DNA of 64,000 bases, taken from contig JABFVL010000008.1 of the NCBI GenBank assembly GCA_013362805.1, positions 18,465-82,464 of the forward strand, in the 5' to 3' direction. This DNA comes from Mycobacteriales bacterium (GTDB taxonomy: Bacteria > Actinomycetota > Actinomycetes > Mycobacteriales > QHCE01). A model generated the notes under the pieces. That model ran no database searches. It was not told where the DNA came from and worked only from the letters and a program-made list of their open reading frames with translations. This document shows positions 1 to 64,000 of this stretch, piece after piece. The position numbers and the translations under genes were made by a program. Position 1 is the first letter of the stretch, and the number at the start of each line of letters is the position of its first letter.

Positions 1-825
1 TTGAAAAGCGAAGCAGCAGACTTTGCGGGCGGGCATGAGGGTGCCGAGGTGACCGGCCGAGGTGTTTTCGGAGTTGATTACACACACCGGCTCGAGCTGA
101 ACATAGTCGCCGGCTTTTCCTTCACCGGGGCCTAGCTCGTAATCGGCAATGGCGGCATAGCGTCGTCGAAGACGTCCGGTGGTTTTCGTGATGAATTCCA
201 GATTTTCGCGATCTGGATTTTCCCAGTCGATGCCACGGATTCTGTCGACTATTTGTTGGTATTCGGGGTAGAAGAAATGGGTCATCGTCGCGGCGTACAT
301 TCCGCCTTTTATTGTGTGCCAGAGTTTGGTCTCCGGACCGTATCCGGCGGCACTGAGCCGCGCGAGGTAGTGGTGATGCAGTTGGCGGGCGGTCTTCCAC
401 GAGCGATCGTATAGCTTTTGAAAGAGTTCTTTTTCAGCGTTCTCATCGGCTATTGCTTCCGCGGATTCCATTATTCGATGGGCTCGTTCCAATACCTCGC
501 GGCGGCTCCGATATTTATGCAGCCATTCGGTCGGTGCACTGATTTGTGGGTTCCAGTCTCGGAATAACGCAAGAGAAGTGTCGCGAATTTCTCCGTCTTT
601 GAGCGCCAGCACCGCGGGGCCTTGCCGATAATATTCATAGCTTTTCACCGGTCCTAATAGAGCTTTTAGGACTTGTCGCTTGTCCGCCAGAATGCGTCTG
701 AGCTGTTCATCTGGAGATAAGAGGCGATGCGAGTCGTCTGGATCTTTGTCCGCGACGTACTTGAATGCGAGTGCGATTAGACCGTCTACAACAGAGTCTT
801 GGACAGTTGTTCCGTCGAGGAGCAC
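1..825 (-). CDS. hypothetical protein, 5' part only (continues past left edge)
   Basis: My own reverse-strand translation gives an uninterrupted frame from GTG (825-823, preceded by an in-frame TAG) to base 1, 275 codons: VLLDGTTVQDSVVDGLIALAFKYVADKDPDD...GDYVQLEPVCVINSENTSAGHLGTLMPARKVCCFAFQ. It is not in the ORF track because there is no stop in the window. It is AT-richer than its neighbours and I recognise no motif. Confidence 0.55.
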   Translation of the reverse strand, partial: MLLDGTTVQDSVVDGLIALAFKYVADKDPDDSHRLLSPDEQLRRILADKRQVLKALLGPVKSYEYYRQGPAVLALKDGEIRDTSLALFRDWNPQISAPTEWLHKYRSRREVLERAHRIMESAEAIADENAEKELFQKLYDRSWKTARQLHHHYLARLSAAGYGPETKLWHTIKGGMYAATMTHFFYPEYQQIVDRIRGIDWENPDRENLEFITKTTGRLRRRYAAIADYELGPGEGKAGDYVQLEPVCVINSENTSAGHLGTLMPARKVCCFAFQ

Positions 826-855
826 CGCCTCAGCCTAGCATTAGGCGAGCCTTAC

Positions 856-2271
856 CTAACTAGCTCGTCGGATCTCGTCGGCGTTCTCAGCAAGTCCCCT
901 CCACAAATAGGCCGTGGCCTGCGCACCTTTCAGCAGCAAAGGCACCCTGGCCCGTTCATTCGGTGCGTGGAACCTGTCATCCGGCAGCCCAACGCCGAGG
1001 AAAATTACCGGCGCATCAAGCACATCGACCAAATCGGCCTGCGGACCAGCTCCACCTTCATAAGTGAACAAAATCTCCTGCCCAAACGCAGACTCCATCG
1101 CCTGAACCAGGGCTCGGTTAGCTGGATGATCCCCAGGTGTCATGCATGGGCGAAATGCACCGCTAGTAAACGAGACCTCGAAACGAATGCCCGAGTACAC
1201 ATAGTCCTTCACATACGCCGCGATGAGCTCTTTCACCTTCACCGGAGACATGTCTGCGACCAACCGGAAGGACAACTTGGCATGCGCTTCGGACGGAATG
1301 ATGGTTTTATCGCCCTCGCCCGTGTAGCCACCCCAGATGCCGTTACATTCCGCAGTCGGCCGCAGCCCAATCCGCTCGACAGTGGAGTAGCCCTCTTCAC
1401 CGAAGGTGGCGCCGACCTGTGCGGTATCGCGGAGCCACTCCGCCTCTTTAAACGGCAGCTTTGCCGTCTTCGCGCGCTGCGCGTCAGACAACTCGACAAC
1501 ATCATCATAAAAACCAGGGATGGCAACCCGTCCATTCTCATCATGCAAAGAATCGATGAAACGCGACAGCCCATGAATAGGGTTCGGGACTGCTCCCCCG
1601 AAGACACCCGAATGCAAATCTTCTTTCGGTCCAAAGGCGCTTACCTGGGCGGCGACCATGCCACGCATCGACAGACACACACTAGGGGTATCAGCTGCGA
1701 ACATTGTGGTGTCGCTGACGACAATCACGTCACAGGACAGCATTTCTTGGTGCTCTTCGAGAAGCTGACGAAGATGGGTTGAACCCATCTCCTCTTCGCC
1801 CTCAATCAAAAACTTGAGATTCACCGCTGGGCTCTGGCGCTGCTCCGCGTGCAGGTGCGCGGCCAAGCCCAGCAGGTGAAATGCGATCTGCCCCTTGTCA
1901 TCGATCGCGCCTCGGCCGTGCAAGACATCGCCCACAATCGTCGGCTCGAACGGCGGATGTGTCCACAAGCCCTCAGGCACCACCGGCTGGACATCGTGGT
2001 GACCGTACAGCAACACGGTGATGGCGTTTGGGTCTTCGGATGGCCAATGCGCGAACACCGCGGGGTGGCCAGGAGTTTCCAAAATCTCTACGGTGGGGAA
2101 ACCAAGTGTGGAGCAGGCATCGGCGAACCACGCGGCGCTGGCTCGCACGTCACTCTGATAGGCCGAGTCGGCGCTGATCGAGGGAATGCGCAACCATTCC
2201 CGGAGGCCTTCCATCCACCGCGCGTGATTTTCTGCGATATAGGCGTTTACTTCATCATTTTGCTGCTCCAT
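856..2271 (-). CDS. M20-family metallopeptidase (dipeptidase / DapE-ArgE-like)
   Basis: ORF 856..2370 has motifs LLYGHHDVQPV, GRGAIDDKGQ and LIEGEEEMGS typical of M20 zinc peptidases. The likely start is the internal MEQQNDEV (ATG at 2271); the 33 upstream codons are Cys/Arg-rich and look non-coding. Confidence 0.85.
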   Translation of the reverse strand: MEQQNDEVNAYIAENHARWMEGLREWLRIPSISADSAYQSDVRASAAWFADACSTLGFPTVEILETPGHPAVFAHWPSEDPNAITVLLYGHHDVQPVVPEGLWTHPPFEPTIVGDVLHGRGAIDDKGQIAFHLLGLAAHLHAEQRQSPAVNLKFLIEGEEEMGSTHLRQLLEEHQEMLSCDVIVVSDTTMFAADTPSVCLSMRGMVAAQVSAFGPKEDLHSGVFGGAVPNPIHGLSRFIDSLHDENGRVAIPGFYDDVVELSDAQRAKTAKLPFKEAEWLRDTAQVGATFGEEGYSTVERIGLRPTAECNGIWGGYTGEGDKTIIPSEAHAKLSFRLVADMSPVKVKELIAAYVKDYVYSGIRFEVSFTSGAFRPCMTPGDHPANRALVQAMESAFGQEILFTYEGGAGPQADLVDVLDAPVIFLGVGLPDDRFHAPNERARVPLLLKGAQATAYLWRGLAENADEIRRAS

Positions 2272-2358
2272 GAGGCATAACTTACTGCTTACTGGGAGCC
2301 CGCCGACAAAGCGGGCAGGCCCTGGGCTGACGCGCGGGCATCCCCTAAAGTCACACAA

Positions 2359-3012
2359 ATGCCGGGACAAAATTCAGAAGAACGCGGCGCCCAAATACGC
2401 GCCGCCATTGCCGAACTCCCCTCCCCCTCATGGCTCGCCAGCTACACCGAAGGCGCCCGATCCCTTGGGCAAGCCGTCGGCAGCGTGCTCGCCGGATCAT
2501 CACGCCCGCAACCCGCAGCCGTAGTACGCGACACCAGCGAACTCGACAAGCTCCTCACCACCGCGCAACAACAAATCATGGCCGCCATCCAACACATCGG
2601 CCAATACGCCGCCAGGGAAGGCTACGCGGGCGCGGACAGCAACGGGGCGAACTGGCACGGAGCCACCCCGGAAAGCGTCGGTGGATCGCCAGAAGCCACT
2701 CTGGCGTCAATCGCAAAATTTGTGGGCAGCGCCCAAAAAAGCCTACAACCGCAGCCACTACAGCAAGGTGCCCGACAAATCGCCAGCGGACGCTCACGCC
2801 TCAGTGGTATCGCCGGGCCAATGGCTCCCGCCGAAATCAGCAACGCCGTCGGCGCCCTCGGCCAAGCCCAAAAAGCGCTCGAAGACTCGGCCAGTCGAGT
2901 CGCCTCAATAAACCGCGAACTCGGTGACTACCTCACCGCCGCACTCGGAGCACCCGGCGCCACACCTACCGGCACTAAAGCACCAGCGGGCGCGGACAAC
3001 ACTCGCGGCTAA
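2359..3012 (+). CDS. hypothetical Ala/Gln-rich protein
   Basis: 217-aa ORF with GC-rich third positions, divergent from the peptidase gene. I recognise no motif. The overlapping alternative-frame ORFs are Arg/Pro-rich junk. Confidence 0.5.
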   Translation: MPGQNSEERGAQIRAAIAELPSPSWLASYTEGARSLGQAVGSVLAGSSRPQPAAVVRDTSELDKLLTTAQQQIMAAIQHIGQYAAREGYAGADSNGANWHGATPESVGGSPEATLASIAKFVGSAQKSLQPQPLQQGARQIASGRSRLSGIAGPMAPAEISNAVGALGQAQKALEDSASRVASINRELGDYLTAALGAPGATPTGTKAPAGADNTRG

Positions 3013-5525
3013 GGACGCTCCAACTTGTAAACCGTCGCGTCTTTGTTCTGCAACACAATGGGCGCGAACTCCGCCAACCGCGGCGAAGCGTTATTCGGCA
3101 AGTCGCGGTTGAACGCGGGTCGGGTGTCCGCCACCAGATAGCGCACTCCGGCGTCATACAGCTTCCGCAAGCCCTCGGGCGTGGGGTTGCTGAACGCTTC
3201 ATCGTTGAGCTTGGTCCGCTCCGGGAACGGCGTTCCCATCGCGAAGTGCGACTTATCCATGTGTTCAAGCGCCATCGCTAGCGACTCATCGGTATAGGTC
3301 CACGTTTCCAAATACACCCGGCGCTCACTCAAACCGGAATAGTAGAAGACCCGAGTGTCTGTGCACACCTCGTCGCGCGCGTATTCAACCCCGTTCCAGC
3401 GCTGTATCTGACGCGAGACAAGTCGAGTGACCAAACAATGGTTGTTTACCGCGATGATCGTGTCTTGCGGTGTGTTGTCGCGCACCCAACGCAGTGCTTG
3501 CCGAAGTCCCGGGCTGGTGTCTTCCCGGCTCCGGGATGCGGCGTCATCACGTGCGATGATGCCGTCTTTGAACCAGGCGCGCGCGAACTGGACATTCGCC
3601 ATTGCTCCATCGGGCAGACATGCGACCACTAGAGCGATGATCGCCACTCCAGGAAGCACAGCCCGGCTGTTCTTCCAATATTTGCGGGCGAGCAGGTACG
3701 CGCCGATCGCGAAGGCGATGAAAAGTGCGTACCGCAACAGCACCCTGCCCTTTTGGGCGATCAACAGGTCTGGGTGGCTAGCCATCGCTGAGGCGACAAT
3801 GCCCAATGCGATTACTACTCCGGCGCCGATAGCGATTTTGAGCGCATTGCGCTTGGTAGCCACCTGGTCGATTATTCGGGCCAGACCCCAGCCGCCCAAG
3901 ATCGAAAGCGCCGGGAACGTCTGCACGAAGAACCAGTGCTGCGAGTTGTCGGGGTCGCGGAACATCGACAACGCGGCATAGCCCGATATGACCACGCCAA
4001 GCAGTAGCACCATGATCTCGCGGTGCCGCTTCACTCGGCGCAGTGATAGGGCACCGGCGTAGGGCGCGAGCATGACGAATAGCGCCAAGGGCACCGCGAC
4101 AACGGCGGCGGCCCAACCGAGGCCGGGATAGTTGTTGCCTGGGTCAGTCAGCCAGTCAACATTTTGAGCGATGGCCGCCATTTCCAAGCCGATGTGCGGA
4201 TCCACCAAGATTCGTTTGGTATCTGAGCCACCGTAGAGCAGCACTTGAGCGAGCCCAGCGGCCACTACCCCTATAACGCCGGCGGTGATCAAACCCGGAT
4301 CGATGCGTTTGAGGAAAGGTTGCGCCCGTCGGGACCACAGTTGGTACACGGCGGCGATGCAGATTCCTCCGACGATCACCGGGACGATGGTGGCTTTGGA
4401 CCCCACCGCACCGGCGCACAATATGGCAAATATCGCCCAACCCATCCACCAGCTCAGTCCCCGTTTTTCACTGGTGAGCTGGGCGACCAGTATCGCGAGC
4501 ATGGCGCTGAGCAGAACAACGCTGAACAGGAATGAGGGGCTGTAGCCGACATAGCGGCTCCAGCTGGTGAACGCCACTGGATATGGGTCGGCGGTCAGGT
4601 CAAGTTCACCGGCCACGGTGCCCAGCAATGTGGCCAGCACCGGCGCCCAAACCCGTTTGGTGAGCTGGGCGGTGGTGGCGGCGATGAGCGCGGGCACAAC
4701 GATCAGCATCGGCACGAGGAACAGGCGGCCAAGCACCCAGGTCAGGTCAATGCCGGTGATCTGGTGTGTGCTGGCGAAGTGCCCGTAGAGGAACCAGTGG
4801 TACTGCATGGGCAGTTCAGACACTGACGGATTCTCGGGTGGAACTTCACGCAAGGCATCGGCGGCCCACCCTAGGTGGTTCCACATGTCCACTGACCAGG
4901 ACGCATTGCCCTTGAGCGGCATGGGCACGGTGAGCCAGAACCGCCACATGGCAACCGAGGCCACTGTGGCGATGGCGGCACTGAGCGCCCAGGGGCGCCA
5001 GATCATCGCTTTGCGCGAAAGATAACGGCTCGGGCCGTGGCTGAAGTCGCCGGCGCGGGCTCGGTGGATGAGGGGCCAAGCGCACAACACCAACACGACA
5101 AGTGGGTAATAGCGGAGCAATTCCCGTTGGTCCATGGACGCCGTGAGCACCCAAAAGCCGAGCTCAAGAATATAGCCACAAGCGGCACCGACTGATGCGA
5201 TGAACAGTATTCCTCGACGAGGAACGATGCTGGCCACTAAGGCTATTCCGGGCAAAGCCACGAGCCCGATCCAGTACGCGGCGAACTTCGCGATGATGAC
5301 GGGCGGCGTGTTGGCGATCGCCAGGGCACCCGCGAAAAACGCGAACATGACGAGCACTGGTGGGATGACCGTCAGGGCGATAAAGCGCGCGCTGTACGGG
5401 TTCTTGCGGGATTCGTCCGGTTTTTGGGCAGGTCTCGCTGACTCAGAATCGGGCGTATCGGAGGCAAGCGTCGCTGAGGCCGGCATACAGCGCATGGTAT
5501 TTGCAACGCGCACCACAATCACCAT
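3009..5525 (-). CDS. large polytopic membrane protein, possible GT-C-type glycosyltransferase
   Basis: 838 aa with many hydrophobic segments over about the first 650 aa, then a soluble C-terminal domain of about 180 aa. The architecture resembles lipid-linked-sugar transferases. The function call rests on architecture only. Confidence 0.6.
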   Translation of the reverse strand: MVIVVRVANTMRCMPASATLASDTPDSESARPAQKPDESRKNPYSARFIALTVIPPVLVMFAFFAGALAIANTPPVIIAKFAAYWIGLVALPGIALVASIVPRRGILFIASVGAACGYILELGFWVLTASMDQRELLRYYPLVVLVLCAWPLIHRARAGDFSHGPSRYLSRKAMIWRPWALSAAIATVASVAMWRFWLTVPMPLKGNASWSVDMWNHLGWAADALREVPPENPSVSELPMQYHWFLYGHFASTHQITGIDLTWVLGRLFLVPMLIVVPALIAATTAQLTKRVWAPVLATLLGTVAGELDLTADPYPVAFTSWSRYVGYSPSFLFSVVLLSAMLAILVAQLTSEKRGLSWWMGWAIFAILCAGAVGSKATIVPVIVGGICIAAVYQLWSRRAQPFLKRIDPGLITAGVIGVVAAGLAQVLLYGGSDTKRILVDPHIGLEMAAIAQNVDWLTDPGNNYPGLGWAAAVVAVPLALFVMLAPYAGALSLRRVKRHREIMVLLLGVVISGYAALSMFRDPDNSQHWFFVQTFPALSILGGWGLARIIDQVATKRNALKIAIGAGVVIALGIVASAMASHPDLLIAQKGRVLLRYALFIAFAIGAYLLARKYWKNSRAVLPGVAIIALVVACLPDGAMANVQFARAWFKDGIIARDDAASRSREDTSPGLRQALRWVRDNTPQDTIIAVNNHCLVTRLVSRQIQRWNGVEYARDEVCTDTRVFYYSGLSERRVYLETWTYTDESLAMALEHMDKSHFAMGTPFPERTKLNDEAFSNPTPEGLRKLYDAGVRYLVADTRPAFNRDLPNNASPRLAEFAPIVLQNKDATVYKLERP

Positions 5526-5537
5526 GCGGGGGTCGTG

Positions 5538-8500
5538 TCACGGCAACAATGCGGCTAGTTGCTCAGAGTTAAGCAAATCTACGGGGCGGATCGTGCGTCC
5601 GTCGGCGACGTAGTGGAACGCCGCCCGCACCCGCGAAATTGGGGTGTTAGTCAGCTCTGCCCAAGCCAGCCGATAGGCAGCGAGCTGCACAGACTGTGAA
5701 CCCAATTGCGTTGGAGCACGTCCGGTTTTCCAGTCGACCACGTCCCACCCGGGGGCGCCGTCCACGGTGGCCCGGAAAACCGCATCCATTCGTCCCCGCA
5801 CCACCACTCCGTTAATAACAGTGGCGAAGGCCACTTCTACCTGATGTGGGGTCTTGTCAGCCCATTCCGATTCCAAGAACTTCGCTTGGAGTTCGGCGAG
5901 TTCTTGATCGTCGGCGGCATCAGAGTCACCCGCGCCGGGAAGTTCCCCAAAATCCAGGAGTTGTGTGGGGCTGAAACGACGTTCCAACCAACCGTGAAAC
6001 GCCGTTCCTCGACGCGCGTAGGGAGCGGGCCGCCGGGGCATGGGCCGACGCACCTGTTGGGCGAGCAGTTCCGGGTCTTGATGCAGAGCCACGAGGTTCG
6101 ACACGGTGAGGTGGGTGGGTAGTGGTACTTCAGTGGCCGTGTTCGGGCTGCGGCTGGCCCGTTCGGCGAGCAACAACCGGGCTTCGTGGCCCCAGCGTCG
6201 TTCTTGCTCGTCTGGATCGCCCTCGTTGGGGGTGTTCACCAAGGCGGCCGCGAGTTCCAACGGTTCTCGTCGCTCCCCCAAAGGGTCGTGTGGCCACAAC
6301 ACAGTGCGCGCATTAGTGAGCAGCGGGTTCTTCAGGTCTTCGTCGGGCTCGGGCGCCCACACGTGCGCTTGTTTATCGCAGTGCTCATATATTTCGGTGA
6401 GCAATGTCGATGGGCCGCGCCGGGTGGTGGCGCTGGCGCTCCACCAGTAGCCGGAACACAGGAGCACTCGCCGGGCCCGAGTGAGCGCGACATAAGCCAG
6501 TCGGCGTTCTTCGGCGAGTTCGTAATCCGCCCAGCGTCCTTCAAAGGCTTTGAGTTCTTTGCCTAGGCCGGGTTGATCTTCGATGGCGGTGAGGTTCAGA
6601 TCAGGTAGGTCGGCGTGGTCTCCGCGCAACGCGGCGGGCAGGGCCCCGAGGTTGTGCGTCCATCGGGCCGATTCTTGTTTTTTCGCCGGGAACACTCCCG
6701 ATGTCAAACCGGGAACGGCGACGATGTCCCACTCCAGTCCTTTGGAGCCGTGCACGGTAAGTAGCTGTACCGCGCCTTCGGTCACCTCGACTTGCCCGGC
6801 TTGTAGTCCACGTTCGGTGCGTTCAGCCGCTGCCAAATATGCGAGCAGCGCGGACAGTGTTGGATGTTCCGCCGCATTGTCGAAGTCGGCTACTACCTGC
6901 GCGAACGCATCGAGGTGCGCTCGAGCGGCAGCTGGTTCTCGTGGACGGCGCACCACTACTTCTATGTCGAGCCCGAGCACTCGTTCGGTCTCGGCGACAA
7001 GTTCGGGCAGCGGCTGCCCGGTTCGTCCGCGCAGGTAGCGAAGCTGGTCCGCCAACGCCCGCAGGCGGCGATACGCGGCCGGTGAATAGTCCGATGCGGG
7101 GCCTAGGTCGGCGAGTGCTTCGATGATGCTCGCTTCGCCGGAGTGTTCTTCGCCTACTAGTTCCAAAGAGCGTTTCTTAAGTGCGAGCAAATCGCGGGGG
7201 CCAATGCGCCATCTGGCACCTGTGAGCAGCCGCAGCAGATCCGCACCGGCGGTGGGATTACTGATAACGCGAAGGGTGGCGACAAGGTCGGTGATTTCTG
7301 CGGTGCTGAGTAGTCCAGCAACACCCACTATTTCTACGGGGAGTCCCCTGGCTCTAAGCGCTTCGGCGAGCGGTTCGAATTGTTGACGGTTACGAACGAG
7401 CACGGCAGTAGTCGGCGGTTCACTACTTTTTTCCCATTGGGTGGCGATGTTGTCGGCGATCCAGTGCGCTTCGTCGATCACGGTGTTGTGTAGGCCGCAC
7501 AGCAGTTCACCGCTTCCGGCGCCTGGCCGTGGCTCTAGTGGTGGCACCGTTACTCGTTCGTCAGCGCGCAGCGGCTCGGACAGCGTGTTTGCGGCTGCCA
7601 AAATTTGCGGTTCGTTGCGCCAGCTGATCGTCAATGGGTAAACGCGGGCGTTCTTGTTGTTGCGCTGTGGAAAGTCGGTGGGAAACCGCATGAGGTTGCC
7701 GGCGCTGGCGCCACGCCAGCCATAGATGGACTGGCAGGGGTCGCCGACAGCCATGACGGGATGCCCGCCGCCGAATAGTTCTTGCAGCAAAACTAGTTGC
7801 GCAAAACTGGTGTCTTGGTATTCATCGAGCAGCACGACTCGATATCGGGCCCGCTCGGTGGCTCCGATCTGTGTATGCGCTTGGGCGAGAGCCGCGGCCC
7901 GGGCTAGCTGGTCGCCGAAGTCCATGGCCTCGATGGCTTGTTTGCGCTGGTTGAACGCTTCGACCAGGGGCAACAATGAGAGTTTCGCTTTTTGGCGGGC
8001 GAGCAAGGTGCGAACAGCGGCTGGTGTTTTGCCGGGCAGGGCGGCGATGTCGGCGCAGAACCGTTCTAGGTATGCGGCCAAGTCCGCGGTGCTTTGCAAG
8101 TGTTCGGCGAGTTCACCGGCCAGGCCGCGCACTTTGTCGGTGACCGTGTCAGGGGCGGCGTCTACCGCGCTCATATCGCCGTCGTAGTGGTTGACGAGCA
8201 CGTCGGCGAATTGCCAGCACATCGCGTCGCCGAGCAGTTGGGCGGTGGGTTCGAAGCCGCCGCGCAGTGCGTGTTCGGACACGATCCGACCGGCGTAGGC
8301 GTGATATGTCGAGACCGTGGGTTCGCCGATGTCTTCACATAGTCCGTGGTGTCGAAGCTGGGCGAGTCTGGTCCGGATTCGGGCGGAAAGCTCACCGGCG
8401 GCTTTGCGGGTGAAGGTGAGGCCGAGGATGTGTTGGGCGGGCACCAGGCCATTGGCGACGAGGGCGACCACCCGGGCGGCCATCGTTTCGGTTTTCCCGC

Positions 8501-8624
8501 TCCCAGCGCCGGCGATAACTAGTGCGGGCGCAAGTGGGCTGGCGATAATCGCGGCTTGTTGTGGGGTGGGTGCGGGCCGCCGGAGGGTGTTCGCGATTTG
8601 TTCGGGGCTCAGGCGGAATTGCAT
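5538..8624 (-). CDS. adnB: ATP-dependent helicase-nuclease subunit AdnB-like (UvrD-type motor plus C-terminal RecB-type nuclease)
   Basis: 1028 aa. The N-terminus has PAPTPQQAAIIASPLAPALVIAGAGSGKTETMAARV (Walker A) and DEYQDT. The C-terminus has GRMDAVF...VVDWKTG...QLAAYRLAW, a PD-(D/E)XK nuclease signature. Confidence 0.85.
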   Translation of the reverse strand: MQFRLSPEQIANTLRRPAPTPQQAAIIASPLAPALVIAGAGSGKTETMAARVVALVANGLVPAQHILGLTFTRKAAGELSARIRTRLAQLRHHGLCEDIGEPTVSTYHAYAGRIVSEHALRGGFEPTAQLLGDAMCWQFADVLVNHYDGDMSAVDAAPDTVTDKVRGLAGELAEHLQSTADLAAYLERFCADIAALPGKTPAAVRTLLARQKAKLSLLPLVEAFNQRKQAIEAMDFGDQLARAAALAQAHTQIGATERARYRVVLLDEYQDTSFAQLVLLQELFGGGHPVMAVGDPCQSIYGWRGASAGNLMRFPTDFPQRNNKNARVYPLTISWRNEPQILAAANTLSEPLRADERVTVPPLEPRPGAGSGELLCGLHNTVIDEAHWIADNIATQWEKSSEPPTTAVLVRNRQQFEPLAEALRARGLPVEIVGVAGLLSTAEITDLVATLRVISNPTAGADLLRLLTGARWRIGPRDLLALKKRSLELVGEEHSGEASIIEALADLGPASDYSPAAYRRLRALADQLRYLRGRTGQPLPELVAETERVLGLDIEVVVRRPREPAAARAHLDAFAQVVADFDNAAEHPTLSALLAYLAAAERTERGLQAGQVEVTEGAVQLLTVHGSKGLEWDIVAVPGLTSGVFPAKKQESARWTHNLGALPAALRGDHADLPDLNLTAIEDQPGLGKELKAFEGRWADYELAEERRLAYVALTRARRVLLCSGYWWSASATTRRGPSTLLTEIYEHCDKQAHVWAPEPDEDLKNPLLTNARTVLWPHDPLGERREPLELAAALVNTPNEGDPDEQERRWGHEARLLLAERASRSPNTATEVPLPTHLTVSNLVALHQDPELLAQQVRRPMPRRPAPYARRGTAFHGWLERRFSPTQLLDFGELPGAGDSDAADDQELAELQAKFLESEWADKTPHQVEVAFATVINGVVVRGRMDAVFRATVDGAPGWDVVDWKTGRAPTQLGSQSVQLAAYRLAWAELTNTPISRVRAAFHYVADGRTIRPVDLLNSEQLAALLP

Positions 8625-8643
8625 AGGCGCGATTGTGCCTTGT

Positions 8644-8937
8644 CTATCCGACGCTTTGTCGTTCCGTATTCCGTGTTGCGAGTTCTCGCATAATGTCGTC
8701 AGGTGTTATGCCATGGGCGGAGAGCAACACGGTGAGGTGAAATAGCAAGTCGGCTGTTTCGCTAATGAGTGGTTGTGCTTCACCGTTTTTGGCGGCGATA
8801 ACAACTTCTATGGCTTCTTCGCCAACTTTTTGGGTGATGCGGTCGTGTCCTTGCGCGAATAGGGATGCCACATAGGAGTTATCGGGCGTGGAATTTTTGC
8901 GTTGTTCGATGATGTCGAAAAGCTCGTTGAGGGTCAC
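8644..8937 (-). CDS. hisE: phosphoribosyl-ATP pyrophosphatase HisE
   Basis: The sequence (V)TLNELFDIIEQRKNSTPDNSYVASLFAQGHDRITQKVGEEAIEVVIAAKN is a typical HisE. The start is GTG at 8937, overlapping the hisI stop as GTGA. The longer track ORF (to 9129) is an out-of-frame extension over hisI. Confidence 0.85.
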   Translation of the reverse strand: MTLNELFDIIEQRKNSTPDNSYVASLFAQGHDRITQKVGEEAIEVVIAAKNGEAQPLISETADLLFHLTVLLSAHGITPDDIMRELATRNTERQSVG

Positions 8938-9254
8938 AGGTCTTCTCCTGGAGTAAAGAAACAGCTGTAGTTTCCGGTGTGACACACACCGGTTCCAACC
9001 ACGTCGACGCGAAACAGGAGCGTGTCGCGATCGCAGTCCACGAACATGGAACGCACTTTGAGTTGGTTGCCGGATGTTTCTCCTTTTTTCCACAGCCGCT
9101 CTTTGCTGCGGCTGTAGAAATGCATCCACCCGGTGTCTTGGGTTTGTGTGAGCGCTTCGGCATTCATATAGCCGAGCATCAACACCTCACCGCTGTCATG
9201 TTCTTGCACAATCGCGGGAACTAGTCCACCGCCTTTGGCGAAATCAATATTCAT
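8934..9254 (-). CDS. hisI: phosphoribosyl-AMP cyclohydrolase HisI
   Basis: 106 aa with GLVPAIVQEHDSGEVLMLGYMNAEAL...WKKGETSGNQL...DCDRDTLL...CHTG. The start overlaps the hisF stop as ATGA. Confidence 0.9.
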   Translation of the reverse strand: MNIDFAKGGGLVPAIVQEHDSGEVLMLGYMNAEALTQTQDTGWMHFYSRSKERLWKKGETSGNQLKVRSMFVDCDRDTLLFRVDVVGTGVCHTGNYSCFFTPGEDL

Positions 9255-10018
9255 CGTCGCACCGCGATTTTCTCCGCCGCCAGTTTTTCTTTTACTTGCG
9301 CGACGGTGAGCTCGCCGAAGTGAAATACGGATGCGGCTAGTGCCGCGTCGGCGGCATCACGGTGGAATAGATCCACGAAATCTTGAACGCTTCCGGCGCC
9401 GCCAGAAGCAACCAGCGGAATGGTGAGTTGTTGGTTAGCTGACCGCAGAAATTCGATGTCATAGCCAGCCTTCGTACCGTCAGCGTCCATGACATTCGCG
9501 GTGATTTCGCCAGCCCCGCGGTCTTGCGCTTCGCTGATCCATTGGAGCGCATCTCGCCCGGCCGCTTTTCGTGTCTCGTCCCGACCGGTGTGCGTGTATA
9601 CAACATGTCCGCCGTTTTCAGCGCGCACGTCAACTCCCACCACGATGCACTGTGAACCAAAGATTTCAGCGCTTTGGTTGATCAAATCTGGATTGGCGAG
9701 GGCCGCTGAGTTGAGTGAAACTTTGTCGGCTCCGGCCAGTAGCACGGCACGAATATCCTCGATGGTCCGAATTCCACCGCCCACGGTGAAGGGAATGAAT
9801 ATTTCGGCGGCGATGTGCCGCACCAGATCAAGCATGATGCCACGATTGTCGGCACTGGCGGTGATGTCGTAAAAGACGAGTTCGTCAACACCGTCTCTCG
9901 CATATTTTTTGGCGAGCTCTACCGCGTCGCCAGCATCGCGGTGTTGCGTGAATTTCACGCCTTTGACAACGCGGCCCTCACTGATGTCCAGGCAGGCGAT
10001 GATTCTTTTAGCCAACAT
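9251..10018 (-). CDS. hisF: imidazole glycerol phosphate synthase cyclase subunit HisF
   Basis: MLAKRIIACLDISEGRVVKGVKF...GADKVSLNSAA...ASGGAG is a classic HisF. The start is set at the internal ATG (10018); the track ORF is extended upstream into hisA. Confidence 0.9.
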   Translation of the reverse strand: MLAKRIIACLDISEGRVVKGVKFTQHRDAGDAVELAKKYARDGVDELVFYDITASADNRGIMLDLVRHIAAEIFIPFTVGGGIRTIEDIRAVLLAGADKVSLNSAALANPDLINQSAEIFGSQCIVVGVDVRAENGGHVVYTHTGRDETRKAAGRDALQWISEAQDRGAGEITANVMDADGTKAGYDIEFLRSANQQLTIPLVASGGAGSVQDFVDLFHRDAADAALAASVFHFGELTVAQVKEKLAAEKIAVRR

Positions 10019-10718
10019 TGGTGATCTCCGGAATGCTGAGCCGGTCTTCATACAGCGCTTTACCCACGATCGCGCCTTCGACCCCGAGGGTTTGTAGCTG
10101 GCGCAGGGCATCGACGGTGCTGACTCCCCCACTGGCGATCACTCGAGCTGAGGTGGCCCGCATCAGGTCAGTGATTTCGGCGTAGTTCGGCTCGGTGAGA
10201 GTGCCATCTTTAGACACGTCGGTGTACAAGAATCGCTGCACACCTTGGTGCGCTAGTTCGCGCGCGACGTCTAGAACATTGCCGGGTTCACTTTTGCGCC
10301 AGCCTCGACTTAGCAGCGTGCCGTTTCGAGTTTCTAGCGCCACTACCACATGGGCTGGATATTTCTTGAGCACGGTGTCAAACAGTGGTCGGTTCTCGAA
10401 CACCATTGTGCCCAACACCACGCGGAGCACACCGGCGTCGAGCAGCTCTTCCACATCTCGCAGGGTGCGAATGCCGCCGCCTACTTCGATAGGGATTCGC
10501 ACAGTTCGTGCGATTTCAGTGATGACTTTTCGGTTGGTCGATTCTCCATCGCGCGCGCCATCGAGGTCGACGATGTGTAGCATTCCGGCGCCTTGCGCTT
10601 CCCAGGTTTGCGCCACGGCCACCGGTTCGGCACTGTAGGTGGTTTTCTGCGCGAAGTCGCCTTGGGTGAGGCGGACGCATTGCCCGTCAAGAAGGTCAAT
10701 GGCGGGGATGACGATCAT
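10008..10718 (-). CDS. hisA: ProFAR isomerase HisA
   Basis: MIVIPAIDLLDGQCVRLTQGDF...HIVDLDGA...GGGIRT...ASGGVS. The start ATG at 10718 overlaps the hisH stop (ATGA). The upstream part of track ORF 10008..11072 is antisense or alternative-frame junk. Confidence 0.9.
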   Translation of the reverse strand: MIVIPAIDLLDGQCVRLTQGDFAQKTTYSAEPVAVAQTWEAQGAGMLHIVDLDGARDGESTNRKVITEIARTVRIPIEVGGGIRTLRDVEELLDAGVLRVVLGTMVFENRPLFDTVLKKYPAHVVVALETRNGTLLSRGWRKSEPGNVLDVARELAHQGVQRFLYTDVSKDGTLTEPNYAEITDLMRATSARVIASGGVSTVDALRQLQTLGVEGAIVGKALYEDRLSIPEITNVG

Positions 10719-11305
10719 GTGAGTCTCCAAAAGTTGCGCAGAAGTTCCAGGCCCGCTTCGCCACTTTTTTCTGGGTGGAATTGCACGCCGAATATGTTGT
10801 CTTGTTCTAGGGCCGAGCAGAATTCGATGCCGTATTCCGTTAGTCCGGCAACCGTGGCTGGCTCGGGCGCACAGTAGTAGGAGTGCACAAAGTAGAAATA
10901 TTCGTCTTCGAGACCTTTGAGTAGTCGGCCATTTTTGTACCGCACTTGATTCCAACCGATGTGGGGAATTTTCAATCCAGGTTCGAAGCGGTGTGCTTGA
11001 CCGGCCACAACGTCCAGGGTGGGCACGCGCCCTTCTTCGCTGCGGCTCAACAACAGTTGCATACCAAGGCAAATGCCGAGCACTGGCATACTTTGTCGAG
11101 CCGCGCTGGCGATGGCAACGTCGAGTGCCCGGCTGGTCAGCGCTTCCATTGCCGGGGCGGCAGCTCCGACACCGGGCACGATGAGTGCCCGTGCTTGCGA
11201 AAGCACCGCTGGATCGGCGGTGACTTCGTGCGAAATGTTCAACTTCCGCAATGCGTTGCTGACACTGCCGAGATTGCCGGCGCCATAGTCGAGGACCGCG
11301 AGCAT
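10715..11305 (-). CDS. hisH: imidazole glycerol phosphate synthase glutaminase subunit HisH
   Basis: MLAVLDYGAGNLGSVSNAL...GICLGMQLL...FVHSY...GVQFHPEKS carries the class-I glutamine amidotransferase triad. Confidence 0.9.
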   Translation of the reverse strand: MLAVLDYGAGNLGSVSNALRKLNISHEVTADPAVLSQARALIVPGVGAAAPAMEALTSRALDVAIASAARQSMPVLGICLGMQLLLSRSEEGRVPTLDVVAGQAHRFEPGLKIPHIGWNQVRYKNGRLLKGLEDEYFYFVHSYYCAPEPATVAGLTEYGIEFCSALEQDNIFGVQFHPEKSGEAGLELLRNFWRLT

Positions 11306-11899
11306 CTATAGCACCCCTTTGGTAGTCGGGAGCTGGTCTCCTAGCCGTGGATCCAAGGTCGTGGCCATTCGCAACGCTTTGGCTACGGCTTTGAAGATGC
11401 CTTCGGCACGGTGGTGATCGTTGCGGCCGAATTCCGATTTGATGTAAAGGTTGATTTTCGCGTTTTGGGCGAACGAGTCCCAGAAGTGGTAGATCATTTC
11501 GGTGCTCATATCACCTACTTTTTCGCGCGAAAATTCGACGTCGAAGCGAAACGAATAGCGACCGGACAGGTCGAGAGCTACGGTGCTCACGGCCTCATCC
11601 ATCGGCAAGATGAAATATCCGTGCCGGGCAATGCCACGCTTATCGCCTAGCGCTCCGGCAAGTGCGGTGCCCAAAGCGATGCCCGCGTCTTCCACAGTGT
11701 GGTGGTCATCGATAAAAGTGTCGCCAGTGGCGGCGACCCTGAGGTCAAACAGTCCGTGTTTCGCGAACTGTTCCAGCATGTGGGTCAAAAAGCCCACTGG
11801 GGTTTTAACGTCGCTGTTGCCTTTCCCATCAATGGTGAGAGATAGCTCTATCGCGGTTTCTTCAGTACGACGGTTCACATTTGCCTGACGACTATTCAT
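11306..11899 (-). CDS. hisB: imidazoleglycerol-phosphate dehydratase HisB (monofunctional)
   Basis: 197 aa with RRTEETAIELSLTIDGKG...DDHHTVEDAGIALG...GRNDHHRAEGIFKA. There is no HAD phosphatase domain. Confidence 0.9.
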   Translation of the reverse strand: MNSRQANVNRRTEETAIELSLTIDGKGNSDVKTPVGFLTHMLEQFAKHGLFDLRVAATGDTFIDDHHTVEDAGIALGTALAGALGDKRGIARHGYFILPMDEAVSTVALDLSGRYSFRFDVEFSREKVGDMSTEMIYHFWDSFAQNAKINLYIKSEFGRNDHHRAEGIFKAVAKALRMATTLDPRLGDQLPTTKGVL

Positions 11900-13160
11900 A
11901 ACGCAACTCCATGGCCCGTTGGTGGGCGGTCAACATTTCTTGTTCGGCGAGCGCCGACACGATGGGGCCGATTGTTTTAGCGCCTTGCTCATCCACCTGT
12001 TGAAAGGTGATGTGTTTTTGAAAGCTGGCTAGAGATACGCCGCCGTATGCGCGGGCGTATCCGCTGGTGGGAAGCACGTGATTGGTGCCGCTGGCATAGT
12101 CGCCAGCGGATTCACAGGAGTATGGGCCCAAAAACACCGAACCCGCATTAGTGATGGCTGGCACCCAGTTCGCCGCGTCTTCGACGTTGACGATGAGGTG
12201 CTCGGGTGCGTAGCTGTTTGAGAATGCGATGGCGTCGTTTATGGAGTCGACGACCAACACGAAACTGTGTTCGAGAGCTTGTTCGGCAATCGCCGCGCGG
12301 GGCAGCGCCGCGCACTGCTTCCCTACCTCTTCAACTATGCGATTGGCTTGGGTGATGTCGGTGCATACCGCGATGCCCACTGAATCGGGGCCGTGTTCGG
12401 CTTGAGAAAGCAGGTCGGCGGCGACAAAGTCAGCGCGCGCGTTCTGATCGGCGATGACCATCACTTCACTTGGCCCGGCTGGCATATCTATCGCGGCGCC
12501 CTGCGGGTCAATCGAAACCAACATTTTGGCGGCCATCACATATTGGTTTCCAGGGCCAAATATCTTGTCTACTTTCGGCACTGTTTCTGTGCCATATGCC
12601 ATCGCCGCCACCGCTTGTGCCCCGCCGATGGGGTAGATCTGCGATATCCCACATAGTTGTGCGGCATAAGCGATGCTGTCGGCAACCCCGCCTTGTTTCG
12701 TGGGTGGGGTCACCAACACGATTTCTGAACAGCCAGCGAGCAGTGCTGGTATAGCCAGCATCAACACGGTGGAGGGCAGCGGCGCGGTGCCTCCTGGGAT
12801 ATAGAGGCCCACTTTTTCAATGGGCCGCATTTCGGTGAAGCAGTTCACGCCCGGCATAGTTTCGACAGCGCGACGGTCGGTGTTTTGGGCTTGGTGAAAT
12901 TTCGAGATGTTCGCGGCCGCCGCTGAAAACGCGGTTTTCACTTCGGCTCCGAGCGTGCCACCCGCATCGGCGACTGATATTGGCCGGATTGATGTGTCGA
13001 TGCCATCAAATCGCGCGGTGAACTTTTGCACAGCACTATCACCGGAGGCTTTCACCTGGGTGAGGACATCTTTTACCGCTGGAACAATCGCCTCTAGGCT
13101 TACCGCTTTGCGCTGACAGAGCGCTAAAAGGTCCGCTTCTTTCGCTGAATAGATTTTCAT
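11892..13160 (-). CDS. hisD: histidinol dehydrogenase HisD
   Basis: Contains LYIPGGTAPLPSTVLM, GPGNQYV, SQAEHGPDS and PEHL motifs. The start is set at ATG 13160 (MKIYS), which overlaps the hisG stop as ATGA. Confidence 0.9.
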   Translation of the reverse strand: MKIYSAKEADLLALCQRKAVSLEAIVPAVKDVLTQVKASGDSAVQKFTARFDGIDTSIRPISVADAGGTLGAEVKTAFSAAAANISKFHQAQNTDRRAVETMPGVNCFTEMRPIEKVGLYIPGGTAPLPSTVLMLAIPALLAGCSEIVLVTPPTKQGGVADSIAYAAQLCGISQIYPIGGAQAVAAMAYGTETVPKVDKIFGPGNQYVMAAKMLVSIDPQGAAIDMPAGPSEVMVIADQNARADFVAADLLSQAEHGPDSVGIAVCTDITQANRIVEEVGKQCAALPRAAIAEQALEHSFVLVVDSINDAIAFSNSYAPEHLIVNVEDAANWVPAITNAGSVFLGPYSCESAGDYASGTNHVLPTSGYARAYGGVSLASFQKHITFQQVDEQGAKTIGPIVSALAEQEMLTAHQRAMELRYE

Positions 13161-13819
13161 GACGCTCCCCAAATAAACGATGCCGGGCCCACGTTGTCAC
13201 CGGCAATGATGACCGCTTCGGAGCGCAGCAGCGTGCCGATTTTGCGTAGTCCGTTCGCTTTGAGCGTCGAGCCGGTTTGAGTGACATCGCATATCGCGTC
13301 CGCCAAGCCCAGGGCCGGTGCGGCTTCTACGGCTCCACCTATTTGGATGATCGTCGCGTCAATGTCGTTGTCGCGTAGTTTTTTGCGCAGACTGTTTGGA
13401 TATGACGTCGCGATTCGGGTGCCGTTCAGATCGGCTAGCTGGCGAATAGGTGAACCATCTGGTGCGGCCACCATCACTTCGCAGGCGCCAAAGCCTAGTT
13501 TTTCTTGGACCGCGACGGCGGAGTCTTGTTCGTACAGCACGTTCTCACCGACGATGCCAAAGTCAGCCGCTCCACTTTGCACATAGTTTGGAATGTCGCT
13601 GTGCCGCACAAACACAATTTCGATGTTTCCAGGACAGGCGACAATAAGGGCGCGGTCGTTGTCGGATTGGTTTGGGGCGATGCCTCGGTCAGACAAAAGA
13701 GCCATGCTGGCGTCTTTGAGTCGCCCGGATTTTTGCACCGCGATTCGAATATTGGTGCGAGTCGAGGTGGTTTGCCACCTGACCGGCGCGACATCGCTTA
13801 ACAAAGATTTGGTAATCAT
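13157..13819 (-). CDS. hisG: ATP phosphoribosyltransferase HisG, catalytic domains only
   Basis: 220 aa with IRIAVQKSGRL..., DFGIVGENVL, RIATSYPN and GLADAICDVTQTGSTLKANGL. It ends right after the catalytic core, with no C-terminal regulatory domain. The N-terminal start is uncertain. Confidence 0.85.
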   Translation of the reverse strand: MITKSLLSDVAPVRWQTTSTRTNIRIAVQKSGRLKDASMALLSDRGIAPNQSDNDRALIVACPGNIEIVFVRHSDIPNYVQSGAADFGIVGENVLYEQDSAVAVQEKLGFGACEVMVAAPDGSPIRQLADLNGTRIATSYPNSLRKKLRDNDIDATIIQIGGAVEAAPALGLADAICDVTQTGSTLKANGLRKIGTLLRSEAVIIAGDNVGPASFIWGAS

Positions 13820-13837
13820 CTGCCTGTCTTTTCGAAT

Positions 13838-13873
13838 GAGAAAACAAAAAAGCCCTTCGCTGAGCGAAGGGCT
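13838..13873 (-). terminator. Rho-independent terminator between the yerC-like gene and hisG
   Basis: On the minus strand, AGCCCTTCGC-TCA-GCGAAGGGCT (10-bp perfect stem, 13873-13851) is followed by TTTTTTGTTTTCTC. Confidence 0.7.
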
Positions 13874-13888
13874 GAAAGTTGGGTGAGG

Positions 13889-14164
13889 TTACTGGGTTTT
13901 TTCCAGCACCAACTTGTAGCCGCCTTCGCCATGGTTTAACCAATGAGCGACGCGGGTGACGGTGGCGGTGCTGGAGCCGGTTTGTTTGGCGACTTCGCGA
14001 TAGGGCATGTCGTTGTTGACGAGTTTGGCGACGTGGAGACGCTCGGCCATCGCCGCGAGTTCAGAGCGGGTGCACAGGTCTGTGAAGAAGGCGGCGCATT
14101 CTTGCGGGGTTTTTAGGGAGGCGATAGCTGCGTAGAGCTCTTGAGCTTGCGCGTTGTCGTCCAT
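13889..14164 (-). CDS. TrpR-like YerC/YecD-family DNA-binding protein
   Basis: ELYAAIASLKTPQECAAFFTDLCTRSELAAMAERLHVAKLV...MPYREVAKQTGSSTATVTRVAHWLNHGEGGY is the hallmark of the YerC/YecD Trp-repressor-like family. The track start TTG at 14170 is less likely than ATG at 14164. Confidence 0.8.
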   Translation of the reverse strand: MDDNAQAQELYAAIASLKTPQECAAFFTDLCTRSELAAMAERLHVAKLVNNDMPYREVAKQTGSSTATVTRVAHWLNHGEGGYKLVLEKTQ

Positions 14165-14182
14165 CACCAATCCCGTCGCCGT

Positions 14183-14200
14183 GTTTTAACGTGTTAAAAC
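14183..14200. promoter_or_regulatory. AT-rich perfect palindrome, candidate operator upstream of the yerC-like gene
   Basis: GTTTTAAC-GT-GTTAAAAC lies 19-36 nt upstream of the ATG and is flanked by the outer complementary arms CGCCGTG/CACGGCG (14177-14212). Confidence 0.4.
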
Positions 14201-14238
14201 GTTAGCACGGCGACCCGCGTTGATGTCAACCCCAAATC

Positions 14239-14913
14239 TCAGGCATACAGCGCCAAAAACACCCCGACGTAATGACTCAGCGCCGCCAACACGGTTGCCG
14301 CGTGGAAAAACTCGTGATGCCCGAACTGCGTCCACGGATTCGGCCACTTCGTGGCATACAGCACCGCCCCGACCGTGTAAAAAACCCCACCAACAGCGAG
14401 CAAAACAACAATCGCGACGCCACCAAAGCGCAGCAAATCGGCCATCACAAAAACAGCGGCCCAACCCAAGGCGATGTAGAGCGGCACCGAAACCCAACGG
14501 GGCGTGCCCGGGAAAAACATCTTCAACGCCACACCCAACGCGGCCGCCGACCACACCACCCACAGCAACAAAGTCGCGCTCGACTTCGGCAACAACAGCA
14601 CACTGAAAGGGGTATAAGTCGCCGCGATGAACAAGAAGATCATCGAATGATCCGAGCGCTTCATGATGCGATACCCCAGCGGGCCCCAAGTCCGCCGGTG
14701 ATAGAGGGCACTCACCCCGAACAAACCGCAGGTGCCCACCGCGTACACGACGCAGCTCACTAACGGCGCGATGCCCGGGCGGGTCGCCGCGAACGCACAC
14801 AAGACCACGCCAGCCACAGCGGCCACAACGCTGGCATACAAATGGATCCACCCACGCGCACGCGGTCGACTAGCAGCCTTTTTAGCCTGTTCAAGGAGGG
14901 TTGTTGACACCAC
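14239..14913 (-). CDS. hemolysin III / PAQR-family membrane protein
   Basis: 224 aa with 7 hydrophobic helices. GWIHLYA, SALYHR, DHSMIFLFIAATYTPF and HHEFFHAATV are typical of the Hly-III family. Confidence 0.85.
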   Translation of the reverse strand: MVSTTLLEQAKKAASRPRARGWIHLYASVVAAVAGVVLCAFAATRPGIAPLVSCVVYAVGTCGLFGVSALYHRRTWGPLGYRIMKRSDHSMIFLFIAATYTPFSVLLLPKSSATLLLWVVWSAAALGVALKMFFPGTPRWVSVPLYIALGWAAVFVMADLLRFGGVAIVVLLAVGGVFYTVGAVLYATKWPNPWTQFGHHEFFHAATVLAALSHYVGVFLALYA

Positions 14914-15097
14914 ACAGCCAGGTTACTCGACCGTAGGTAGCGACCACTTTTCGCCAAGAAATTGTTTACCCACAGTTCACGCCAATACGACGCGCGGCGG
15001 ACGGCACCGCGCCACTACGAAGAGCTTGCCTGGCGCTTCACCTGTGATCTCCATGAAGTAACCAAGCCGCACACCATTTGGCAACTAACATCACGGC

Positions 15098-16246
15098 ATG
15101 CCAGCGAATACCCGCGATGCCGCTGTTCTTGCCTCACTCCACGAGCATTTAGCGAAACAGCCCGGAGCTGATCTTCCCCTGGAGGCTGTTCTGAAGGAGC
15201 TCATCGCCGATATTGAAGAGCCCGGGGAGGGAAGCATTCTCACGGATCTACTGGGGCCACATCTGCCGGAACCAGGCAGCGACAGAGCTCGCTATTTCGC
15301 TATGGAACTAAAGAACGGTGCTGTTGCCGAAGCGCTTGGCGGAAGATCCCCAGAACTGGCGGCCATGTTGCCCGCGTTGCGGGCGGGCCGTCACGACGAG
15401 ATGTATATGAGAGATTTTGGGCTCGCCGTTCTCGATACGGTTTACCAACGAAAAACCTATTTCACGGACCTGCTCAAGCGCGGCTTGCAAATGAACATTC
15501 CTTCCCGCGGTCGCGCACTATTTGTCGTCGAGCTACTTGCCGCACACGACACGGGTAACCGCCCGATCCAGGTGTTGGCGCTTGGCCCGAGCGCTGGCCT
15601 GGATCTACTGGCCGATCGCTATCGATACGCTTTTGACGGGGAAATATACGGCAGCAAAACGGCCGCCACGGTCATTAAGAATGGTTGGGGTGAAGCCGGA
15701 GAACACCGCAAGAAATTGCGCAGGTTCTTGTCCCAAGACTTGCCGCCAATTACTCGGAAAGGTTGCGATCTTTTTCCTCTCGATGCTACTAGCGAGAATG
15801 GTCAAGCTCTCTTACTTGCCCCGGTCGCACAATTGGACGAATACTTTAAGGAGTGCGAGACCGCGCTAAGCGACGCGAATGCCGAACAAAATCTTCTCTC
15901 CATAGTTAAAGGGCATGCCCCAAACTGGCTGGCACGAGAGCTATCCGATCGCCCGGAGGGCAAAACCACTATTGTGTGGAGTTCCACAATGGAGCGGTAC
16001 CTGTCTGTCCACGAGCGCGCCCAACTCCACGACACGGTTACGGCCGCAAAAGCGCACGCGACTGAGAGCAGCCCCTTCTATTACGTGCGTCTGGACTGCC
16101 CCGATGTCGCCAATCCGAACGCCCAAACTCTCCATGTCGAATCGGCGCCAAAAATGCGAACATTCAGCCTGCCCGTTTATGCCGGGGCTAATTTTTCGCT
16201 CGCTGACTTTTACGATGCGGCAATGCCCACGTTTGTAAAGAGATAG
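15098..16246 (+). CDS. DUF2332-like protein
   Basis: 382 aa. The motif LALGPSAGLDLLADRYRY and the later GCDLFPLD...TIVWSSTMERYL resemble the DUF2332 pattern as I recall it. Confidence 0.55.
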   Translation: MPANTRDAAVLASLHEHLAKQPGADLPLEAVLKELIADIEEPGEGSILTDLLGPHLPEPGSDRARYFAMELKNGAVAEALGGRSPELAAMLPALRAGRHDEMYMRDFGLAVLDTVYQRKTYFTDLLKRGLQMNIPSRGRALFVVELLAAHDTGNRPIQVLALGPSAGLDLLADRYRYAFDGEIYGSKTAATVIKNGWGEAGEHRKKLRRFLSQDLPPITRKGCDLFPLDATSENGQALLLAPVAQLDEYFKECETALSDANAEQNLLSIVKGHAPNWLARELSDRPEGKTTIVWSSTMERYLSVHERAQLHDTVTAAKAHATESSPFYYVRLDCPDVANPNAQTLHVESAPKMRTFSLPVYAGANFSLADFYDAAMPTFVKR

Positions 16247-16392
16247 ATCACGAACCGCACGGAGCCTAATCCGAAGTTCGGCATTTTTCGGTATCTCGAC
16301 AATCGCGTCCTGCCACATTGATTCCAGCTTGGCGCTCACCCCTATCGCCGTAGCGGCCATGACATGAGCGGTAGTCAGTTAGACTACCTACC

Positions 16393-16749
16393 ATGATCGG
16401 AGAAATAAGACAGCAATGGCTACATGGGTTCCTGGAACTGTGTCTATTGTCGTTACTCGCTGAGCGGAAAGACTACGGGGTAGGCCTCATGGAGCGGCTG
16501 GCTCAAGCCGGATTTGGCGAGGTGCCGGGCGGAACGCTATATCCCTCACTGCTTCGCCTGGAGAAGCATGGTCTGGTTTACACCACACGCGAGCCCTCAC
16601 CGTCGGGCCCTCCACGAAAGTATTACGAACTCACCGAGCAGGGGCAGGCCGCACGAGTCGAGCGAGCACGCGCCTGGAGGAACTTTCGTACCGCAGTGGA
16701 CGCCGTGACTTTCAATACGCAAGGCACGCTTGTGGAGGAACCATGGTGA
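16393..16749 (+). CDS. PadR-family transcriptional regulator
   Basis: LELCLLSLLAERKDYGVGLMERL...GGTLYPSLLRLEKHGLV...RKYYELTEQG is a winged-helix PadR signature. Confidence 0.85.
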   Translation: MIGEIRQQWLHGFLELCLLSLLAERKDYGVGLMERLAQAGFGEVPGGTLYPSLLRLEKHGLVYTTREPSPSGPPRKYYELTEQGQAARVERARAWRNFRTAVDAVTFNTQGTLVEEPW

Positions 16750-17573
16750 CCGCCCACCAATGGGGCGCGCAAATGCGCGACCGCCTGATCGACTGCGGCA
16801 TGGAAGCTAGTGAAGCGCTCAAACTCACGGACGAGTTCCTGGCCGAGGCGCAGAGCGCCGGCCAAGACCCCGCTGAGCTCTATGGGCCCGCCGTGTCTTA
16901 CGCCACGGCGATCGCGCAGAGCATTCGCGTGAACCTCACGAGAACCGCTCCTTTGCAGCAGACGCGTGGTGAGGTCGTGCTTCGACTGCGGCAGGTGACG
17001 AAACGCTACCGACGACGCGTCGCACTACAGGAGGTTGATCTGACCTTACACGCAGGTGAAATAGCGGCAGTTGTAGGCGCGAACGGGTCGGGGAAATCGA
17101 CTCTCATGAACATCTGCGCCGGCATCATCAGGGCCACGAGCGGCACAGTCGAAAGGACACCACGGGTTGGCTACGCACCCCAAAGCCACGGAGTTTCCCC
17201 ACTGCTCACCGCAGCTGAGCATTTCGAGCTCTTCGGCGCGATCCACGGTATGCGAGGACGCAGATCGCAATCAATCGGAAACCAGTTGTCACGCCATTTG
17301 GGCTGGTCGCCACGACCAGGAGTCTTAGCAGGTCATCTCTCGGGTGGCACACAACAGAAACTCAACGTTGTTCTTAGTGAATTGAATCGACCCGACTTGA
17401 TCTTGCTCGATGAGCCATACCAAGGCTTTGACCAGGAGTCATACCTCGACTTTTGGGAACAAGTGTTCGCGTGGCGCGAGGCTGGCGCCGGCGTGCTCGT
17501 CGTCACTCACCTACTACATGACGTAGAGCGCGTCGACCACGTGCTGGAACTACGAAAAGGAGACGAGTCATGA
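16743..17573 (+). CDS. ABC transporter ATP-binding protein with an N-terminal extension of about 90 aa (DUF1048/HAAS-like)
   Basis: Walker A is GANGSGKST, the signature is LSGGTQQK and Walker B is LLDEP. The start overlaps the PadR stop by 7 nt. The N-terminal helical region is RDRLIDCGMEASEALKLTDEFLAEAQSAGQDPAELYGPAVSYA. Confidence 0.85.
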   Translation: MVTAHQWGAQMRDRLIDCGMEASEALKLTDEFLAEAQSAGQDPAELYGPAVSYATAIAQSIRVNLTRTAPLQQTRGEVVLRLRQVTKRYRRRVALQEVDLTLHAGEIAAVVGANGSGKSTLMNICAGIIRATSGTVERTPRVGYAPQSHGVSPLLTAAEHFELFGAIHGMRGRRSQSIGNQLSRHLGWSPRPGVLAGHLSGGTQQKLNVVLSELNRPDLILLDEPYQGFDQESYLDFWEQVFAWREAGAGVLVVTHLLHDVERVDHVLELRKGDES

Positions 17574-18274
17574 CGACGCTCACGGTCGCGGTCACTAGTA
17601 TGCGCGAGCTCGCGAGGCGGCGGATCGCGTTGTTGTTTATCTGGCTATTACCCCTAGTTTTCTATGTCGCGCGCATAGACGTGCATTGGCAAGCGATCCG
17701 TTTCCTTGCCATCGGTGTGGGATGGGCCATGGCCACGCTCGCCTTGTTCAGCCACGTGGGCGCTCGGCGACTCGACCAGCGTCTGGCGGTCATCGGAGCC
17801 TCGCCCACCGCACTCTTTTTCGGACGACAACTTGCCCTAATAGCAATTGGCTTCCCTGTCGCGGGAGGATACTTTCTCCTCGTCGCAGCCACGCAGGATG
17901 TGGTGCGCGTGTGGGCAGTAGGGCTACTCTTGGCGACTACCGTGCTCATCGCAGCGCCTATCGGCGCGGTCGTCAGTCTAGTTGTACCTCGCGAGCTTGA
18001 AGGCGCACTCGCACTCCTCCCCATAATGGCTTTGCAACTCTTAGTTGATCCTGCAGACACGATCGCCAAGACCCTGCCACTGTGGTCGACTCGCGAGCTA
18101 TCCGCCTACGCCATCGAACTAGTCGATGCAGACCGCCTATGGCATGGGCTGCTGCATTTCGGATTCGTGTTGACTCTGTTCGTACTAGCCGGTTGGCTCG
18201 CCAGCATCATTCGGCTCGCCCCGGCGAAGCTTCCCCCGCCACAGATAGCGGCTGACCATTTGAGGGCGGGATGA
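17570..18274 (+). CDS. ABC-2-type transporter permease
   Basis: 234 aa with about 6 hydrophobic helices. The start overlaps the ATPase stop as ATGA. Confidence 0.7.
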   Translation: MTTLTVAVTSMRELARRRIALLFIWLLPLVFYVARIDVHWQAIRFLAIGVGWAMATLALFSHVGARRLDQRLAVIGASPTALFFGRQLALIAIGFPVAGGYFLLVAATQDVVRVWAVGLLLATTVLIAAPIGAVVSLVVPRELEGALALLPIMALQLLVDPADTIAKTLPLWSTRELSAYAIELVDADRLWHGLLHFGFVLTLFVLAGWLASIIRLAPAKLPPPQIAADHLRAG

Positions 18275-18285
18275 GGACGCAATTT

Positions 18286-18318
18286 GACGTAATGCCGTGG
18301 CCCCCACGGCATTACGTC
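18286..18318. terminator. hairpin between convergent genes
   Basis: GACGTAATGCCGTGG-ccc-CCACGGCATTACGTC has 15-bp perfect arms and lies 12 nt after the permease stop. There is no clear U-tract. Confidence 0.5.
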
Positions 18319-18341
18319 CGACTAAAAGCACGGAAGGAACA

Positions 18342-18656
18342 TCATCCACGGCTCACAACGACGCCGTGGATTTCTTGAAACGCCACAGCGGCCACAATGG
18401 CTCTATTGCTCAGTTCCATGCCAGGCGGAACAACAATGAGCTTGCCCTCATCGGACTTATCTTCAGCGCCATAAATAATGGCGATGCACTCCCCGGTCAC
18501 CACCTCAAGCGACACATTCTCGCCCAGATAATAAGCCCTGAGTTCATCACCTTTCGGCGTCTCAAAGTTGCGAACGTAGCCAAAGTTCGCGTGAAAAATA
18601 AACCCATGCACAGGGTGAGTGCTGCCATATGGTCGATCAATATTCAGCTTCACCAT
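18342..18656 (-). CDS. small inorganic-pyrophosphatase-like protein
   Basis: MVKLNIDRPYGSTHPVHGFIFHANFGYV...DELRAYYLGE...GECIAIIYGAEDKSDEGKLIV matches the roughly 110-aa family usually annotated as inorganic diphosphatase. The start is set at the internal ATG (18656). Confidence 0.55.
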   Translation of the reverse strand: MVKLNIDRPYGSTHPVHGFIFHANFGYVRNFETPKGDELRAYYLGENVSLEVVTGECIAIIYGAEDKSDEGKLIVVPPGMELSNRAIVAAVAFQEIHGVVVSRG

Positions 18657-19047
18657 GCACCCTAAAAAACGCCGAGCCACCGCCGTACACAACACTTCCC
18701 GCCCGACCACCGTTTCACCGCCCACCACCGAATCAGCGGGCTCAAGGCAACGTTTTCGAGCAGCGGGTTTACTCGTCAACGTGGGAATGTGCGGCGCAGC
18801 GTGCTGCGGAATATGCCTCACAATTCTTCCTTTCAAGTCAAAGCTCTCTTAGTGAACGCGGCATCTTCATAAAGACCTGACTGTTCTTTTCGCACATTCG
18901 AACTGTTCTGCCACAGGATGAGAATCGACGGAACTAGGCATCGATCAATGAGGTGTCAAAACGCGCGCCACGGCGCTGAGCTGGATGGGTAGGCCGCAGT
19001 GTGAACACCAGACCGGATCGCTCGATGAGTTTGCTTGGATGTAGCAC

Positions 19048-19126
19048 CAGGCCAAGGCCCCGGCGCGGCAACCCAAATGCGATTGCTGCGCCTGACGGGG
19101 GCGGCAGGAAGGGAAACCCTGGCCTG
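19048..19126. repeat. long nested imperfect hairpin in an ORF-poor GC-rich spacer
   Basis: Three stacked stems: CAGGCCAAGG/CCCTGGCCTG (9 of 10), CCCCG/CGGGG, and GCGCGGCAA/TTGCTGCGC (one G-T), around an 11-nt loop. Confidence 0.4.
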
Positions 19127-19314
19127 ATGCCACGACCCGCGCCAATGCGGGCGGGGCGACCGAGACCACGCTGTCTGCTATTACGACCACAATGGGCAGT
19201 GCGGCGTCTCGGTGCTTGTAGCCTCACTCACCGAAGCTGTCGCGGGAAGTTGTGCGCTGTTGGCCAACCCGAGAGTCAACCCTCATACAGTGAATTCGCC
19301 GGAGAGGATCGGGC

Positions 19315-20574
19315 ATGCTAAATGACGAGAGCTATGGCCTTCTATTACGACGCTCGCGGCATGCGCGAAAGATGTCCCAGGGTGCTCTAGCCGCAGCTGT
19401 TTTCACCGATAAAACTCACATCTCACACATCGAACGAGGTCGCAGTGATGGGTCAGCTGACCTTGCTGCTCGCTGCGATGACGCGCTCGCGGCCGAAGGT
19501 GCGCTGGTCACCGCGCATTCCGCGCGGATGGCGCAGCGAGATCGTGAGGGTCAGAAGGATGACATCATGCGCCGTCGCACCATGCTGCAAGCGATGTCAG
19601 CTCTGGCAATGGGAATCGGCTCTGGAGCTACCGGGTTGGAAGCACTACGCCAGGGCCTTTCCCTTGCAGTAGGCGCTGACCGCAATAGCAATGAATGGCT
19701 CCTCATCGCCCACGAATACGCATCCCGGTATTTCACCGTCCCGGCCCCGATTCTTCTCACCGAACTGTCCTCTGATCTGACGGTCCTTCAGCACCTTCTT
19801 TCCGCGGAAACATCGGATGCTGGGCGACGTGATCTTTCCTCAGCAGGGGGGCCAGCTCGCCGCTCTCATGGCGATGAGTCTGAACAACATGGGACAGGAC
19901 CAGTCGGCCTCGCGGTGGTGGCGATCGGCCCGCCACGCACTCGATGCCTCAGGCGATGAGGTTTTGCGGCTGTGGGTACGCGGTTGCGAGGCGACCTTCT
20001 ATTTTCGAGACCATCCTGGCTATGCCGAGCGCGTGATCTCAGAAGGCCTGACTGTGGGTAGCACTCCATGTCATGGCTACGCGGCGCTTTTGGCCATACG
20101 CGCACAACTGTCCGCCCAACAAGGAGATAGACAAACGGCGGTGACAACGCTGCGCACAGCGGAGAAGGTCACTGAGGCGATGCCCGCCGCTATCGCCGAT
20201 GATGCGGTGTCTTTGCACGGTTGGCCTGCTCTGCGGTTTCATCACACCGCCAGCCTGTGTATTCCTACCTGGGAATGACGCGTGAGGCATACCGAGTGCA
20301 AGACGAAGCGCTCGCCGCCTATCCCACGGAGCTGAGGGTAGAGCGCATCAAAGTCGAACTCCACCGTGCGTTGTGTCTCGTCCATGACGGCGATATCCAG
20401 GGCGCCATGGCGCAAGGACATGCCGCTCTCGATGCCCTCCCATCCCCGCCGGGTGCCTCGATCTCATCATTTGTCCATGACCTGATGGCAGCGGTGCCAC
20501 CGCTTGAGCGCACGCGCACAGATGCCGCCGAGTTGCAGGCGCGGCTGCTGTCTATAGGGCAATCTGGTCAATGA
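19315..20574 (+). pseudogene. XRE-family HTH regulator with helical-repeat C-terminal domain, disrupted by two frameshifts
   Basis: The HTH (MSQGALAAAVFTDKTHISHIERG) and N-terminal part are in frame 1. The conserved-looking middle (GQLAALMAMSLNNMGQDQSASRWWRSA...) is in frame 2. The C-terminal part (VYSYLGMTREAYRVQDEALAAYP...LHRALCLVHDGD) is back in frame 1. The first shift coincides with a G6 run at 19846-19851 and the second lies near 20250-20258. Confidence 0.7.
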
Positions 20575-21092
20575 TGAACGTTCAACACGAATCCCCCGAA
20601 CATTTCGTGCAGCTCGAAGAAGCCGTTATAGAGCTCTACCAGACAGTGTTCAGCGAACCCCCGTACTTCGAGACCGAGGTGCACGTTCGGCAGTTTCGGT
20701 CCTTTTTTGAGAAGCATCTACAGGCGCCAGGGTTTTCTTTCATGTCAGCGCGCGATGACGCGCGCTTGGTCGGGATGGCTTATGGCGTCACCTTCGCCCC
20801 CGGCAGATGGTGGGCTGACGCCTCTCAAGAACCACCCGAAGAACTGCGCACAGCACCAACGTTCGCGGTGATGGAATGGGCGGTTCACCCCGACTATCGG
20901 CGCCAGGGAATCGGCTCCCAGCTCATAAACGCGCTCTTGGCCGACCGTGCCGAATCGTGGGCCACCCTCTGCGTCAACCCACACGCCCACGCCTACGACA
21001 TCTATCTCCGTGCGGGATGGCAACCATGCGGAACGAGTGGTTCTGAGCCTTTGCCTCCTGCGGTGATCCTGATCAAGGAACTAAAGCCATAG
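20571..21092 (+). CDS. GNAT-family N-acetyltransferase
   Basis: WAVHPDYRRQGIGSQLINALL is an acetyl-CoA binding motif. The start overlaps the last XRE fragment stop as ATGA. Confidence 0.8.
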   Translation: MMNVQHESPEHFVQLEEAVIELYQTVFSEPPYFETEVHVRQFRSFFEKHLQAPGFSFMSARDDARLVGMAYGVTFAPGRWWADASQEPPEELRTAPTFAVMEWAVHPDYRRQGIGSQLINALLADRAESWATLCVNPHAHAYDIYLRAGWQPCGTSGSEPLPPAVILIKELKP

Positions 21093-21143
21093 GTCTCCTT
21101 CGGGAATCACTGCCCGTTCGTATCTAGCTAGGGCTAGCATTTA

Positions 21144-21159
21144 TCGAACAAGTGTTCTA
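21144..21159. promoter_or_regulatory. LexA-type SOS box (Cheo-box-like)
   Basis: TCGAACAAGTGTTCTA matches the Gram-positive/actinobacterial consensus TCGAAC-N4-GTTCGA at 14 of 16 positions, with a perfect GAAC-N4-GTTC core. It lies in an AT-rich intergenic stretch. Confidence 0.5.
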
Positions 21160-21267
21160 ATCTGCTGGTCATGCATAGTGAGATTGAAAAACGGTGACTG
21201 CCCGGCTGGTACACGATCGCGTACCAGCACGCCGAGGCGCGCGCCTATAACACTCCAGCGGCGGCTG

Positions 21268-21450
21268 ATGAGTTGGCGAGTAGTTCGCCATGGCACTGCA
21301 CCATTCCCTGAGCTTGTTCGCTACTACGAAAAGGTCCAGGGTTGGAACGTTATTCGCGTGGCTGAGCGCCATGAGGTTAAGAGCTATGCCCTGGCCCGCC
21401 GAGCTGAGCCACAACCCGAGCTCGACGGTGGAATCGCGTTGAAAAACTGA
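21268..21450 (+). CDS. small hypothetical protein downstream of the SOS box
   Basis: 60 codons from ATG 21268 (MSWRVVRHGTAPFPELVRYYEKVQGWNVIRVAERHEVKSYALARR...). The track ORF starts at GTG 21178. No family recognised; coding status uncertain. Confidence 0.3.
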   Translation: MSWRVVRHGTAPFPELVRYYEKVQGWNVIRVAERHEVKSYALARRAEPQPELDGGIALKN

Positions 21451-21476
21451 TGATGGAAGCAGTGAGATGTTGTCAA

Positions 21477-22424
21477 CTACTGAACCAAAGTCTGCTTACC
21501 GGTCGCGCATATCCAGTTAGTGATCGCCTCGACGCGTTCTTGCGTCAGGGCGTGTGCACCGTCGTAACGCAGATGGGTCAGGTTCTCCCCAGCGTTTTGT
21601 GCCTCGTAGGTTGCTCGGGCGGCGTCCACAATGGCGGGCGCGTCGGCGGATGTGTCGTCCCCAGTGGCGGAAACGATGAGCATGGGGCGGGGCGCGGTGG
21701 CGCGCACAAGGTCGCCGATGTCGAATTCGCTGGCGAAACCTGGGATAACTTCTGCCATTTCGATGCCGGTTTCTTGCGCCATTTTTGTTGCATAGGTGCA
21801 GGCGGCGCCGCTGGAGGCGGCGAAGGCGATGCGTTGATCAATCGCGCTGTGGAACAGCACAGTGTTTCCGCCATAGGAATGACCGAATGTGCCGATGCGC
21901 GTGGAGTCAACGTGATCAAGCCGGTCGAGAAGTGTCACAGCCGCGCAGGCATCGGAGAGCACTTTGCGCATGAGGGTATCGCCCGTGACCAACCGGTATA
22001 CGAGTTCGTTGTAGTGCTGAAGCCAGTCGTCCGCGTGTGGCTCGCTGCCGCTGGTTTGGCGTCTGCGATCTTCAAAGCAAATGGAGTCGGGGCACAGCAC
22101 CACAAATCCCTCCCGGGCCAAACGCGGCCCGAACGCGTTTTGTTCATCGCCTAGAAGACCAGCTGTTTCGCTCTTGCCGAGGTGGCGTTCGCCATTGTGT
22201 TGATGTTGCAGCACGATCGCTGGGCATGATTCGTCGTCGACATTGGGCCGGAACAGATAGGCGGGAATCCGATCGCCCTCACCAGAATCGAAGGTGATCA
22301 GCTCGCGGCGGTAGTCGGCGAATTCTTTTACCGCGTGAGTCGTAAAGGTGCCGTCGGTGATAGGAATCGAAAGGTTGAGAAATGATGCGATATCGCGCGC
22401 GTTCATCGTCGAACTTCCTTCCAC
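21477..22424 (-). CDS. alpha/beta hydrolase (dienelactone-hydrolase / esterase-like)
   Basis: Has the nucleophile elbow GHSYGG and overall alpha/beta-hydrolase spacing. The start could also be MNARD at 22406. Confidence 0.8.
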   Translation of the reverse strand: MEGSSTMNARDIASFLNLSIPITDGTFTTHAVKEFADYRRELITFDSGEGDRIPAYLFRPNVDDESCPAIVLQHQHNGERHLGKSETAGLLGDEQNAFGPRLAREGFVVLCPDSICFEDRRRQTSGSEPHADDWLQHYNELVYRLVTGDTLMRKVLSDACAAVTLLDRLDHVDSTRIGTFGHSYGGNTVLFHSAIDQRIAFAASSGAACTYATKMAQETGIEMAEVIPGFASEFDIGDLVRATAPRPMLIVSATGDDTSADAPAIVDAARATYEAQNAGENLTHLRYDGAHALTQERVEAITNWICATGKQTLVQ

Positions 22425-22628
22425 ACCTTCGACGCGGTCACGCTTATTGTTTCACCCGCGCCGCATGCGGTGATTGAACGACCTGACGGTGGCGGACGGA
22501 CGCGGCCCAATGACGTACAAAGTAGAGTTCCCGCAGGTGAAAGGGCTACTCATACCCCATTGGGAGCTGCACAACCCCAAAGCTAGACAATGCTCACGGA
22601 AATAAGCACCGTCTAGGAGGGAAGAGGA

Positions 22629-22850
22629 ATGACAGAGCAAATAGCGGGCCCGAGGCAGCCTGGGCCAGCTAAGCCCGTAGACGAGCCCACTGCACGTCTG
22701 ATGGCACGACACTCAGACGACCTGCTGGAACGCGCACGAGCGGGTGCGATCGGCCCGTCCGTCGGAGCTCCCGGAGAAACCCCACCACCTACCGATTACC
22801 GGCAATTCATGGAGCCACAAACCGTGCAGGCACGGGTACCACGCCGATAA
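22629..22850 (+). CDS. small hypothetical protein
   Basis: 73 aa preceded by a strong Shine-Dalgarno (GGAGGGAAGAGGA-ATG). No motif recognised. Confidence 0.45.
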   Translation: MTEQIAGPRQPGPAKPVDEPTARLMARHSDDLLERARAGAIGPSVGAPGETPPPTDYRQFMEPQTVQARVPRR

Positions 22851-22873
22851 CCGCTAGATCCCCCTTGAGCTGC

Positions 22874-22914
22874 TTGGGGTGCACTGCGTGTACTCAAAAC
22901 CCAGTTCACCCCAA
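22874..22914. terminator. imperfect hairpin between convergent genes
   Basis: TTGGGGTGCAC...GTTCACCCCAA pairs at 10 of 11 positions with a 19-nt loop. Confidence 0.3.
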
Positions 22915-22954
22915 AGCCCAAACCCACGATGACGCGCACGCGCTGTCCGTTCAT

Positions 22955-25336
22955 TTAGGGACGCCTTCGCCCGGCGGATTTTGTAGCCGTCGTTGAATTG
23001 TTTGTGGCCGGTGGCTGCATCATCACGAGTGCTTGAGCACAGGCCTGGATGAAACCAGGGTCATACGCGTGACCGTGCTGCCGCTCCAAGCTCTTGAGGA
23101 TTTCCGGGGCGGCCCCGGCATATGCATGCAAATAGTCGATGCTTGCGCCCAGTTGCTGGGGATTGGCCGTCGCCGAGAACGCGACGCGCAGCGGATCTTC
23201 CTCATGCAAACGCACTACTTGATCACTTGGGTCTTGACCTTCCAATATCCCGAGCCGAGCGCCAACGAGTGTTGTCAGTGTCACGCGGGCAGTCTTACTC
23301 TGCTCACCTATCCTGATCCGCATCTTTTGTCGAGTGTTGTTGCGCGCTCCCCCAGTGTCCGCCGGGGTGGCGTCAATGATGCAGTCGTGGCCATCGCCCG
23401 TGACGCGGGCCTGTGCGTGCAAACTGGCATGAATGAGCTCATCAGCCCCTAGCTTGAGACCGGACACCCGCTCAACGTGCAGATGTGGCAGCAAATATTC
23501 AGTGGATGCTCGAATGAACTCGAAAGCCCCATCGCACTGAAAATTCAACACCCGATCGCGCACATAGCTGGAGAAATCTTTGAGGGTGAGTGCGCTGGAG
23601 TCCTTGGCGTGGCTGAGGTTCTGCAATGTGGTGTCGTACGTGTAGTTGGCAACCGCTTTGCCAGCCTGGACAAGGTCCGCTAGCGATGCTGGCGTCATGC
23701 CGGGATGCTGAAAAACCCGGCGAAAGTGTGCGCTGGCGCGCAATCCGATCGATTTATATTGTTCGACGAGTCCACTCAGGCGGGCCGTTGGAAGCAGCAG
23801 GCGGCGTGAGCCCTGATATGGGTCGATAGCAGTGCGTTGGAACGCCCACGTGTCTTCGGCGTGCGCGACCAGTTCGTAACCACCGATTTTTGGTCGATGC
23901 CCTTGATGCAGCCAACCCTCGGCCGAGTTCGGGAAATTCAATACCAAGTCGTATTCACCGGCTTCGATCGGCGCGGGCAGTTGCGAGCCTAGGTGTGGTT
24001 CTTGCTGGATGACACGAGTCACGCCATCCCATGCATCGCGGTGCGTGATGCTCCCGAGAATTATCTCTTTTTCTCTTTGCACTTCTTCCCATGAAGAGAT
24101 TGTGATTCTGCGATCGGGCTCCTCGCTCGTCTCTCTATAAGCTCTCAATGGGGTCTGGCTAGTGTCGAATATCTGACCTTGAGGTTGTTTGAGATGTAAA
24201 AGCATTGATGTGTTGCTGGTTTCAGCGAACGATTCGAACGTCAAAAAATGAGCGTTTCGCTCAATAGCCTGCTGCGCCGCTTCAACAAGACAAGATCGAG
24301 CATCAACACCATTGTTCAGATAAAAGAGCTTAATGAAATTCCTCGTCAAATCTCGAAACAAATGCTTCTCAAGACCCTGGGGTGCTATTTGCCGCAAAAG
24401 AGAATCACTCCAGCGATCCATCACGACATACGAGGGGACATCTACGCCGGAGACCCTTCTGATCATCAGCTCTGAAACATCAGCCGATGGTTGATAAATA
24501 TCGACAACGTCAACATGGTCGTCAGAGGATTTTCTACCGTGTTCGTTGATGCTAGCGAGAATCCAGTGATGTATACGTTCCCGTTGATTGCCCGAGGTTC
24601 GAGTCTGCGTCGTTTCGCGGTCAATGGCGGCGTGGATCCGATCTCGCTCAACGCGCAGGGCATGATGACTCGTTCTATCGATAGCCCGATCGACTGGAAT
24701 CCGATTGCGTATTTTAAGGGCGCTATCTTCGTTCGCTTTTCGACTAAAAATTTTCAGTTGATCAAGTGGTGCTTCACGAACATCGTTTGTGGAGTCTATA
24801 AGTGCACTTAAAAATTGATATTGGGGCGATTCGTAAACTATTCGCGAGACAGCCGACTTAATAGCTCCTTGTCGTGCCGCTACGAGAGAATCACGCTGGT
24901 CAGATATTACTTGCGACCGCTCTGAAAAATAGTCTGCTGTCTCATCCGATGACTCTACAAAAGTGTTATTGAAGAAAACTCCATCGCGTGCTCGTTGCAG
25001 ATAAAGCGTAGAGGGCACCGACTCACCCGACTGCGCGAAGTACATAAATCTGAGCTCATCAACATTCGCACGGAAAACTTCTCTGTCATCAGGATCCGCG
25101 ATTGCCGCAAGCTCGCTTCGTGCCCATTCTTCATACTCCCGGCGGAATTCATCTTCACCGACGAGAGAGAGCGCATCCAGCAATTGTTGCTCTGCTTCAG
25201 AGAGTGGGCGTAACACATACATCCATCGATTATCTCGCAGCTTCGGTGGGACAACCGTCAACCGAGTGGCGGATTCGACGCGCATACCCAGGTAGCCACG
25301 GCTAGCGCGGCCACTTTCATCGTTCGGGTTGACCAA
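22955..25336 (-). CDS. large cytoplasmic protein with C-terminal transglutaminase-like (papain-fold) Cys-His-Asp core
   Basis: 793 aa with a TTG start. The C-terminal region NFQCDGAFEFIRA...DELIHASLHAQARVTGDGHDCIIDATP fits the TGase-like C...H...D pattern (Cys codon 23534-23536, His 23429-23431, Asp 23372-23374). The N-terminal 550 aa or so have no motif I recognise. No signal peptide or TM segment is evident. The gene is AT-rich relative to its flanks. Confidence 0.75.
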   Translation of the reverse strand: MVNPNDESGRASRGYLGMRVESATRLTVVPPKLRDNRWMYVLRPLSEAEQQLLDALSLVGEDEFRREYEEWARSELAAIADPDDREVFRANVDELRFMYFAQSGESVPSTLYLQRARDGVFFNNTFVESSDETADYFSERSQVISDQRDSLVAARQGAIKSAVSRIVYESPQYQFLSALIDSTNDVREAPLDQLKIFSRKANEDSALKIRNRIPVDRAIDRTSHHALRVERDRIHAAIDRETTQTRTSGNQRERIHHWILASINEHGRKSSDDHVDVVDIYQPSADVSELMIRRVSGVDVPSYVVMDRWSDSLLRQIAPQGLEKHLFRDLTRNFIKLFYLNNGVDARSCLVEAAQQAIERNAHFLTFESFAETSNTSMLLHLKQPQGQIFDTSQTPLRAYRETSEEPDRRITISSWEEVQREKEIILGSITHRDAWDGVTRVIQQEPHLGSQLPAPIEAGEYDLVLNFPNSAEGWLHQGHRPKIGGYELVAHAEDTWAFQRTAIDPYQGSRRLLLPTARLSGLVEQYKSIGLRASAHFRRVFQHPGMTPASLADLVQAGKAVANYTYDTTLQNLSHAKDSSALTLKDFSSYVRDRVLNFQCDGAFEFIRASTEYLLPHLHVERVSGLKLGADELIHASLHAQARVTGDGHDCIIDATPADTGGARNNTRQKMRIRIGEQSKTARVTLTTLVGARLGILEGQDPSDQVVRLHEEDPLRVAFSATANPQQLGASIDYLHAYAGAAPEILKSLERQHGHAYDPGFIQACAQALVMMQPPATNNSTTATKSAGRRRP

Positions 25337-25401
25337 GCCACTAAACTAATCTCGTTCACCTAGAGCGAAAATGCGGCTCGGCATCACGTCCTGGAGATCC
25401 G

Positions 25402-26691
25402 GTGGAGTTTCGAGAACGCAACCCAGAAAATGTCGCCCGCGACGAAGCCGCCGCAGAAATGCTTGCCAGATTGCAGGCGATGGAAAATCGCGGCGAGATG
25501 GGCACCGCTGAATGGCGCCAACTCCGCGAAGAAGTCATCGACCACAGCCGCGGCTTCGCAATGTGGCTAGTGGAACATCGGATCATCGCACCGGAACTGA
25601 GCAGACAGTCCAATCAATACCATCAAGAAAGAAAAGACTTTAGGCAAGCTGCGGAACTTGGCGTGCTTGTCGCCATTGGTAATTTCATTTCTCCAGACCG
25701 CCGCGGGGATGAACCATTTTCTCGGTATCTCTCTAATGCGATTCTTGAGGAAGCCAGAGGCTTTCGGAAAGAAGTGTGGGACAAGAATATTCCCGAAGGC
25801 GGACAAGAAGCGGCAAAACATGTACGTCGAGCAATCTATCCATTAGTCAGAGAAAAAGGGGGAACAATAACGCTTGACGAATTGGTGGAAAAGCTTCGCC
25901 AACGCGACTCCTCATGGCACGCCGACAAGGTAAAAGAAATCTTGGGCTGGCTCCCCGAGCACTATTCCCAACAAGTTGTCCGTGAACGAGTGAATAGCAC
26001 CAGCTCGCGGGACAGATTTGGCACATTGAGAAACCACCGAGGCGGAATCTCATCACGTGACCAAGCAGCTGTGATGAAGTGGCTGGCCACACTTTCCGAA
26101 CGTGATAAAGCGATACTCATGCTTCGCTTCCAAGAACCGGGCGAGGGGCGACAGGCGCAAGTCGCAAGAATCGCGGACACCTATGACCTCAGACCCCTAG
26201 GAGTTGAAAGGATCGCGGGTCGACTACTTCGCGAACTTCAAGAGGCTCATCCAGAAATTGAAGTACGCGGTCTGCGGCCTCGCAAAGAATCTCGGCAAGC
26301 AACAGCCGCGGTGGCAGCCGCAGCTGAGAGACTAGACCAACCGGCGACCCGGCTCGAAGAACAAGAACCTGAGCTTGCCGAGTCAAAGCACGAAACAACA
26401 CCGCACGAACCGAGCTTGGAAACCGAAGACACACGAGGAAAAACAGAGAGCTTGCCCCCCGAGGCGAGAACGGAAACAACCCCCGTCGTATCGCTTCAAG
26501 ACTTTCCCCCTCCGCCCCGCTTCCCGCCTCGGCCTGCTATGCCCCCACCCCCACCAACCGATGCACCTCTTCATGTGGTGGCGCCGCTCACCGCGCGAAC
26601 CATTCCGCAAGATCAGCTGCTCTCAGGCTCAAGGTTCCAGAAAGCCATGCGGAGGATCCTGTTTTGGAAAAATCGATCGCCCCGTCGCTAA
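25402..26691 (+). CDS. divergent sigma-70-family protein with acidic/proline-rich C-terminal extension
   Basis: Region-2-like: DFRQAAELGVLVAIGNFISPDRRGDEPFSRYLSNAILEEARGF. Region-4-like HTH: LSERDKAILMLRFQEPGEGRQAQVARIADTYDLRPLGVERIAGRLLRELQ. The tail carries PPPPRFPPRPAMPPPPP. GTG start. Confidence 0.65.
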   Translation: MEFRERNPENVARDEAAAEMLARLQAMENRGEMGTAEWRQLREEVIDHSRGFAMWLVEHRIIAPELSRQSNQYHQERKDFRQAAELGVLVAIGNFISPDRRGDEPFSRYLSNAILEEARGFRKEVWDKNIPEGGQEAAKHVRRAIYPLVREKGGTITLDELVEKLRQRDSSWHADKVKEILGWLPEHYSQQVVRERVNSTSSRDRFGTLRNHRGGISSRDQAAVMKWLATLSERDKAILMLRFQEPGEGRQAQVARIADTYDLRPLGVERIAGRLLRELQEAHPEIEVRGLRPRKESRQATAAVAAAAERLDQPATRLEEQEPELAESKHETTPHEPSLETEDTRGKTESLPPEARTETTPVVSLQDFPPPPRFPPRPAMPPPPPTDAPLHVVAPLTARTIPQDQLLSGSRFQKAMRRILFWKNRSPRR

Positions 26692-26802
26692 AAGCGCGCT
26701 TGGCCTAACCCCAAAAAGAAGGCATTACACCCCCACAAGCCAAACCCGCTTACGGCTCTCGTTAGCTCGCACGCGGATGCCAGGAGCTCATAACATCGCT
26801 AT

Positions 26803-27222
26803 ATGACAAACGATGCTGTTTCTTCCGTGTGGCCAATCCTGCACTACGACGACACTCATAGTGCGCTGAGCTATTTCGTGAACGTGCTCGGCTTCCAACA
26901 AATAATCGCAGCCGAAGACGAACATGGTGATATAGGTCATGCCGAGCTAGCCTGGCCCGGTGGCGGCAGATTTGTCTTCGGCTCGACCAAGCACACCGAA
27001 TCCATTCATGGGCACATGCGTCCTGGAAATAACGCCATGTACGTCATCACCGACGACGTTGATTCTGTGTATCAACGAGTACTTGAATATAAAGGCGAAA
27101 TTGTGCATGCGCCTCGAGAAACCCAGTTCGGCTCTGGCGCCCAGGCCTATACGTTCACTACCCGTGACCCCGAAGGCAACCTATGGACCTTCGGCATGCC
27201 GCTAGATTCACGCAGCTCATGA
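26803..27222 (+). CDS. VOC-family (glyoxalase/bleomycin-resistance fold) protein
   Basis: 139 aa. ALSYFVNVLGF...GHAELAWPGG...YVITDDVDSVYQRV...RDPEGNLWTFG is typical of the VOC fold. Confidence 0.8.
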   Translation: MTNDAVSSVWPILHYDDTHSALSYFVNVLGFQQIIAAEDEHGDIGHAELAWPGGGRFVFGSTKHTESIHGHMRPGNNAMYVITDDVDSVYQRVLEYKGEIVHAPRETQFGSGAQAYTFTTRDPEGNLWTFGMPLDSRSS

Positions 27223-27227
27223 TCTTC

Positions 27228-27833
27228 TCAGCGATCTAGGCGACCACGGTAGGTGTGCACAGCGGCAATGAGTGCTTCTTGTTGGCCATACAGTTGCCCG
27301 GTAAGCGGGGTCCACCAATGGGAACCATCCTTGGCCACGACCCCATCCAGCTTATCGGGCTTAATGTCACCTATCTGAGTATTGAATTCCTCCACGGCGT
27401 GATCCTTGTGCTTTCGCCAGTGAGGCAACACAGTCGCCAGTAGTGGCGATGCCCCTTTCGCGGCCCACGCACTCAACACATGGCTACCCGGCGAGCGCCC
27501 TAGGTCTCTGGCAGCGGCTGTTAGTTCACGCCGTGATGGCCTTGACCAATAAGCGAGTGCCCACGATGCGGCAAGAGCCTCTTGGCGTATGTGAGCGTTG
27601 TCTTTCTCAAACTGAACTAAAACCGGATCTGTCAACTCGATGAAATGATCGTCCTCCACGACAGACCCGTTGATGACGCCTTGCACCTCGGAAAGGTCTA
27701 AATCAATCATGCTCGCATTGCCGAGCACAGCATCTGTTGCGGGCTTGAAAGGCGAACCGTCGATCATGTTAGGGAAAAGTCCGCTCCCGCATTTGTCCGA
27801 GTAACGCGCAATTCTTCGCTCAAACCGTCCCAT
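27228..27833 (-). CDS. hypothetical protein
   Basis: 201-aa ORF starting 40 nt downstream of the adnA stop on the same strand. No motif recognised. Confidence 0.5.
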   Translation of the reverse strand: MGRFERRIARYSDKCGSGLFPNMIDGSPFKPATDAVLGNASMIDLDLSEVQGVINGSVVEDDHFIELTDPVLVQFEKDNAHIRQEALAASWALAYWSRPSRRELTAAARDLGRSPGSHVLSAWAAKGASPLLATVLPHWRKHKDHAVEEFNTQIGDIKPDKLDGVVAKDGSHWWTPLTGQLYGQQEALIAAVHTYRGRLDR

Positions 27834-27873
27834 GGAATCTGACCTTTCATATCTCTGTTACAGGTTTGCGGCA

Positions 27874-30800
27874 TCATTCAGTGACCTGCGCCGAATGCAA
27901 GGGACAACAGGGTCGCAATGTGCAACCGCGGCACACAGCGGCCTCATCTCGAGCCAAAAACTCGGCAGCGGCCATGCCCACAGCAGCCTCGTCAGCCAAA
28001 TGCAGTGCCCACGTCGGATCATCAGCCGAAGCCAAGGGAGGCTGATCGCGACTCGCGGCCGCTTTCTCTGTTCCACCCAACGACACAAGCCCGGCGCCCG
28101 CCGAATGGGTTCCCGCGTCGATAAACGCACCCGCCTCGACCGCTAGCTGATACATGCCCAACTGGGGATGCTGTTGAGTTTTATCTTTCGAGGGTGTGCT
28201 TTTGCCAGTCTTAAAATCGAAAATTGTTACCCGGCCAGCCTCATCAACCTCCAAACGGTCAACCCGACCAGACAGCAAAGCATGCTCGCCCACTTCAGCA
28301 CTGAAGGCTTCTTCCACCTTCACTTTCGCGGGCGCCCGACTATTCAACCACTCCGCGAGCTTGCCAACCATGCGATGCGCGCGATCCGTGTTGCGAGCCC
28401 GTACCCAGCCCGAACCCAACTGGACCTGCGCCAACAACGAATCCAGCCGCTGGCCCATCGCCGCCACGTTGACCGGCCCAGGCGCGCCGAACTCAGCCGC
28501 CACCTCGTGCACCGCAAGACCCACGCCTTGCTCCCCGCTCGGCGGGCCATCACCACCGGCCTTTCGCAAAAACCACTTGAGGCCGCATTGCGAAAACGAC
28601 TCCACGCTGGACGGTGAAACCCGCGTGCGCTGCCCCGGCACGCCCAAGGGACGCGGATCAGAGACATCCGGCAAGCCGTACCACTGCTGCGGGTCCGCGC
28701 CGAACACTCCGGCCCGCGCCAACGAGGCCAACTGTCGCGCCGCGCCGTCCGCTTCATCGCCCCCAGCGATAACAGCGGTGCGAAGCTCAGCCACCAAACC
28801 CGACAAAGTCAAAGAACGCGGAACCTTGGTCAGCGGGCGTGGATCCTCGTCAATCAAAGGCAACAACTCATCGAGAAAACGAGATGGTTCTTCGTCTTCA
28901 CTCTCAACCGCCGTCACCACCAACGCGGATCGCGCTCGCGAGGCCGCCACGTAAAACAGACGACGCTCCTCATCCAGCAACGCGGTCAGCCGGCCGCTCG
29001 GCTCCAAGGGGCGTTGCGCCGCCAAGTCCACGATGTCTTCGGAACCCAAAATGCTGCCACGCAACCGAAGATCGGGCCACACTCCTTCATTCACACCCGC
29101 GATGAAAACCCGGTCCCACTGCCGACCCTTAGCCGAATGCGCGGTGAGCAGCTCCACCGCGTCAGCCTTACGAGCGGTCGGGGCCAATGAATCGCCAGGA
29201 AGCACATGGCCTCGAACATGGTCCAAGAACAACAGGGCACCAGCCGCTGGCATCCGATCGGTGAAACGCGCCGCCGCCTCAAACAACGCCACCACCGCGT
29301 CAAGATCTCGGTCGGCCGCCGAACCCGTGGCTCCCCCGCCCGCTGCCGCTCGCTGCCACTGTTCAGCCAACCCGGTGGCTTGCCACAAAGCCCACAACAC
29401 TTGTTCCGCTGTGCCACCGGCTGCCTCTCTAGCCGCCCGCAACACATTCGCGACCCGATACGCCGGTTCTGACCAGTGCTTATCCACCGCCGCCAACTCA
29501 GCGGGGTCCAACAAAGCCTGGGCAAGCAATACATCAGGGGGAGCTGGCTGCTCGGCGCGCTGCGCCAAGTCACGAAGCTCGTGGCGGAGTCGACGCAGCA
29601 ACAGCGAATCGGCTCCGCCGATGGGCGACATCAACAGTGCCAGCGCGGCATCGGGGTCCAAAGTCTCCGGTTGCAAAGCGCACCGCAAGGCCAACATCAG
29701 TGTGCGCACCGCTGGTTGTTCCAGTAGCGGAACCTCATCACCATCGACAAACGCCGGCACCCCAGCCAGAGCCAACCCTCGGCGCAATGCCGCGAGTTGT
29801 CGGGCTCCAGCGCGCACGATGACCGCCATATCACGGTATGGGACATTTTCGAGCAGGTGCGCGTGACGCAAACGGTAAGCGATATATGCCGCCTGTTGCG
29901 CCTCCGTGGCCAAAGTGTGGACTTCAGCCGAACCCGAAACCTCCGCTAGCGGACGCAGCGCCGGGGTCACCGGCCCGCGAATCCGATCCGACACGCCCGC
30001 GATGGGGTTCAACAAACCAGCGTGCATACGCCAACTCGCGGCCAACTCCACAGTAGGTGCCGGCTCACCGGTCACCTGAGCGAACGTGTCCGGGAATCGA
30101 TGCAACGCGCCAGCATCAGTTCCCCGGAAGGCGAAAATAGACTGTTGCGCATCGCCGAACGCCACCACAAAACGGCCGCCCTGACACAACAGCCGCAAAA
30201 GCTCTTCTTGACCTGGGTCAATGTCTTGATACTCATCAACGAACACGTATTCGCATCGTGTTCGTTCAGCGGCCAACAACTCGGGATCATGACGCAACGC
30301 GGCAGTGGCAGCGCGAATCAATTCGGCCGGGTCATATGCGGGCCCGCCACCTTGACTGGCGGCCCGAGCGGCGTCGCGCAACTCGGTGACGTCGGCGTAT
30401 TGCTGCATGAACCGAGCCGCGGCCCGCCAGTCGTCACGTTGATGCTCAATGCTCCAGTGCTCGAATTGCACTGGATCTATACCGCGTTCGTAGCATCGCA
30501 GCAGCAAATCGCGCAATTCGGCAGCGAAACCACGCGTGCCCAACACCTGCAAATATCGTTCAGGCCACGTCACTCCGATGCCCGCCGCATCCCCGGCGAG
30601 TAGATCGCGAATCATCAAGTCTTGTTCCGGACCCGACAGCAAACGTGGTGCCGCCCATCCGTTGGAAGCCGCGACCCGCCGCAACACCCCAAAAGCGTAT
30701 GAGTGGAAAGTGCGAGCCAATGGCTCCACAGTGGTGCGAGCCATCCGGGTGACGATGCGTTCCCGCAACTGCGATGCGGCTCTGCGCCCAAATGTCAGGA

Positions 30801-31023
30801 TGAGCATGCGGCTCGGATCAGCTCCGGCCGCGATGCGTTGGGCGACCGCTTCGACGAGCACCGAAGTTTTTCCCGTTCCTGGACCACCAATGACCCGAAG
30901 TGGCCCACGCTCATGCGCTGTCACTATTCGTTGTGCGTCGTCAGGTTCAAATTTCGTGTGCCGCGGCTGAACCCTAGTCAGTTGATAGCGCGGTTCAGTA
31001 GCAGAGCTCACGGCCGCCATCAC
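27874..31023 (-). CDS. adnA: ATP-dependent helicase-nuclease subunit AdnA-like (UvrD-type motor, RecB-type nuclease with 4-Cys motif)
   Basis: 1049 aa with LRVIGGPGTGKTSVLVEAV, VDEYQDIDPGQ, a C-terminal GRVDRLE...FDFKTG nuclease core, and Cys pattern SQCGLKW...CRGCTLRPC (C-Xn-C-X2-C-X5-C). Confidence 0.85.
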   Translation of the reverse strand: MMAAVSSATEPRYQLTRVQPRHTKFEPDDAQRIVTAHERGPLRVIGGPGTGKTSVLVEAVAQRIAAGADPSRMLILTFGRRAASQLRERIVTRMARTTVEPLARTFHSYAFGVLRRVAASNGWAAPRLLSGPEQDLMIRDLLAGDAAGIGVTWPERYLQVLGTRGFAAELRDLLLRCYERGIDPVQFEHWSIEHQRDDWRAAARFMQQYADVTELRDAARAASQGGGPAYDPAELIRAATAALRHDPELLAAERTRCEYVFVDEYQDIDPGQEELLRLLCQGGRFVVAFGDAQQSIFAFRGTDAGALHRFPDTFAQVTGEPAPTVELAASWRMHAGLLNPIAGVSDRIRGPVTPALRPLAEVSGSAEVHTLATEAQQAAYIAYRLRHAHLLENVPYRDMAVIVRAGARQLAALRRGLALAGVPAFVDGDEVPLLEQPAVRTLMLALRCALQPETLDPDAALALLMSPIGGADSLLLRRLRHELRDLAQRAEQPAPPDVLLAQALLDPAELAAVDKHWSEPAYRVANVLRAAREAAGGTAEQVLWALWQATGLAEQWQRAAAGGGATGSAADRDLDAVVALFEAAARFTDRMPAAGALLFLDHVRGHVLPGDSLAPTARKADAVELLTAHSAKGRQWDRVFIAGVNEGVWPDLRLRGSILGSEDIVDLAAQRPLEPSGRLTALLDEERRLFYVAASRARSALVVTAVESEDEEPSRFLDELLPLIDEDPRPLTKVPRSLTLSGLVAELRTAVIAGGDEADGAARQLASLARAGVFGADPQQWYGLPDVSDPRPLGVPGQRTRVSPSSVESFSQCGLKWFLRKAGGDGPPSGEQGVGLAVHEVAAEFGAPGPVNVAAMGQRLDSLLAQVQLGSGWVRARNTDRAHRMVGKLAEWLNSRAPAKVKVEEAFSAEVGEHALLSGRVDRLEVDEAGRVTIFDFKTGKSTPSKDKTQQHPQLGMYQLAVEAGAFIDAGTHSAGAGLVSLGGTEKAAASRDQPPLASADDPTWALHLADEAAVGMAAAEFLARDEAAVCRGCTLRPCCPLHSAQVTE

Positions 31024-31059
31024 ATCACACCGTTACGACATTTGCTCGCACTAACCGCT

Positions 31060-31449
31060 TCAGCTGTACCGAAGTCGTCTTGTTGCCGCACTCGGCGGCT
31101 CATTATGCGGGCCAACTTGCGGCCATGCCATCGGACCGGTGGCGTGTGTAGTAGTGCCCTTTGGCGAAATGGGTGGAGCTAGTCGTGCATTTATTTGCGC
31201 TAATAGCACCGCATCTGTTGTTCCGTTCTCTGTTGCCTTAGCGGTGAGATAGATAACCAGAAATTCCTTCAGCGCATCCAGGTGTTCCAAGGGATTGGGC
31301 AGCTCAGCGGCAACTTCGAGAAGCTTATTCACATATTGACCCGCTGATTCGTAATGTTTACCTTCAGGCACCAGAAACGCCAAAGCTTCGCGTATTTGGT
31401 CCATTTCGGCCAGCCGGGTTGTCAGAGGTGGCTCTTGTTGTTCGTCCAT
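31060..31449 (-). CDS. hypothetical protein (paralogue of 31550..32083)
   Basis: 129 aa with a helical N-terminal part and a Pro-rich tail. It shares the segment LLEVAAELPNPLEHLDALKEFL with LLAMAEQLPHPGRYEMGFLGMM in the neighbour. AT-richer than adnA. Confidence 0.5.
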   Translation of the reverse strand: MDEQQEPPLTTRLAEMDQIREALAFLVPEGKHYESAGQYVNKLLEVAAELPNPLEHLDALKEFLVIYLTAKATENGTTDAVLLAQINARLAPPISPKGTTTHATGPMAWPQVGPHNEPPSAATRRLRYS

Positions 31450-31549
31450 TAAATTCCCCTTGACCGCGTCACATACAAAAGTTGAAGAATGGAAAATGAC
31501 CGCCGAGCATTGCCAACATCGGGCATAAAGTCAACCGCCCAATGACTAT

Positions 31550-32083
31550 TTAATGGCGGACACCAGCTCCAACGGGCGCGGCGCTTCCCCGCATGCTCAC
31601 CGGCCCCACGGCAAAGTGCGTTGGCCCATCGGGAGCAGCGATGTTTGATGCTTTCGGTGCTGGTGAAGGTGCCGCGGGAATTCCAGGTACCAGACCATCT
31701 ATCTGACACTGCATCATCCCGAGAAAGCCCATTTCGTATCTACCTGGATGAGGAAGCTGTTCTGCCATCGCGAGAAGGGTACGAGCGAAGTCGCGGGACG
31801 TTTCACCCGCATCCGTCCCCTTAATCATCTGGAGCAAGCTGGCCCGGATGTCCAAGAGCTCGCCATGAGGCAAATATCTTTCAAGTGGGTCTTCATCCAG
31901 GCGCGCATATTCCGATAGGTCGGGTGCGTTGGCTGGTCCACGACCGTATCGCGCAACACTTTCCATTGCCTCATCGTGAAACAAGGCAGTGAAGGCACCG
32001 GTGACTCCGCCTCTTGCAAAGGCGGCTCTTAAACCTTGACTACTTCTTTTGTTGTATTCGCCCATCGCAACCGCGGCCCCCAC
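31550..32083 (-). CDS. hypothetical protein (paralogue of 31060..31449)
   Basis: 177 aa with the same layout (helical core, then a P/A-rich tail). No motif recognised. Confidence 0.5.
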   Translation of the reverse strand: MGAAVAMGEYNKRSSQGLRAAFARGGVTGAFTALFHDEAMESVARYGRGPANAPDLSEYARLDEDPLERYLPHGELLDIRASLLQMIKGTDAGETSRDFARTLLAMAEQLPHPGRYEMGFLGMMQCQIDGLVPGIPAAPSPAPKASNIAAPDGPTHFAVGPVSMRGSAAPVGAGVRH

Positions 32084-32151
32084 TCAGTTCACTATGAGCA
32101 TAAGTGTCTCATAGCGAGTGAGCGGGAACCGCTAGTAACCCCACTTTGGTG

Positions 32152-33246
32152 TTACAGCTCGTCAAGAGCCGCCGCCGCTGTTTTGGCCGCCGAACCAATG
32201 TTCACCAAATAGTCATCCGCCAAGCCCTCTTGGCTAGCCCGCGCCGCTACCACCAAAGCCGACAAAGCCGCAAAATCAGGTACCGCGTCAGTCAATGCGG
32301 ACACCACCCGAGGGTCCCGCTGAAAGAAATAGCCCCGAGCCATCTCGGCCGCCGCATCATTAACCGCCAACGAAACAACCGCACGCCCGGCACCGGCCGC
32401 CTCCATCATGGTGGTAGAGGCCCATGACACCAAGGCGCCCGACCAAGCGATGTCCTCGCTCAGTTCAGTGCCCGCAGTGATGTGCTTCTTCGTCGCCGCC
32501 CCGATCGGCAACGCGTCGAAGGCATCGGCCTCTGCCGGGTGCAAACGAACCGCGAAATCACCCTCTGGCGCCGAGAGCGCGATGCGCTCGACAAACTCGT
32601 ACCACTTCGTGGCCGCCACCGGGCCACCAATCGCTGCATGATCCATCGGCTGCGAACACAGCAAAATCCGGCCGGCATGCGGCGGTTCAATATTGGCGAG
32701 ATCATCCGAACGCGGATTGCCTGACTCGATGATTAACTCAGCGCCACGATCCGCGAACACCGGGCTCCACGCCGGGCCCCACGACAAAGCGAGCTCAGGG
32801 CGGCACGCGCCCATTTCGCCATGACGGCCAGCGACAAAACCAACCCCGCGCAACATCGCGTCAGCCACCGGCACCAAACCACCGAGCATGCTTCGCCCGG
32901 TCACTTTTCCGCCACTTACCGCACCATCGGGCAGAAACGCGATTTTGATGCGCTTACGACGAGCAGCGGCAATAGCCCGGCGATACACCAAGCCCACGTC
33001 CTGAGGAGTCACCAGCACGCCGCCCGGATTGGCCTTCGCCCATGCGGCAGTCGCCTTAGAGACCGAACTAAGCCGATCGACGGTGACCGGCGCCATGTGG
33101 CCAGGCAACTTCACCTCAGCGAGCGGCCCCACGCTGCCATCCCAAATGTTCAACGCTTGCGCGGGACGCACCAAATGCGTCACCACCCGACGCGCCGAAT
33201 CAAGTTGCACACCAGAACCGACGACAAACAGGACAGCCGAGGACAC
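32152..33246 (-). CDS. putative polysaccharide-biosynthesis transferase (GT-B/TagF-like), uncertain
   Basis: 364 aa, soluble. It overlaps the upstream membrane-protein gene by 1 nt. The layout (ILLCSQP...VRLHPAE) is reminiscent of capsule/teichoic-type transferases. The assignment is weak. Confidence 0.45.
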   Translation of the reverse strand: MSSAVLFVVGSGVQLDSARRVVTHLVRPAQALNIWDGSVGPLAEVKLPGHMAPVTVDRLSSVSKATAAWAKANPGGVLVTPQDVGLVYRRAIAAARRKRIKIAFLPDGAVSGGKVTGRSMLGGLVPVADAMLRGVGFVAGRHGEMGACRPELALSWGPAWSPVFADRGAELIIESGNPRSDDLANIEPPHAGRILLCSQPMDHAAIGGPVAATKWYEFVERIALSAPEGDFAVRLHPAEADAFDALPIGAATKKHITAGTELSEDIAWSGALVSWASTTMMEAAGAGRAVVSLAVNDAAAEMARGYFFQRDPRVVSALTDAVPDFAALSALVVAARASQEGLADDYLVNIGSAAKTAAAALDEL

Positions 33247-35435
33247 TACACGGGCTCCTTACTGTGAACTTCGGGCTTCGTCGGCGAGGATTCACCACGT
33301 AGCCATGCCAGGCTATCGCTGATTCGAGCCCGCAATGGATAAGGCTTTTCGCTGGCGAGCAACGCTAGGGCTGCCAAGAACCACACCACAACCGCGAATC
33401 TGGCATTCCGCAAGTTGGGATTGACCGCTTCCAAAGCGGTGGCGGTGGCAAGTATCGCCCATAGCCACCACAAATATCCGCGGTGTCTCATTGCCAGCAA
33501 CGGAATCGCGTACAACAAAATCAAGCCAAGAGCGCCAGCGTCGACTTGCAACCACAGGAACCCGTTGTGTGGGTCAATGCCCACCACCAACTCCTTGTTG
33601 GCATCGCTCTTGTCCCAGCCCCACCCGTTCCAGCCAGTTCCAAGAATCGGATTATCTTGGCTGATTTCCAACGCGGCAAAAGCCAAAGTTCGACGAGTAC
33701 CCGCGGATTCACCGCCTAGATCTTTTCCGGTTTCCGGATCGCTGCTCGCACGCTCTGGTTCTTCCCCACCACGCGATTCGGGAAGCTGCGCACTAATAAA
33801 ACCCGGTGTCAATGTCTGGAATCGCGGATTGATCACTGGCAGAGCGGTCACTGTGACCAAACCAAGAACCATGGCTGCCAAAGCACCGGCGCCAACAGCT
33901 TTGACAGCTCGTTGAGTGGGCCACAGGCGCCGAATCAACAACAGAACGATAGGGATCTCGGCGATCAGCAACGCCACGATCATGGCTATGCGCACTTCGG
34001 TGAAGCTGATACCGATCAGCAAGATCACCACGAGTGCGACGGTCCACCGGATGCTGATATCGATGAGGCGTCGCGCGAAGATCAGCAACGCGATAGCCAG
34101 GCAGAAGTAGTTCGCCAAAATATTGTTGCCCCAACCGGGCAACGCGGGGCGACCATCGACAATCAGCGGATAACTGGCCACGCTGAATTGCAATGCCCCT
34201 CGGGCGGCTATGGCCGCGAGAACCGTGCCCCCCGCCAAGACAGCGCCCGCGGCAACCGCGGCTCTGGTTCCGTCGCGCAATGTCGTGTCCCAGCCGTTGC
34301 GACGCACGACCGCACTGGTCAACCACAAAATTCCGATAGCCCGCAATGGCATCGTGGCACCTTGGAAACTCGCTTCCAAGCTCTGCCCGGCACCGAAAAA
34401 AGCGCCAACGACGATCGGATAACAGGCAAGGAGTCCTAGCGCCGCCATCCAATACCCAAGTAGTCGGCTTGGGCGGCCGGGCCGCAGATAGATCAGCGCC
34501 GCGATGAGGATCAGGTCAGCGAGCAGCAACAAGTCTCGTGAACGCACCGCGTAGTCGCTATCGGGGAAGATCGTGACCTGCGGCAAAATATTGTCGGCTG
34601 GAGCGGGCGCGAGCAGGTAGGCCAACATGACAACTACAAGCACATTGCCCTTACTCAACCACCAACTGGCCAACACAAAAGCGATGAAGCCGACGAACGC
34701 CAACGGGACAACATATTCAGTGTCTTGGATCTGTAGCGCCGCGCCAACACCAGATATCGCGGCAAGCCCAAGCCCGGCAATTTCCCATGGCCAGACACGG
34801 GTGGGACGTGACGTCGCATTCGTGGGGAACATGGCCAGCGCCACCACGGCGCCAGCAACCACCGCCCCGGTAAGAGCCGCCCCAGCAACCGTGCGGGATG
34901 AGCTTGCGAACATAGCTTCGGGCGCGCTCACATCACGAACCGTCAACACACCTGGTCGCACGTCGGGCGGGAAGACAAATGTGCCAGCGTTCCTGGAAGC
35001 GAGATCAAAGGCTTCTTCGGCAAGCGCCTGCGCGTCCTGGGGGGTTTTCGCCTCCACATGCCAAGACAATTCGCCGTAGCCCGGCCCGGCTCGCCAATGC
35101 GCTTTCGCGTCACGTTGGCGCGCGTCAGAGCGAAGCCCGTCGGCCGCCGGCGCGTCGTTGAGCTGGCGCGCGGTTTGTTCGGCGACAATGCTGCGGTTGT
35201 GGCTCACGAACTCGACATCCGGTGAGCGTTTTTTCGCATAGAAAGTGGCGTTGGCTTCGTAGCGCTGCTCGGGCTGTCCCGCGACGAAGTAGCCGGCTGC
35301 GCCCGCTATGACAGCTCCAATGAGCGCCCAAAGTGCAACACGGACTGCGCGGGCCATCATGGCGCGATCTTCCCATAGGCGTTTCCGGCCGTTCGCCCTG
35401 CTACGGGTTCCACGCATACTGCCGCATATCGACAT
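33246..35435 (-). CDS. fusion of a Wzz-like chain-length-determinant domain with an O-antigen ligase/polymerase-type membrane domain
   Basis: The N-terminus has one TM, a periplasmic-type domain of about 170 aa, then a second TM (Wzz-like layout). This is followed by about 10 TM helices and the loop IDPHNGFLWLQVDAGALGL typical of O-antigen ligase/Wzy_C. The probable start is MMARAV at 35360. Confidence 0.65.
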   Translation of the reverse strand: MSICGSMRGTRSRANGRKRLWEDRAMMARAVRVALWALIGAVIAGAAGYFVAGQPEQRYEANATFYAKKRSPDVEFVSHNRSIVAEQTARQLNDAPAADGLRSDARQRDAKAHWRAGPGYGELSWHVEAKTPQDAQALAEEAFDLASRNAGTFVFPPDVRPGVLTVRDVSAPEAMFASSSRTVAGAALTGAVVAGAVVALAMFPTNATSRPTRVWPWEIAGLGLAAISGVGAALQIQDTEYVVPLAFVGFIAFVLASWWLSKGNVLVVVMLAYLLAPAPADNILPQVTIFPDSDYAVRSRDLLLLADLILIAALIYLRPGRPSRLLGYWMAALGLLACYPIVVGAFFGAGQSLEASFQGATMPLRAIGILWLTSAVVRRNGWDTTLRDGTRAAVAAGAVLAGGTVLAAIAARGALQFSVASYPLIVDGRPALPGWGNNILANYFCLAIALLIFARRLIDISIRWTVALVVILLIGISFTEVRIAMIVALLIAEIPIVLLLIRRLWPTQRAVKAVGAGALAAMVLGLVTVTALPVINPRFQTLTPGFISAQLPESRGGEEPERASSDPETGKDLGGESAGTRRTLAFAALEISQDNPILGTGWNGWGWDKSDANKELVVGIDPHNGFLWLQVDAGALGLILLYAIPLLAMRHRGYLWWLWAILATATALEAVNPNLRNARFAVVVWFLAALALLASEKPYPLRARISDSLAWLRGESSPTKPEVHSKEPV

Positions 35436-35694
35436 GTTCGCTGTGAAATGTCACCCCTTCGGCGCTGAGGTGGTCTCGCGCACGCTGCTCATGGCCTGGT
35501 GGGAGCCGTCCATTCGCGGCCACGACGCGGTACCAGGGAACTCCGCCACCATGCCATGCCATCACCCGGCCCACTTGGCGCGCCGAACAACGCATCCCAG
35601 CTTCCACGAGCACGGCGGCAATCGCGCCATAAGACATCACTCGTCCCTCCGGAATACTCTCAACCACTTTCAACACTTCTTCAGTGATATCCAC
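35401..35694 (-). CDS. alkyltransferase-like (Atl/MGMT DNA-binding domain) protein
   Basis: 97 aa. IPEGRVMSYGAIAA...VPWYRVVAANG has Trp in place of the catalytic Cys of the PCHRV motif. Confidence 0.8.
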   Translation of the reverse strand: MDITEEVLKVVESIPEGRVMSYGAIAAVLVEAGMRCSARQVGRVMAWHGGGVPWYRVVAANGRLPPGHEQRARDHLSAEGVTFHSEHVDMRQYAWNP

Positions 35695-35806
35695 GGCGCC
35701 ATTGTCCCCGAAGTCATATCAACAGCCCGCCCATTGCGCGCGTCTCAGATAAGTGGCGCAGTAATCTACACAACAGAAGGCGAACGAACAGAGAGAGCAA
35801 ACACGC

Positions 35807-36901
35807 ATGCGCAAATCAACAGTTCTCGGCATGGCATTGGGCGCGGCAGCTGTAGGGGCCGCGGCGTGGATAGCGGCCGATTTGCGCAAATCGTTCGGCG
35901 GCGAGCCCGACGGCGACGAAATGAAAAGATCTCCGCAATTTAAAGATGGAATCTTTCACAATGTTTCGCCAGCTCATCCCATTCCGGTATCGGAAAGCCG
36001 GAGCATGATCGCCGAGCTGCTTTTCGGAAAGCAGCGACGCGAACCCAGCGGCCCCGTTCCATTGGCCATCCCCATAACGGCTCCCGCGCCCAAAGGACTG
36101 CACATCACCTGGTACGGACATGCCTCTTCGCTCGTCGAAATCGACGGTGCGCGTGTGCTGCTTGACCCGGTATGGAGTGAGCGCTGCTCACCGTCCCAAC
36201 TCGCCGGCCCACGTCGATTGCACCCCACTCCAGTTTCATTGCAGGACGTAGGCCCTGTCGATGCCGTGGTGATCTCGCACGATCATTACGACCACCTCGA
36301 CATGCGGACAATTCTCACGTTGACCAAATCGCAAGCTTCGCCATTCGTTGTACCGCTAGGCGTCGGTGCGCACCTGCGAAAGTGGGGCGTCCCGGGCAGT
36401 CGCATCATCGAACTGGACTGGCATGAGGGCGTCGACATCGCGGGACTTCGGTTGACCGCCACACCGGCCCAACATTTCTCGGGCCGGCTCTTCACCCGCA
36501 ACAACACACTGTGGGCGTCCTGGGTGATTGCCAGCAAACAACACCGGGTTTTCTATACGGGCGACTCTGGCTATTTCGACGGTTACGCCACCATCGGCGC
36601 CGAATATGGCCCGTTCGATGCCACCTTGGTGCAGATCGGCGCCTACAACACAGCGTGGCCGGACATTCACATGACTCCCGAAGAAGGCGTCGCCACTCAC
36701 CTCGATCTCAATGGTGGCCTAATGATTCCAGTGCATTGGGCGACCTTCAAACTCGCGATGCATTCCTGGACCGAGCCCGCCGATCGTCTTTGGCGGGAGG
36801 CCAAGGCCCGCAACATCACGTTGGCGGTGCCGCGTCCTGGCGAGCGGGTAGATGTCAGCTCGCCAGGCGAAGTTGATGGCTGGTGGCAGGCGTTGGCTTA
36901 A
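35807..36901 (+). CDS. MBL-fold metallo-hydrolase
   Basis: Has the VISHDHYDHLD metal-binding motif, an N-terminal signal/anchor, and a later GDSGYF motif. Confidence 0.8.
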   Translation: MRKSTVLGMALGAAAVGAAAWIAADLRKSFGGEPDGDEMKRSPQFKDGIFHNVSPAHPIPVSESRSMIAELLFGKQRREPSGPVPLAIPITAPAPKGLHITWYGHASSLVEIDGARVLLDPVWSERCSPSQLAGPRRLHPTPVSLQDVGPVDAVVISHDHYDHLDMRTILTLTKSQASPFVVPLGVGAHLRKWGVPGSRIIELDWHEGVDIAGLRLTATPAQHFSGRLFTRNNTLWASWVIASKQHRVFYTGDSGYFDGYATIGAEYGPFDATLVQIGAYNTAWPDIHMTPEEGVATHLDLNGGLMIPVHWATFKLAMHSWTEPADRLWREAKARNITLAVPRPGERVDVSSPGEVDGWWQALA

Positions 36902-36902
36902 T

Positions 36903-37688
36903 TTACGGGAACGGCCAAGGGTTGATGGTGCACCCTTGCAGCCCGTATGTCTGTTGCTGCATGACCGGCGCTGGTTGGCCAGCGCCTGGGCAATAGTCGT
37001 GCCCGTGGCCGAGGCGATGTCCTACTTCGTGATTGATCACATATTGCCGGTATTCGGTAAGCGAGTCACCATAGTCGGGCACCGCTAGCATCCACCGGGC
37101 TAGGTTTATCACCACTTTGTCCCCGGTCCGGCACGAGGTGTATCCAGCGGTGTCCATCGGAGCGCACAAAGCGTCGACAGTTTTGGGCGAAGCGAGATAT
37201 AGAACAAAGCTGGGATTGGCGGTGTCTACGCGCTGGAATGCGACATCGCCTTGGGAAATCCAGCTTCGGTTGTCACCCAGGGTGGCTTCCACTTCCGCTG
37301 CGAAAGCGGCGCCGTCTTGTTCAATTCCGTCTTCGATTTGAACTTGGTACGTATACAACTGTGCATTGGCCGCACCGGATCGCTGGCCAGTTCCACTGAC
37401 CGTGGTGAAGGTTCCGGCCCCTTGCTCCACTGGTTGCGCCGGCGGGGTCACCGATGGTGTAGCGAGCGGTGTGGCGGCGTGATCGACGGGCGGGCTTTCG
37501 CTGCCAGGTTGCGGTGGCGTGTGCTCATTTGAGGTCTTTGCTTGGGCCGAGCTTAGTGAGTAGTACCAGGTGAAACCTAGTCCAGTAGCTACTGCTGTCA
37601 CCAGGATGAGCAGGGTGATGGCGCGGCGTTGGCGCATACGCCGTCGCCGTGCCCGTCGGGCGATTCGAGTCTCCTGTGTAGAGTCCAC
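36903..37688 (-). CDS. DUF3152-like secreted/anchored zinc metalloprotease
   Basis: Has an N-terminal Arg-rich segment plus TM and a C-terminal HEVGHRLGHGH zinc motif. Position and layout resemble mycobacterial Rv3207c. Confidence 0.75.
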   Translation of the reverse strand: MDSTQETRIARRARRRRMRQRRAITLLILVTAVATGLGFTWYYSLSSAQAKTSNEHTPPQPGSESPPVDHAATPLATPSVTPPAQPVEQGAGTFTTVSGTGQRSGAANAQLYTYQVQIEDGIEQDGAAFAAEVEATLGDNRSWISQGDVAFQRVDTANPSFVLYLASPKTVDALCAPMDTAGYTSCRTGDKVVINLARWMLAVPDYGDSLTEYRQYVINHEVGHRLGHGHDYCPGAGQPAPVMQQQTYGLQGCTINPWPFP

Positions 37689-37805
37689 GCGTTTCAGCTC
37701 CGTTTATCCCCTATGGCGTCTTTGCGGCAAGTAAACCGCTTCTCGGCTCCACTAGTACGGTACGACGCGGGGATAAACGCCTTTCACTTGCCCTACATAC
37801 AGCCT

Positions 37806-38723
37806 CTAACTCCACTCTGGAGGCAGAGGTTCCGGATATGGGGGCATAATGGAACCTGGCACCAGACTAGGCTTTCGCGCCACATATGGCACGACCGAGC
37901 TCCCGCTCGCCTCGGCGGGTTCATCGGAACGCTCCGCCGAATGTCTACCTTTCGCCACGACCACTTCACGTGAATACGCACTCGCGCCCGCCTCGACAAA
38001 ACGCTCCGGCGCTGGCAAAGCTGGCTGCTCCGAGGGCGGTGTTGATCTGGAATTACGCACCGCCAAAAAACTATCCAAGCGGCGATTCAGCGCATCCAGC
38101 GTGGCCCGAGCCGCGGCGTGCGCGGCATCACCTTTCACCAGAGCATTGCCGCACAACCGCTCCGTGCGCCCCGGGGTAAGAAATGTCACCAAGGTCAAAA
38201 CGATGCGATCCCCACCAACATCGATGATGTCCGCATAGTCGAGCCCCAATCGCGCATGTTCTTCCAGCACCTCAGCCAATGCGGACAAGGTCGCCTCCGC
38301 CGTCGTGCGCAACAACGCGCGCTCCGACGCCGGCCCACTGGATGTGCCGCTAACTTTCTTCCCGGCGCACGACAACTTAACCTGAACCTCGCTGTCCAAG
38401 CCCCCCGCGATTGCCTGAACACGTTCCAACCGCACAGCGCGCTCCGGTCCTTGCCGCAGCATCGAGGGAGTGGAGTCTTGCGCGGTGATCGCCAACCGGT
38501 GCCCCGCGTCGATGGTCAACGCGAATCTTTCATCCAGCAGTCGAGTCACCTGTTCGGCGACGACGAACTCGTTAGCACCTTCGGAGATATCCAATTGCAA
38601 ACTGCGATCCCCACCCGCCGAGGTGTTCACCCGCGCATCGCGAACACCCGGAACCTCCACAACGGCGGCCAATAATGACTCCACCGAAAACTGATGCGAA
38701 TCTGAACTCTCCACTTTCGCCAC
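37806..38723 (-). CDS. hypothetical protein
   Basis: 305 aa with a GTG start. It contains repeated modules ending in A-x-A-T-L-x-A-L-type helices and a Pro-rich tail. No family recognised. Confidence 0.5.
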   Translation of the reverse strand: MAKVESSDSHQFSVESLLAAVVEVPGVRDARVNTSAGGDRSLQLDISEGANEFVVAEQVTRLLDERFALTIDAGHRLAITAQDSTPSMLRQGPERAVRLERVQAIAGGLDSEVQVKLSCAGKKVSGTSSGPASERALLRTTAEATLSALAEVLEEHARLGLDYADIIDVGGDRIVLTLVTFLTPGRTERLCGNALVKGDAAHAAARATLDALNRRLDSFLAVRNSRSTPPSEQPALPAPERFVEAGASAYSREVVVAKGRHSAERSDEPAEASGSSVVPYVARKPSLVPGSIMPPYPEPLPPEWS

Positions 38724-38838
38724 TGACGACCCCCAGCATCATCGGAAACGAGAACAGCGTTTCTGCGACACTACCCGTGCGATCAACCAAGCAGATTGTA
38801 AGACGAATCCTCGGGGTCAAAACTGAGTGAACTAAGCT

Positions 38839-39459
38839 GTGCTGATGTCTGATTCTTCGCCGGCGAACACTCGGCTGCCCCGCGGTGAGCGGCGCACCCA
38901 ACTTTTGCATGCCGCACGTGCTGTCTTCGTCGAACGCGGCTACCACGCCGCCGCCATGGATGAGATCGCCGAACGAGCCGGTGTTTCCAAACCGGTGCTC
39001 TACCAGCACTTCCCCGGCAAACTCGAGCTTTATGTCGCCCTGGTAGACGAACAAGCCGACTCCTTGGTGCGCCGCGTCCGCGAGGCTATCGAGTCAAGCG
39101 AGGACAATAAAACCCGAGTCTTCAACACATTGGCGGCATATTTCGATTTCGTTGACGCCGAAGGTGAAGCGTTTCGATTGATCTTCGAATCAGATCTGCG
39201 CAGTGAGCCCGCCGCCCGTGACCGGGTCGAACGTGCCTACCGCGAATGCACAAACGTGATTTGCGAAAACATCAGTGCGAGCACTGGGGCCAATCGCGCG
39301 CAGGCCGAGTTGCTCGCGGTAGGGCTGGCGGGAGCGGCCGAACTAGGCGCCCGCCACTGGCTCGAACAACGCCGAAATGTTCCCAAGCGAGAAGCGGTAG
39401 AACTACTGGCCGCACTGACCTGGCGAGGCATTTCAAACTTCCCCATCCAAGACAGCTAG
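38839..39459 (+). CDS. TetR-family transcriptional regulator
   Basis: RRTQLLHAARAVFVERGYHAAAMDEIAERAGVSKPVLYQHFPGK is a TetR HTH. The start may be ATG at 38845. Confidence 0.85.
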   Translation: MLMSDSSPANTRLPRGERRTQLLHAARAVFVERGYHAAAMDEIAERAGVSKPVLYQHFPGKLELYVALVDEQADSLVRRVREAIESSEDNKTRVFNTLAAYFDFVDAEGEAFRLIFESDLRSEPAARDRVERAYRECTNVICENISASTGANRAQAELLAVGLAGAAELGARHWLEQRRNVPKREAVELLAALTWRGISNFPIQDS

Positions 39460-39558
39460 CCGAGAACTTGCGCCCGGCGGCAACCAGCGTGAGCGTCGAG
39501 TAGCCTTGGCGACGGCGAAGCAGCAAGCTCGCTAAAACCTCAGATAAGGAGGCCCACG

Positions 39559-39786
39559 GTGGAGGTCAAAATCGGCGTGCAGTTCGCCCCTCGGGAACTA
39601 GTAGTGGAAAGCGCGCAAACTCCCGATGAAGTGACCGAATTGATCACCGAGGCGCTCACTGGCGAAAACAAACACCTCACCCTGACCGATGAGCGCGGTC
39701 GCCGAGTCGTGGTCCCGGTCGACAAGTTGGCTTATGTGGAGATCGCCGAAGCTGAGCCGCGTCGCGTCGGGTTTAGCGCCTCTTAA
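39559..39786 (+). CDS. DUF3107-family protein
   Basis: MEVKIGVQFAPRELVVES...VVVPVDKLAYVEI, 75 aa, located after the TetR gene as with mycobacterial Rv3208A. Confidence 0.8.
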   Translation: MEVKIGVQFAPRELVVESAQTPDEVTELITEALTGENKHLTLTDERGRRVVVPVDKLAYVEIAEAEPRRVGFSAS

Positions 39787-39794
39787 CCACTTAT

Positions 39795-39837
39795 CCTTGC
39801 CCATGCACTGCCTTTGGTTGGCATTGCGTGGGCAAGG
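39795..39837 (+). terminator. hairpin after the DUF3107 gene
   Basis: CCTTGCCCATGCA...TGCGTGGGCAAGG is a 13-bp stem with one T-G pair, 9 nt after the stop. No U-tract. Confidence 0.4.
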
Positions 39838-39870
39838 GTTCGACTGGCGAGCCCTTGAAGGGGGCTCGGC

Positions 39871-40119
39871 ATGGAACTGTGCACGCTACTGATCGTCGGC
39901 GCGCTGATCGGCGCGTTCGCCCGCCTCATTGTGCCGGGTTGGCAGCCAATTGGATTCATCGTCACCGTGCTGATCGGTGTGCTGGGTATCGTTGGCGGAG
40001 ATTTCATCGCCGATAAAGCCGACCTGGACGGGTTTGTGCACTGGCTCGTCGCGATCGGCATCTCGGTCATCCTGGTGTTTATTGTCGCCGGCGCCATGCG
40101 GTTCAGCAGCCGCCGCTAG
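39871..40119 (+). CDS. GlsB/YeaQ/YmgE-family small membrane protein
   Basis: 82 aa. LIVGALIGAFARLIVPG...GVLGIVGG is the typical pattern for this family. Confidence 0.75.
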   Translation: MELCTLLIVGALIGAFARLIVPGWQPIGFIVTVLIGVLGIVGGDFIADKADLDGFVHWLVAIGISVILVFIVAGAMRFSSRR

Positions 40120-40814
40120 TTACTCAAGCCCATTGCCGCCAAACGCTTGGTGTGAGCCACTGTAAGCCGTTTGAGCAGCTGACCCACGCCCGTTAGGCTG
40201 CCCGAACCCTCCACAACGAGCTCGGTGAGCGCATCTCGCTCAGCCGCGACCCGCTGCGCCTGGCTCACCGCCTCGCCCACCAACCGGCGAGCCCACAGCG
40301 CTAGCTCGTCTCCCCGAGCTGGATCCTTTTCAATCGCCGAACGCACCTCGGCCACGGCGTAATCGGCGAGCCGAGTGTCGTGAAGCACGTCCTGTACGAC
40401 AGTGCGGTCTTCATCGTCCAAAAACTCGGCGACCTCACGGTAGAAGTCGTCGGCGAAACCATCACCGATGTATGCCTTCACCAAGCCCTCAAGCCAATCG
40501 TTGGGTCTGGTACGGGAGTGAAATTCATCTATTGGTGTGACAAACGGCTTCATGGCGCTGCGAGGGTCAACGCCAAGTTCGGCCAGCCGGTCCGCCAGGC
40601 TTTGATAGTGCTGCACCTCAGCCGCGGCAATCTGACTTAGAAGAGCGCGTTTACGCAGGTCAGGGGCAAGTTTTGCGTCATTGGCGATGGAGTCAAAAGC
40701 GACCAGTTGTCCGTAACTCAACAAACCCAAAAGGTCGATGACTGCGTTTCGTTTTCCCACCCACCCACCGTACTGGTCGGGCCCGAACTGGCCGGTATAC
40801 CCTCCGGTCAACAA
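40116..40814 (-). CDS. ferritin-like-fold protein
   Basis: 232 aa, all-helical, with paired E...H-containing helices (AAEVQHY, EFHSRTRP). Its conserved position next to the DEAD-box helicase recalls Rv3210c. Confidence 0.55.
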   Translation of the reverse strand: MLTGGYTGQFGPDQYGGWVGKRNAVIDLLGLLSYGQLVAFDSIANDAKLAPDLRKRALLSQIAAAEVQHYQSLADRLAELGVDPRSAMKPFVTPIDEFHSRTRPNDWLEGLVKAYIGDGFADDFYREVAEFLDDEDRTVVQDVLHDTRLADYAVAEVRSAIEKDPARGDELALWARRLVGEAVSQAQRVAAERDALTELVVEGSGSLTGVGQLLKRLTVAHTKRLAAMGLSN

Positions 40815-40959
40815 TTGTGCTTTGCGTCATTGGTTTCCGCGTCACTATTACGCTACGCGCTCGACTCAAGTACTATGCGCTGTAACGCCTGCTAGATGGC
40901 GACACTGGCATGAAACACACAGCCACGCCGCGCGGGACCATTCGAACCTGAAATTTCTT

Positions 40960-42444
40960 ATGCCTGAGACGCACAAACATAACCCATTGTTCGCCGATCT
41001 CGGAGTCCGACCAGAAACGGTCGCCGCCTTGGAGAATGTCGGCATCAGCAGGGCTTTCGCCATTCAAGAGCTCACCCTGCCCATCGCACTGGCCGGAGAT
41101 GACCTGATCGGCCAAGCACGCACCGGAACCGGTAAAACCCTAGGTTTCGGGATCCCACTCATCGATCGAGTAAAAGCACAGTCCGACGGAGCCAGCGGCA
41201 AACCGCAGGCTCTAGTAGTCGTACCCACCCGTGAACTGTGCATTCAAGTAAGCAATGACCTGGACAACGCGGGCGCGACCCGCAAAATTCGCGTGCTCTC
41301 CATCTACGGCGGTCGGGCCTATGAGCCCCAGGTCGAAGCGCTCAAAAAGGGAGTCGATGTCATTGTCGGCACCCCAGGGCGGCTGCTAGACCTCGCGCAG
41401 CAGGGCATCTTGAAGCTCAACGAAGTGTCGATTCTGGTACTCGATGAAGCTGATGAAATGCTCGATCTTGGCTTTTTGCCGGACGTCGAAAAAATTCTGA
41501 CGCAACTACCAGACACGCGCCAGACAATGCTGTTTTCGGCCACTATGCCCGGCCCGGTGGTGTTGCTGGCTCGCCAGTTCATGAACCGACCCATTCACGT
41601 GCGCGCCGAATCACCCGACGAGCTGCAAACTGTCCCCACAGTGACCCAGTTCGCCTACCGGGTGCACGCCATGGACAAAGTCGAAATGCTCGCCCGCCTG
41701 CTGCAGGCAAAAGACCGTGGCCGCACTATGGTCTTCTGCCGCACCAAGCGCGCCGCTCAAAAAGCCAGTGATGAGCTCGCCGAACGTGGATTCGCGGCGG
41801 CCTCGGTGCACGGCGATCTCGGACAAGACGCCCGCGAACGTGCCCTCAAAAAGTTCCGCTCAGGAAAAGTTGATGTTCTTGTCGCCACGGATGTGGCCGC
41901 CAGAGGCATCGACGTGGGTGGCGTGACGCACGTCGTCAACTTCCACTGCCCAGAAGACGAAAAGACCTTCCTGCACCGGGTGGGGCGCACTGGTCGCGCC
42001 GGCGACGCAGGCGTCGCGGTGACTTTTGTGGATTGGGAAGAACTGGCCCGTTGGCAAAGCATCAACAAACTACTTGAACTTCCGTTCGCGGATCCCGAGG
42101 AAACCTATTCCACCTCCGAACACTTGTTTACGGATCTGGGCATTCCAGAAGGCTCAACGGGATGGGTGCGCACGCCCGAGCCCGCCGAGCCGCGCGAAGT
42201 CACGAAAGCCGTGACCAGGGCCCCCAAAGATGGCAAGCCCACCCGTCGACGCACCCGACGAGGCAAGCCAACGGTGGGTGCGGATGTTGAAAGCACGTCG
42301 CACAAAGTAGCGGTGGCCAGCCCGGCCTCAGCTGTTGAGCTGCCCACGTTCCACCCGGCGCCAGCCACCGAGCCAGCGATCAACCCCACGCCGATTCAGC
42401 GGCCTGCGCCCACGGATATTCACGCACTGTTTTCACACGCCTGA
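40960..42444 (+). CDS. DEAD-box ATP-dependent RNA helicase (RhlE-like)
   Basis: Has a Q-motif, AQARTGTGKT, LDEADEML, SAT and HRVGRTGRAG. The start is set at MPETHK (ATG 40960); the track ORF has a spurious 74-codon extension. Confidence 0.9.
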   Translation: MPETHKHNPLFADLGVRPETVAALENVGISRAFAIQELTLPIALAGDDLIGQARTGTGKTLGFGIPLIDRVKAQSDGASGKPQALVVVPTRELCIQVSNDLDNAGATRKIRVLSIYGGRAYEPQVEALKKGVDVIVGTPGRLLDLAQQGILKLNEVSILVLDEADEMLDLGFLPDVEKILTQLPDTRQTMLFSATMPGPVVLLARQFMNRPIHVRAESPDELQTVPTVTQFAYRVHAMDKVEMLARLLQAKDRGRTMVFCRTKRAAQKASDELAERGFAAASVHGDLGQDARERALKKFRSGKVDVLVATDVAARGIDVGGVTHVVNFHCPEDEKTFLHRVGRTGRAGDAGVAVTFVDWEELARWQSINKLLELPFADPEETYSTSEHLFTDLGIPEGSTGWVRTPEPAEPREVTKAVTRAPKDGKPTRRRTRRGKPTVGADVESTSHKVAVASPASAVELPTFHPAPATEPAINPTPIQRPAPTDIHALFSHA

Positions 42445-42455
42445 TAACGAAAAAT

Positions 42456-43061
42456 CTAGTTGGGGCCCCACACCATGTCGGCGCCGGAGTGGCCAGCCAG
42501 TACGACGTACACCGTCGCGGCCACGCCAACCAGCACAGCGGCCACCGACAATCCGGTGGAGACACACGCCCAGATGAGCCGCCGGCGATATTGAACCTCC
42601 GCTTGCGGTTCGCTGGAGTCGACGTCGGCCTTGGTTGCGTCTTCTTCTTTCTTATCGGATTTTTTATCGGAGGCTCGGCCTGGACTTTTGGCAAAGGCGT
42701 GACGCAAACTTTCCAGTTCGTTCATCCGACCACGGAAGATGTCCACCGCCACCAGGGCTACCGCCAAAACGCCAAGCACGAGTGCGAGGTAAAACACCAC
42801 TGTGCCGTAGTTGCTGTGTTCTTGCACCGGGTCCGTGTTGGCAATGCCTTGGCTATCGGCGAAGCTTTCTCCGGAAGATTTCGCCACCCCTCCACCAATA
42901 GCCGATCCGGCAGCCAGGAATGCGACAGCCCAGCCGGTGTATCGACGCCACGGTAGCGCTACGGCGTACACGATGGACAACACAGCGGCCATAGGAATCA
43001 TCACAATTGGCGCGTGCACGGCGAGTGGGTGAATCGGCAGGTCACCTATTTGGTCAAACAT
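42456..43061 (-). CDS. DUF2231-like membrane protein
   Basis: 201 aa with 4 TM segments and an N-terminal IHPLAVHAPIVMIP motif. Confidence 0.55.
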   Translation of the reverse strand: MFDQIGDLPIHPLAVHAPIVMIPMAAVLSIVYAVALPWRRYTGWAVAFLAAGSAIGGGVAKSSGESFADSQGIANTDPVQEHSNYGTVVFYLALVLGVLAVALVAVDIFRGRMNELESLRHAFAKSPGRASDKKSDKKEEDATKADVDSSEPQAEVQYRRRLIWACVSTGLSVAAVLVGVAATVYVVLAGHSGADMVWGPN

Positions 43062-43079
43062 CGCTCCAGGTTAGCGGCG

Positions 43080-43964
43080 TTAAGCCGCGAGGCGCTGCTC
43101 ATTCACCGCTTTTGGACTTAGCGCCGCCCAGGGTTCTTGTGGGTCAGCGGCTCGTTGCCCCTCGGCACATACTCTGTTGAAATCGCACCAGCCGCAGCGC
43201 GAACCCGGATTCGCGGGAAAGACTCTGTCTGGGTCTTTCCCGGCTTTCAGCTCCTTCTGGCCATCCTGCACGTCTTGCGCTGTCGCTTCGGCACGACGCA
43301 GATGTCGAGCTAGAGATGCTTCAGTGTGAGTATGCGAGGCCACGGTTCCGCTGGGCAGATGGTGAAGTTCAACCCGTTGACAGGCTCGACGCAGAGTGCG
43401 TGAGGTGGCCAGTGCGTACAGGGCGAGCTGTCGTGAGGATGCGGCGTCGTGATCGGTGGGAGGAGTGCGCCCTGTTTTGTAGTCGATGACGATGGCTTCA
43501 TTGCGGCGAGTGTGGTGACCGTCGACGCGGTCAACTCGCCCAGAAAAGGCGATGGCGCTGGTTTTCATCGCGACAGTGCGTTCGGCGCCCAGGGGTTCTT
43601 CCCGTGGATCGAGGGTGGCTAGGTACATCGTGAGCCACATTTTCGCGCGCGCCCGGGCGCCCCTTTCTTGGTCTTGATCGCGGAATCCTTGATTGATCCA
43701 TGCGTTAGCGAGTAGTCGTTCGGCCGCTTCGGGAACCCGAGCGGCTAGTGGCAGATCCCAATAAGCCCGTAGCGCGAGATGAAGTGCGGCACCCACTGAC
43801 ATGTGTGCCCAGGGTGGTCCTTTGCGTGGCGCGGGACGATCGAGGTATGTGTATCGGTATTTTCTCGGACATTCCTCGTAGGTATTGAGTTTTGCGGGTG
43901 TGCAGACGAAGAGCTGTTCCGGCATGCCCGGAAACCCGAGCTGCCCGGATGGGGGGCGCGGCAT
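43080..43964 (-). CDS. stand-alone PD-(D/E)XK nuclease with Cas4/AddB-type 4-Cys motif
   Basis: Has CPRKYRY near the N-terminus, IDYKTG, and C-terminal CGWCDFNRVC (C-Xn-C-X2-C-X5-C). Confidence 0.8.
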   Translation of the reverse strand: MPRPPSGQLGFPGMPEQLFVCTPAKLNTYEECPRKYRYTYLDRPAPRKGPPWAHMSVGAALHLALRAYWDLPLAARVPEAAERLLANAWINQGFRDQDQERGARARAKMWLTMYLATLDPREEPLGAERTVAMKTSAIAFSGRVDRVDGHHTRRNEAIVIDYKTGRTPPTDHDAASSRQLALYALATSRTLRRACQRVELHHLPSGTVASHTHTEASLARHLRRAEATAQDVQDGQKELKAGKDPDRVFPANPGSRCGWCDFNRVCAEGQRAADPQEPWAALSPKAVNEQRLAA

Positions 43965-44076
43965 TAGTCCATCCTGCCAGAAGCGGGCCGTCGATAGTTA
44001 CGATCGCGACGCGGCCCTTAGCAAAACCAAGGTCAGGTGCAAGAATGGAGCCCAACGCTAAGCGGGGAGACATTCA

Positions 44077-44313
44077 ATGGGGCTACTTCAATGGCTACGC
44101 GGCGACGCCGATGGGCCTTCCAGCACAGTGGGCGCCGCCGCGCTCATGGAGCTCGACGCTAACCTCTCCCCCGCTAAACGGCAGCAAATAGAAAACCTGG
44201 AAACGCTCGAGAGCCTGCGTGAGGAAGAGGGCACCGGCGCCAAGGGCGATCGCCGCGACATTGATCTTGAGTCTGGCGTAGCCACCATTCGGGTTCCTCG
44301 CACCGCTTCTTAA
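44077..44313 (+). CDS. small hypothetical protein
   Basis: 78-aa ORF, acidic. No motif recognised. Confidence 0.4.
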   Translation: MGLLQWLRGDADGPSSTVGAAALMELDANLSPAKRQQIENLETLESLREEEGTGAKGDRRDIDLESGVATIRVPRTAS

Positions 44314-44921
44314 GCAGTGTCGATAAACGCCCGAACCCCATCCGCCACCAACTGCACCGCGATCGCCGCCAGCAGCAAACCAGCTATGCGCGTGATAATC
44401 GTGATTCCCGCCTGCCCAATGAGGCGCTGGAATACCACCGAGAACCGCAGGACTATCCACAGCAGCAGGTGAATCGCCAAGATGGCTGCCCCCAGGGCGG
44501 TAAATTCCCCAGCGTCCTCGGCGTGTTGGGCGAAAACTATCACGGCCACGATGGCACCTGGACCGGCCAGCAGAGGTGTGCCCAGCGGCACGAGCGCGAC
44601 GTTGACGTCGCGGGTTTGGCTGGGCGCTTCAGCCTTGCCCGTCAAAAGCTCCAAGGCAACGAGCAACAACAACAGACCGCCCGCAACTTGCAGAGCTGGA
44701 ATAGAGATTCCGAGGAAGCTCAGAATTTCTCGCCCCGCCAGCGCGAACACCACGATGACCGCCAACGAGGTGACCACAGCTTGCCAGGCCGCTTTCGTGC
44801 GGGCGCGCACATCTTGACCAGCGGTAAGTGCCAAAAACAACGGAATGGCCCCGGGTGGGTCCATGATGACCGCTAGGGTGACAAACGATTCACCAAAAAC
44901 CCGCGCATCGAACGCGCTCAC
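44310..44921 (-). CDS. MarC-family membrane protein
   Basis: FVTLAVIMDPPGAIPLFLALT and six TM helices. Confidence 0.85.
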   Translation of the reverse strand: MSAFDARVFGESFVTLAVIMDPPGAIPLFLALTAGQDVRARTKAAWQAVVTSLAVIVVFALAGREILSFLGISIPALQVAGGLLLLLVALELLTGKAEAPSQTRDVNVALVPLGTPLLAGPGAIVAVIVFAQHAEDAGEFTALGAAILAIHLLLWIVLRFSVVFQRLIGQAGITIITRIAGLLLAAIAVQLVADGVRAFIDTA

Positions 44922-44938
44922 CGTGCCACCCTTCTTCG

Positions 44939-45799
44939 TTAGCCCACTATCGGCACACTCCCAGTTGCGGCACTGACGAGCTTTTCGTAGGCCGCGACCG
45001 TGGTTGTCGCGTTCTCCCCGAGCTGGATCGGCTTATGACTGCCGTGGTAGTCACTAGAGCCCGTGACTACAAGTCCCAGTTCAGCGGCGAGTTCATGCAA
45101 TCGGGCACGCTGGTGAGCGTCATGATCGGCATGATCGGCTTCAATTCCGGTCAAACCCGCGGCGGCAAGCTCGGCAATCACGCTCTCAGGCACGACTTTG
45201 CCTCGTTTGTCCGCTTTTGGGTGAGCAAACACCGACACGCCCCCGGCGCGCTGAATCAGCCTCAACGCGTCGAAAACTGGGATATCTGCCTTTTCAACAC
45301 GGTACCTGGCCCCCAACCAGGACGACGCAAAGGCCCCGTTCATATCTTTTACCAGGCCACGGGCGATAAGCGCCTTGCCAATATGCGGCCGACCCACCGG
45401 CGCCCCATCCGCATAGCCAAGGACTTCATCCCAGGTGATATCCAAACCGCCCTCCTGAAGAAGCTCCACAATCTTCGCCCCGCGAGCGGCACGGGATTCA
45501 CGCAATCGCAGGCGCGCGTGACGGAACGTGGGCTCATCCCGGTCAAAGAGATACGCCAAGATGTGCAGACTGATCGGGTATGGCTCGTGAGGACTGTTCC
45601 ACCGACAGGACAGCTCAAGCCCAGGCACCAAGGTCAACCCCTTGGGAATCGCCGTGATTGCTTCATCCCAGCCAGCCGTCGTGTCGTGATCGGTCAACGC
45701 GATCACATTCAAGCCGACTTTGTGCGCCTGGGTCATCAGCGCCGCGGGTGACACCGTGCCATCGCTGGCCGTGGAATGGACATGCAAATCGATGCGCAT
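44939..45799 (-). CDS. PHP-domain phosphoesterase
   Basis: MRIDLHVHSTASDGT...ALTDHDT...FAHP...SDYHG are metal-binding motifs of PHP proteins. Confidence 0.85.
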   Translation of the reverse strand: MRIDLHVHSTASDGTVSPAALMTQAHKVGLNVIALTDHDTTAGWDEAITAIPKGLTLVPGLELSCRWNSPHEPYPISLHILAYLFDRDEPTFRHARLRLRESRAARGAKIVELLQEGGLDITWDEVLGYADGAPVGRPHIGKALIARGLVKDMNGAFASSWLGARYRVEKADIPVFDALRLIQRAGGVSVFAHPKADKRGKVVPESVIAELAAAGLTGIEADHADHDAHQRARLHELAAELGLVVTGSSDYHGSHKPIQLGENATTTVAAYEKLVSAATGSVPIVG

Positions 45800-45842
45800 G
45801 CACCCACGTTATCCCTAGCGGGGCTTGGCGCCACTAACGCGC

Positions 45843-46544
45843 TCAGGCATCGCCGGCTTGACCCGCATCCGGGTCATACATCTCCTGGCAGAAAAGCAGA
45901 TACAGAGCGTTGGGATTGGGCAGCGGCTTGATTTCACGCAGCGCCTGGTCCTGACCAGCCGATTCGATAATGAACGTGCCGTAGTTGAGCGCCATTCCCA
46001 TCGGGCTTTGGACATAGGCCATATCGGTGACACGCGCGAGAGGCATCATGGCCACTCGGCGAGTGATGAGGCCACCAATAAGCATGACTCGCTTATCAGT
46101 AAGCACGAATCGCTCATGCCACCAGTCGAAAACCTGCCAACCGATGAGCAACAAAGCCAACACCCAGCCGACCAGAATCACGACAACCGCTGTTGGGTTG
46201 GTCTGACCGAGCACGCCGATCAAATAGCCCACAATAAATGGGGACAAAATGCCCAAAGTCGCCCAGAGTACGACGTGAATCCAGTGGCGTCGCCATTCAC
46301 CGACATATCGCTCAGACCCGAACAAGTATTTGGACACCACACCGCTGGGGCGAGGCTTACGCCGGGCCCGAGGCTTGGCTGGACTTGACTCGGTACGAGG
46401 AGGGGGTGGGACTTTGCTCTGCGGTGGCTTAGAACTACCTTCACCATCGAGCTCTTCAACGGGCACCGGCGAAATGCTCACCGAGGCCGACGTCAACTCG
46501 TCGCGCTGCAACTCACCCTTCGCGCCACTGCCGCCGAACGTCAC
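45843..46544 (-). CDS. membrane protein with bacterial PH (bPH_2/YdbS-like) domain
   Basis: Pro/Ser-rich N-terminus, two TM helices, then FVLTDKRVMLIGGLITRRVAMMPLARVTDM...GTFIIESAGQ. Confidence 0.7.
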   Translation of the reverse strand: MTFGGSGAKGELQRDELTSASVSISPVPVEELDGEGSSKPPQSKVPPPPRTESSPAKPRARRKPRPSGVVSKYLFGSERYVGEWRRHWIHVVLWATLGILSPFIVGYLIGVLGQTNPTAVVVILVGWVLALLLIGWQVFDWWHERFVLTDKRVMLIGGLITRRVAMMPLARVTDMAYVQSPMGMALNYGTFIIESAGQDQALREIKPLPNPNALYLLFCQEMYDPDAGQAGDA

Positions 46545-46602
46545 CTCGACCTCCTACCCACCAGCTGTTATTGAGGAATTACCCCATACAGACTAGCGCG
46601 CG

Positions 46603-46755
46603 TTAAGCCAGACCAGTGAAGAAGTCGCTGAAGCCGGTAGCTATTTCGCGTAGACCACGCCCGATGCCTTGAGTTACACCAACGGCATCATCGGGACGAG
46701 TCGCCACAAAGAAGACTAAAAAGGCCAAACTTGCCCAACTTAGGTACTTTTTCAT
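46603..46755 (-). CDS. small membrane protein
   Basis: MKKYLSWASLAFLVFFVAT..., about 50 aa, with a GGGAGG Shine-Dalgarno upstream of ATG 46755. Confidence 0.4.
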   Translation of the reverse strand: MKKYLSWASLAFLVFFVATRPDDAVGVTQGIGRGLREIATGFSDFFTGLA

Positions 46756-46946
46756 GTCAACCGTCGCCTCCCTGCCAGCTGACCCTGGCAATCATCACCA
46801 CTGAGCACGAAATCCGAGTGAACATTGCCTGTTTGTAGCTTGTGGACCCCACACCTATCGACAGTACGGGGCTCGGCCGTCACGCGGCAACGCACTTGAC
46901 GAAACTTCCCGAAAACCCATAACAACTACTGTTCGGTAGAAATGGT

Positions 46947-46979
46947 TCGCGTTCCATCATCGGCCACAATGGAACGCGA
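46947..46979 (-). terminator. hairpin downstream of the TrmH-family gene
   Basis: TCGCGTTCCAT-N11-ATGGAACGCGA has 11-bp perfect arms. Confidence 0.35.
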
Positions 46980-47062
46980 TCCCACCATAGCGCGCGGGGC
47001 CTAATCGCCGCTGACGCAGGACTCGACCACACCAATGGCCAGCTTGGACACTAAAAGCGCAG

Positions 47063-47683
47063 CTACAGGGCGTGTTGCCGCACCCAAGCGTGCATGGCGA
47101 TGCCCGAGGCAACGCCGGCATTGATCGAGCGCGTCGACCCAAATTGAGCGATAGAACACACCATGCTGGCGACCTCACGCGCCGCCTCGGACAAGCCTGG
47201 ACCTTCTTGCCCAAATAGCAAGACGCACTTCTCGGGCAGCACAGCGGTCTCCAAAGGCACGGACCCGGGCAAGTTGTCAATTCCGACGATCGGCAGCTCT
47301 TGCCCCTGCGCCCAACGCAAGAACTCGTCGACATCGGGGTGATGCCGCACATGCTGATAGCGATCGGTCACCATCGCGCCACGACGATTCCAACGTCGCT
47401 TGCCGACGATATGAACTTCTTTGGCTAGAAACGCATTCGCATTTCGCACGACGGTTCCGATATTGAAATCGTGCTGCCAATTTTCGATAGCGACATGAAA
47501 TTCGTGACGGCGTGTATCCAGATCGGCAATTATCGCTTCGCGTGACCAATAACGATATTGGTCTACCACATTGCGCTTGTCCCCATTTTTGAGCAATTCT
47601 GGGTCATATCGTGTGTCGTGGGGCAATGGGCCAGGCCAGGGGCCTACTCCTATGTCACATTCATCGTGGCTATCGGAAAACAC
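47063..47683 (-). CDS. TrmH/SpoU-family RNA 2'-O-methyltransferase
   Basis: FNIGTVVRNANAF...LLFGQEGPGLS...IAQFGSTRSINAGVASGIAMH are SPOUT-class motifs. Confidence 0.8.
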   Translation of the reverse strand: MFSDSHDECDIGVGPWPGPLPHDTRYDPELLKNGDKRNVVDQYRYWSREAIIADLDTRRHEFHVAIENWQHDFNIGTVVRNANAFLAKEVHIVGKRRWNRRGAMVTDRYQHVRHHPDVDEFLRWAQGQELPIVGIDNLPGSVPLETAVLPEKCVLLFGQEGPGLSEAAREVASMVCSIAQFGSTRSINAGVASGIAMHAWVRQHAL

Positions 47684-47759
47684 TGTTCAACCAAACGGTA
47701 AACTCTTGCGTTGCGCTTGTTTCCGTTTTTTATACGAATCAAGCAGGCAAGAAGGGCAG

Positions 47760-48563
47760 ATGATGGATCGACGGCGATTCCTCGCTATGGGAAGCGCCGC
47801 CGCTGCGGTCACCGCGGTGGGCGGCGCAATTGGTATTGAAGAATACCGGCTTGCCCAATCTCGCCATTCGGGGTGGGCGGTAGGTAAAGGACGGCCCGCG
47901 GGGCTTGGCGCCATGAACATTGTCTGGCGCGCTCAAACCACCCAGATGATCGCCGCGCTCACCTTTGATGACGGTCCCGATCCGCGCTACACACCCAAGA
48001 CTCTCGACATTCTCGATAAATACAACATTCCGGGCACCTTCTTCTTGCAAGGTAAGCACGTGAGCACCCAGCCCGAACTCGCCAAAAATATCGACGCCAG
48101 GCATGCGCTAGGAAATCACAGCTGGAGCCACGCTGACCTGTCCAACGCCACCGCCGACCAGGCCCGAGACGAGCTCACCCGCACCCGAGACATCATCCAA
48201 GACGTGACCGGGCGCGTTCCCGTCGTCTTTCGACCGCCATATGGCCGCTTCTCCGGCGCGCTCACCATGATCGCAGCAGGTATGAACTACGACATGATCT
48301 TGTGGTCTGACAATGCGGATCCTCGCGAACCATGGCGAGACATCGCGAACAAACTCGGGCGGCGGGTACGGGCAGGCTCCATCGTGCTCGCACACGACGG
48401 TGGCACGCTCCCCAATGATTCAGTGCTGAAGGCACTCCCCATCGTCATAGAACAAGCCCACGACCGGGGCATCGAATTCGTCACCGTGCCTCAGCTCCTA
48501 AGCGCGATGCGATCCGACCAAGCGGGTGGGAACCTCGACACTACTCAACCCGAAGAGGCTTAA
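47760..48563 (+). CDS. polysaccharide deacetylase (CE4) with Tat-type signal
   Basis: MMDRRRFLAMGSAAAA signal, with LTFDDGP, GNHSWSH and PPYG motifs. The start is set at ATG 47760. Confidence 0.85.
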   Translation: MMDRRRFLAMGSAAAAVTAVGGAIGIEEYRLAQSRHSGWAVGKGRPAGLGAMNIVWRAQTTQMIAALTFDDGPDPRYTPKTLDILDKYNIPGTFFLQGKHVSTQPELAKNIDARHALGNHSWSHADLSNATADQARDELTRTRDIIQDVTGRVPVVFRPPYGRFSGALTMIAAGMNYDMILWSDNADPREPWRDIANKLGRRVRAGSIVLAHDGGTLPNDSVLKALPIVIEQAHDRGIEFVTVPQLLSAMRSDQAGGNLDTTQPEEA

Positions 48564-48699
48564 GCTGGTTAAAGCATCGGAATCCGACCCTGCTTAGTCC
48601 AATGTGCTCAAACTTTTTACACATCGCGAGATTGACAGCACCTACCGTGCGTGCTGTGCTGGACAGTGCGTTCATGCATTAGTCATTTAAGGGGGAAGT

Positions 48700-49311
48700 T
48701 TGTTAGCGGCCGAGCAGCCCCCGCGCGCTTACAAGCACCATCTCGCTCACGTTCAGCTTTTACGCGCCACCGCACCAGTAAGCAGTGCGGCAATGGTGCC
48801 GCTGCGCACTACGCTCACTCCGTTAGCCGAACTCGCCGCCCGAGCCGTGGGCTTCGTTTGGCAACTCACCGGAGCCAAAGGCGCGGCCGCGGCTGGGGAA
48901 CTCACTGGCGACCCTCGACTACTCATGGACTTGTCCTGTTGGCACACCCACACTGACCTATGGAGTTTCATCCACTCAGTGCCCTACATCGAGGCATCTC
49001 GACACTGCCGCAAATGGACAACCCGCATTCCCGACGCCCATTTAGCGCTGTGGTGGGTGCCCGAAGGCCACCGGCCCAGCCCCAAAGAAGCCTTCGACCG
49101 GCTCACACTGCTCAGACTCATTGGGCCAACACCAGAAGCATTCACGCTTAAACAGATGTTCCCGCCCCCGGCCGCGAACCGGGAATCGCGCCGGGTGGTG
49201 CCGCCTGACCGGGACAGAGCGGTTCTGCGGGAACCCTCGGTTGAGCTTGAAGCCGGCCACCACCGGCTTCAAGCTCAACCCACGGGCGCTTGGTGGCCGC
49301 ACGCTAGTTAA
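48700..49311 (+). CDS. DUF3291-like protein with unusual C-terminal tail
   Basis: HHLAHVQLLRA...VGFVWQL...DLSCWHTHTDLWSFI...LALWWVPEGHRPSPKEAFDRL fits the DUF3291 pattern. The last 45 codons or so run through a perfect hairpin and may not be translated in reality. Confidence 0.6.
   Translation: MLAAEQPPRAYKHHLAHVQLLRATAPVSSAAMVPLRTTLTPLAELAARAVGFVWQLTGAKGAAAAGELTGDPRLLMDLSCWHTHTDLWSFIHSVPYIEASRHCRKWTTRIPDAHLALWWVPEGHRPSPKEAFDRLTLLRLIGPTPEAFTLKQMFPPPAANRESRRVVPPDRDRAVLREPSVELEAGHHRLQAQPTGAWWPHAS
49239..49280. repeat. perfect 18-bp inverted repeat (hairpin)
   Basis: GGTTGAGCTTGAAGCCGG-ccacca-CCGGCTTCAAGCTCAACC lies 28 nt downstream of the SDR stop on the minus strand. No U-tract. Confidence 0.6.
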
Positions 49312-50141
49312 AACGCGGCCACACCCGCGCTCAACATTGAACCGGCGGGTGCGGCAACACTGTTGCCTCCGTCCACAACCAACACCTGGCCGGTGACATA
49401 AGACGCGGCCGGAGTGGCCAGGAAAGCAATCAACGCGGCGACCTCATCTGGCGTGCCGGGCCGAGCCATCGGAGTCGCCAAACCGTGCGTGAGCTCGGCC
49501 GGCGTGGATGAACCTGTGTGAATCCAACCTGGGGCTACCGCATTACAGGTGACGCCATCGGCAACAACTTCCATCGCCAGAGCTCGGGTCAAGCCCACAA
49601 CGCCGGCCTTAGCGGCCGCGTAACCAGCCTCGGCTGGAATCGCGTTGATTGGGCCCGCCGTCGCGGCCACATTGATAACACGCCCCCAAGCCCGCTCCTG
49701 CATTCCTGTTATGAAAGCCCGCGAGACCAAAAAGGCGGAGGTCAAGTTGCGATTGATCTCAGCTGACCAATCGTCATCAGACATGTGAGCAACGGGACGG
49801 AGCACCTCTGGACTGGCCACACTCGACCGACCAGCATTGTTCACCAACACATCCACATCGCCCAGAGCATCTCGCACCGCATCAGCCAATGCCTCAACCT
49901 CTGCGGGCGCCGTTAGATCGGCGACGAAGCCGGTCACGCCCAATTCTCGAGCCCGGTCGTGGATACGCTTTGTTGTGGAGACTATGCCGACCCTGGCTCC
50001 CAAATTGGCCAACCGGCGTGCCGTAGCGAATCCAATGCCGTCAACACGGCCCGCTCCAGTCACCAAGGCCACTCGATTGTGCAGATATCCACTGCGCGTG
50101 AGCTCTTGTGCCGTAGGTGCGTGTGCTCCATCCGATGTCAT
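49308..50141 (-). CDS. short-chain dehydrogenase/reductase (FabG-like)
   Basis: ALVTGAGRVDGIG, NNAG and YAAAKAG motifs. The start is set at MTSDG (50141). Confidence 0.85.
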   Translation of the reverse strand: MTSDGAHAPTAQELTRSGYLHNRVALVTGAGRVDGIGFATARRLANLGARVGIVSTTKRIHDRARELGVTGFVADLTAPAEVEALADAVRDALGDVDVLVNNAGRSSVASPEVLRPVAHMSDDDWSAEINRNLTSAFLVSRAFITGMQERAWGRVINVAATAGPINAIPAEAGYAAAKAGVVGLTRALAMEVVADGVTCNAVAPGWIHTGSSTPAELTHGLATPMARPGTPDEVAALIAFLATPAASYVTGQVLVVDGGNSVAAPAGSMLSAGVAAF

Positions 50142-50299
50142 ACCGTGAATTGTTCCAGCAGCAACCAAATAGTGGAACCCAATAAGCGCCGTGGTGCCCC
50201 CAAGAGAATGAGCTATACACCACCCGAACACATCGAAGTATTGAGAAAGCTTCGTTGTAGCCGATATTTCGCCACAACGAAAAGCACCCGCTCTAGTCT

Positions 50300-50869
50300 G
50301 TGAAGATGACCTCCCCGGATCCAGCGCCCCGCTATGAGCCAGAGCCAGCGTCTGCCGCTAAAGACACCGCGATAGACCCATTAGCGGACCATCACAGCAC
50401 CACCAAATTGCCAGCGCCGTATATAGGACCACCGTCCCAGACCTATATGGGGCCGCCAGCGGAGACCTATTATCAAGCGCCTCCGCCCTACCAAGGCCCC
50501 CCTCCAGCCTCTTATCCCGGACCAACTGGTTACCCGGCATTCACTCATGCCCCGCCGCCACCATATCCGTACTACTCCCCCACGCCTTTCGTTCACAGTC
50601 GGCCAACAAATGGTCTGGCTATCGCGGCAATGGTCACCTCCATTATTTGCCTGGTAACTCTGACGTTTTGCCTGCCAATCGGGGTGGTTGGCGCGATCAT
50701 GGGTCACATCGCGCGCGGTCAAATACGGCGCAGCAATGAGGATGGCGAGGGGTTCGCGCTAGCGGGTGTGATTATTGGCTGGCTCGGCCTCGCGCTGTTC
50801 GTCCTCGCGATTCTTTTGTTCGCCGCGCCATTTTTGCTGCTGCTTGGATTGATCGGGGCCAGCGGCTAA
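50300..50869 (+). CDS. DUF4190-like membrane protein with Pro/Tyr-rich N-terminus
   Basis: PY-rich low-complexity N-terminal half, then NGLAIAAMVTSII...GHIARGQIRRSNEDGEGFALAGVIIGW. Confidence 0.65.
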   Translation: MKMTSPDPAPRYEPEPASAAKDTAIDPLADHHSTTKLPAPYIGPPSQTYMGPPAETYYQAPPPYQGPPPASYPGPTGYPAFTHAPPPPYPYYSPTPFVHSRPTNGLAIAAMVTSIICLVTLTFCLPIGVVGAIMGHIARGQIRRSNEDGEGFALAGVIIGWLGLALFVLAILLFAAPFLLLLGLIGASG

Positions 50870-50889
50870 GCGCGCACTAAGGTGAACCC

Positions 50890-51264
50890 ATGGACGCGCT
50901 GCTACTTGCCGAAGCCATGAAAAAAGCTTCCATCATCTGGGTTCAAACACCGGGGAATGCGGCCCAACTTTTGTGGACCGTATGGATCGACGGCGCGGCA
51001 TATGTCGTTCACGGCAGTGGCGAACAAGACGCACCCGAGTTGCCCGACGGGGGCGTCTGCGATGTTGTGGTGCGCTCGGCCGATAACCACGCGCAGATAC
51101 TTCGCTGGCCAGCGCGCATAAACACGGTGAGTCCGGGCACGGAGCAATGGCAAACAGTGGTGCCCACCCTTCTCAGCAAAAGGCTCAACCTCACCGACTC
51201 GGACACTGCCGAGGAGCGTTGGGCCACTAACGCCCGAGTCTCTGCGCTCACGCCACAACAGTGA
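50890..51264 (+). CDS. hypothetical protein
   Basis: 124-aa ORF with GC-rich third positions. No motif recognised. Confidence 0.45.
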   Translation: MDALLLAEAMKKASIIWVQTPGNAAQLLWTVWIDGAAYVVHGSGEQDAPELPDGGVCDVVVRSADNHAQILRWPARINTVSPGTEQWQTVVPTLLSKRLNLTDSDTAEERWATNARVSALTPQQ

Positions 51265-51299
51265 TGATCGCTCTCACGCGATAGAAGTTCACTATCCGC

Positions 51300-51450
51300 C
51301 GCCTTAGGAACACCCTCGGGTGATAGCGTGCAAGGCGCCAGTTCGTTGAACTGGCAAAACGCAGCGTGTAGCGAAGTCCGGTGTGAGTCCGGCGCTGTCC
51401 CGCAACTGTTATTCCCCTTTTGGGGTAAGCCAGGTCGCCTGGCGCTGTGT
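51300..51450 (+). promoter_or_regulatory. cobalamin (B12) riboswitch
   Basis: GCGAAGTCCGGTGTGAGTCCGGCGCTGTCCCGCAACTGT matches the conserved core, and a B12-box-like GTAAGCCAGGTCGCCTGGCG follows. It lies directly upstream of a BtuF-like binding-protein gene. Boundaries are approximate. Confidence 0.8.
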
Positions 51451-51550
51451 TGACGATATCGACCCTCGTGGGAAGGGCGATCCGTCGCCGGGCGTCATGT
51501 GGTGCCTGGAGGTGGGTACGAACCTTCTCCGGCATCCGAAAGGCGCACAC

Positions 51551-52468
51551 ATGCGTTTGCCGCTCGCAATGAAAGTTCCCGCTTTAGTTGTCACCGCCGC
51601 GCTTAGCGCAGCGCTACTCGGCGCATGCGGAGATTCCACTACTGAAGAAAACAGCAAGAGCAAAACGGTTTCCGTTGAAGCCGCCAACGGCACAGTCGCG
51701 ATCGCGGCTCCTGCGAAGAAAATCGTGTCGCTGTCACCCACGGCGACGGAAATGCTTTTCGCTATTGGAGCTGGCGATCAGGTAGTTGCCGCGGACGCCT
51801 TGTCAAACTTTCCCAGCGATGCACCTAAAACGGATATGCAGGGCATGACGCCTAATGTCGATGCCATCTTGAATTACGAACCAGACCTAGTAGTGCTCTC
51901 TTTTGACCCTGGCACGATTGAAAGCCAGCTTAAGAAAGCTAAAGTGCCAGTTCTCGTTGAAGCACCCGCCACGTCCCTTGCCGATTCTTACGATCAAATT
52001 CAAGACCTGGGGATAGCCACCGGCAAAAAAGAAGAAGCCTCGGATGTCGTTCAGAAAATGACTGAAGACATTGATGCGGCGGTAAAAAGCGCTGGAGAAT
52101 TAACTGAACGTAGCTATTATCACGAGTCAGATGCCACTTACTATTCCGCTACGTCAAAAACATTCGTTGGCGAAATTTACAGCAAATTCAAGCTGAAGAA
52201 TATCGCTGATGAAGCGGATACGGCGGGCACAGGCTACCCACAGCTTTCAGCCGAACACATTGTCAATAAAGCACCAGACTTTATCTTTCTCGCTGACACC
52301 GCGAGCGGCGGCCAAACCGCGCAAACTGTGGCGGCACGACCGGGCTGGAACACCATACCCGCAGTTCAGAACGGCAAGGTCGTTGAACTGAACGAGGATA
52401 TTTCATCTCGCTGGGGACCACGAACCGTGGAGTTCGCGGTAAGTGTGTCCACCGCGTTAAAGGGCTAA
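51551..52468 (+). CDS. ABC transporter substrate-binding lipoprotein (BtuF/siderophore-type)
   Basis: The start is set at MRLPLAMKVPALVVTAALSAALLGAC (lipobox) because the track start at 51383 lies inside the riboswitch. Contains KIVSLSPTATEMLFAIGAGDQVV, typical of the BtuF/FhuD fold. Confidence 0.85.
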   Translation: MRLPLAMKVPALVVTAALSAALLGACGDSTTEENSKSKTVSVEAANGTVAIAAPAKKIVSLSPTATEMLFAIGAGDQVVAADALSNFPSDAPKTDMQGMTPNVDAILNYEPDLVVLSFDPGTIESQLKKAKVPVLVEAPATSLADSYDQIQDLGIATGKKEEASDVVQKMTEDIDAAVKSAGELTERSYYHESDATYYSATSKTFVGEIYSKFKLKNIADEADTAGTGYPQLSAEHIVNKAPDFIFLADTASGGQTAQTVAARPGWNTIPAVQNGKVVELNEDISSRWGPRTVEFAVSVSTALKG

Positions 52469-52516
52469 CGGGATCAAACGTTAATCATCCTAAGGAACAG
52501 CGAAAGAACGCGCGAA

Positions 52517-53584
52517 TTGAAAGCGGACATTACAGAAGTAGAGCCCTCTCGGCTGCGAGGGCGCTGGATTTTCAGCGCCCTCGCAGTGCTGGCGGTTTCC
52601 GTTATCGCGGGTCTATTTATCGGCACGGTCGATTTACCAACGCTAGAAGTAGGGCGCGCCATCATCGACCGCATTCCCGGCGTCCGACTTCTTTCTGGGC
52701 TCACAATTACCCAAGAAGCGCTTTTCTTTGACATTCGCCTACCGCGAGTAGTGCTTGCTGGTCTAGTCGGTGGAGCATTAGCGCTTTCTGGCGCCGCCTA
52801 TCAAGGGGTCTTTCGTAACCCACTCGTCGACCCTTACCTACTGGGCACGGCAGCTGGCGCCGGGCTCGGCGCGACTCTGGCGATCGCATATTTGCCCGCC
52901 ACCTCAATATCGGTCATTGGACTCGACATTGGGCTGCTGCCGATTGCCGCTTTCGCCGGCGCCTTGATCGCTGTGATGATGGCCTATGGGCTCGGCGCGT
53001 CCACCGGAGTTCGCTCATCGGCGACACTCATGCTGGCCGGAGTGTCAGTGACCGCGTTCTTGACCGCGGTACAAACCTTTATTCAACAACGTGAAACCGA
53101 AACGCTACAGCGGGTTTATTCGTGGATTTTAGGCGCATTGGGTACGGCGGATTGGAGTTCGGTTGGCTCGGTGGCCCCCTATGTGGCCGTGAGCTCTGGG
53201 GTGATTTTGGCCCACGGCCGACTGCTGGACGTGCTGTCAGTGGGTGACGATGAAGCGACCAGCCTAGGTGTGCGCGCTAGTCGGGTTCGGCTCACCGTGG
53301 CACTTGCCGCTTCCCTCGCCGCAGCCGCGGCAGTAGCGGCCGCCGGGCTCATTGGCTTCGTCGGTTTGGTGGTGCCACATATGGTGCGTCGACTTACCGC
53401 CGGGAGTTATCGCGTTGTCCTGCCGCTATCGCTCATTGGTGGGGCCGCGTTCATGATCTTGGCCGACTTGTTGGCACGCACAGTACTGGCGCCCGCCGAG
53501 CTGCCGATTGGCGTAGTGACCGCATTTATCGGAGCGCCGTTCTTCGCCGGATTGCTGCGCCGAAGTCGTAGGAGCGCCGTGTGA
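52517..53584 (+). CDS. FecCD-family ABC permease (BtuC-like)
   Basis: 355 aa, about 10 TM helices, with LAGVSVTAFLTAVQTF and PIGVVTAFIGAPFF motifs. Confidence 0.85.
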   Translation: MKADITEVEPSRLRGRWIFSALAVLAVSVIAGLFIGTVDLPTLEVGRAIIDRIPGVRLLSGLTITQEALFFDIRLPRVVLAGLVGGALALSGAAYQGVFRNPLVDPYLLGTAAGAGLGATLAIAYLPATSISVIGLDIGLLPIAAFAGALIAVMMAYGLGASTGVRSSATLMLAGVSVTAFLTAVQTFIQQRETETLQRVYSWILGALGTADWSSVGSVAPYVAVSSGVILAHGRLLDVLSVGDDEATSLGVRASRVRLTVALAASLAAAAAVAAAGLIGFVGLVVPHMVRRLTAGSYRVVLPLSLIGGAAFMILADLLARTVLAPAELPIGVVTAFIGAPFFAGLLRRSRRSAV

Positions 53585-54348
53585 TTCACGCAGAAAAAAT
53601 TAGCGTTTCCCTCCATGGCACCCCCATCGTGCACGGTGCCTCGATGACCGCCGAAAGCGGCCAATGGCTCGCCATTATCGGCCCAAATGGCGCGGGCAAA
53701 TCCACGTTTCTGCGTGCCTTGGCTGGCACGGTCAAATTCTCCGGCAGCCTCACCGTGTCCGGACAGGATATCCAAGCACTTCATCCACGTGAACGCGCGA
53801 AACTTATCGCCTATGCTCCACAAACTCCGATCCTGCCCGATGACATGGCCGTCATGGACTATCTGCTGCTCGGCCGCACGCCGCACTTGGGCTACCTCGG
53901 ACAAGAAAGCGCGGCCGACCGCCGTATAGCCGCGGAAGTGGCCGCGCGCCTGGATCTATCCACCTTGCTGCGTCGGCCAGTCGGTTCCTTGTCAGGTGGT
54001 GAACGACAACGGGCCATTTTGGCGCGGGCACTGACCCAACAAGCCGGGGTATTGCTGCTGGATGAGCCGACAACCGCCCTAGACCTTGGCCACCAGCAGC
54101 AAGTGCTCGAGCTTGTCGATGAGTTACGCCAAGAAAGAGGGCTCACCGTGGTGAGCACGTTGCATGACCTCACGCTGGCTGGGCAATACGCCCACCAGCT
54201 GGCGCTGCTGGTCGATGGACGAATCGTGACCGTTGGCGACCCAGCCGAAGTGCTGACAGCCCAAACCATCGCGGAGCACTATGCGGCCACCGTGCATGTC
54301 TCCACCGGTCAAGATGGACGGCCACTTATTGCGCTGCGACGCCCATAA
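53581..54348 (+). CDS. ABC transporter ATP-binding protein (BtuD/FepC-like)
   Basis: GPNGAGKST, LSGGERQR and LLLDEPT motifs. The start overlaps the permease stop. Confidence 0.9.
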   Translation: MIHAEKISVSLHGTPIVHGASMTAESGQWLAIIGPNGAGKSTFLRALAGTVKFSGSLTVSGQDIQALHPRERAKLIAYAPQTPILPDDMAVMDYLLLGRTPHLGYLGQESAADRRIAAEVAARLDLSTLLRRPVGSLSGGERQRAILARALTQQAGVLLLDEPTTALDLGHQQQVLELVDELRQERGLTVVSTLHDLTLAGQYAHQLALLVDGRIVTVGDPAEVLTAQTIAEHYAATVHVSTGQDGRPLIALRRP

Positions 54349-54574
54349 CCGCAGTTCACAAGGCCCATCAGACCCAAAAACCTCAGCGAGCGCGGCGCCA
54401 CTAAGCTAAATGAGTATTGGACGTGATCTTCGAAGCAAGGGGGTGGACTGCCATGAGCAGTGAACCTCCTAGTACCAGCTTCTAGATCGCGCTTTCGGAA
54501 GCTGGCGGGCATACGTCGGCGCCGAGGCCGGTCACGGGTTCTCACACATTCTCGTACCGGAAAGCTTTATTTCA

Positions 54575-55726
54575 ATGATCGACAATCGTCGCTTGCGTGC
54601 CCTGTTGCCCAAACGCGTGCTCGGTAAGGCCGGCAGCGGACACACCCAACAAGAAATCGCCCCCGAACATTCCATGGATCCGCGTGCCGAAGAACCCGCG
54701 CCCCTGGAATCGAGTGTCGTACACAGCGCGGTGTATCGAGATGGCAAACGCACGTCCACACCCGCCACCTTGGCGGAGGCACTCCGCAGCTTGCCGGATG
54801 CGTCTTCCATGGCCTGGATTGGCCTTTACCGGCCTCGGGAACCCCAATTGCTCGCCGCCGCCGAGCAGTTCGGGCTGCATGAGCTTGCGGTAGAGGACGC
54901 GATTGTCGCCCATCAGCGCCCCAAGTTGGAACGCTATGGCGACACTTTGTTCGTGGTGCTCCGGGCCGCCCGCTACCTGGATGAAACCGAACAAGTGAGC
55001 TTCGGTGAACTTCACGTGTTTATCGGGCCAGGTTTTGTCCTGACCGTGCGCCACAGCGAAACACCCGATCTAGCTGGGGTACGGCAACGCCTCGAAGATG
55101 ACCCCGAATTACTGAGGCTCGGGCCGGAGGCCGTACTGTACGCCATTTTGGACGCGGTAGTGGACGGGTACGCGCCCGTGGTGGCGGGACTACAAAATGA
55201 CATAGACGAGATCGAAACCGAAGTTTTCGGCGGCGACCCAGGCGCCTCCCGACGGATCTATGAGCTTTCTCGAGAAGTCATCGAATTTCAGCGCTCCACC
55301 AGGCCACTTTTGGCCATCCTCAAAGCATTGGCCGCTGGATTTACTAAATACGGCACAAATGAAGAATTGCAACGCTATTTGCGTGACGTTACTGACCACG
55401 CCACCACTGTCGCGGAACGAGTAGACGGCTTCCGACAAATGCTTTCCAGCATTTTGACAGTTAACGCGACTTTGGTTTCTCAAGCCCAAAATGAGGAAAT
55501 GAAACATTTGACCGAAGCGGGCTATGTCCAAAATGAAGAAATCAAAAAGGTTTCCGCCTGGGCGGCGATCCTCTTCGCGCCCACTCTCATCGGCACTATT
55601 TATGGCATGAATTTCCAACATATGCCCGAACTGAAATGGGTATTCGGCTATCCATTCGCTTTAGCGCTTATGGGTGCCACCTGTTTGAGCCTGTACGCCA
55701 CTTTCAAACGCAGAAACTGGCTATAG
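54575..55726 (+). CDS. corA: magnesium/cobalt transporter CorA
   Basis: Has the C-terminal YGMNF motif followed by the final TM helix, and typical CorA length. Confidence 0.9.
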   Translation: MIDNRRLRALLPKRVLGKAGSGHTQQEIAPEHSMDPRAEEPAPLESSVVHSAVYRDGKRTSTPATLAEALRSLPDASSMAWIGLYRPREPQLLAAAEQFGLHELAVEDAIVAHQRPKLERYGDTLFVVLRAARYLDETEQVSFGELHVFIGPGFVLTVRHSETPDLAGVRQRLEDDPELLRLGPEAVLYAILDAVVDGYAPVVAGLQNDIDEIETEVFGGDPGASRRIYELSREVIEFQRSTRPLLAILKALAAGFTKYGTNEELQRYLRDVTDHATTVAERVDGFRQMLSSILTVNATLVSQAQNEEMKHLTEAGYVQNEEIKKVSAWAAILFAPTLIGTIYGMNFQHMPELKWVFGYPFALALMGATCLSLYATFKRRNWL

Positions 55727-55797
55727 CGCATAAGTCCCATCAAGCTAAGTAAGCGCGCCTGGATAGCGCCGGAGAAATCGCGGATTAGTGTGGCTCT

Positions 55798-57030
55798 GTG
55801 ACCAGAATATTCCTGGCCCGTCTGGCGGATCTGCCGGTGTTGGACCCGTATGGGGACCAGCTCGGCCGAATTCGTGATGTTGTGCTGCGCATGCGGCTGG
55901 AGAATCAGGCCCCACGCATCACGGGTCTCGTTGTAGAAATTCAACACCGCCGACGCATTTTCGTGCCGATCGGTCGCATCACCGCGTTCGAGCCCGACAC
56001 CGTCATGCTCGGCACCGGCACAGTGAACGTCCGGCAATTCAAACAACACCCTGGTGAATTGCTGGCCTTCGCCGAGCTGCTGGACCGCAAGGTGACCATC
56101 ATCGAATCCGGCACGATTGCCATGTTGGTCGATGTCGCCATGGACCAGAACCGAGCTCACGAATGGTTGATCACCAAACTGGCCGTCCGTGAACAAACGG
56201 GGCGGCTCACCAGACGTGGCCAGCTACACCAACTCGACTGGCACGAAGTACAAGGCGTCATCACCGTGCCCGAAGAACAGGGCGCAGCGCACATGTTGGC
56301 CGCCTTCGAACAACTACACCCGGCTGACCTGGCGAACATGCTGCAAGACTTGTCGTTTAAACGTCGTGCCGAAGTCGCCGCCGCGCTCGATGACGAGCGC
56401 CTCGCCGACGTTTTGGAAGAGCTCCCGGAAAACGACCAAGTAGAAATCATCGAATCCCTGCAAGCCGAACGCGCTGCCGACGTGCTAGAGGCCATGGACC
56501 CAGATGACGCCGCCGACCTGTTGGGCGAACTTCCCGAAGGCGAAAAAGAAGAGCTGTTGCGGCTGATGCGCCCCGAGGACGCCGCCGACATGCGCCGACT
56601 CCTTCACTATTCCGCCAACACCGCTGGCGGGTTGATGACAACGAATCCCGTCATTGTTTCGCCCGATGCGACCATCGCTCAAGCACTTGCGAAAATCCGG
56701 GCTCCGGAAATCTCGCCCGTCGTCGCCGCTCAGGTTTATGTATGCCGCTCGCCTATCGATACACCCACCGGCCGATACCTCGGCGTCGTTCACTTTCAGC
56801 GACTGCTGCGCGAACCGCCCTCATCATTGGTGAGTTCGGCGCTGGACACCGATCTAGACCCCATTGATCCGCAAACACCACTACCAGAGGTCACTCGTAG
56901 CTTGGCGACGTACGACCTCATGGCCATTCCAGTGGTCGACTCAGCGGACCGCCTACTTGGCGCGGTGACCGTAGATGACGTGCTGGACCACATCCTGCCC
57001 ACCGACTGGCGGGACCGGGCCAATGAGTGA
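55798..57030 (+). CDS. soluble MgtE-N plus CBS-pair protein (no transporter TM domain)
   Basis: N-terminal PRC-barrel-like region, MgtE_N acidic helices (DERLADVLEELPENDQVEIIESLQAERAADVLEAMDPDDAADLL), and a CBS pair (GVVHFQRLL, GAVTVDDVLD). It ends without membrane helices. GTG start. Confidence 0.8.
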   Translation: MTRIFLARLADLPVLDPYGDQLGRIRDVVLRMRLENQAPRITGLVVEIQHRRRIFVPIGRITAFEPDTVMLGTGTVNVRQFKQHPGELLAFAELLDRKVTIIESGTIAMLVDVAMDQNRAHEWLITKLAVREQTGRLTRRGQLHQLDWHEVQGVITVPEEQGAAHMLAAFEQLHPADLANMLQDLSFKRRAEVAAALDDERLADVLEELPENDQVEIIESLQAERAADVLEAMDPDDAADLLGELPEGEKEELLRLMRPEDAADMRRLLHYSANTAGGLMTTNPVIVSPDATIAQALAKIRAPEISPVVAAQVYVCRSPIDTPTGRYLGVVHFQRLLREPPSSLVSSALDTDLDPIDPQTPLPEVTRSLATYDLMAIPVVDSADRLLGAVTVDDVLDHILPTDWRDRANE

Positions 57031-57532
57031 GATGCCCCGCGGAGCGAGCTCACGGGCGTCTACCCGGCTGGATCAGCCGCTGGAGCGCCGGCTCAACCGA
57101 CGCCGGTGGCATTTCGACGCGGATGCCTTCGGTCGCATCTCCGAACGGGTGGCGCGCTTCCTTGGCACCGGAAGATTTCTACTGATCCAAACGATTATCG
57201 TCATCGTGTGGATAACTCTGAATCTCCTCGCGGTGCGCCTGCGGTGGGACCCCTATCCGTTCATCCTGCTTAACCTGGCCTTTTCCACCCAGGCAGCCTA
57301 TGCGGCGCCACTCATTTTGCTCGCGCAGAACCGACAAGCGGACCGGGATCGCGTTTCGCTGGAAGAAGACCGGCAACGTGCGGCGGCCGCAAAAGAAGAC
57401 ACCGAATATTTGACCCGCGAACTGGCGGCGCTGCGACTAGCTTTGGGCGATGTGGCCACCCGAGACTTCATCCGCGACGAACTTGAACGAGTTTTGGAAC
57501 AAGCCCGCAAGCTCGACGAGCGCGGCCCCTAG
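57023..57532 (+). CDS. DUF1003 membrane protein
   Basis: WDPYPFILLNLAFSTQAAYAAPLILLAQNRQADRDR. The start is set at MSEMPRG (57023), overlapping the upstream stop. Confidence 0.75.
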   Translation: MSEMPRGASSRASTRLDQPLERRLNRRRWHFDADAFGRISERVARFLGTGRFLLIQTIIVIVWITLNLLAVRLRWDPYPFILLNLAFSTQAAYAAPLILLAQNRQADRDRVSLEEDRQRAAAAKEDTEYLTRELAALRLALGDVATRDFIRDELERVLEQARKLDERGP

Positions 57533-57563
57533 GGCCCGATCGCGCACTCGATAGCATGGGCCT

Positions 57564-58688
57564 ATGGCAGCCCTCGATACCTCCGCACTGCGTTCCGCAC
57601 TAGCAACCGTCAACGATCCGGAAATTCATCGGCCCATCACCGACCTCGGCATGGTGGAAGACGTGCTAGTTGAGGGCGGCAGTGTCACGGTCAAGCTGCT
57701 GCTCACGGTGGCGGGCTGCCCATTGAAAGACACCTTGCGCAAAGACATCAACGAGGCTCTATCGACGGTCGAGGGGGTGCGGAGCGTCCAGGTTGACATG
57801 GGTGTGATGAGTGATGAGCAGCGGCGGGAACTGCAAACGCAGCTGAGGGGCGGCACACCAGCCAAAGAAGTCCCATTCGCGCGGCCCGAGTCACGTACCC
57901 GCGTATATGCGGTTGCCTCGGGCAAAGGCGGGGTTGGCAAATCCAGCGTTACCGTCAATCTGGCGACCGCACTGGCGGCCCGGGGACTTTCCGTTGGCAT
58001 CGTCGATGCCGATATTTATGGGTTCTCTATCCCGCGCATGCTGGGTGTCACTGAACGGCCCACCCGGGTAGAAGAGATGATTATGCCGCCGTCCGCTCAT
58101 GGGGTGCGCGTGATTTCGATCGGCATGTTCGTCGCCGATAATGCCGCCGTGGTGTGGCGGGGCCCTATGTTGCACCGAGCCTTGCAACAGTTCTTGTCTG
58201 ACGTGTACTGGGGCGACTTGGACGTCCTGCTGATGGATCTGCCGCCAGGCACCGGCGATGTGGCGATCTCTTTGGCGCAACTCGTGCCTAACGCGGAAAT
58301 TTTGGTAGTGACCACACCGCAGCAAGCCGCTGCCGAAGTGGCCGAACGGGCGGGTTCCATCGCGGTTCAAACCCATCAGCACATTGTGGGTGTCATCGAA
58401 AACATGTCGTGGTTCAATACGCCCAACGGCGAGCGGCTGGAACTTTTCGGTGCCGGCGGCGGTCAAACCGTTGCCGATGCGTTGAGCAAAACCTTGGGCA
58501 CGCGTGTTCCGCTGCTTGGCCAGGTTCCGCTGGATCCGGCGGTGCGGGAGGGCGGAGATGTGGGCCAGCCGCTGGTGTTGGCGCGGCCCGACAGTGAGGC
58601 GAGCAAGGCATTGTCTGGAATCGCTGAACAGCTAGCGGTGCGCAAAGACACCCTGGTGGGGCGTTCGCTGGGCTTGTCTCCCGCTTAG
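57564..58688 (+). CDS. mrp: Mrp/ApbC Fe-S cluster carrier ATPase
   Basis: N-terminal DUF59-like region (VNDPEIHRPITDLGMV), deviant Walker A SGKGGVGKS, and DLPPGTGD. Confidence 0.9.
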   Translation: MAALDTSALRSALATVNDPEIHRPITDLGMVEDVLVEGGSVTVKLLLTVAGCPLKDTLRKDINEALSTVEGVRSVQVDMGVMSDEQRRELQTQLRGGTPAKEVPFARPESRTRVYAVASGKGGVGKSSVTVNLATALAARGLSVGIVDADIYGFSIPRMLGVTERPTRVEEMIMPPSAHGVRVISIGMFVADNAAVVWRGPMLHRALQQFLSDVYWGDLDVLLMDLPPGTGDVAISLAQLVPNAEILVVTTPQQAAAEVAERAGSIAVQTHQHIVGVIENMSWFNTPNGERLELFGAGGGQTVADALSKTLGTRVPLLGQVPLDPAVREGGDVGQPLVLARPDSEASKALSGIAEQLAVRKDTLVGRSLGLSPA

Positions 58689-58690
58689 AT

Positions 58691-59050
58691 TCAGGTGGCG
58701 TCGGGGTCGAAGCGAGGCTTTTCCGCGGGTTTCGCTTCGACGCTTCGCTGGCGTGGCATCGGATCGTTGATTTCGCGCGCTACGTCAGTGAACGGGCGAC
58801 GAAGATCTTCAAGGTCATCGTCGCTGAACAGGTGTTTTTGAACAAACTTTTTAGGGTGCAGATCTTCAAGTTCGACATCTGGGCCTAGTTGCTCGCGCAA
58901 GCCCGAGCTGGCTTCGCGAGCCATGCCCCGGACTTTTCGGAGCAGGCCCAAAGCATCGCGCACCAATTCAGGCAGGCGATCTGGGCCAAAGATGATGAGA
59001 GCGATCACGAGCAGTAGCCCGATCTCCCACCAGCCTAGATTCTCAAACAC
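58691..59050 (-). CDS. tatB: twin-arginine translocase subunit TatB
   Basis: MFENLGWWEIGLLLVIALIIFGPDRLPELVRD followed by an amphipathic helix. Confidence 0.8.
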   Translation of the reverse strand: MFENLGWWEIGLLLVIALIIFGPDRLPELVRDALGLLRKVRGMAREASSGLREQLGPDVELEDLHPKKFVQKHLFSDDDLEDLRRPFTDVAREINDPMPRQRSVEAKPAEKPRFDPDAT

Positions 59051-59083
59051 AGGGGTCCTTTACACATAGCGAATCTTCCTAGT

Positions 59084-60526
59084 TTACGAAGGACGATCCG
59101 TAAGGGTGACCTCGGTGCTCTTGCGCTGACCATCCCGCTCGTATTCGATGGTGATTTTCTCTCCGGCACCATGTTTTCGAATCAACGCTATGAGCGCTAC
59201 TGAGTCTTCCACGAATCTGCCATCGAACTTAACTATGACATCCCCGGGGCGAAGGCCGGCGGCCTCAGCGGCGCCACCAGAATCAACAGCTTCCAGCCGC
59301 ACACCACCGTTAATGCTTTGGTATCCCCGATCCAAGGTGGCGCTGATGACGGTGGTTTTAGCTTTTCCCTCTTTGATGAGCTGCTCGGCGATGCGTTTGG
59401 CGTGGTTGATCGGAATGGCGAAACCGAGCCCAATGCTGCCCTCTGAGCCGGGGGCCGTTGCGATGGCGCTGTTAATGCCAATCACGCGACCACTGCCGTC
59501 GACGAGCGCACCACCAGAGTTGCCTGGGTTGATGGGCGCGTCGGTTTGAATGGCGGCCATAAACGATTCATCGCTCACGGCGCTGTCACTTTCTCCACCG
59601 GTGACAACGGGGCGGTCAACGGCACTGACAATGCCCGAGGTGACTGTGCCTGATAGCCCAAGCGGCGCGCCGAAGGCCACGACTGGGTCGCCGACCCGGA
59701 CTTTGTCTGAGTTGCCGAGCGGTAGCGTGGTGAGGTCTTTTTTGTCGACCTTAAGCACGGCGATGTCGGAGCCGGCATCGGTGCCCACGATTTTGGCTTC
59801 GGCCGTGCTGCCATCGCTGAAGATCACCGAAAGCTCGCCATTTCGCCCTGGTTCGGCGACGTGGCTGTTCGTCATGATGTGGCCTTCATCGGAGATGACG
59901 AAGCCTGAACCGTTTCCTTCTTGGCCGGCGCTGGAGATAGCGACGGTCACCACGCCTGGTTGGGTTTGCTCGACAATTCCGGCGATGGATTCGGGCGGGC
60001 GTTGAGCGAGTTCATTACGGCCGGCGCTGCTGTTGAGAACGCCTTCGTTATCGTCGTCGGCCTTATCGGCAATAAAGTAGCCAAGTAGACCGGCTAGGAG
60101 CCCGGCGACCAGCGCGACAGCGATGGTGATCAATGGCCAACCCATTCGACCAGCAGGCGCCGCGGGAGGCATGCCGACGGTGGCTGGGGTGGCCTCGCGA
60201 GGCGGCTGCTGCCAACTGGGGCGAGTTTGGGGATCCCGCCAAGGATTATTGGCCCCGGTGCTGCTCCAAAACGCTGGCGTGGTGCTGTTACGCCATTCGG
60301 GTGGCACTGGCTGTGGGCCTAGTTGTTGCGTTGTGGAGGCCCCGCTGGGCATCTGCGGGCTTGGTTGCGTTGGTGACGCCGCCGGGGGGTTCGGTCCCTG
60401 GCTGGGCGGTGCGCCCTCTGCCGATGGCCCCGTCGACTCGCTCACTGTGCCCTCCCGAGCTGCCCGATCTTTGCTTGCACCCCTAACAATAAGGGCGCCG
60501 GCCCACTCCCTCCTGGAGCGGCCCAC
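59084..60526 (-). CDS. HtrA/PepD-like S1C serine protease with PDZ domain
   Basis: Pro-rich cytoplasmic N-terminus, one TM, a trypsin-like domain (TNSHV, DIAVLK, GNSGGAL) and a C-terminal PDZ (GLRPGDVIVKFDG). The exact start is uncertain. Confidence 0.85.
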   Translation of the reverse strand: MGRSRREWAGALIVRGASKDRAAREGTVSESTGPSAEGAPPSQGPNPPAASPTQPSPQMPSGASTTQQLGPQPVPPEWRNSTTPAFWSSTGANNPWRDPQTRPSWQQPPREATPATVGMPPAAPAGRMGWPLITIAVALVAGLLAGLLGYFIADKADDDNEGVLNSSAGRNELAQRPPESIAGIVEQTQPGVVTVAISSAGQEGNGSGFVISDEGHIMTNSHVAEPGRNGELSVIFSDGSTAEAKIVGTDAGSDIAVLKVDKKDLTTLPLGNSDKVRVGDPVVAFGAPLGLSGTVTSGIVSAVDRPVVTGGESDSAVSDESFMAAIQTDAPINPGNSGGALVDGSGRVIGINSAIATAPGSEGSIGLGFAIPINHAKRIAEQLIKEGKAKTTVISATLDRGYQSINGGVRLEAVDSGGAAEAAGLRPGDVIVKFDGRFVEDSVALIALIRKHGAGEKITIEYERDGQRKSTEVTLTDRPS

Positions 60527-60731
60527 AGGCTACGTATTTGCTGTTTACCAATTAATGCTCAGTAAACACTAGGTTTATTGCCGTGCGTACCCTTGCCAGC
60601 ACGCTACGTGGGAGGGTTCATTGCTTCCGGTAGCGAGAGCAGGGTAAATCTGCCACATTGGAGGAAGAACGCTGTCAATACGGCTGAGCGAATCATGGCC
60701 GTATTGGTATCTGTTCTACATCCCCTCACGC

Positions 60732-61430
60732 TTGGAGTGCTCCATGACGTCAACACTGGCCCTCGACAATGTGACCCCTCGGCAGCAACATGAGCCAGAA
60801 GTGGATTTGACCAGCATCATTGTCACTCATCGTGCAATGTGCACCGATCTTGCCCGATTCCCGGCCGCCGTGCGGGATATCGCCAAAGAACCCGTCGATG
60901 AGGACCGCGTTGACGCCTTAGTCGACTACGTAACAGCATTTTGTGCCGAACTTCATCGCCATCACCACTACGAAGATCATGTGCTGTGGCCCCTGATTGT
61001 CGCCTCAGCCGGAGACGCGATCAACCTTGACGAGCTAGAAGAGGACCATGCGGAGCTGGACCCGATGATGATGCGCGTCGCGTCCGCGCTGGCGGCTTTC
61101 TCCGAAAACCCGAGCAGTTCGGGCACCGAACTCGCCGACGCCCTTCAGACATTGGCTGACCACCTCATCGAGCACATCGGCGAAGAAGAAGCAGAGATGT
61201 TTCCCGTTATTCGACGCTATGTTTCCGCGCGAGATTTCCAATGGTGCGAGTCTGAACACGGCGCTGCAACCGATTCATTTGTGCTTCCGTGGCTGATGCA
61301 CTACGCCACCTCGCCCGAGCGTGAGCGCCTCGAGGCGAAGTCCGGTCTACCAGAGCGGGTGCTGCACGGCCTGGCAAAAGATGAGTTCGCGAAGGCCGAA
61401 CAGCTGATCTTTGGCCCCCTGCCCACATAG
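60732..61430 (+). CDS. hemerythrin-domain protein
   Basis: THRAM...HHHYEDHVLWP...EEDHAELD...HIGEEEAEMFP are HHE-type cation-binding helices. Confidence 0.7.
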   Translation: MECSMTSTLALDNVTPRQQHEPEVDLTSIIVTHRAMCTDLARFPAAVRDIAKEPVDEDRVDALVDYVTAFCAELHRHHHYEDHVLWPLIVASAGDAINLDELEEDHAELDPMMMRVASALAAFSENPSSSGTELADALQTLADHLIEHIGEEEAEMFPVIRRYVSARDFQWCESEHGAATDSFVLPWLMHYATSPERERLEAKSGLPERVLHGLAKDEFAKAEQLIFGPLPT

Positions 61431-61586
61431 CGTCATCTCCTTGCCGGAGGGGCGGATCGATGTAACGACTGTTTCGTGCGGGTCAAAAGCGACCAAGCGC
61501 AACGTATGTGGCGGATAACACGGCCGTTTATTAGTCCTATCCGCACGAAACGTCACTAATGTGAGGTCCATGCCCGGGAGCCCACC

Positions 61587-61985
61587 ATGAGTGACACTTC
61601 CTTGAAGAAACGTCTATCCACTGTCACCACCAAAGGTGGGCAATACCTGAAGGCAGGCGCCTGGATCGCGCTCGGCCTGGTTATCGCCGTCATGGGGATC
61701 CGACATTCGATCAACCTCGGCGATGAAAAAACGGGCACGATTCTTGGGGTATACACAGCCGGAGCCGCGCTATTCGGACTCGCCGTAGGACTGTTGAGCA
61801 CCAGCCAGATAGGTAATTCCATCTTCGGGATCCTCCCCGACAGCTGGCAGCTACCGGGCCGCCTCATTGTTACCGCGCTGGGAATCATCGCCATGTTCGG
61901 TTCCGCGGACAACGCCGGAGTTGCCTTGGTCGCGGCCGGTGGCGGGTTCGCTATCGCATACGGCTGGCGGGCGGCGACGGGCTAA
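61587..61985 (+). CDS. small 4-TM membrane protein
   Basis: 132 aa with four hydrophobic helices. Its stop lies 23 nt upstream of the next ORF's start. Confidence 0.5.
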   Translation: MSDTSLKKRLSTVTTKGGQYLKAGAWIALGLVIAVMGIRHSINLGDEKTGTILGVYTAGAALFGLAVGLLSTSQIGNSIFGILPDSWQLPGRLIVTALGIIAMFGSADNAGVALVAAGGGFAIAYGWRAATG

Positions 61986-62008
61986 CGCAATCGAGATAGG
62001 CGGGGACG

Positions 62009-64000
62009 TTGCCCAAGATAGATCATCCAGAGTGGGCACTAGACTATTTAAGCCATCTGCCAGGGAAGATAGTCGAGCTGCTCGGCGCACGAGAAATCAG
62101 CGTGCGACCCGATTTGGTATCGCCAGGGAACCCCTTTCGCCGCTGCCTGGATATCGTGACCAGGGATGGGCACGGGAAATTTCATGCCTACGTCCAAGTG
62201 GACCAGGATCTCGAGCGGATAACCGTATCCGATGTCGATGGAAAAGCACGCACCGCGCTTATCTCCCTGCCGCCGCACCCCAAGCGTTTGGACCTGGAAC
62301 GAGGATTAAGCATCGCTTTAGCGGGCACATTGGGCTATTTCATTGGTGTCGAAAGTTTTCCCGCGAAAGACCCGGAGAAAGGCAAGCGCTATCCAATTAG
62401 CCCCACATATCCAAGCGCCTTGTACAGCAAATCACCCACCGGCACGATTTCCCTGTCCCCCGATGGGTTCGCACTCACCGTGGAAGGGGCGATGCTGGAA
62501 CACCAAATCGGCAAATACACCACCTCACATATCCAACGTAAGCGCTGGATCGCGCGGCTTCACACCGTGGTCGACCTGTTGGGCAAGACCGATGAGCTCG
62601 TTCAACTCGCGGCCGCGGCCACCCCAGAAACATTGCGACTCGCTCCCTATCGTGGGCGATTCAGCAGATGGACGCCCGCCCATGCCCGACGAATCCCAGG
62701 GCGAGTGAGCGGACTTGACGTACTGAAAATTCGTGGCCTACTAGCCCTGCCCAACGTGCCGGGCATATTCGGCTCGAATCAGGGGCAAGCTCTTCGATAT
62801 GGACCGGCCGCCGCTGGGGATCTAGTCACATACGCCACCGCTGGATATGCCGTTGAAACAACAGCGGGCTGGCGAGCGGCCGACGACGCTCCCGCCAGGC
62901 TCCGACAGCGCGTCCAATGGCGCGCGCTCATTTCAGGGAGCCTCCTCCCCCGGCTCGTCGCTGTTGCCGGGCGTTTCGCGGGCGGATCATCTGCCTCCGA
63001 TACACAAATGGGCATGAGCGCCAAGTTTGAAAACGCGTTCTGGCAGGAAGTCCTCGCCCGTCACAGTGTCAACGCCTTAGCCCTGTTCGCCAGTGAGGTG
63101 CGGATGAGCCCCCATCTGGCGAGCAATGCCGAGCTTGGCTCCCGAACCATGGAAGTAATGCGGCGTGGCGAACCCGCTGAACTGGTCGCGCAATGGCACC
63201 AAGACGCGACCGCTTTGCTAAGCCAATGGAACAAAGTTATCGCCGCCGACCAACGGGTCAGTGCGACGGGGAAATGGCCCCCGGGATTTTGGCCAAAGTT
63301 CGACCCATTGCACTCAGCTATCGAGGAGCACTACGAAGCTCGGATAGCGGTTCGCTCCGCGTTAGAAGCCGCAGGCTTAGAGCGATCCTTCATGGCATCC
63401 ACGCTTGGCCAGGTTGACGTACTTACCCGATTGAAAAAGCGCGTTCTCGCTTTGGGTTTAGGCAGCGGGTTAGGGGCAAGTTTGGCGGCTCTCACTCCTT
63501 ACCCGGAATTAGGATTGCTGGGTCTATCCGGTTTCATGTTGAATGTCGTGGGAAACTTATGGTCTGGCCAGCTTGCCGCCGGAGAACAAGAAGAACAAGC
63601 TATCCGTGAACAAGCAAATGCACAATTGCTCCAGGGCTACGCCGATAGTTTATTGGAGCTGGTACGAGAAGGTACCCAGAAATGGAACGACAATAAAGAC
63701 GCGTCCATAGATTCCAGTTGTTTGAGTCCCCCACAGCTTGATTCACGTCCACGCCTCGCGCCATATATCAAGGCCGCTGGAGTCTATACGCTTCCCACCA
63801 CCACTGCCGGCTGGGTTAGCACGCTTCCAGCGTCTATCCAACCGTTAGCATTCGGCATAATAACTTCGTCTTTCTTGAGTGGACCGAGTGTCGCGGCGCA
63901 GTTTTATCTGAAACGAAAATTCCTCGAACTACGGGGCGCTGAGGGGCAGAAACTTGCCGCTGAAATCGTTAAAAGAAGATCCGACCTGCCTAATTGGAAA
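62009..64000 (+). CDS. large hypothetical protein, 5' part only (continues past right edge)
   Basis: My own translation gives an open frame from the TAG at 61997-61999 to base 64000 (664 codons from TTG 62009, preceded by GGCGGGGA; an alternative GTG lies at 62102). The first 450 aa or so look soluble. After that come Gly/Leu-rich hydrophobic segments (LALGLGSGLGASLAAL..., LAFGIITSSFLSG). It is not in the ORF track and I recognise no motif. Confidence 0.6.
   Translation, partial: MPKIDHPEWALDYLSHLPGKIVELLGAREISVRPDLVSPGNPFRRCLDIVTRDGHGKFHAYVQVDQDLERITVSDVDGKARTALISLPPHPKRLDLERGLSIALAGTLGYFIGVESFPAKDPEKGKRYPISPTYPSALYSKSPTGTISLSPDGFALTVEGAMLEHQIGKYTTSHIQRKRWIARLHTVVDLLGKTDELVQLAAAATPETLRLAPYRGRFSRWTPAHARRIPGRVSGLDVLKIRGLLALPNVPGIFGSNQGQALRYGPAAAGDLVTYATAGYAVETTAGWRAADDAPARLRQRVQWRALISGSLLPRLVAVAGRFAGGSSASDTQMGMSAKFENAFWQEVLARHSVNALALFASEVRMSPHLASNAELGSRTMEVMRRGEPAELVAQWHQDATALLSQWNKVIAADQRVSATGKWPPGFWPKFDPLHSAIEEHYEARIAVRSALEAAGLERSFMASTLGQVDVLTRLKKRVLALGLGSGLGASLAALTPYPELGLLGLSGFMLNVVGNLWSGQLAAGEQEEQAIREQANAQLLQGYADSLLELVREGTQKWNDNKDASIDSSCLSPPQLDSRPRLAPYIKAAGVYTLPTTTAGWVSTLPASIQPLAFGIITSSFLSGPSVAAQFYLKRKFLELRGAEGQKLAAEIVKRRSDLPNWK

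Follow-up and report, generated by a model that had tools for sequence, protein, structure and literature searches.

The mycobacterial AdnAB complex (M. smegmatis MSMEG_1941/1943; PDB 6PPJ, 6PPR, 6PPU and 7SJR) pairs two subunits that both join a UvrD-like SF1 motor to a RecB-type nuclease. Its catalytic residues are the Walker A lysine, motif II (DExx), the nuclease Asp and Lys (in M. smegmatis D934 of AdnA and D285 and D1014 of AdnB) and the motif III tryptophan of AdnB (PMC5314763, PMC8789073). The two genes are referred to as the adnAB operon (PMC5314763), the promoter of which is PafBC-dependent (PMC8682763). AddAB and RecBCD are likewise double-strand-break resecting helicase-nucleases made of SF1 motors and RecB-type nucleases. 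In M. tuberculosis the contiguous adnA and adnB are Rv3202c/Rv3201c, as stated in an earlier note on the DNA studied here.

A second described system is the HisR-controlled his operon, known from Firmicutes and part of the Proteobacteria (Ashniev et al. 2022, PMC9413887). Its first gene codes for the TrpR-family regulator, its operator is a 20-bp palindrome with the core TTTA-N6-TAAA in the promoter region just upstream of hisR, and the his genes follow. Among Actinobacteria, HisR has been described in Coriobacteriales and Eggerthellales only, and never clustered with his genes (PMC9413887).

We analysed a 64,000-nt stretch of DNA (the window) from an actinobacterial lineage that is uncultured and poorly sampled, labelled at NCBI as a Corynebacteriales/Mycobacteriales MAG. 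Its adnA and adnB genes lie exactly 19,249 bp apart and enclose about 26 genes, part of them on the opposite strand.

Table 1. Features of the adnA-adnB region, in window coordinates
Feature	Position	Strand	Basis
adnB, 1028 aa, UvrD-like motor and RecB-type nuclease	5538-8624	-	phmmer, Pfam, motifs
hisE-adnB spacer, 19 nt	8625-8643	-	sequence read
his operon, hisE through hisG	8644-13819	-	Pfam, Logan gene calls
hisE	8644-8937	-	Pfam
hisI	8934-9254	-	Pfam
hisF	9251-10018	-	Pfam
hisA	10008-10718	-	Pfam
hisH	10715-11305	-	Pfam
hisB	11306-11899	-	Pfam
hisD	11892-13160	-	Pfam
hisG, short, 220 aa	13157-13819	-	Pfam
Terminator-like GC-rich hairpin with T-run, between hisR and hisG	13851-13873	-	10-bp stem
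hisR-like TrpR-family regulator	13889-14170	-	PF01371, E=3e-26
Promoter-like TTGACA (14224-14229) and palindrome GTTTTAACACGTTAAAAC (14183-14200), candidate HisR operator	14183-14229	-	
hlyIII, hemolysin-III family membrane protein	14239-14913	-	PF03006, E=2e-43
12.9-kb segment of the window lineage, absent from relative L083	14991-27873	.	L083 alignment, composition
DUF2332	15098-16246	+	Pfam, NCBI name
PadR	16393-16749	+	Pfam, NCBI name
ABC ATPase	16743-17573	+	Pfam, NCBI name
ABC permease	17570-18274	+	Pfam, NCBI name
XRE-HTH ORF and two overlapping ORFs with weak TPR matches	19315-20574	+	HTH_31, E=5e-10
GNAT acetyltransferase	20571-21092	+	Pfam
alpha/beta hydrolase	21477-22424	-	Pfam
793-aa rare-family protein	22955-25336	-	invariant Q-C-x-G...H...D-x-T
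429-aa weakly sigma-70-like protein	25402-26691	+	TIGR02980, below cut-off
VOC/glyoxalase	26803-27222	+	Pfam
201-aa orphan, directly downstream of adnA	27228-27833	-	Logan contig L082
adnA, 1048 aa, UvrD-like motor, RecB-type nuclease and C-terminal Cys cluster	27874-31020	-	phmmer, motifs

AdnA and AdnB of the window

In phmmer searches of the PDB, the product of 5538-8624 gave a full-length alignment with M. smegmatis AdnB (767 bits; residues 2-1027 pair with 10-1080), as compared with 170 bits for PcrA, at most 67 bits for AddA or RecB and 48 bits for AdnA. The open reading frame 27874-31023, which starts at the ATG at 31020 and has its exact product on record, matched M. smegmatis AdnA over its full length at 548 bits, against 113 bits for AdnB. 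These matches confirm the AdnA and AdnB assignments of the earlier note. Placement of 5538-8624 with UvrD/PcrA paralogues, which by that note would have refuted it, is not supported by the AdnB and PcrA scores, and similarity to AddAB and RecBCD is much weaker.

The Pfam domains UvrD-helicase, UvrD_C and PDDEXK_1 were found in both proteins. AdnB has intact Walker A (GSGKT), DEYQD and motif III (GDPCQSIYGWRGA, with the Trp pawl) sequences and intact nuclease motifs (GRMD...DVVDWK...QLAAY); GTGKT, DEYQD and GRVD...DFK...QLGMY are intact in AdnA. The catalytic Asp and Lys residues, Walker A, DEYQD and the motif III Trp of AdnB are shared with mycobacterial AdnAB, and AdnA has a cluster of Cys residues at its C-terminus. 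Cys812 and C1030-x2-C1033-x4-C1038-C1039 of AdnA, all kept in the relative L083 (see below), are by their pattern candidate iron-sulfur ligands of a four-Cys subdomain. A role for the iron-sulfur cluster of AdnA was reportedly described in a 2019 cryo-EM paper. Judged by these comparisons, the window genes are clearly adnA and adnB orthologues. Their products presumably still pair as the AdnAB heterodimer that resects double-strand breaks. Since both genes look intact, the locus is a gene-order curiosity and not a new system: it is a variant of the known AdnAB system in a poorly sampled lineage.

Of 82 other actinobacterial loci, 81 have adnA directly upstream of adnB; they comprise 79 of the 80 loci taken from genomes and two more loci. 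Contiguity follows from an extrapolated adnA-to-adnB gap of -16 to 219 bp (median 65 bp) in 77 loci and from the adjacency of the genes in L059, L077, L088 and L089. This synteny comparison, which the earlier note had proposed, bears out its claim that normally contiguous genes are split here by 19.2 kb, unlike those of the adnAB operon (PMC5314763).

Layers of the intervening block

Across the searched collections, the only close relative found was L083, a contig from another sample (SRR13588914) that carries adnA and ends in hisH. Its order, with identities to the window, is adnA (85%, over the AdnA C-terminus)-hlyIII (87%)-ParE/Phd-hisR (78%)-hisG-hisD (70%)-hisB (79%)-hisH. There, hlyIII directly follows adnA across a cleanly aligning spacer of about 72 bp, and the region of about 14,991-27,873 has no counterpart: homology reaches the adnA stop at 27874 and restarts about 75 bp upstream of hlyIII. 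Because L083 shares the hlyIII-his genes but not this region, the block is layered, with an older hlyIII-hisR-hisGDBHAFIE module and a 12.9-kb segment seen in the window lineage only. L083 also carries, elsewhere in the same adnA-his interval, a ParE/Phd toxin-antitoxin pair that the window lacks; this independent gain shows that the site tolerates insertions.

The his cluster forms a complete unit in the order hisR-hisG-D-B-H-A-F-I-E, with hisR immediately upstream of hisG. Such hisR-led arrangements also occur in L083, L084 and L085, and hisR is 64% identical to that of Patescibacteria loci whose his operons likewise begin with hisR. The palindrome upstream of hisR fits the published HisR core and is identical in the window and L083 despite differing flanks; it is a candidate HisR operator. 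The hairpin between hisR and hisG, the best site of our terminator scan, is present in L083 too, and this conserved terminator-like element counts against a simple reading of the transcript structure. Unlike described HisR operons, that of the window has a short HisG without an adjacent hisZ, lacks hisC, has separate hisI and hisE, is followed by a DNA-repair gene and belongs to a Mycobacteriales-type actinobacterium, a kind of host for which no his operon linked to hisR was reported (PMC9413887).

This operon is not of actinobacterial type. Among the best 120 HisD matches there was no actinobacterial name, the named ones being Patescibacteria (or unclassified uncultured bacterium). The his genes have a GC content of 51-59%, adnA and adnB one of about 62%; in L083, too, the his genes are lower in GC than adnA. 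The best PDB matches of HisA are actinobacterial PriA/HisA (167 bits, versus 142 for Salmonella HisA), and the donor signal is therefore mixed. The label "accessory" is unproven, as the organism may have no his operon other than this one. Ten of the genes that the earlier note called unrelated make up one coherent his module.

The 12.9-kb segment is itself heterogeneous in composition. Its XRE-TPR open reading frames lie in frames 1, 2 and 1, and those at 19817-20278 and 20221-20574 match TPR_14 at E about 0.1; together they are possibly a frameshifted, decayed XRE-TPR regulator. The 793-aa protein, whose gene is the lowest-GC part of the block, gave no match in Pfam, NCBIfam, PADLOC or the PDB, nor in a Foldseek search against the PDB. 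Its family counts 88 cluster representatives among 1.84 billion, and C601, H640 and D655 are invariant across it. The AF2 model (pLDDT 79) places the Cys at a helix N-terminus and the His and Asp on the following strands, from which we infer a putative papain/transglutaminase-like Cys-His-Asp triad. The divergently oriented gene for the 429-aa protein is named hypothetical by NCBI; the protein has no Pfam match and reaches 47 bits with TIGR02980 SigB/F/G (E=2.5e-12), below the cut-off of 234. The gene assignments proposed earlier (his, HlyIII, DUF2332, PadR-ABC, XRE, GNAT, hydrolase, VOC and orphans) were recovered, except that the "sigma" label corresponds to this sub-threshold NCBIfam match only.

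We compared three sub-blocks with every same-sized flank window by leave-one-out tetranucleotide correlation. All three, at 0.891, 0.922 and 0.779, fell below the flank minima of 0.927, 0.942 and 0.918. For 14,991-27,873 as a whole, r was 0.916, the lowest flank value being 0.962, and the part at 22.9-27.9 kb was strongly atypical (GC 54%, r 0.779). The hand GC counts of the earlier note (46/60, 30/60 and 21/60) are exact, and the tetranucleotide analysis it suggested sets all three sub-blocks apart from the flanks.

A tRNA search of the 64 kb, a search for integrase and transposase Pfam domains in block open reading frames of at least 80 aa, and alignments for direct repeats at the borders were all negative, the last scoring at shuffle level with only short chance-type repeats. 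These results agree with the earlier statement that integrase, transposase, tRNA and flanking repeats are lacking, and att-like repeats at the borders do not exceed chance. As in classic genomic islands and integrative elements, an atypical block with accessory-type cargo interrupts a conserved pair and relatives vary in content. Unlike these elements, the block lacks an integrase, a transposase, a tRNA target and flanking repeats; unlike classic islands, it is made of at least two layers differing in age. Stacked acquisitions, which the earlier note had preferred to a single island, are supported by the synteny of the comparator loci, by the layering seen with L083, by composition and by the lack of an integrase, tRNA or att-like repeats.

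Origin of the split

An ancestral adnA-adnB operon was probably split by insertions that entered, one after another, the short space separating the stop of adnA from the start of adnB. The older layer, shared with L083, would have brought hlyIII and a self-contained hisR-hisGDBHAFIE unit that is not of actinobacterial type and has a promoter and a HisR-type operator of its own. The layer of about 12.9 kb confined to the window lineage would have added DUF2332, PadR and the ABC exporter, the putatively frameshifted XRE gene, GNAT, the hydrolase, the low-GC part (793-aa Cys-His-Asp protein, sigma-like protein and VOC) and the orphan. Co-transcription and translational coupling with adnB would have been lost, adnA keeping its native upstream context. 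The upstream side of adnA retains conserved neighbours: 16 comparator loci have a DUF3152 gene there. In the window, genes for TetR, MiaE_2 and a DEAD-box helicase come next, an order that would match M. tuberculosis Rv3207c-Rv3211. Counted against successive insertions is the identity of the his proteins between the window and L083, 55-79% as against 85-87% for AdnA and HlyIII.

Alternatively, the common ancestor already had 14,991-27,873 and the lineage of the relative lost it, so that the window would be the older state. Insertion here and deletion there are weighed from composition and a single relative. Just two genomes are comparable, and a precise deletion could give the same clean adnA-hlyIII spacer in L083; the atypical composition of the segment, above all at 22.9-27.9 kb, and its putatively frameshifted regulator nevertheless make a deletion unlikely. 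Even then, the segment would still have entered an ancestrally contiguous adnAB, only earlier.

It is less probable still that adnB and its downstream genes moved beside a resident his locus, or that an inversion or translocation joined two regions. The genes downstream of adnB (838-aa unknown, 217-aa unknown and M20 peptidase) include no conserved backbone or adnAB-neighbourhood gene, which would fit such a move. However, the ancestral order and strand of adnA and adnB are kept and the his module adjoins adnA itself in L083. This module is moreover foreign in type and composition, and thus unlike the resident his loci that are usual in actinobacteria.

The split is real and did not arise through assembly. 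From the same run, independently built Logan contigs match 1-10912, 10914-17121 and 26927-33815 at 99.9-100% identity, and this second assembly reproduces the hisE/adnB, hlyIII/DUF2332 (on L087) and orf201/adnA junctions. L081 bears the exact AdnB protein, the his gene calls were also made on L081 and L087, and L082 holds adnA, the VOC gene and the 201-aa orphan together; the interior at 17.1-26.9 kb is carried by the MAG contig only. A chimera of unrelated pieces, made by assembly or binning, is conceivable for a metagenome-assembled contig whose 17.1-26.9 kb the second assembly lacks, but it is extremely improbable, being largely refuted by the junction matches and by the single adnA-hlyIII-his contig from a different sample.

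Transcription of adnB

In the window adnB stands behind the his operon and, unlike in mycobacterial AdnAB, a single promoter is not shared. The terminator scan found no terminator in the short hisE-adnB spacer, and adnB is therefore probably transcribed apart from adnA. It is probably read either at the end of the his transcript or from an unrecognised internal promoter. An unlikely extension is that adnB became the final cistron(s) of a horizontally acquired, HisR-repressible his operon, with adnA on its own damage-responsive promoter. If this were true, the AdnB level would follow histidine status and would not be stoichiometric with AdnA. The locus would then represent a natural experiment in AdnA/AdnB uncoupling, in which AdnB might work partly alone.

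Identity and spacing of AdnA and AdnB

AdnAB is the main helicase-nuclease of double-strand-break resection in mycobacteria, and it is customarily regarded as a single operon from which both subunits are produced together. In the window, both large genes encode UvrD-helicase, UvrD_C and PDDEXK_1 domains (ORF listing, Pfam). When compared by phmmer with PDB sequences, the product of the first matched M. smegmatis AdnB along its whole length (767 bits, residues 2-1027 aligned with 10-1080); AdnA scored only 48 bits and PcrA 170. The product of the second matched M. smegmatis AdnA from end to end (548 bits, versus 113 bits for AdnB). Placement of 5538-8624 with UvrD/PcrA paralogues is thereby refuted, and the AdnA-type and AdnB-type identities given in the earlier note are borne out. 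Walker A, DEYQD and RecB-type nuclease motifs are kept in both proteins, as are motif III with its Trp in AdnB, and Cys812 and the C-terminal CxxCxxxxCC in AdnA, whose Fe-S cysteine ligands are assigned by pattern alone. Motif inspection revealed no sign of decay in either gene. Setting aside these pattern-assigned ligands, every sequence-level feature of AdnAB that we tested is present, and the sole one lacking is adjacency in an operon. The interval between the genes is exactly the 19,249 bp claimed earlier, and three earlier hand counts of GC were also exact.

Scanning one genome per GTDB species with AdnB yielded 80 comparator loci (50-56% identity), mostly from Micromonosporaceae. The extrapolated distance from the end of adnA to the start of adnB ranges from -16 to 219 bp (median 65) in 77 of them, and the genes are adjacent as well in two others, L059 and L077. 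They are also contiguous in a metagenome locus (L088) and overlap by 4 bp in a Mycobacteriales MAG (L089). The contiguity expected in related genomes is thus confirmed, with a single exception among the loci examined, a Micromonospora MAG contig (L018) in which just 1.7 kb precede adnB. This contig may hold another, independent instance of a non-contiguous adnAB, or it may reflect an assembly problem. Positions 1-1700 of that contig carry a YCII-domain gene on the strand opposite to adnB, and the adnA 3' end was not found there. The term "adnAB operon" is used in the literature (PMC5314763), and no account of a split adnAB was found in the open-access text searched. Many of the 80 loci also carry, about 7-12 kb downstream of adnB, a third UvrD-like helicase (25-31% identity to AdnA/AdnB) that is possibly UvrD2-like; none was seen in the 5.5 kb that the window covers beyond adnB on that side.

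Features of the window
Feature	Position	Strand	Remarks
838-aa ORF	3009-5525	-	starts 13 nt past adnB stop
adnB	5538-8624	-
block	8625-27873
hisG (short form), hisD, hisB, hisH, hisA, hisF, hisI, hisE	13819 down to 8644	-
hisG	13157-13819	-	220 aa
hairpin with T-run	13851-13873	-	between hisR and hisG
hisR	13889-14170	-	TrpR-family regulator
hlyIII	14239-14913	-	part of module running into adnB
793-aa protein gene	22955-25336	-
adnA	27874-31023	-	annotated start, ATG at 31020
DEAD-box helicase gene	40738-42444
294-aa nuclease gene	43080-43964	-	PDDEXK_1, E=3e-34
AdoCbl (B12) riboswitch	51345-51484	+	RF01482, 58 bits, above gathering score
361-aa ORF	51383-52468		riboswitch at 5' end

Layering of the block

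The source is a Corynebacteriales/Mycobacteriales MAG according to NCBI, and the contig is 110 kb long. Independent Logan contigs of the same run (SRR11467474) cover window positions 1-10912, 10914-17121 and 26927-33815 at 99.9-100% identity, and the junctions hisE/adnB, hlyIII/DUF2332 and orf201/adnA all lie within these stretches; from 17.1 to 26.9 kb the MAG assembly is the sole support. The genes upstream of adnA, which encode a beta-lactamase-fold protein, DUF3152, TetR, MiaE_2 and a DEAD-box helicase, mark the adnA side as native backbone: a DUF3152 gene is likewise upstream of adnA in 16 comparator loci, and the order resembles that of M. tuberculosis Rv3207c-Rv3211. A stand-alone PD-(D/E)XK nuclease gene also lies near the helicase gene. 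Downstream of adnB are the 838-aa ORF, a 217-aa ORF and an M20 peptidase gene, and no conserved neighbour was recognised there by comparison with the comparator loci. The 838-aa ORF, on the same strand as adnB, may be co-transcribed with it; it matches nothing in Pfam, NCBIfam or PADLOC, and homologues are absent from the 80 comparator loci.

The sole close relative found is represented by L083, a 5.8-kb Logan contig from another sample (SRR13588914) found through a HisD search at 70% identity. It encodes, in order, an AdnA C-terminus (85% identity over window residues 769-1049), HlyIII, a ParE/Phd pair, HisR, HisG, HisD, HisB and the start of HisH, and it ends before hisE, the adnB side being beyond the contig. 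Identity to the window is 87% for HlyIII, 78% for HisR, 66% for HisG, 70% for HisD and 79% for HisB. DNA homology reaches the adnA stop (window 27874) and restarts some 75 bp before the start of hlyIII (window ~14,990), so that the 12.9 kb at window 14,991-27,873 are absent from the relative. The ParE toxin/Phd antitoxin pair (L083 1616-2171) separates hlyIII from hisR and is encoded on the opposite strand; in the window a spacer of 68 bp occupies this position. From this gene order and these breakpoints, the common ancestor probably had the hlyIII-hisR-his module directly downstream of adnA, and the ParE/Phd pair is a small insertion acquired independently by the relative in the same interval. 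The comparison is direct evidence of layering and of a permissive site, and it supports the stacked acquisitions proposed in the earlier note.

Searches for closer AdnB relatives gave at best 56% identity in the genome scan (one per GTDB species) and 57% for the next-best full-length protein among 5.8 billion, and the first 220 aa of AdnB retrieved no fragment above 65%. Two scans of metagenome contigs with the AdnA C-terminus returned zero matches and then one at 32%. P0211 (HisD 68%) was rejected as a further relative, its context being unrelated.

The composition of the layers agrees with their being foreign. Computed leave-one-out, the tetranucleotide correlation with the flanks, judged against the lowest flank window of the same length, is 0.891 for the his block (flank minimum 0.927), 0.922 for 14,991-22,900 (0.942) and 0.779 for 22,901-27,873 (0.918), the last having a GC content of 54%; all three sub-blocks fall below their flank minima in this analysis, which had been called for earlier. 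The his genes are GC-poorer than adnA in the window organism and in L083 alike. We found no tRNA in the 64 kb and no integrase or transposase domain in the ORFs of the block (Pfam). Local alignments of all three border pairs revealed no att-like repeats better than in shuffled sequence, and the repeat search returned short repeats of chance-match type alone. Domain, tRNA and border searches thus confirm the absences first noted by eye, and the block does not have the makings of a classic genomic island.

The his module and the genes beside it

The hlyIII, hisR and his genes form one coherent module. Among the best 120 HisD matches none bears an actinobacterial name; those named are Patescibacteria, Gracilibacteria, Peregrinibacteria, Saccharibacteria or unclassified uncultured bacterium (54-63% identity). 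In two Patescibacteria loci (L084, L085) a TrpR-family gene is likewise first in the operon, HisR being 64% and HisD 60% identical. HisR, a histidine repressor of the TrpR family, occurs mainly in Firmicutes; for Actinobacteria it is reported from Coriobacteriales and Eggerthellales only, and never in a cluster with his genes (PMC9413887). A palindrome, GTTTTAACACGTTAAAAC, is identical in the window and L083. It follows a TTGACA box immediately upstream of hisR and fits the published TTTA-N6-TAAA core. The module thus has the sequence features of HisR-controlled operons and differs from them in its unexpected host and in the appended adnB. The donor signal is mixed, not uniform: the best PDB matches of HisA are actinobacterial PriA/HisA (167 bits versus 142 for Salmonella HisA), and HisG is short and devoid of the C-terminal regulatory domain, with a catalytic core that scores higher against long-form HisG structures. 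No hisZ adjoins hisG, and the operon lacks both hisC and a histidinol-phosphatase gene.

A strong GC-rich hairpin, about 30 nt before the hisG start and also present in L083 (~2620-2646), could act in termination, attenuation or RNA stability. It is the sole convincing hairpin, and no sigma-70 consensus site scored above chance. Rfam revealed neither a T-box nor a His leader; its sole match is the AdoCbl riboswitch elsewhere in the window.

From hlyIII to adnA lie DUF2332, PadR with an ABC ATPase and a permease, an XRE-HTH ORF with two overlapping ORFs behind it, GNAT, an alpha/beta hydrolase, the 793-aa protein, a 429-aa protein, VOC and a 201-aa orphan. The numbering of the NCBI accessions, from NUS72282 (DUF2332) to NUS72297 (the orphan), points to 16 annotated CDS here, out of about 26 for the whole block. 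The two overlapping ORFs alternate in frame and match TPR weakly; with the XRE-HTH ORF they possibly represent a frameshifted regulator. The family of the 793-aa protein is rare and consists of ~800-aa members (88 cluster representatives among 1.84 billion), in which Q600, C601, G603, H640, D655 and T657 are invariant. The AF2 model of the protein has a pLDDT of 79, and no Pfam, PDB or Foldseek match was found; the description "transglutaminase-like" is plausible but unproven. The 429-aa protein is weakly sigma-like (NCBIfam, below cut-off). Conserved pairing of the two, as implied by the earlier "TGase-like/sigma pair", is unsupported, because the locus of the best homologue of the 793-aa protein (L090) has no sigma-like neighbour. 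A mobile-element or defence origin of this low-GC part was rejected, the 793-aa protein having no plasmid (tblastn) or viral-contig relatives; PADLOC gave no defence-system match across ten ORFs, only generic HTH.

Proposed expression of the separated subunits

AdnA and AdnB would still form the resection heterodimer, from separate transcripts. Transcription of adnA would start from its native upstream region. Just 19 nt separate the hisE stop from the adnB start, AAGG lies 13 nt before this start, and a terminator was not found between the two genes. Read-through from the his operon could place adnB under HisR/histidine control; alternatively, hisI or hisE may contain an unrecognised promoter that serves adnB. 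The transcript structure is uncertain because of the conserved hairpin after hisR. The window contains no copy of TGTCRGTG-N8-TANNNT, a motif of the RecA-NDp/PafBC type, but this absence says little. Mycobacterial adnA expression is PafBC-dependent (PMC8682763).

The split adnAB is a gene-order variant of a known system, a mild surprise for the specialist that opens no long-standing question. The current understanding of AdnAB function is unaffected, and the value of the case, seen in two metagenomic organisms only, is comparative. It reveals a repair operon with an insertion hotspot free of integrases, and it offers a clear case of a his operon headed by hisR within a Mycobacteriales-type genome; the latter bears on the movement of amino-acid biosynthesis modules between phyla. 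Both subunits have come through two or more rounds of insertion intact, suggesting that the pair can be retained without co-transcription or translational coupling.

Follow-up and report, generated by a model that had tools for sequence, protein, structure and literature searches.

Arylamine N-acetyltransferases (NATs; PF00797; for example S. typhimurium 1E2T, E. coli NhoA and Nocardia 3D9W) are three-domain enzymes of ~280 aa that carry out acetyl-CoA-dependent acetyl transfer and have a Cys-His-Asp triad whose cysteine lies in the motif RGGYC. The transglutaminase-like core (PF01841), present in bacterial transglutaminase-like cysteine proteases and in animal transglutaminases, has its Cys at the N-terminus of a helix and its His and Asp on adjacent strands. 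In Actinobacteria, an enzyme of the transglutaminase superfamily has been placed in the context of conflict between Saccharibacteria and their hosts: EsrD, the transglutaminase in the anti-epibiont Esr/Esx pathway of Actinobacteria, is proposed to attach secreted EsrA to a surface component through a covalent bond, and the esr cluster also contains genes for Ser/Thr kinases and an Ig-repeat protein (PMC13622651). Among sigma factors, those of group 3 (SigB, SigF and SigG) are the described proteins most like the second subject of this report.

The locus that we compare with these systems lies in a 64,000-nucleotide stretch of DNA (the window), whose chromosome we assign to an actinobacterium (a Corynebacteriales MAG) on the evidence of hisD, Mrp, a mycobacterial-type HtrA, and UvrD-type helicases that carry a PD-(D/E)XK nuclease domain. 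A gene for a 793-aa protein (22955–25336, minus strand, TTG start) and a gene for a 429-aa sigma-like protein (25402–26691, plus strand, GTG start) diverge from a 65-bp spacer (25337–25401), precisely as the original prediction had mapped them. The length of the spacer hinges on the start codons used, since it would grow to 116 bp if the 793-aa gene begins at the ATG of codon 18; GGAG lies 6 nt 5′ of the GTG at 25402, and no Shine-Dalgarno sequence precedes the TTG at 25336. No match to a sigma-70-type promoter was found in 22300–27300. Both genes had been described as AT-rich on the basis of hand counts (29/60 GC at 24241–24300 and 21/60 at 24301–24360) that are exact, and no 1-kb block of the window (mean 0.588, sd 0.028) has a lower GC content than 24001–25000 (0.475). 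The AT-rich stretch (about 24000–26100, GC 0.45–0.52) covers the 5′ halves of both genes, so that the description applies to these halves but not to the 3′ portion of the gene for the 793-aa protein, where the catalytic core lies and GC is at the level of the backbone (0.56–0.60). GC3 is lowered across four genes spanning 22955–27833 (0.52–0.57 compared to 0.65–0.74 in backbone genes), these being the sigma-like gene (0.52), the 793-aa gene (0.54), a glyoxalase/VOC gene (26803–27222, plus strand; Pfam Glyoxalase, E = 4.2e-8; GC3 0.56) and an unannotated 201-aa ORF with no Pfam match (27228–27833, minus strand; GC3 0.57). The latter two genes probably belong to the same atypical ~4.9-kb patch as the divergent pair. 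Neither of the two proteins nor any neighbouring ORF has a TM segment, and domains of anti-sigma factors, integrases or transposases are absent from the neighbours, in agreement with the earlier statement that the locus has no anti-sigma factor, TM partner or mobility gene nearby. With a probability of roughly 0.6, we favor the reading that two real accessory genes, one for an orphan group-3 sigma factor and one for an imported enzyme of the NAT/transglutaminase superfamily, adjoin in this patch and form no conserved module.

An exhaustive HMMER search with the 793-aa protein recovered representatives of 87 further clusters at E ≤ 1e-3, 45 of which reach E ≤ 1e-10. They are mostly ~800 aa long and align over residues 42–667 of the 793-aa protein, for the most part with 24–30% identity. 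The expectation that this protein would lie outside well-characterised families stood up, as it has no match in Pfam, NCBIfam, PADLOC or PHROGs; likewise, none of 40 family members tested matches Pfam and none of 12 tested matches NCBIfam or PADLOC. It was also predicted to be large and cytoplasmic, and no TM-like segment is present in it or in any of the 84 members that reach 700 aa or more. Judged from these searches, the 793-aa protein is one of an undescribed family of multidomain proteins, ~800 residues long and predicted to be cytoplasmic. An AF2 model of the protein built with the family alignment (pLDDT 80.5) places ~540 residues before the catalytic core and ~130 after it.

The core itself, delimited by alignment blocks and the AF2 model, occupies residues ~545–660 (23357–23704, minus strand) and contains the family motifs SDYTFD, GRLQVQCTGAAxFL, HAQ and YILDATP. 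Q600, C601, H640, D655 and T657 are invariant in an alignment of 40 sequences. The predicted nucleophile, Cys601, is encoded by the TGC at 23534–23536 (minus strand) and is the very cysteine singled out by the original prediction, whose C-terminal Cys-His-Asp core is completed by the equally invariant His640 (23417–23419, minus strand) and Asp655 (23372–23374, minus strand). In the model, which has a pLDDT of ~90 in this region, the core consists of a helix (601–615) and strands 620–629, 639–647 and 650–654; C601 is the first residue of the helix, H640 lies on strand 639–647 and D655 directly follows the neighbouring strand 650–654.

The description of this core as transglutaminase/papain-like held for its triad and topology but not for its profile, because Transglut_core (PF01841) does not match and NAT aligns best, albeit weakly. 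Specifically, PF01841 matched none of eight isolated domains, the family consensus included, at E ≤ 10, and matched neither the 793-aa protein nor 40 family members; E. coli YchA, a protein with a transglutaminase-like annotation, gave nothing in hhalign. Three independent and individually weak pointers suggest a link to the NAT branch. In a Foldseek comparison with the PDB, the Nocardia NAT 3d9w_A has the highest probability (0.41) among the 50 matches listed. PF00797 was matched by one of eight domain sequences (E = 0.048, 13.9 bits against a gathering score of 22.8), with the match starting at the Cys. Finally, hhalign against an alignment of five NAT sequences (P = 0.003, probability 10.8%) was collinear over 133 columns, set C601, H640 and D655 in register with C69, H107 and D122, and paired SDYTFD of the family with the NAT motif IPFEN; against NhoA alone, the His and Asp were aligned (H107, D122). 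The fold assignment is thus based on motif, triad and topology together with three statistics that are all weak, none of the profile and fold searches being significant by usual standards, and points tentatively to the NAT branch of the NAT/transglutaminase/papain superfamily.

The core resembles the NATs in the order of its triad, in the spacing of the triad (39 + 15 residues compared to 38 + 15 in NhoA), and in an aligned helical segment that precedes it and contains an aromatic-F-D/E motif. It differs from them in having QVQC in place of RGGYC and in being embedded within a multidomain protein of ~800 aa. With the transglutaminase-like core it shares the Cys at the N-terminus of a helix and, in the model, the His and Asp on adjacent strands, although the family never matches the PF01841 profile. 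We take the Gln immediately before the Cys (QC), a feature also of the animal transglutaminase signature GQCW, and the pattern HAx...D-x-T, which presumably recalls the transglutaminase superfamily, as leads only. Like EsrD, the 793-aa protein would be a transglutaminase-superfamily enzyme in Actinobacteria; unlike EsrD, it is encoded at a locus without EsrA, Ser/Thr kinases or an Ig-repeat gene, and it is predicted to be cytoplasmic, with no signal or TM sequence. The most likely chemistry would proceed through an acyl-thioester formed covalently on Cys601, with His640 and Asp655 activating the cysteine; the acyl group could then be handed to either an amine or water. Choice of substrate presumably lies with the ~540 N-terminal residues and the helical bundle at the C-terminus.

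Among genomes, the family appears mainly in Ca. Saccharimonadales/Patescibacteria. Six of seven GTDB genome matches are Saccharibacteria/Saccharimonadales, the cluster members that are named are Ca. Saccharimonadales or Patescibacteria (most family members have no taxon label), and the family gene is carried on contigs of 0.4–1.2 Mb. Saccharibacteria are episymbionts that live attached to Actinobacteria. In three high-GC contexts, the source locus included, the family gene is AT-shifted relative to its neighbours (at the other two its GC3 is 0.61–0.65, compared to 0.69–0.84 in neighbours), which suggests import. The source MAG holds a second family copy (P0006), whose closest protein in an NJ tree is from Saccharimonadales. 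In this tree, which is poorly resolved (deep nodes have <30% bootstrap), the 793-aa protein groups with P0007, from a contig of 51% GC, with 72% bootstrap, and it groups with the paralog from the same MAG in 0 of 100 replicates. A search for a close relative of the source MAG for synteny comparison found none. Most likely, the actinobacterial copy was imported from a lower-GC, Saccharibacteria-type donor, with the direction read from composition and from the poorly resolved NJ tree.

Import in the opposite direction is improbable. Under such a scenario the family would be ancestrally actinobacterial, the Saccharibacteria would have gained the gene from their hosts, and AT-richness would reflect weak selection or low expression; horizontal gene gain by Saccharibacteria is known (PMC7427843; PMC8764695), and the four copies in high-GC contexts do not form one clade. 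These high-GC copies are, however, few and dispersed over the 88 clusters; apart from the two of the source MAG, every named member is from Patescibacteria, and the gene fits the composition of a low-GC locus (L014) while being atypical in high-GC loci. Nor do we give much credence to an assembly or binning artefact, in which Saccharibacterial DNA was misjoined into an actinobacterial contig, a scenario that we regard as very improbable. An epibiont and its host co-vary in coverage, the family is centred in Saccharimonadales, the second copy in the MAG is nearest to a protein from that order, and the GC of the AT-rich stretch (0.45–0.50) is like that of Saccharibacteria-type loci (0.46–0.50). 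Nevertheless, the ends of the low-GC stretch lie inside two intact ORFs that run into backbone GC with no frame breaks, and the sigma-like gene is absent from the Saccharibacteria loci examined. Further against an artefact, two other high-GC contigs show the same relative AT shift of the family gene, in one of these (L017) the dip recurs at codons 100–400, and the identity of the 793-aa protein to any known member is low, at 24–33%.

We now turn to the 429-aa protein. Six NCBIfam sigma models align within residues 62–282 (25585–26247, plus strand), a sigma-homologous core that spans regions 2 to 4. The best of these is TIGR02980 (SigB/F/G; E = 2.5e-12, 47 bits; residues 66–282 against positions 19–225 of the 227-position profile), and the others include NF005514 (SigF, E = 2.9e-6) and TIGR02937 (E = 4.6e-5). 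The score of 47 bits is about one fifth of the curated TIGR02980 cut-off of 234.35 bits, and the protein falls well under every curated sigma cut-off. A region-4-like HTH at residues 227–261 (26080–26184, plus strand) gave a weak match to Pfam Sigma70_r4 (PF04545; E = 0.0026, 17.7 bits, under the cut-off of 24.1), and Sigma70_r2 (PF04542) did not match at E ≤ 1. The homology is thus significant and collinear, as befits the atypical sigma-70-like protein originally proposed, with regions 2 to 4 spanned by the NCBIfam sigma models; in Pfam, region 2 has no match and region 4 a match below cut-off. Extensions of 60 residues at the N-terminus and 140 residues at the C-terminus flank the core; the C-terminal tail (26269–26688, plus strand) is rich in Pro, Arg, Ala and Glu (17%, 11%, 11% and 10%, respectively) and is covered by no Pfam or NCBIfam profile. 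In a search of 5.8 billion proteins the 429-aa protein is a singleton, tblastn found no match to it in plasmids, phages or IMG/VR, and its sequence matched no sigma factor in the PDB.

By homology, the 429-aa protein is a very divergent orphan member of the sigma-70 family, of the group-3 (SigB/F/G) type. It resembles SigB, SigF and SigG in its collinear regions and region-4-like HTH, and the region-2 block DFRQAAELGVLVAIGNF..PFSRYLSNAILEEARGFRKE presumably corresponds to the SigB/F/G consensus, which it resembles by eye. It is unlike them in its low score, in the failure of the Pfam region-2 model to detect it, in its N-terminal and Pro-rich C-terminal extensions, in having no close relative in any database searched, and in having no adjacent RsbW/SpoIIAB-type anti-sigma factor or STAS partner (the neighbours between 16.7 and 33.2 kb have no HATPase_c or STAS domain). 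We envisage a fast-evolved, lineage-restricted group-3 sigma factor with a disordered Pro-rich tail, which presumably binds the RNA polymerase core and would direct a small private regulon. The far sub-cut-off score and the undetected Pfam region 2 mean that the protein may have lost sigma activity, and a minority possibility that deserves some weight is an HTH protein of sigma origin that has decayed or been repurposed, for example as a regulator or pseudo-sigma. The deficit of 47 against 234 bits, the Pfam results for regions 2 and 4, the two extensions and the lack of a PDB match by sequence all speak for it, but the alignment is collinear across almost all of the SigB/F/G model, and the ORF is intact with a plausible Shine-Dalgarno sequence.

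The original prediction had cast the two genes as a dedicated sigma factor and enzyme acquired as a unit, which should co-occur across genomes. We compared 17 homologue contexts of the 793-aa family, 16 with DNA and the 17th from its gene list only. No relative of the sigma-like protein was found in the 16 DNA contexts (phmmer --max, best E = 0.33), no Sigma70 Pfam domain appears in the gene lists, that of the 17th context included, and no neighbour gene is common to the window and these contexts. Co-occurrence was therefore 0/17 and, with the sigma-like protein lacking a detectable close relative, the idea of an acquired unit found no support. In the contexts compared, the genes are not a conserved pair and their adjacency is specific to the source genome. 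Both remain real, unusual genes, one for a member of the undescribed ~800-aa Cys-His-Asp family and the other for an orphan sigma-like protein of the group-3 type.

A dedicated two-gene module, in which the enzyme gene is under sigma-factor control or its product modifies or cleaves the sigma factor or a regulator of it, is accordingly unlikely. The divergent arrangement with a short spacer, the low GC3 of both genes and the long disordered sigma tail, which could serve as a substrate, would fit such a module, as would the need of a sigma factor with no anti-sigma factor nearby for some other control. However, the 17 unpaired contexts include two of high-GC actinobacterial type, a sigma-like protein without relatives makes a conserved pair impossible in current data, and the SigB/F-type promoter motif (GTTT-N13-18-GGGTA) is absent from the whole window. 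A bolder version, which we consider a long shot, is that a captured Saccharibacterial core enzyme under a private new sigma factor constitutes a lineage-specific anti-epibiont module and not a chance adjacency. If so, the ~800-aa Cys-His-Asp family would have been captured repeatedly by host-lineage Actinobacteria, and the copy might, for instance, serve as a decoy, be a counter-enzyme whose target is an acyl or amine metabolite of epibiont origin, or belong to an induced response. Returning to the patch itself, we note that the low GC3 shared by all four of its genes leaves room for co-acquisition of the divergent pair in the source genome.

The 793-aa gene (22955-25336 on the minus strand, TTG start) and the gene for the sigma-like protein (25402-26691 on the plus strand, 429 aa, GTG start) lie in the window exactly as the original prediction had placed them, with a 65-bp spacer between them; its hand GC counts (29/60 and 21/60) were exact on recount, and the Cys that it had singled out (codon 23534-23536, TGC) is Cys601 of the 793-aa protein. 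The length of the spacer hinges on which start codons are used: the GTG at 25402 is preceded, at 6 nt, by a GGAG, and the TTG at 25336 lacks a Shine-Dalgarno sequence, with an ATG at codon 18 as an alternative start. TM-like segments are absent from both proteins and from every neighbouring ORF, and the neighbours carry no anti-sigma, integrase or transposase domain, in agreement with the claim that neither a TM partner nor an anti-sigma or mobility gene accompanies the two.

The 793-aa protein matched nothing in Pfam, NCBIfam, PADLOC, PHROGs or, by sequence, the PDB, and was a singleton in a word-indexed search, which returned only the query when the family alignment was used. Exhaustive HMMER searching with this protein recovered 88 cluster representatives at E<=1e-3 and 46 at E<=1e-10 (query counted), giving a family of at least 88 clusters at 50% identity; most of the members found in this way are ~800 aa long and 24-30% identical, with the alignment spanning about residues 42-667. 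The invariant columns of a 40-sequence alignment are P108, G486, D505, Y565, Q600, C601, G626, H640, D655 and T657, and the family core reads GRLQVQCTGAAxFL, 39 residues, HAQ, 15 residues, YILDATP. Pfam matched 0 of 40 members, and NCBIfam and PADLOC 0 of 12. A sequence/profile search of the PDB returned designed helical repeats only, which we judged spurious. The family is cytoplasmic, as had been proposed for this large protein, with no TM-like segment in the 793-aa protein or in any of the 84 members that are 700 aa or longer. No well-characterised family was matched in profile libraries, the PDB or Foldseek; by sequence, the family is undescribed, has no Pfam, NCBIfam or PADLOC model, and represents a new architecture within a known superfamily.

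AlphaFold2 gave an unusable model from the single 793-aa sequence (pLDDT 34) and, when supplied with the family alignment, a model with pLDDT 80.5 and pTM 0.59. In the latter model Cys601 is the first residue of a helix (601-615), His640 is carried by a strand (639-647) and Asp655 comes after a further strand (650-654), so that an invariant triad sits in a predicted helix/strand topology that is the core of papain, transglutaminase (TGase) and arylamine N-acetyltransferase (NAT). Foldseek comparison of the full model with the PDB and BFVD gave nothing at E<=1e-3; the highest-probability match among the 50 listed was a NAT, 3d9w_A (probability 0.41). The isolated domain of one family member aligned with the Pfam NAT profile PF00797 at E 0.048, the match beginning at the Cys itself, and hhalign of the family against a 5-sequence NAT alignment, assembled from E. 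coli NhoA and PDB alignments, gave P 0.003 and a probability of 10.8%. In the extended collinear hhalign alignment NAT C69, H107 and D122 lie opposite C601, H640 and D655, and NAT IPFEN lies opposite the family motif SDYTFD; with E. coli NhoA or YchA as a single sequence, hhalign of the family did not reach significance. The Transglut_core profile matched neither the 793-aa protein, nor 40 members, nor isolated domains, and YchA, which is annotated as transglutaminase-like, shows no resemblance to the family by hhalign. The proposal of a TGase/papain-like Cys-His-Asp core is thus borne out by the invariant triad and the modelled topology, but the TGase profile fails to match and the best, weak matches are with the NAT branch. 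We read the catalytic domain as a Cys-His-Asp acyl-enzyme of the NAT/TGase/papain superfamily, nearest the NAT branch, inside a large new architecture; conservation and modelled topology argue well for this reading, and the statistics favour it weakly.

An enzyme of this kind would use His640 and Asp655 to activate Cys601, on which an acyl-thioester would form; the acyl group would then go either to water or, as in NATs and TGases, to an amine, and the flanking domains would probably choose the substrate. The literature searched contained no paper tying Saccharibacteria to NAT-like enzymes and none tying sigma factors to divergently transcribed TGase-like genes. Few genes of these episymbionts have an assigned function, which makes a conserved enzyme whose nucleophile can be predicted (Cys601) a tractable target. 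Saccharibacteria can now be manipulated with genetic tools. A transglutaminase, EsrD, was recently described in an actinobacterial anti-epibiont pathway, where its proposed role is to attach the secreted EsrA to the cell surface; it is a different protein from the 793-aa enzyme and is encoded in a different gene cluster (PMC13622651).

Because the 40-sequence alignment was too degenerate for a genome scan, we used a 12-member subfamily alignment as query, and the resulting taxon list is biased toward that subfamily: it comprises seven loci, six of them in Ca. Saccharibacteria/Saccharimonadales MAGs and one in an unclassified "bacterium". The members whose source is named are P0013 and P0029 (Ca. 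Saccharimonadales), P0067 ("Patescibacteria group"), P0023 ("bacterium") and, the only other one, P0006, which comes from the window's own Corynebacteriales MAG. The family consists of large, cytoplasmic thiol enzymes of NAT/TGase-like type, and its named members, the copies of the window's MAG apart, belong to Saccharimonadales or Patescibacteria. Contigs carrying a family gene reach 0.4-1.2 Mb, and family loci have 46-55% GC, two high-GC contigs apart. One of these, L016 (63.7% GC, family member at L016:2136-4655), has the gene order unannotated 818-aa ORF (alaS by position), ruvX, mltG, aroE, A24 peptidase, which is the actinobacterial order; on the other, L017 (61.5% GC, family member at L017:325-2757), a long AdoHcyase adjoins. 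In three mutually syntenic Saccharibacteria loci (L009:10490-12707, L010 and L012) the family gene lies immediately upstream of ORFs that resemble rplU (L21) and parA-parB, as judged by N-terminal sequences, a position that points to a core gene of the chromosome, close to the origin, and not to an island.

The window itself has genes of actinobacterial character (hisD, Mrp, an HtrA of mycobacterial type and two UvrD-type helicases, of which at least one carries a PD-(D/E)XK nuclease domain), and against this backbone the 793-aa gene is AT-shifted. The 1-kb block 24001-25000 has the lowest GC of the window (0.475; window mean 0.588, sd 0.028). The AT-rich islet of the original prediction is real at ~24000-26100, covering the 5' halves of both genes, but the catalytic core is encoded in the 3' third of the 793-aa gene, where GC is at backbone level. 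Four genes in a row have third-position GC (GC3) below the 0.65-0.74 of backbone genes (0.54 in the 793-aa gene, 0.52 in the sigma-like gene, 0.56 in the glyoxalase gene and 0.57 in the 201-aa ORF) and therefore form an atypical patch at ~22.9-27.8 kb. A search for marks of an island found no convincing flanking direct or inverted repeat, tRNA gene or mobility gene, and an Rfam scan of 18-32 kb gave no match. A phage or plasmid origin is not supported: neither protein was matched in viral-contig scans, and the sigma-like protein was absent from phage and plasmid records. Amino-acid composition, as the GARP/FYMINK ratio and tried as a proxy for genome GC, spans 1.2-3.9 among proteins within the window and is unusable because variation between protein families is too large.

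A similar shift is seen on the two high-GC contigs, L016 and L017, where the family gene has GC3 0.61-0.65 and its neighbours 0.69-0.84; the L017 gene shows a GC3 dip in codons ~100-400, as does the 793-aa gene. At the low-GC locus L014 the family gene is in line with its neighbours. In neighbour-joining bootstraps the 793-aa protein grouped with P0007, from a 51% GC contig, in 72/100 replicates and with its in-MAG paralog P0006 in 0/100; the four high-GC copies were monophyletic in 2/100, and deep nodes were unresolved. P0006 (HOQ05_13990, NUS74489.1, 864 aa) is encoded on another contig of the MAG, 52 kb long, and has Ca. Saccharimonadales P0013 as its nearest relative (49/100 bootstraps); it reflects either a second transfer or an epibiont contig binned into the MAG. 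The N-terminal half of the 793-aa protein (aa 1-420; GC3 0.35-0.58 per 60-codon block) scores best against the low-GC members P0007 and P0004, whereas the top score of the C-terminal half (GC3 0.53-0.68) is with P0005, a high-GC member; with score differences this small, the comparison hints only weakly at a mosaic origin. Cultured Saccharibacteria have hosts limited to Actinobacteria, and one strain, Ca. Mycosynbacter amalyticus JR1, causes lysis of Gordonia, which belongs to the Mycobacteriales (PMC11659515); the most economical reading is therefore that host-lineage genomes have repeatedly imported the family gene from donors of epibiont type, and we infer that transfer ran from epibiont to host lineage. 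The sporadic, AT-shifted copies in high-GC actinobacterial-type genomes are a candidate trace of such gene flow, and transferred genes of this kind could mark host-symbiont pairs. The main point is an undescribed, Saccharibacteria-centred enzyme family that appears to have leaked into host-lineage genomes.

The original prediction had the identities of both proteins roughly right, but its central idea, that sigma and enzyme form a unit, and which it had itself staked on their recurring together elsewhere, found no support. We surveyed 17 places with a family member (L001; L002+L003; L004; L005+L006; L007 to L013; L014+L015; L016; L017; L022; L023; and the P0036 contig, as a gene list only; joined loci counted as one place each), and the two genes co-occurred in none. 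Maximum-sensitivity phmmer against all ORFs of the loci with DNA found no sigma-like relative (best E 0.33), precomputed gene lists of family loci contained no Sigma70 Pfam domain, and an all-against-all BLAST of neighbours showed none kept beyond L009, L010 and L012 and none in common with the window. At the nearest relative, L014, a divergent upstream gene is also present; its 223-aa product is unrelated to the sigma-like protein. Sigma and enzyme are not a conserved pair, which removes one false lead, and we found no evidence for either protein acting on the other. The two genes may still have been acquired together in the window genome, given the low GC3 common to all four genes of the patch. 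In two independent low-GC loci a NUDIX hydrolase gene (L002:7164-7577, also L003:354-767; and L004:7485-7934) closely precedes the family gene and has the same orientation, in L002/L003 with a 99-aa gene between; the two NUDIX proteins did not cluster by BLAST at E 1e-6, and the other loci lack the arrangement.

The sigma-70 homology of the 429-aa protein stands on NCBIfam, but not on Pfam, where region 2 went undetected and Sigma70_r4 was sub-threshold (E 0.0026, 17.7 bits against a cut-off of 24.1). The NCBIfam SigB/F/G model TIGR02980 matched at E 2.5e-12 over nearly its full length (residues 66-282 on profile positions 19-225 of 227), SigF at E 2.9e-6 and the general sigma-70/ECF superfamily model at E 4.6e-5, with three more sigma models covering the same span; these matches to full-length models therefore establish, at the level of sequence, homology to group-3 sigma factors. 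Every one of these scores is far under its curated cut-off, and by curated standards the protein is not established as a family member. Residues 290-429 form a Pro/Arg/Ala/Glu-rich tail outside the sigma homology. The word-indexed search, over 5.8 billion proteins, left the protein a singleton, and tblastn of plasmid and phage records, IMG/VR and a PDB sequence search gave no match; neither the spacer nor the other regions scanned contained promoter motifs of sigma-70 or SigB/F type. It is, as far as profiles can place it, an extreme, orphan member of a known sigma kind, which would bind the RNA polymerase core and serve a small private regulon, and it illustrates the extent to which group-3 sigma factors can diverge in Actinobacteria that are poorly sampled.

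The two large genes for UvrD-type helicases, both on the minus strand, are not adjacent but separated by 19 kb: the product of 5538-8624 has sub-cut-off NCBIfam matches to PcrA, UvrD, AddA and RecB, and that of 27874-31023 has a Pfam PD-(D/E)XK nuclease domain. When MAG relatives were sought for a synteny test for insertion, the best helicase homologues found for 27874-31023 in metagenomes were only 26-30% identical, so the lineage is poorly sampled. Three overlapping plus-strand ORFs at 19315-20574 (19315-19959, with HTH_31; 19817-20278; 20221-20574; frames 1/2/1) look like one ~420-aa XRE-type regulator split by two frameshifts, which would make it a pseudogene unless the MAG sequence is in error. 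A 73-aa ORF on the plus strand (22629-22850), convergent with the 793-aa gene and with a strong Shine-Dalgarno sequence (GGAGGGAAGAGGAATG), sits in a 530-bp stretch otherwise non-coding in appearance.
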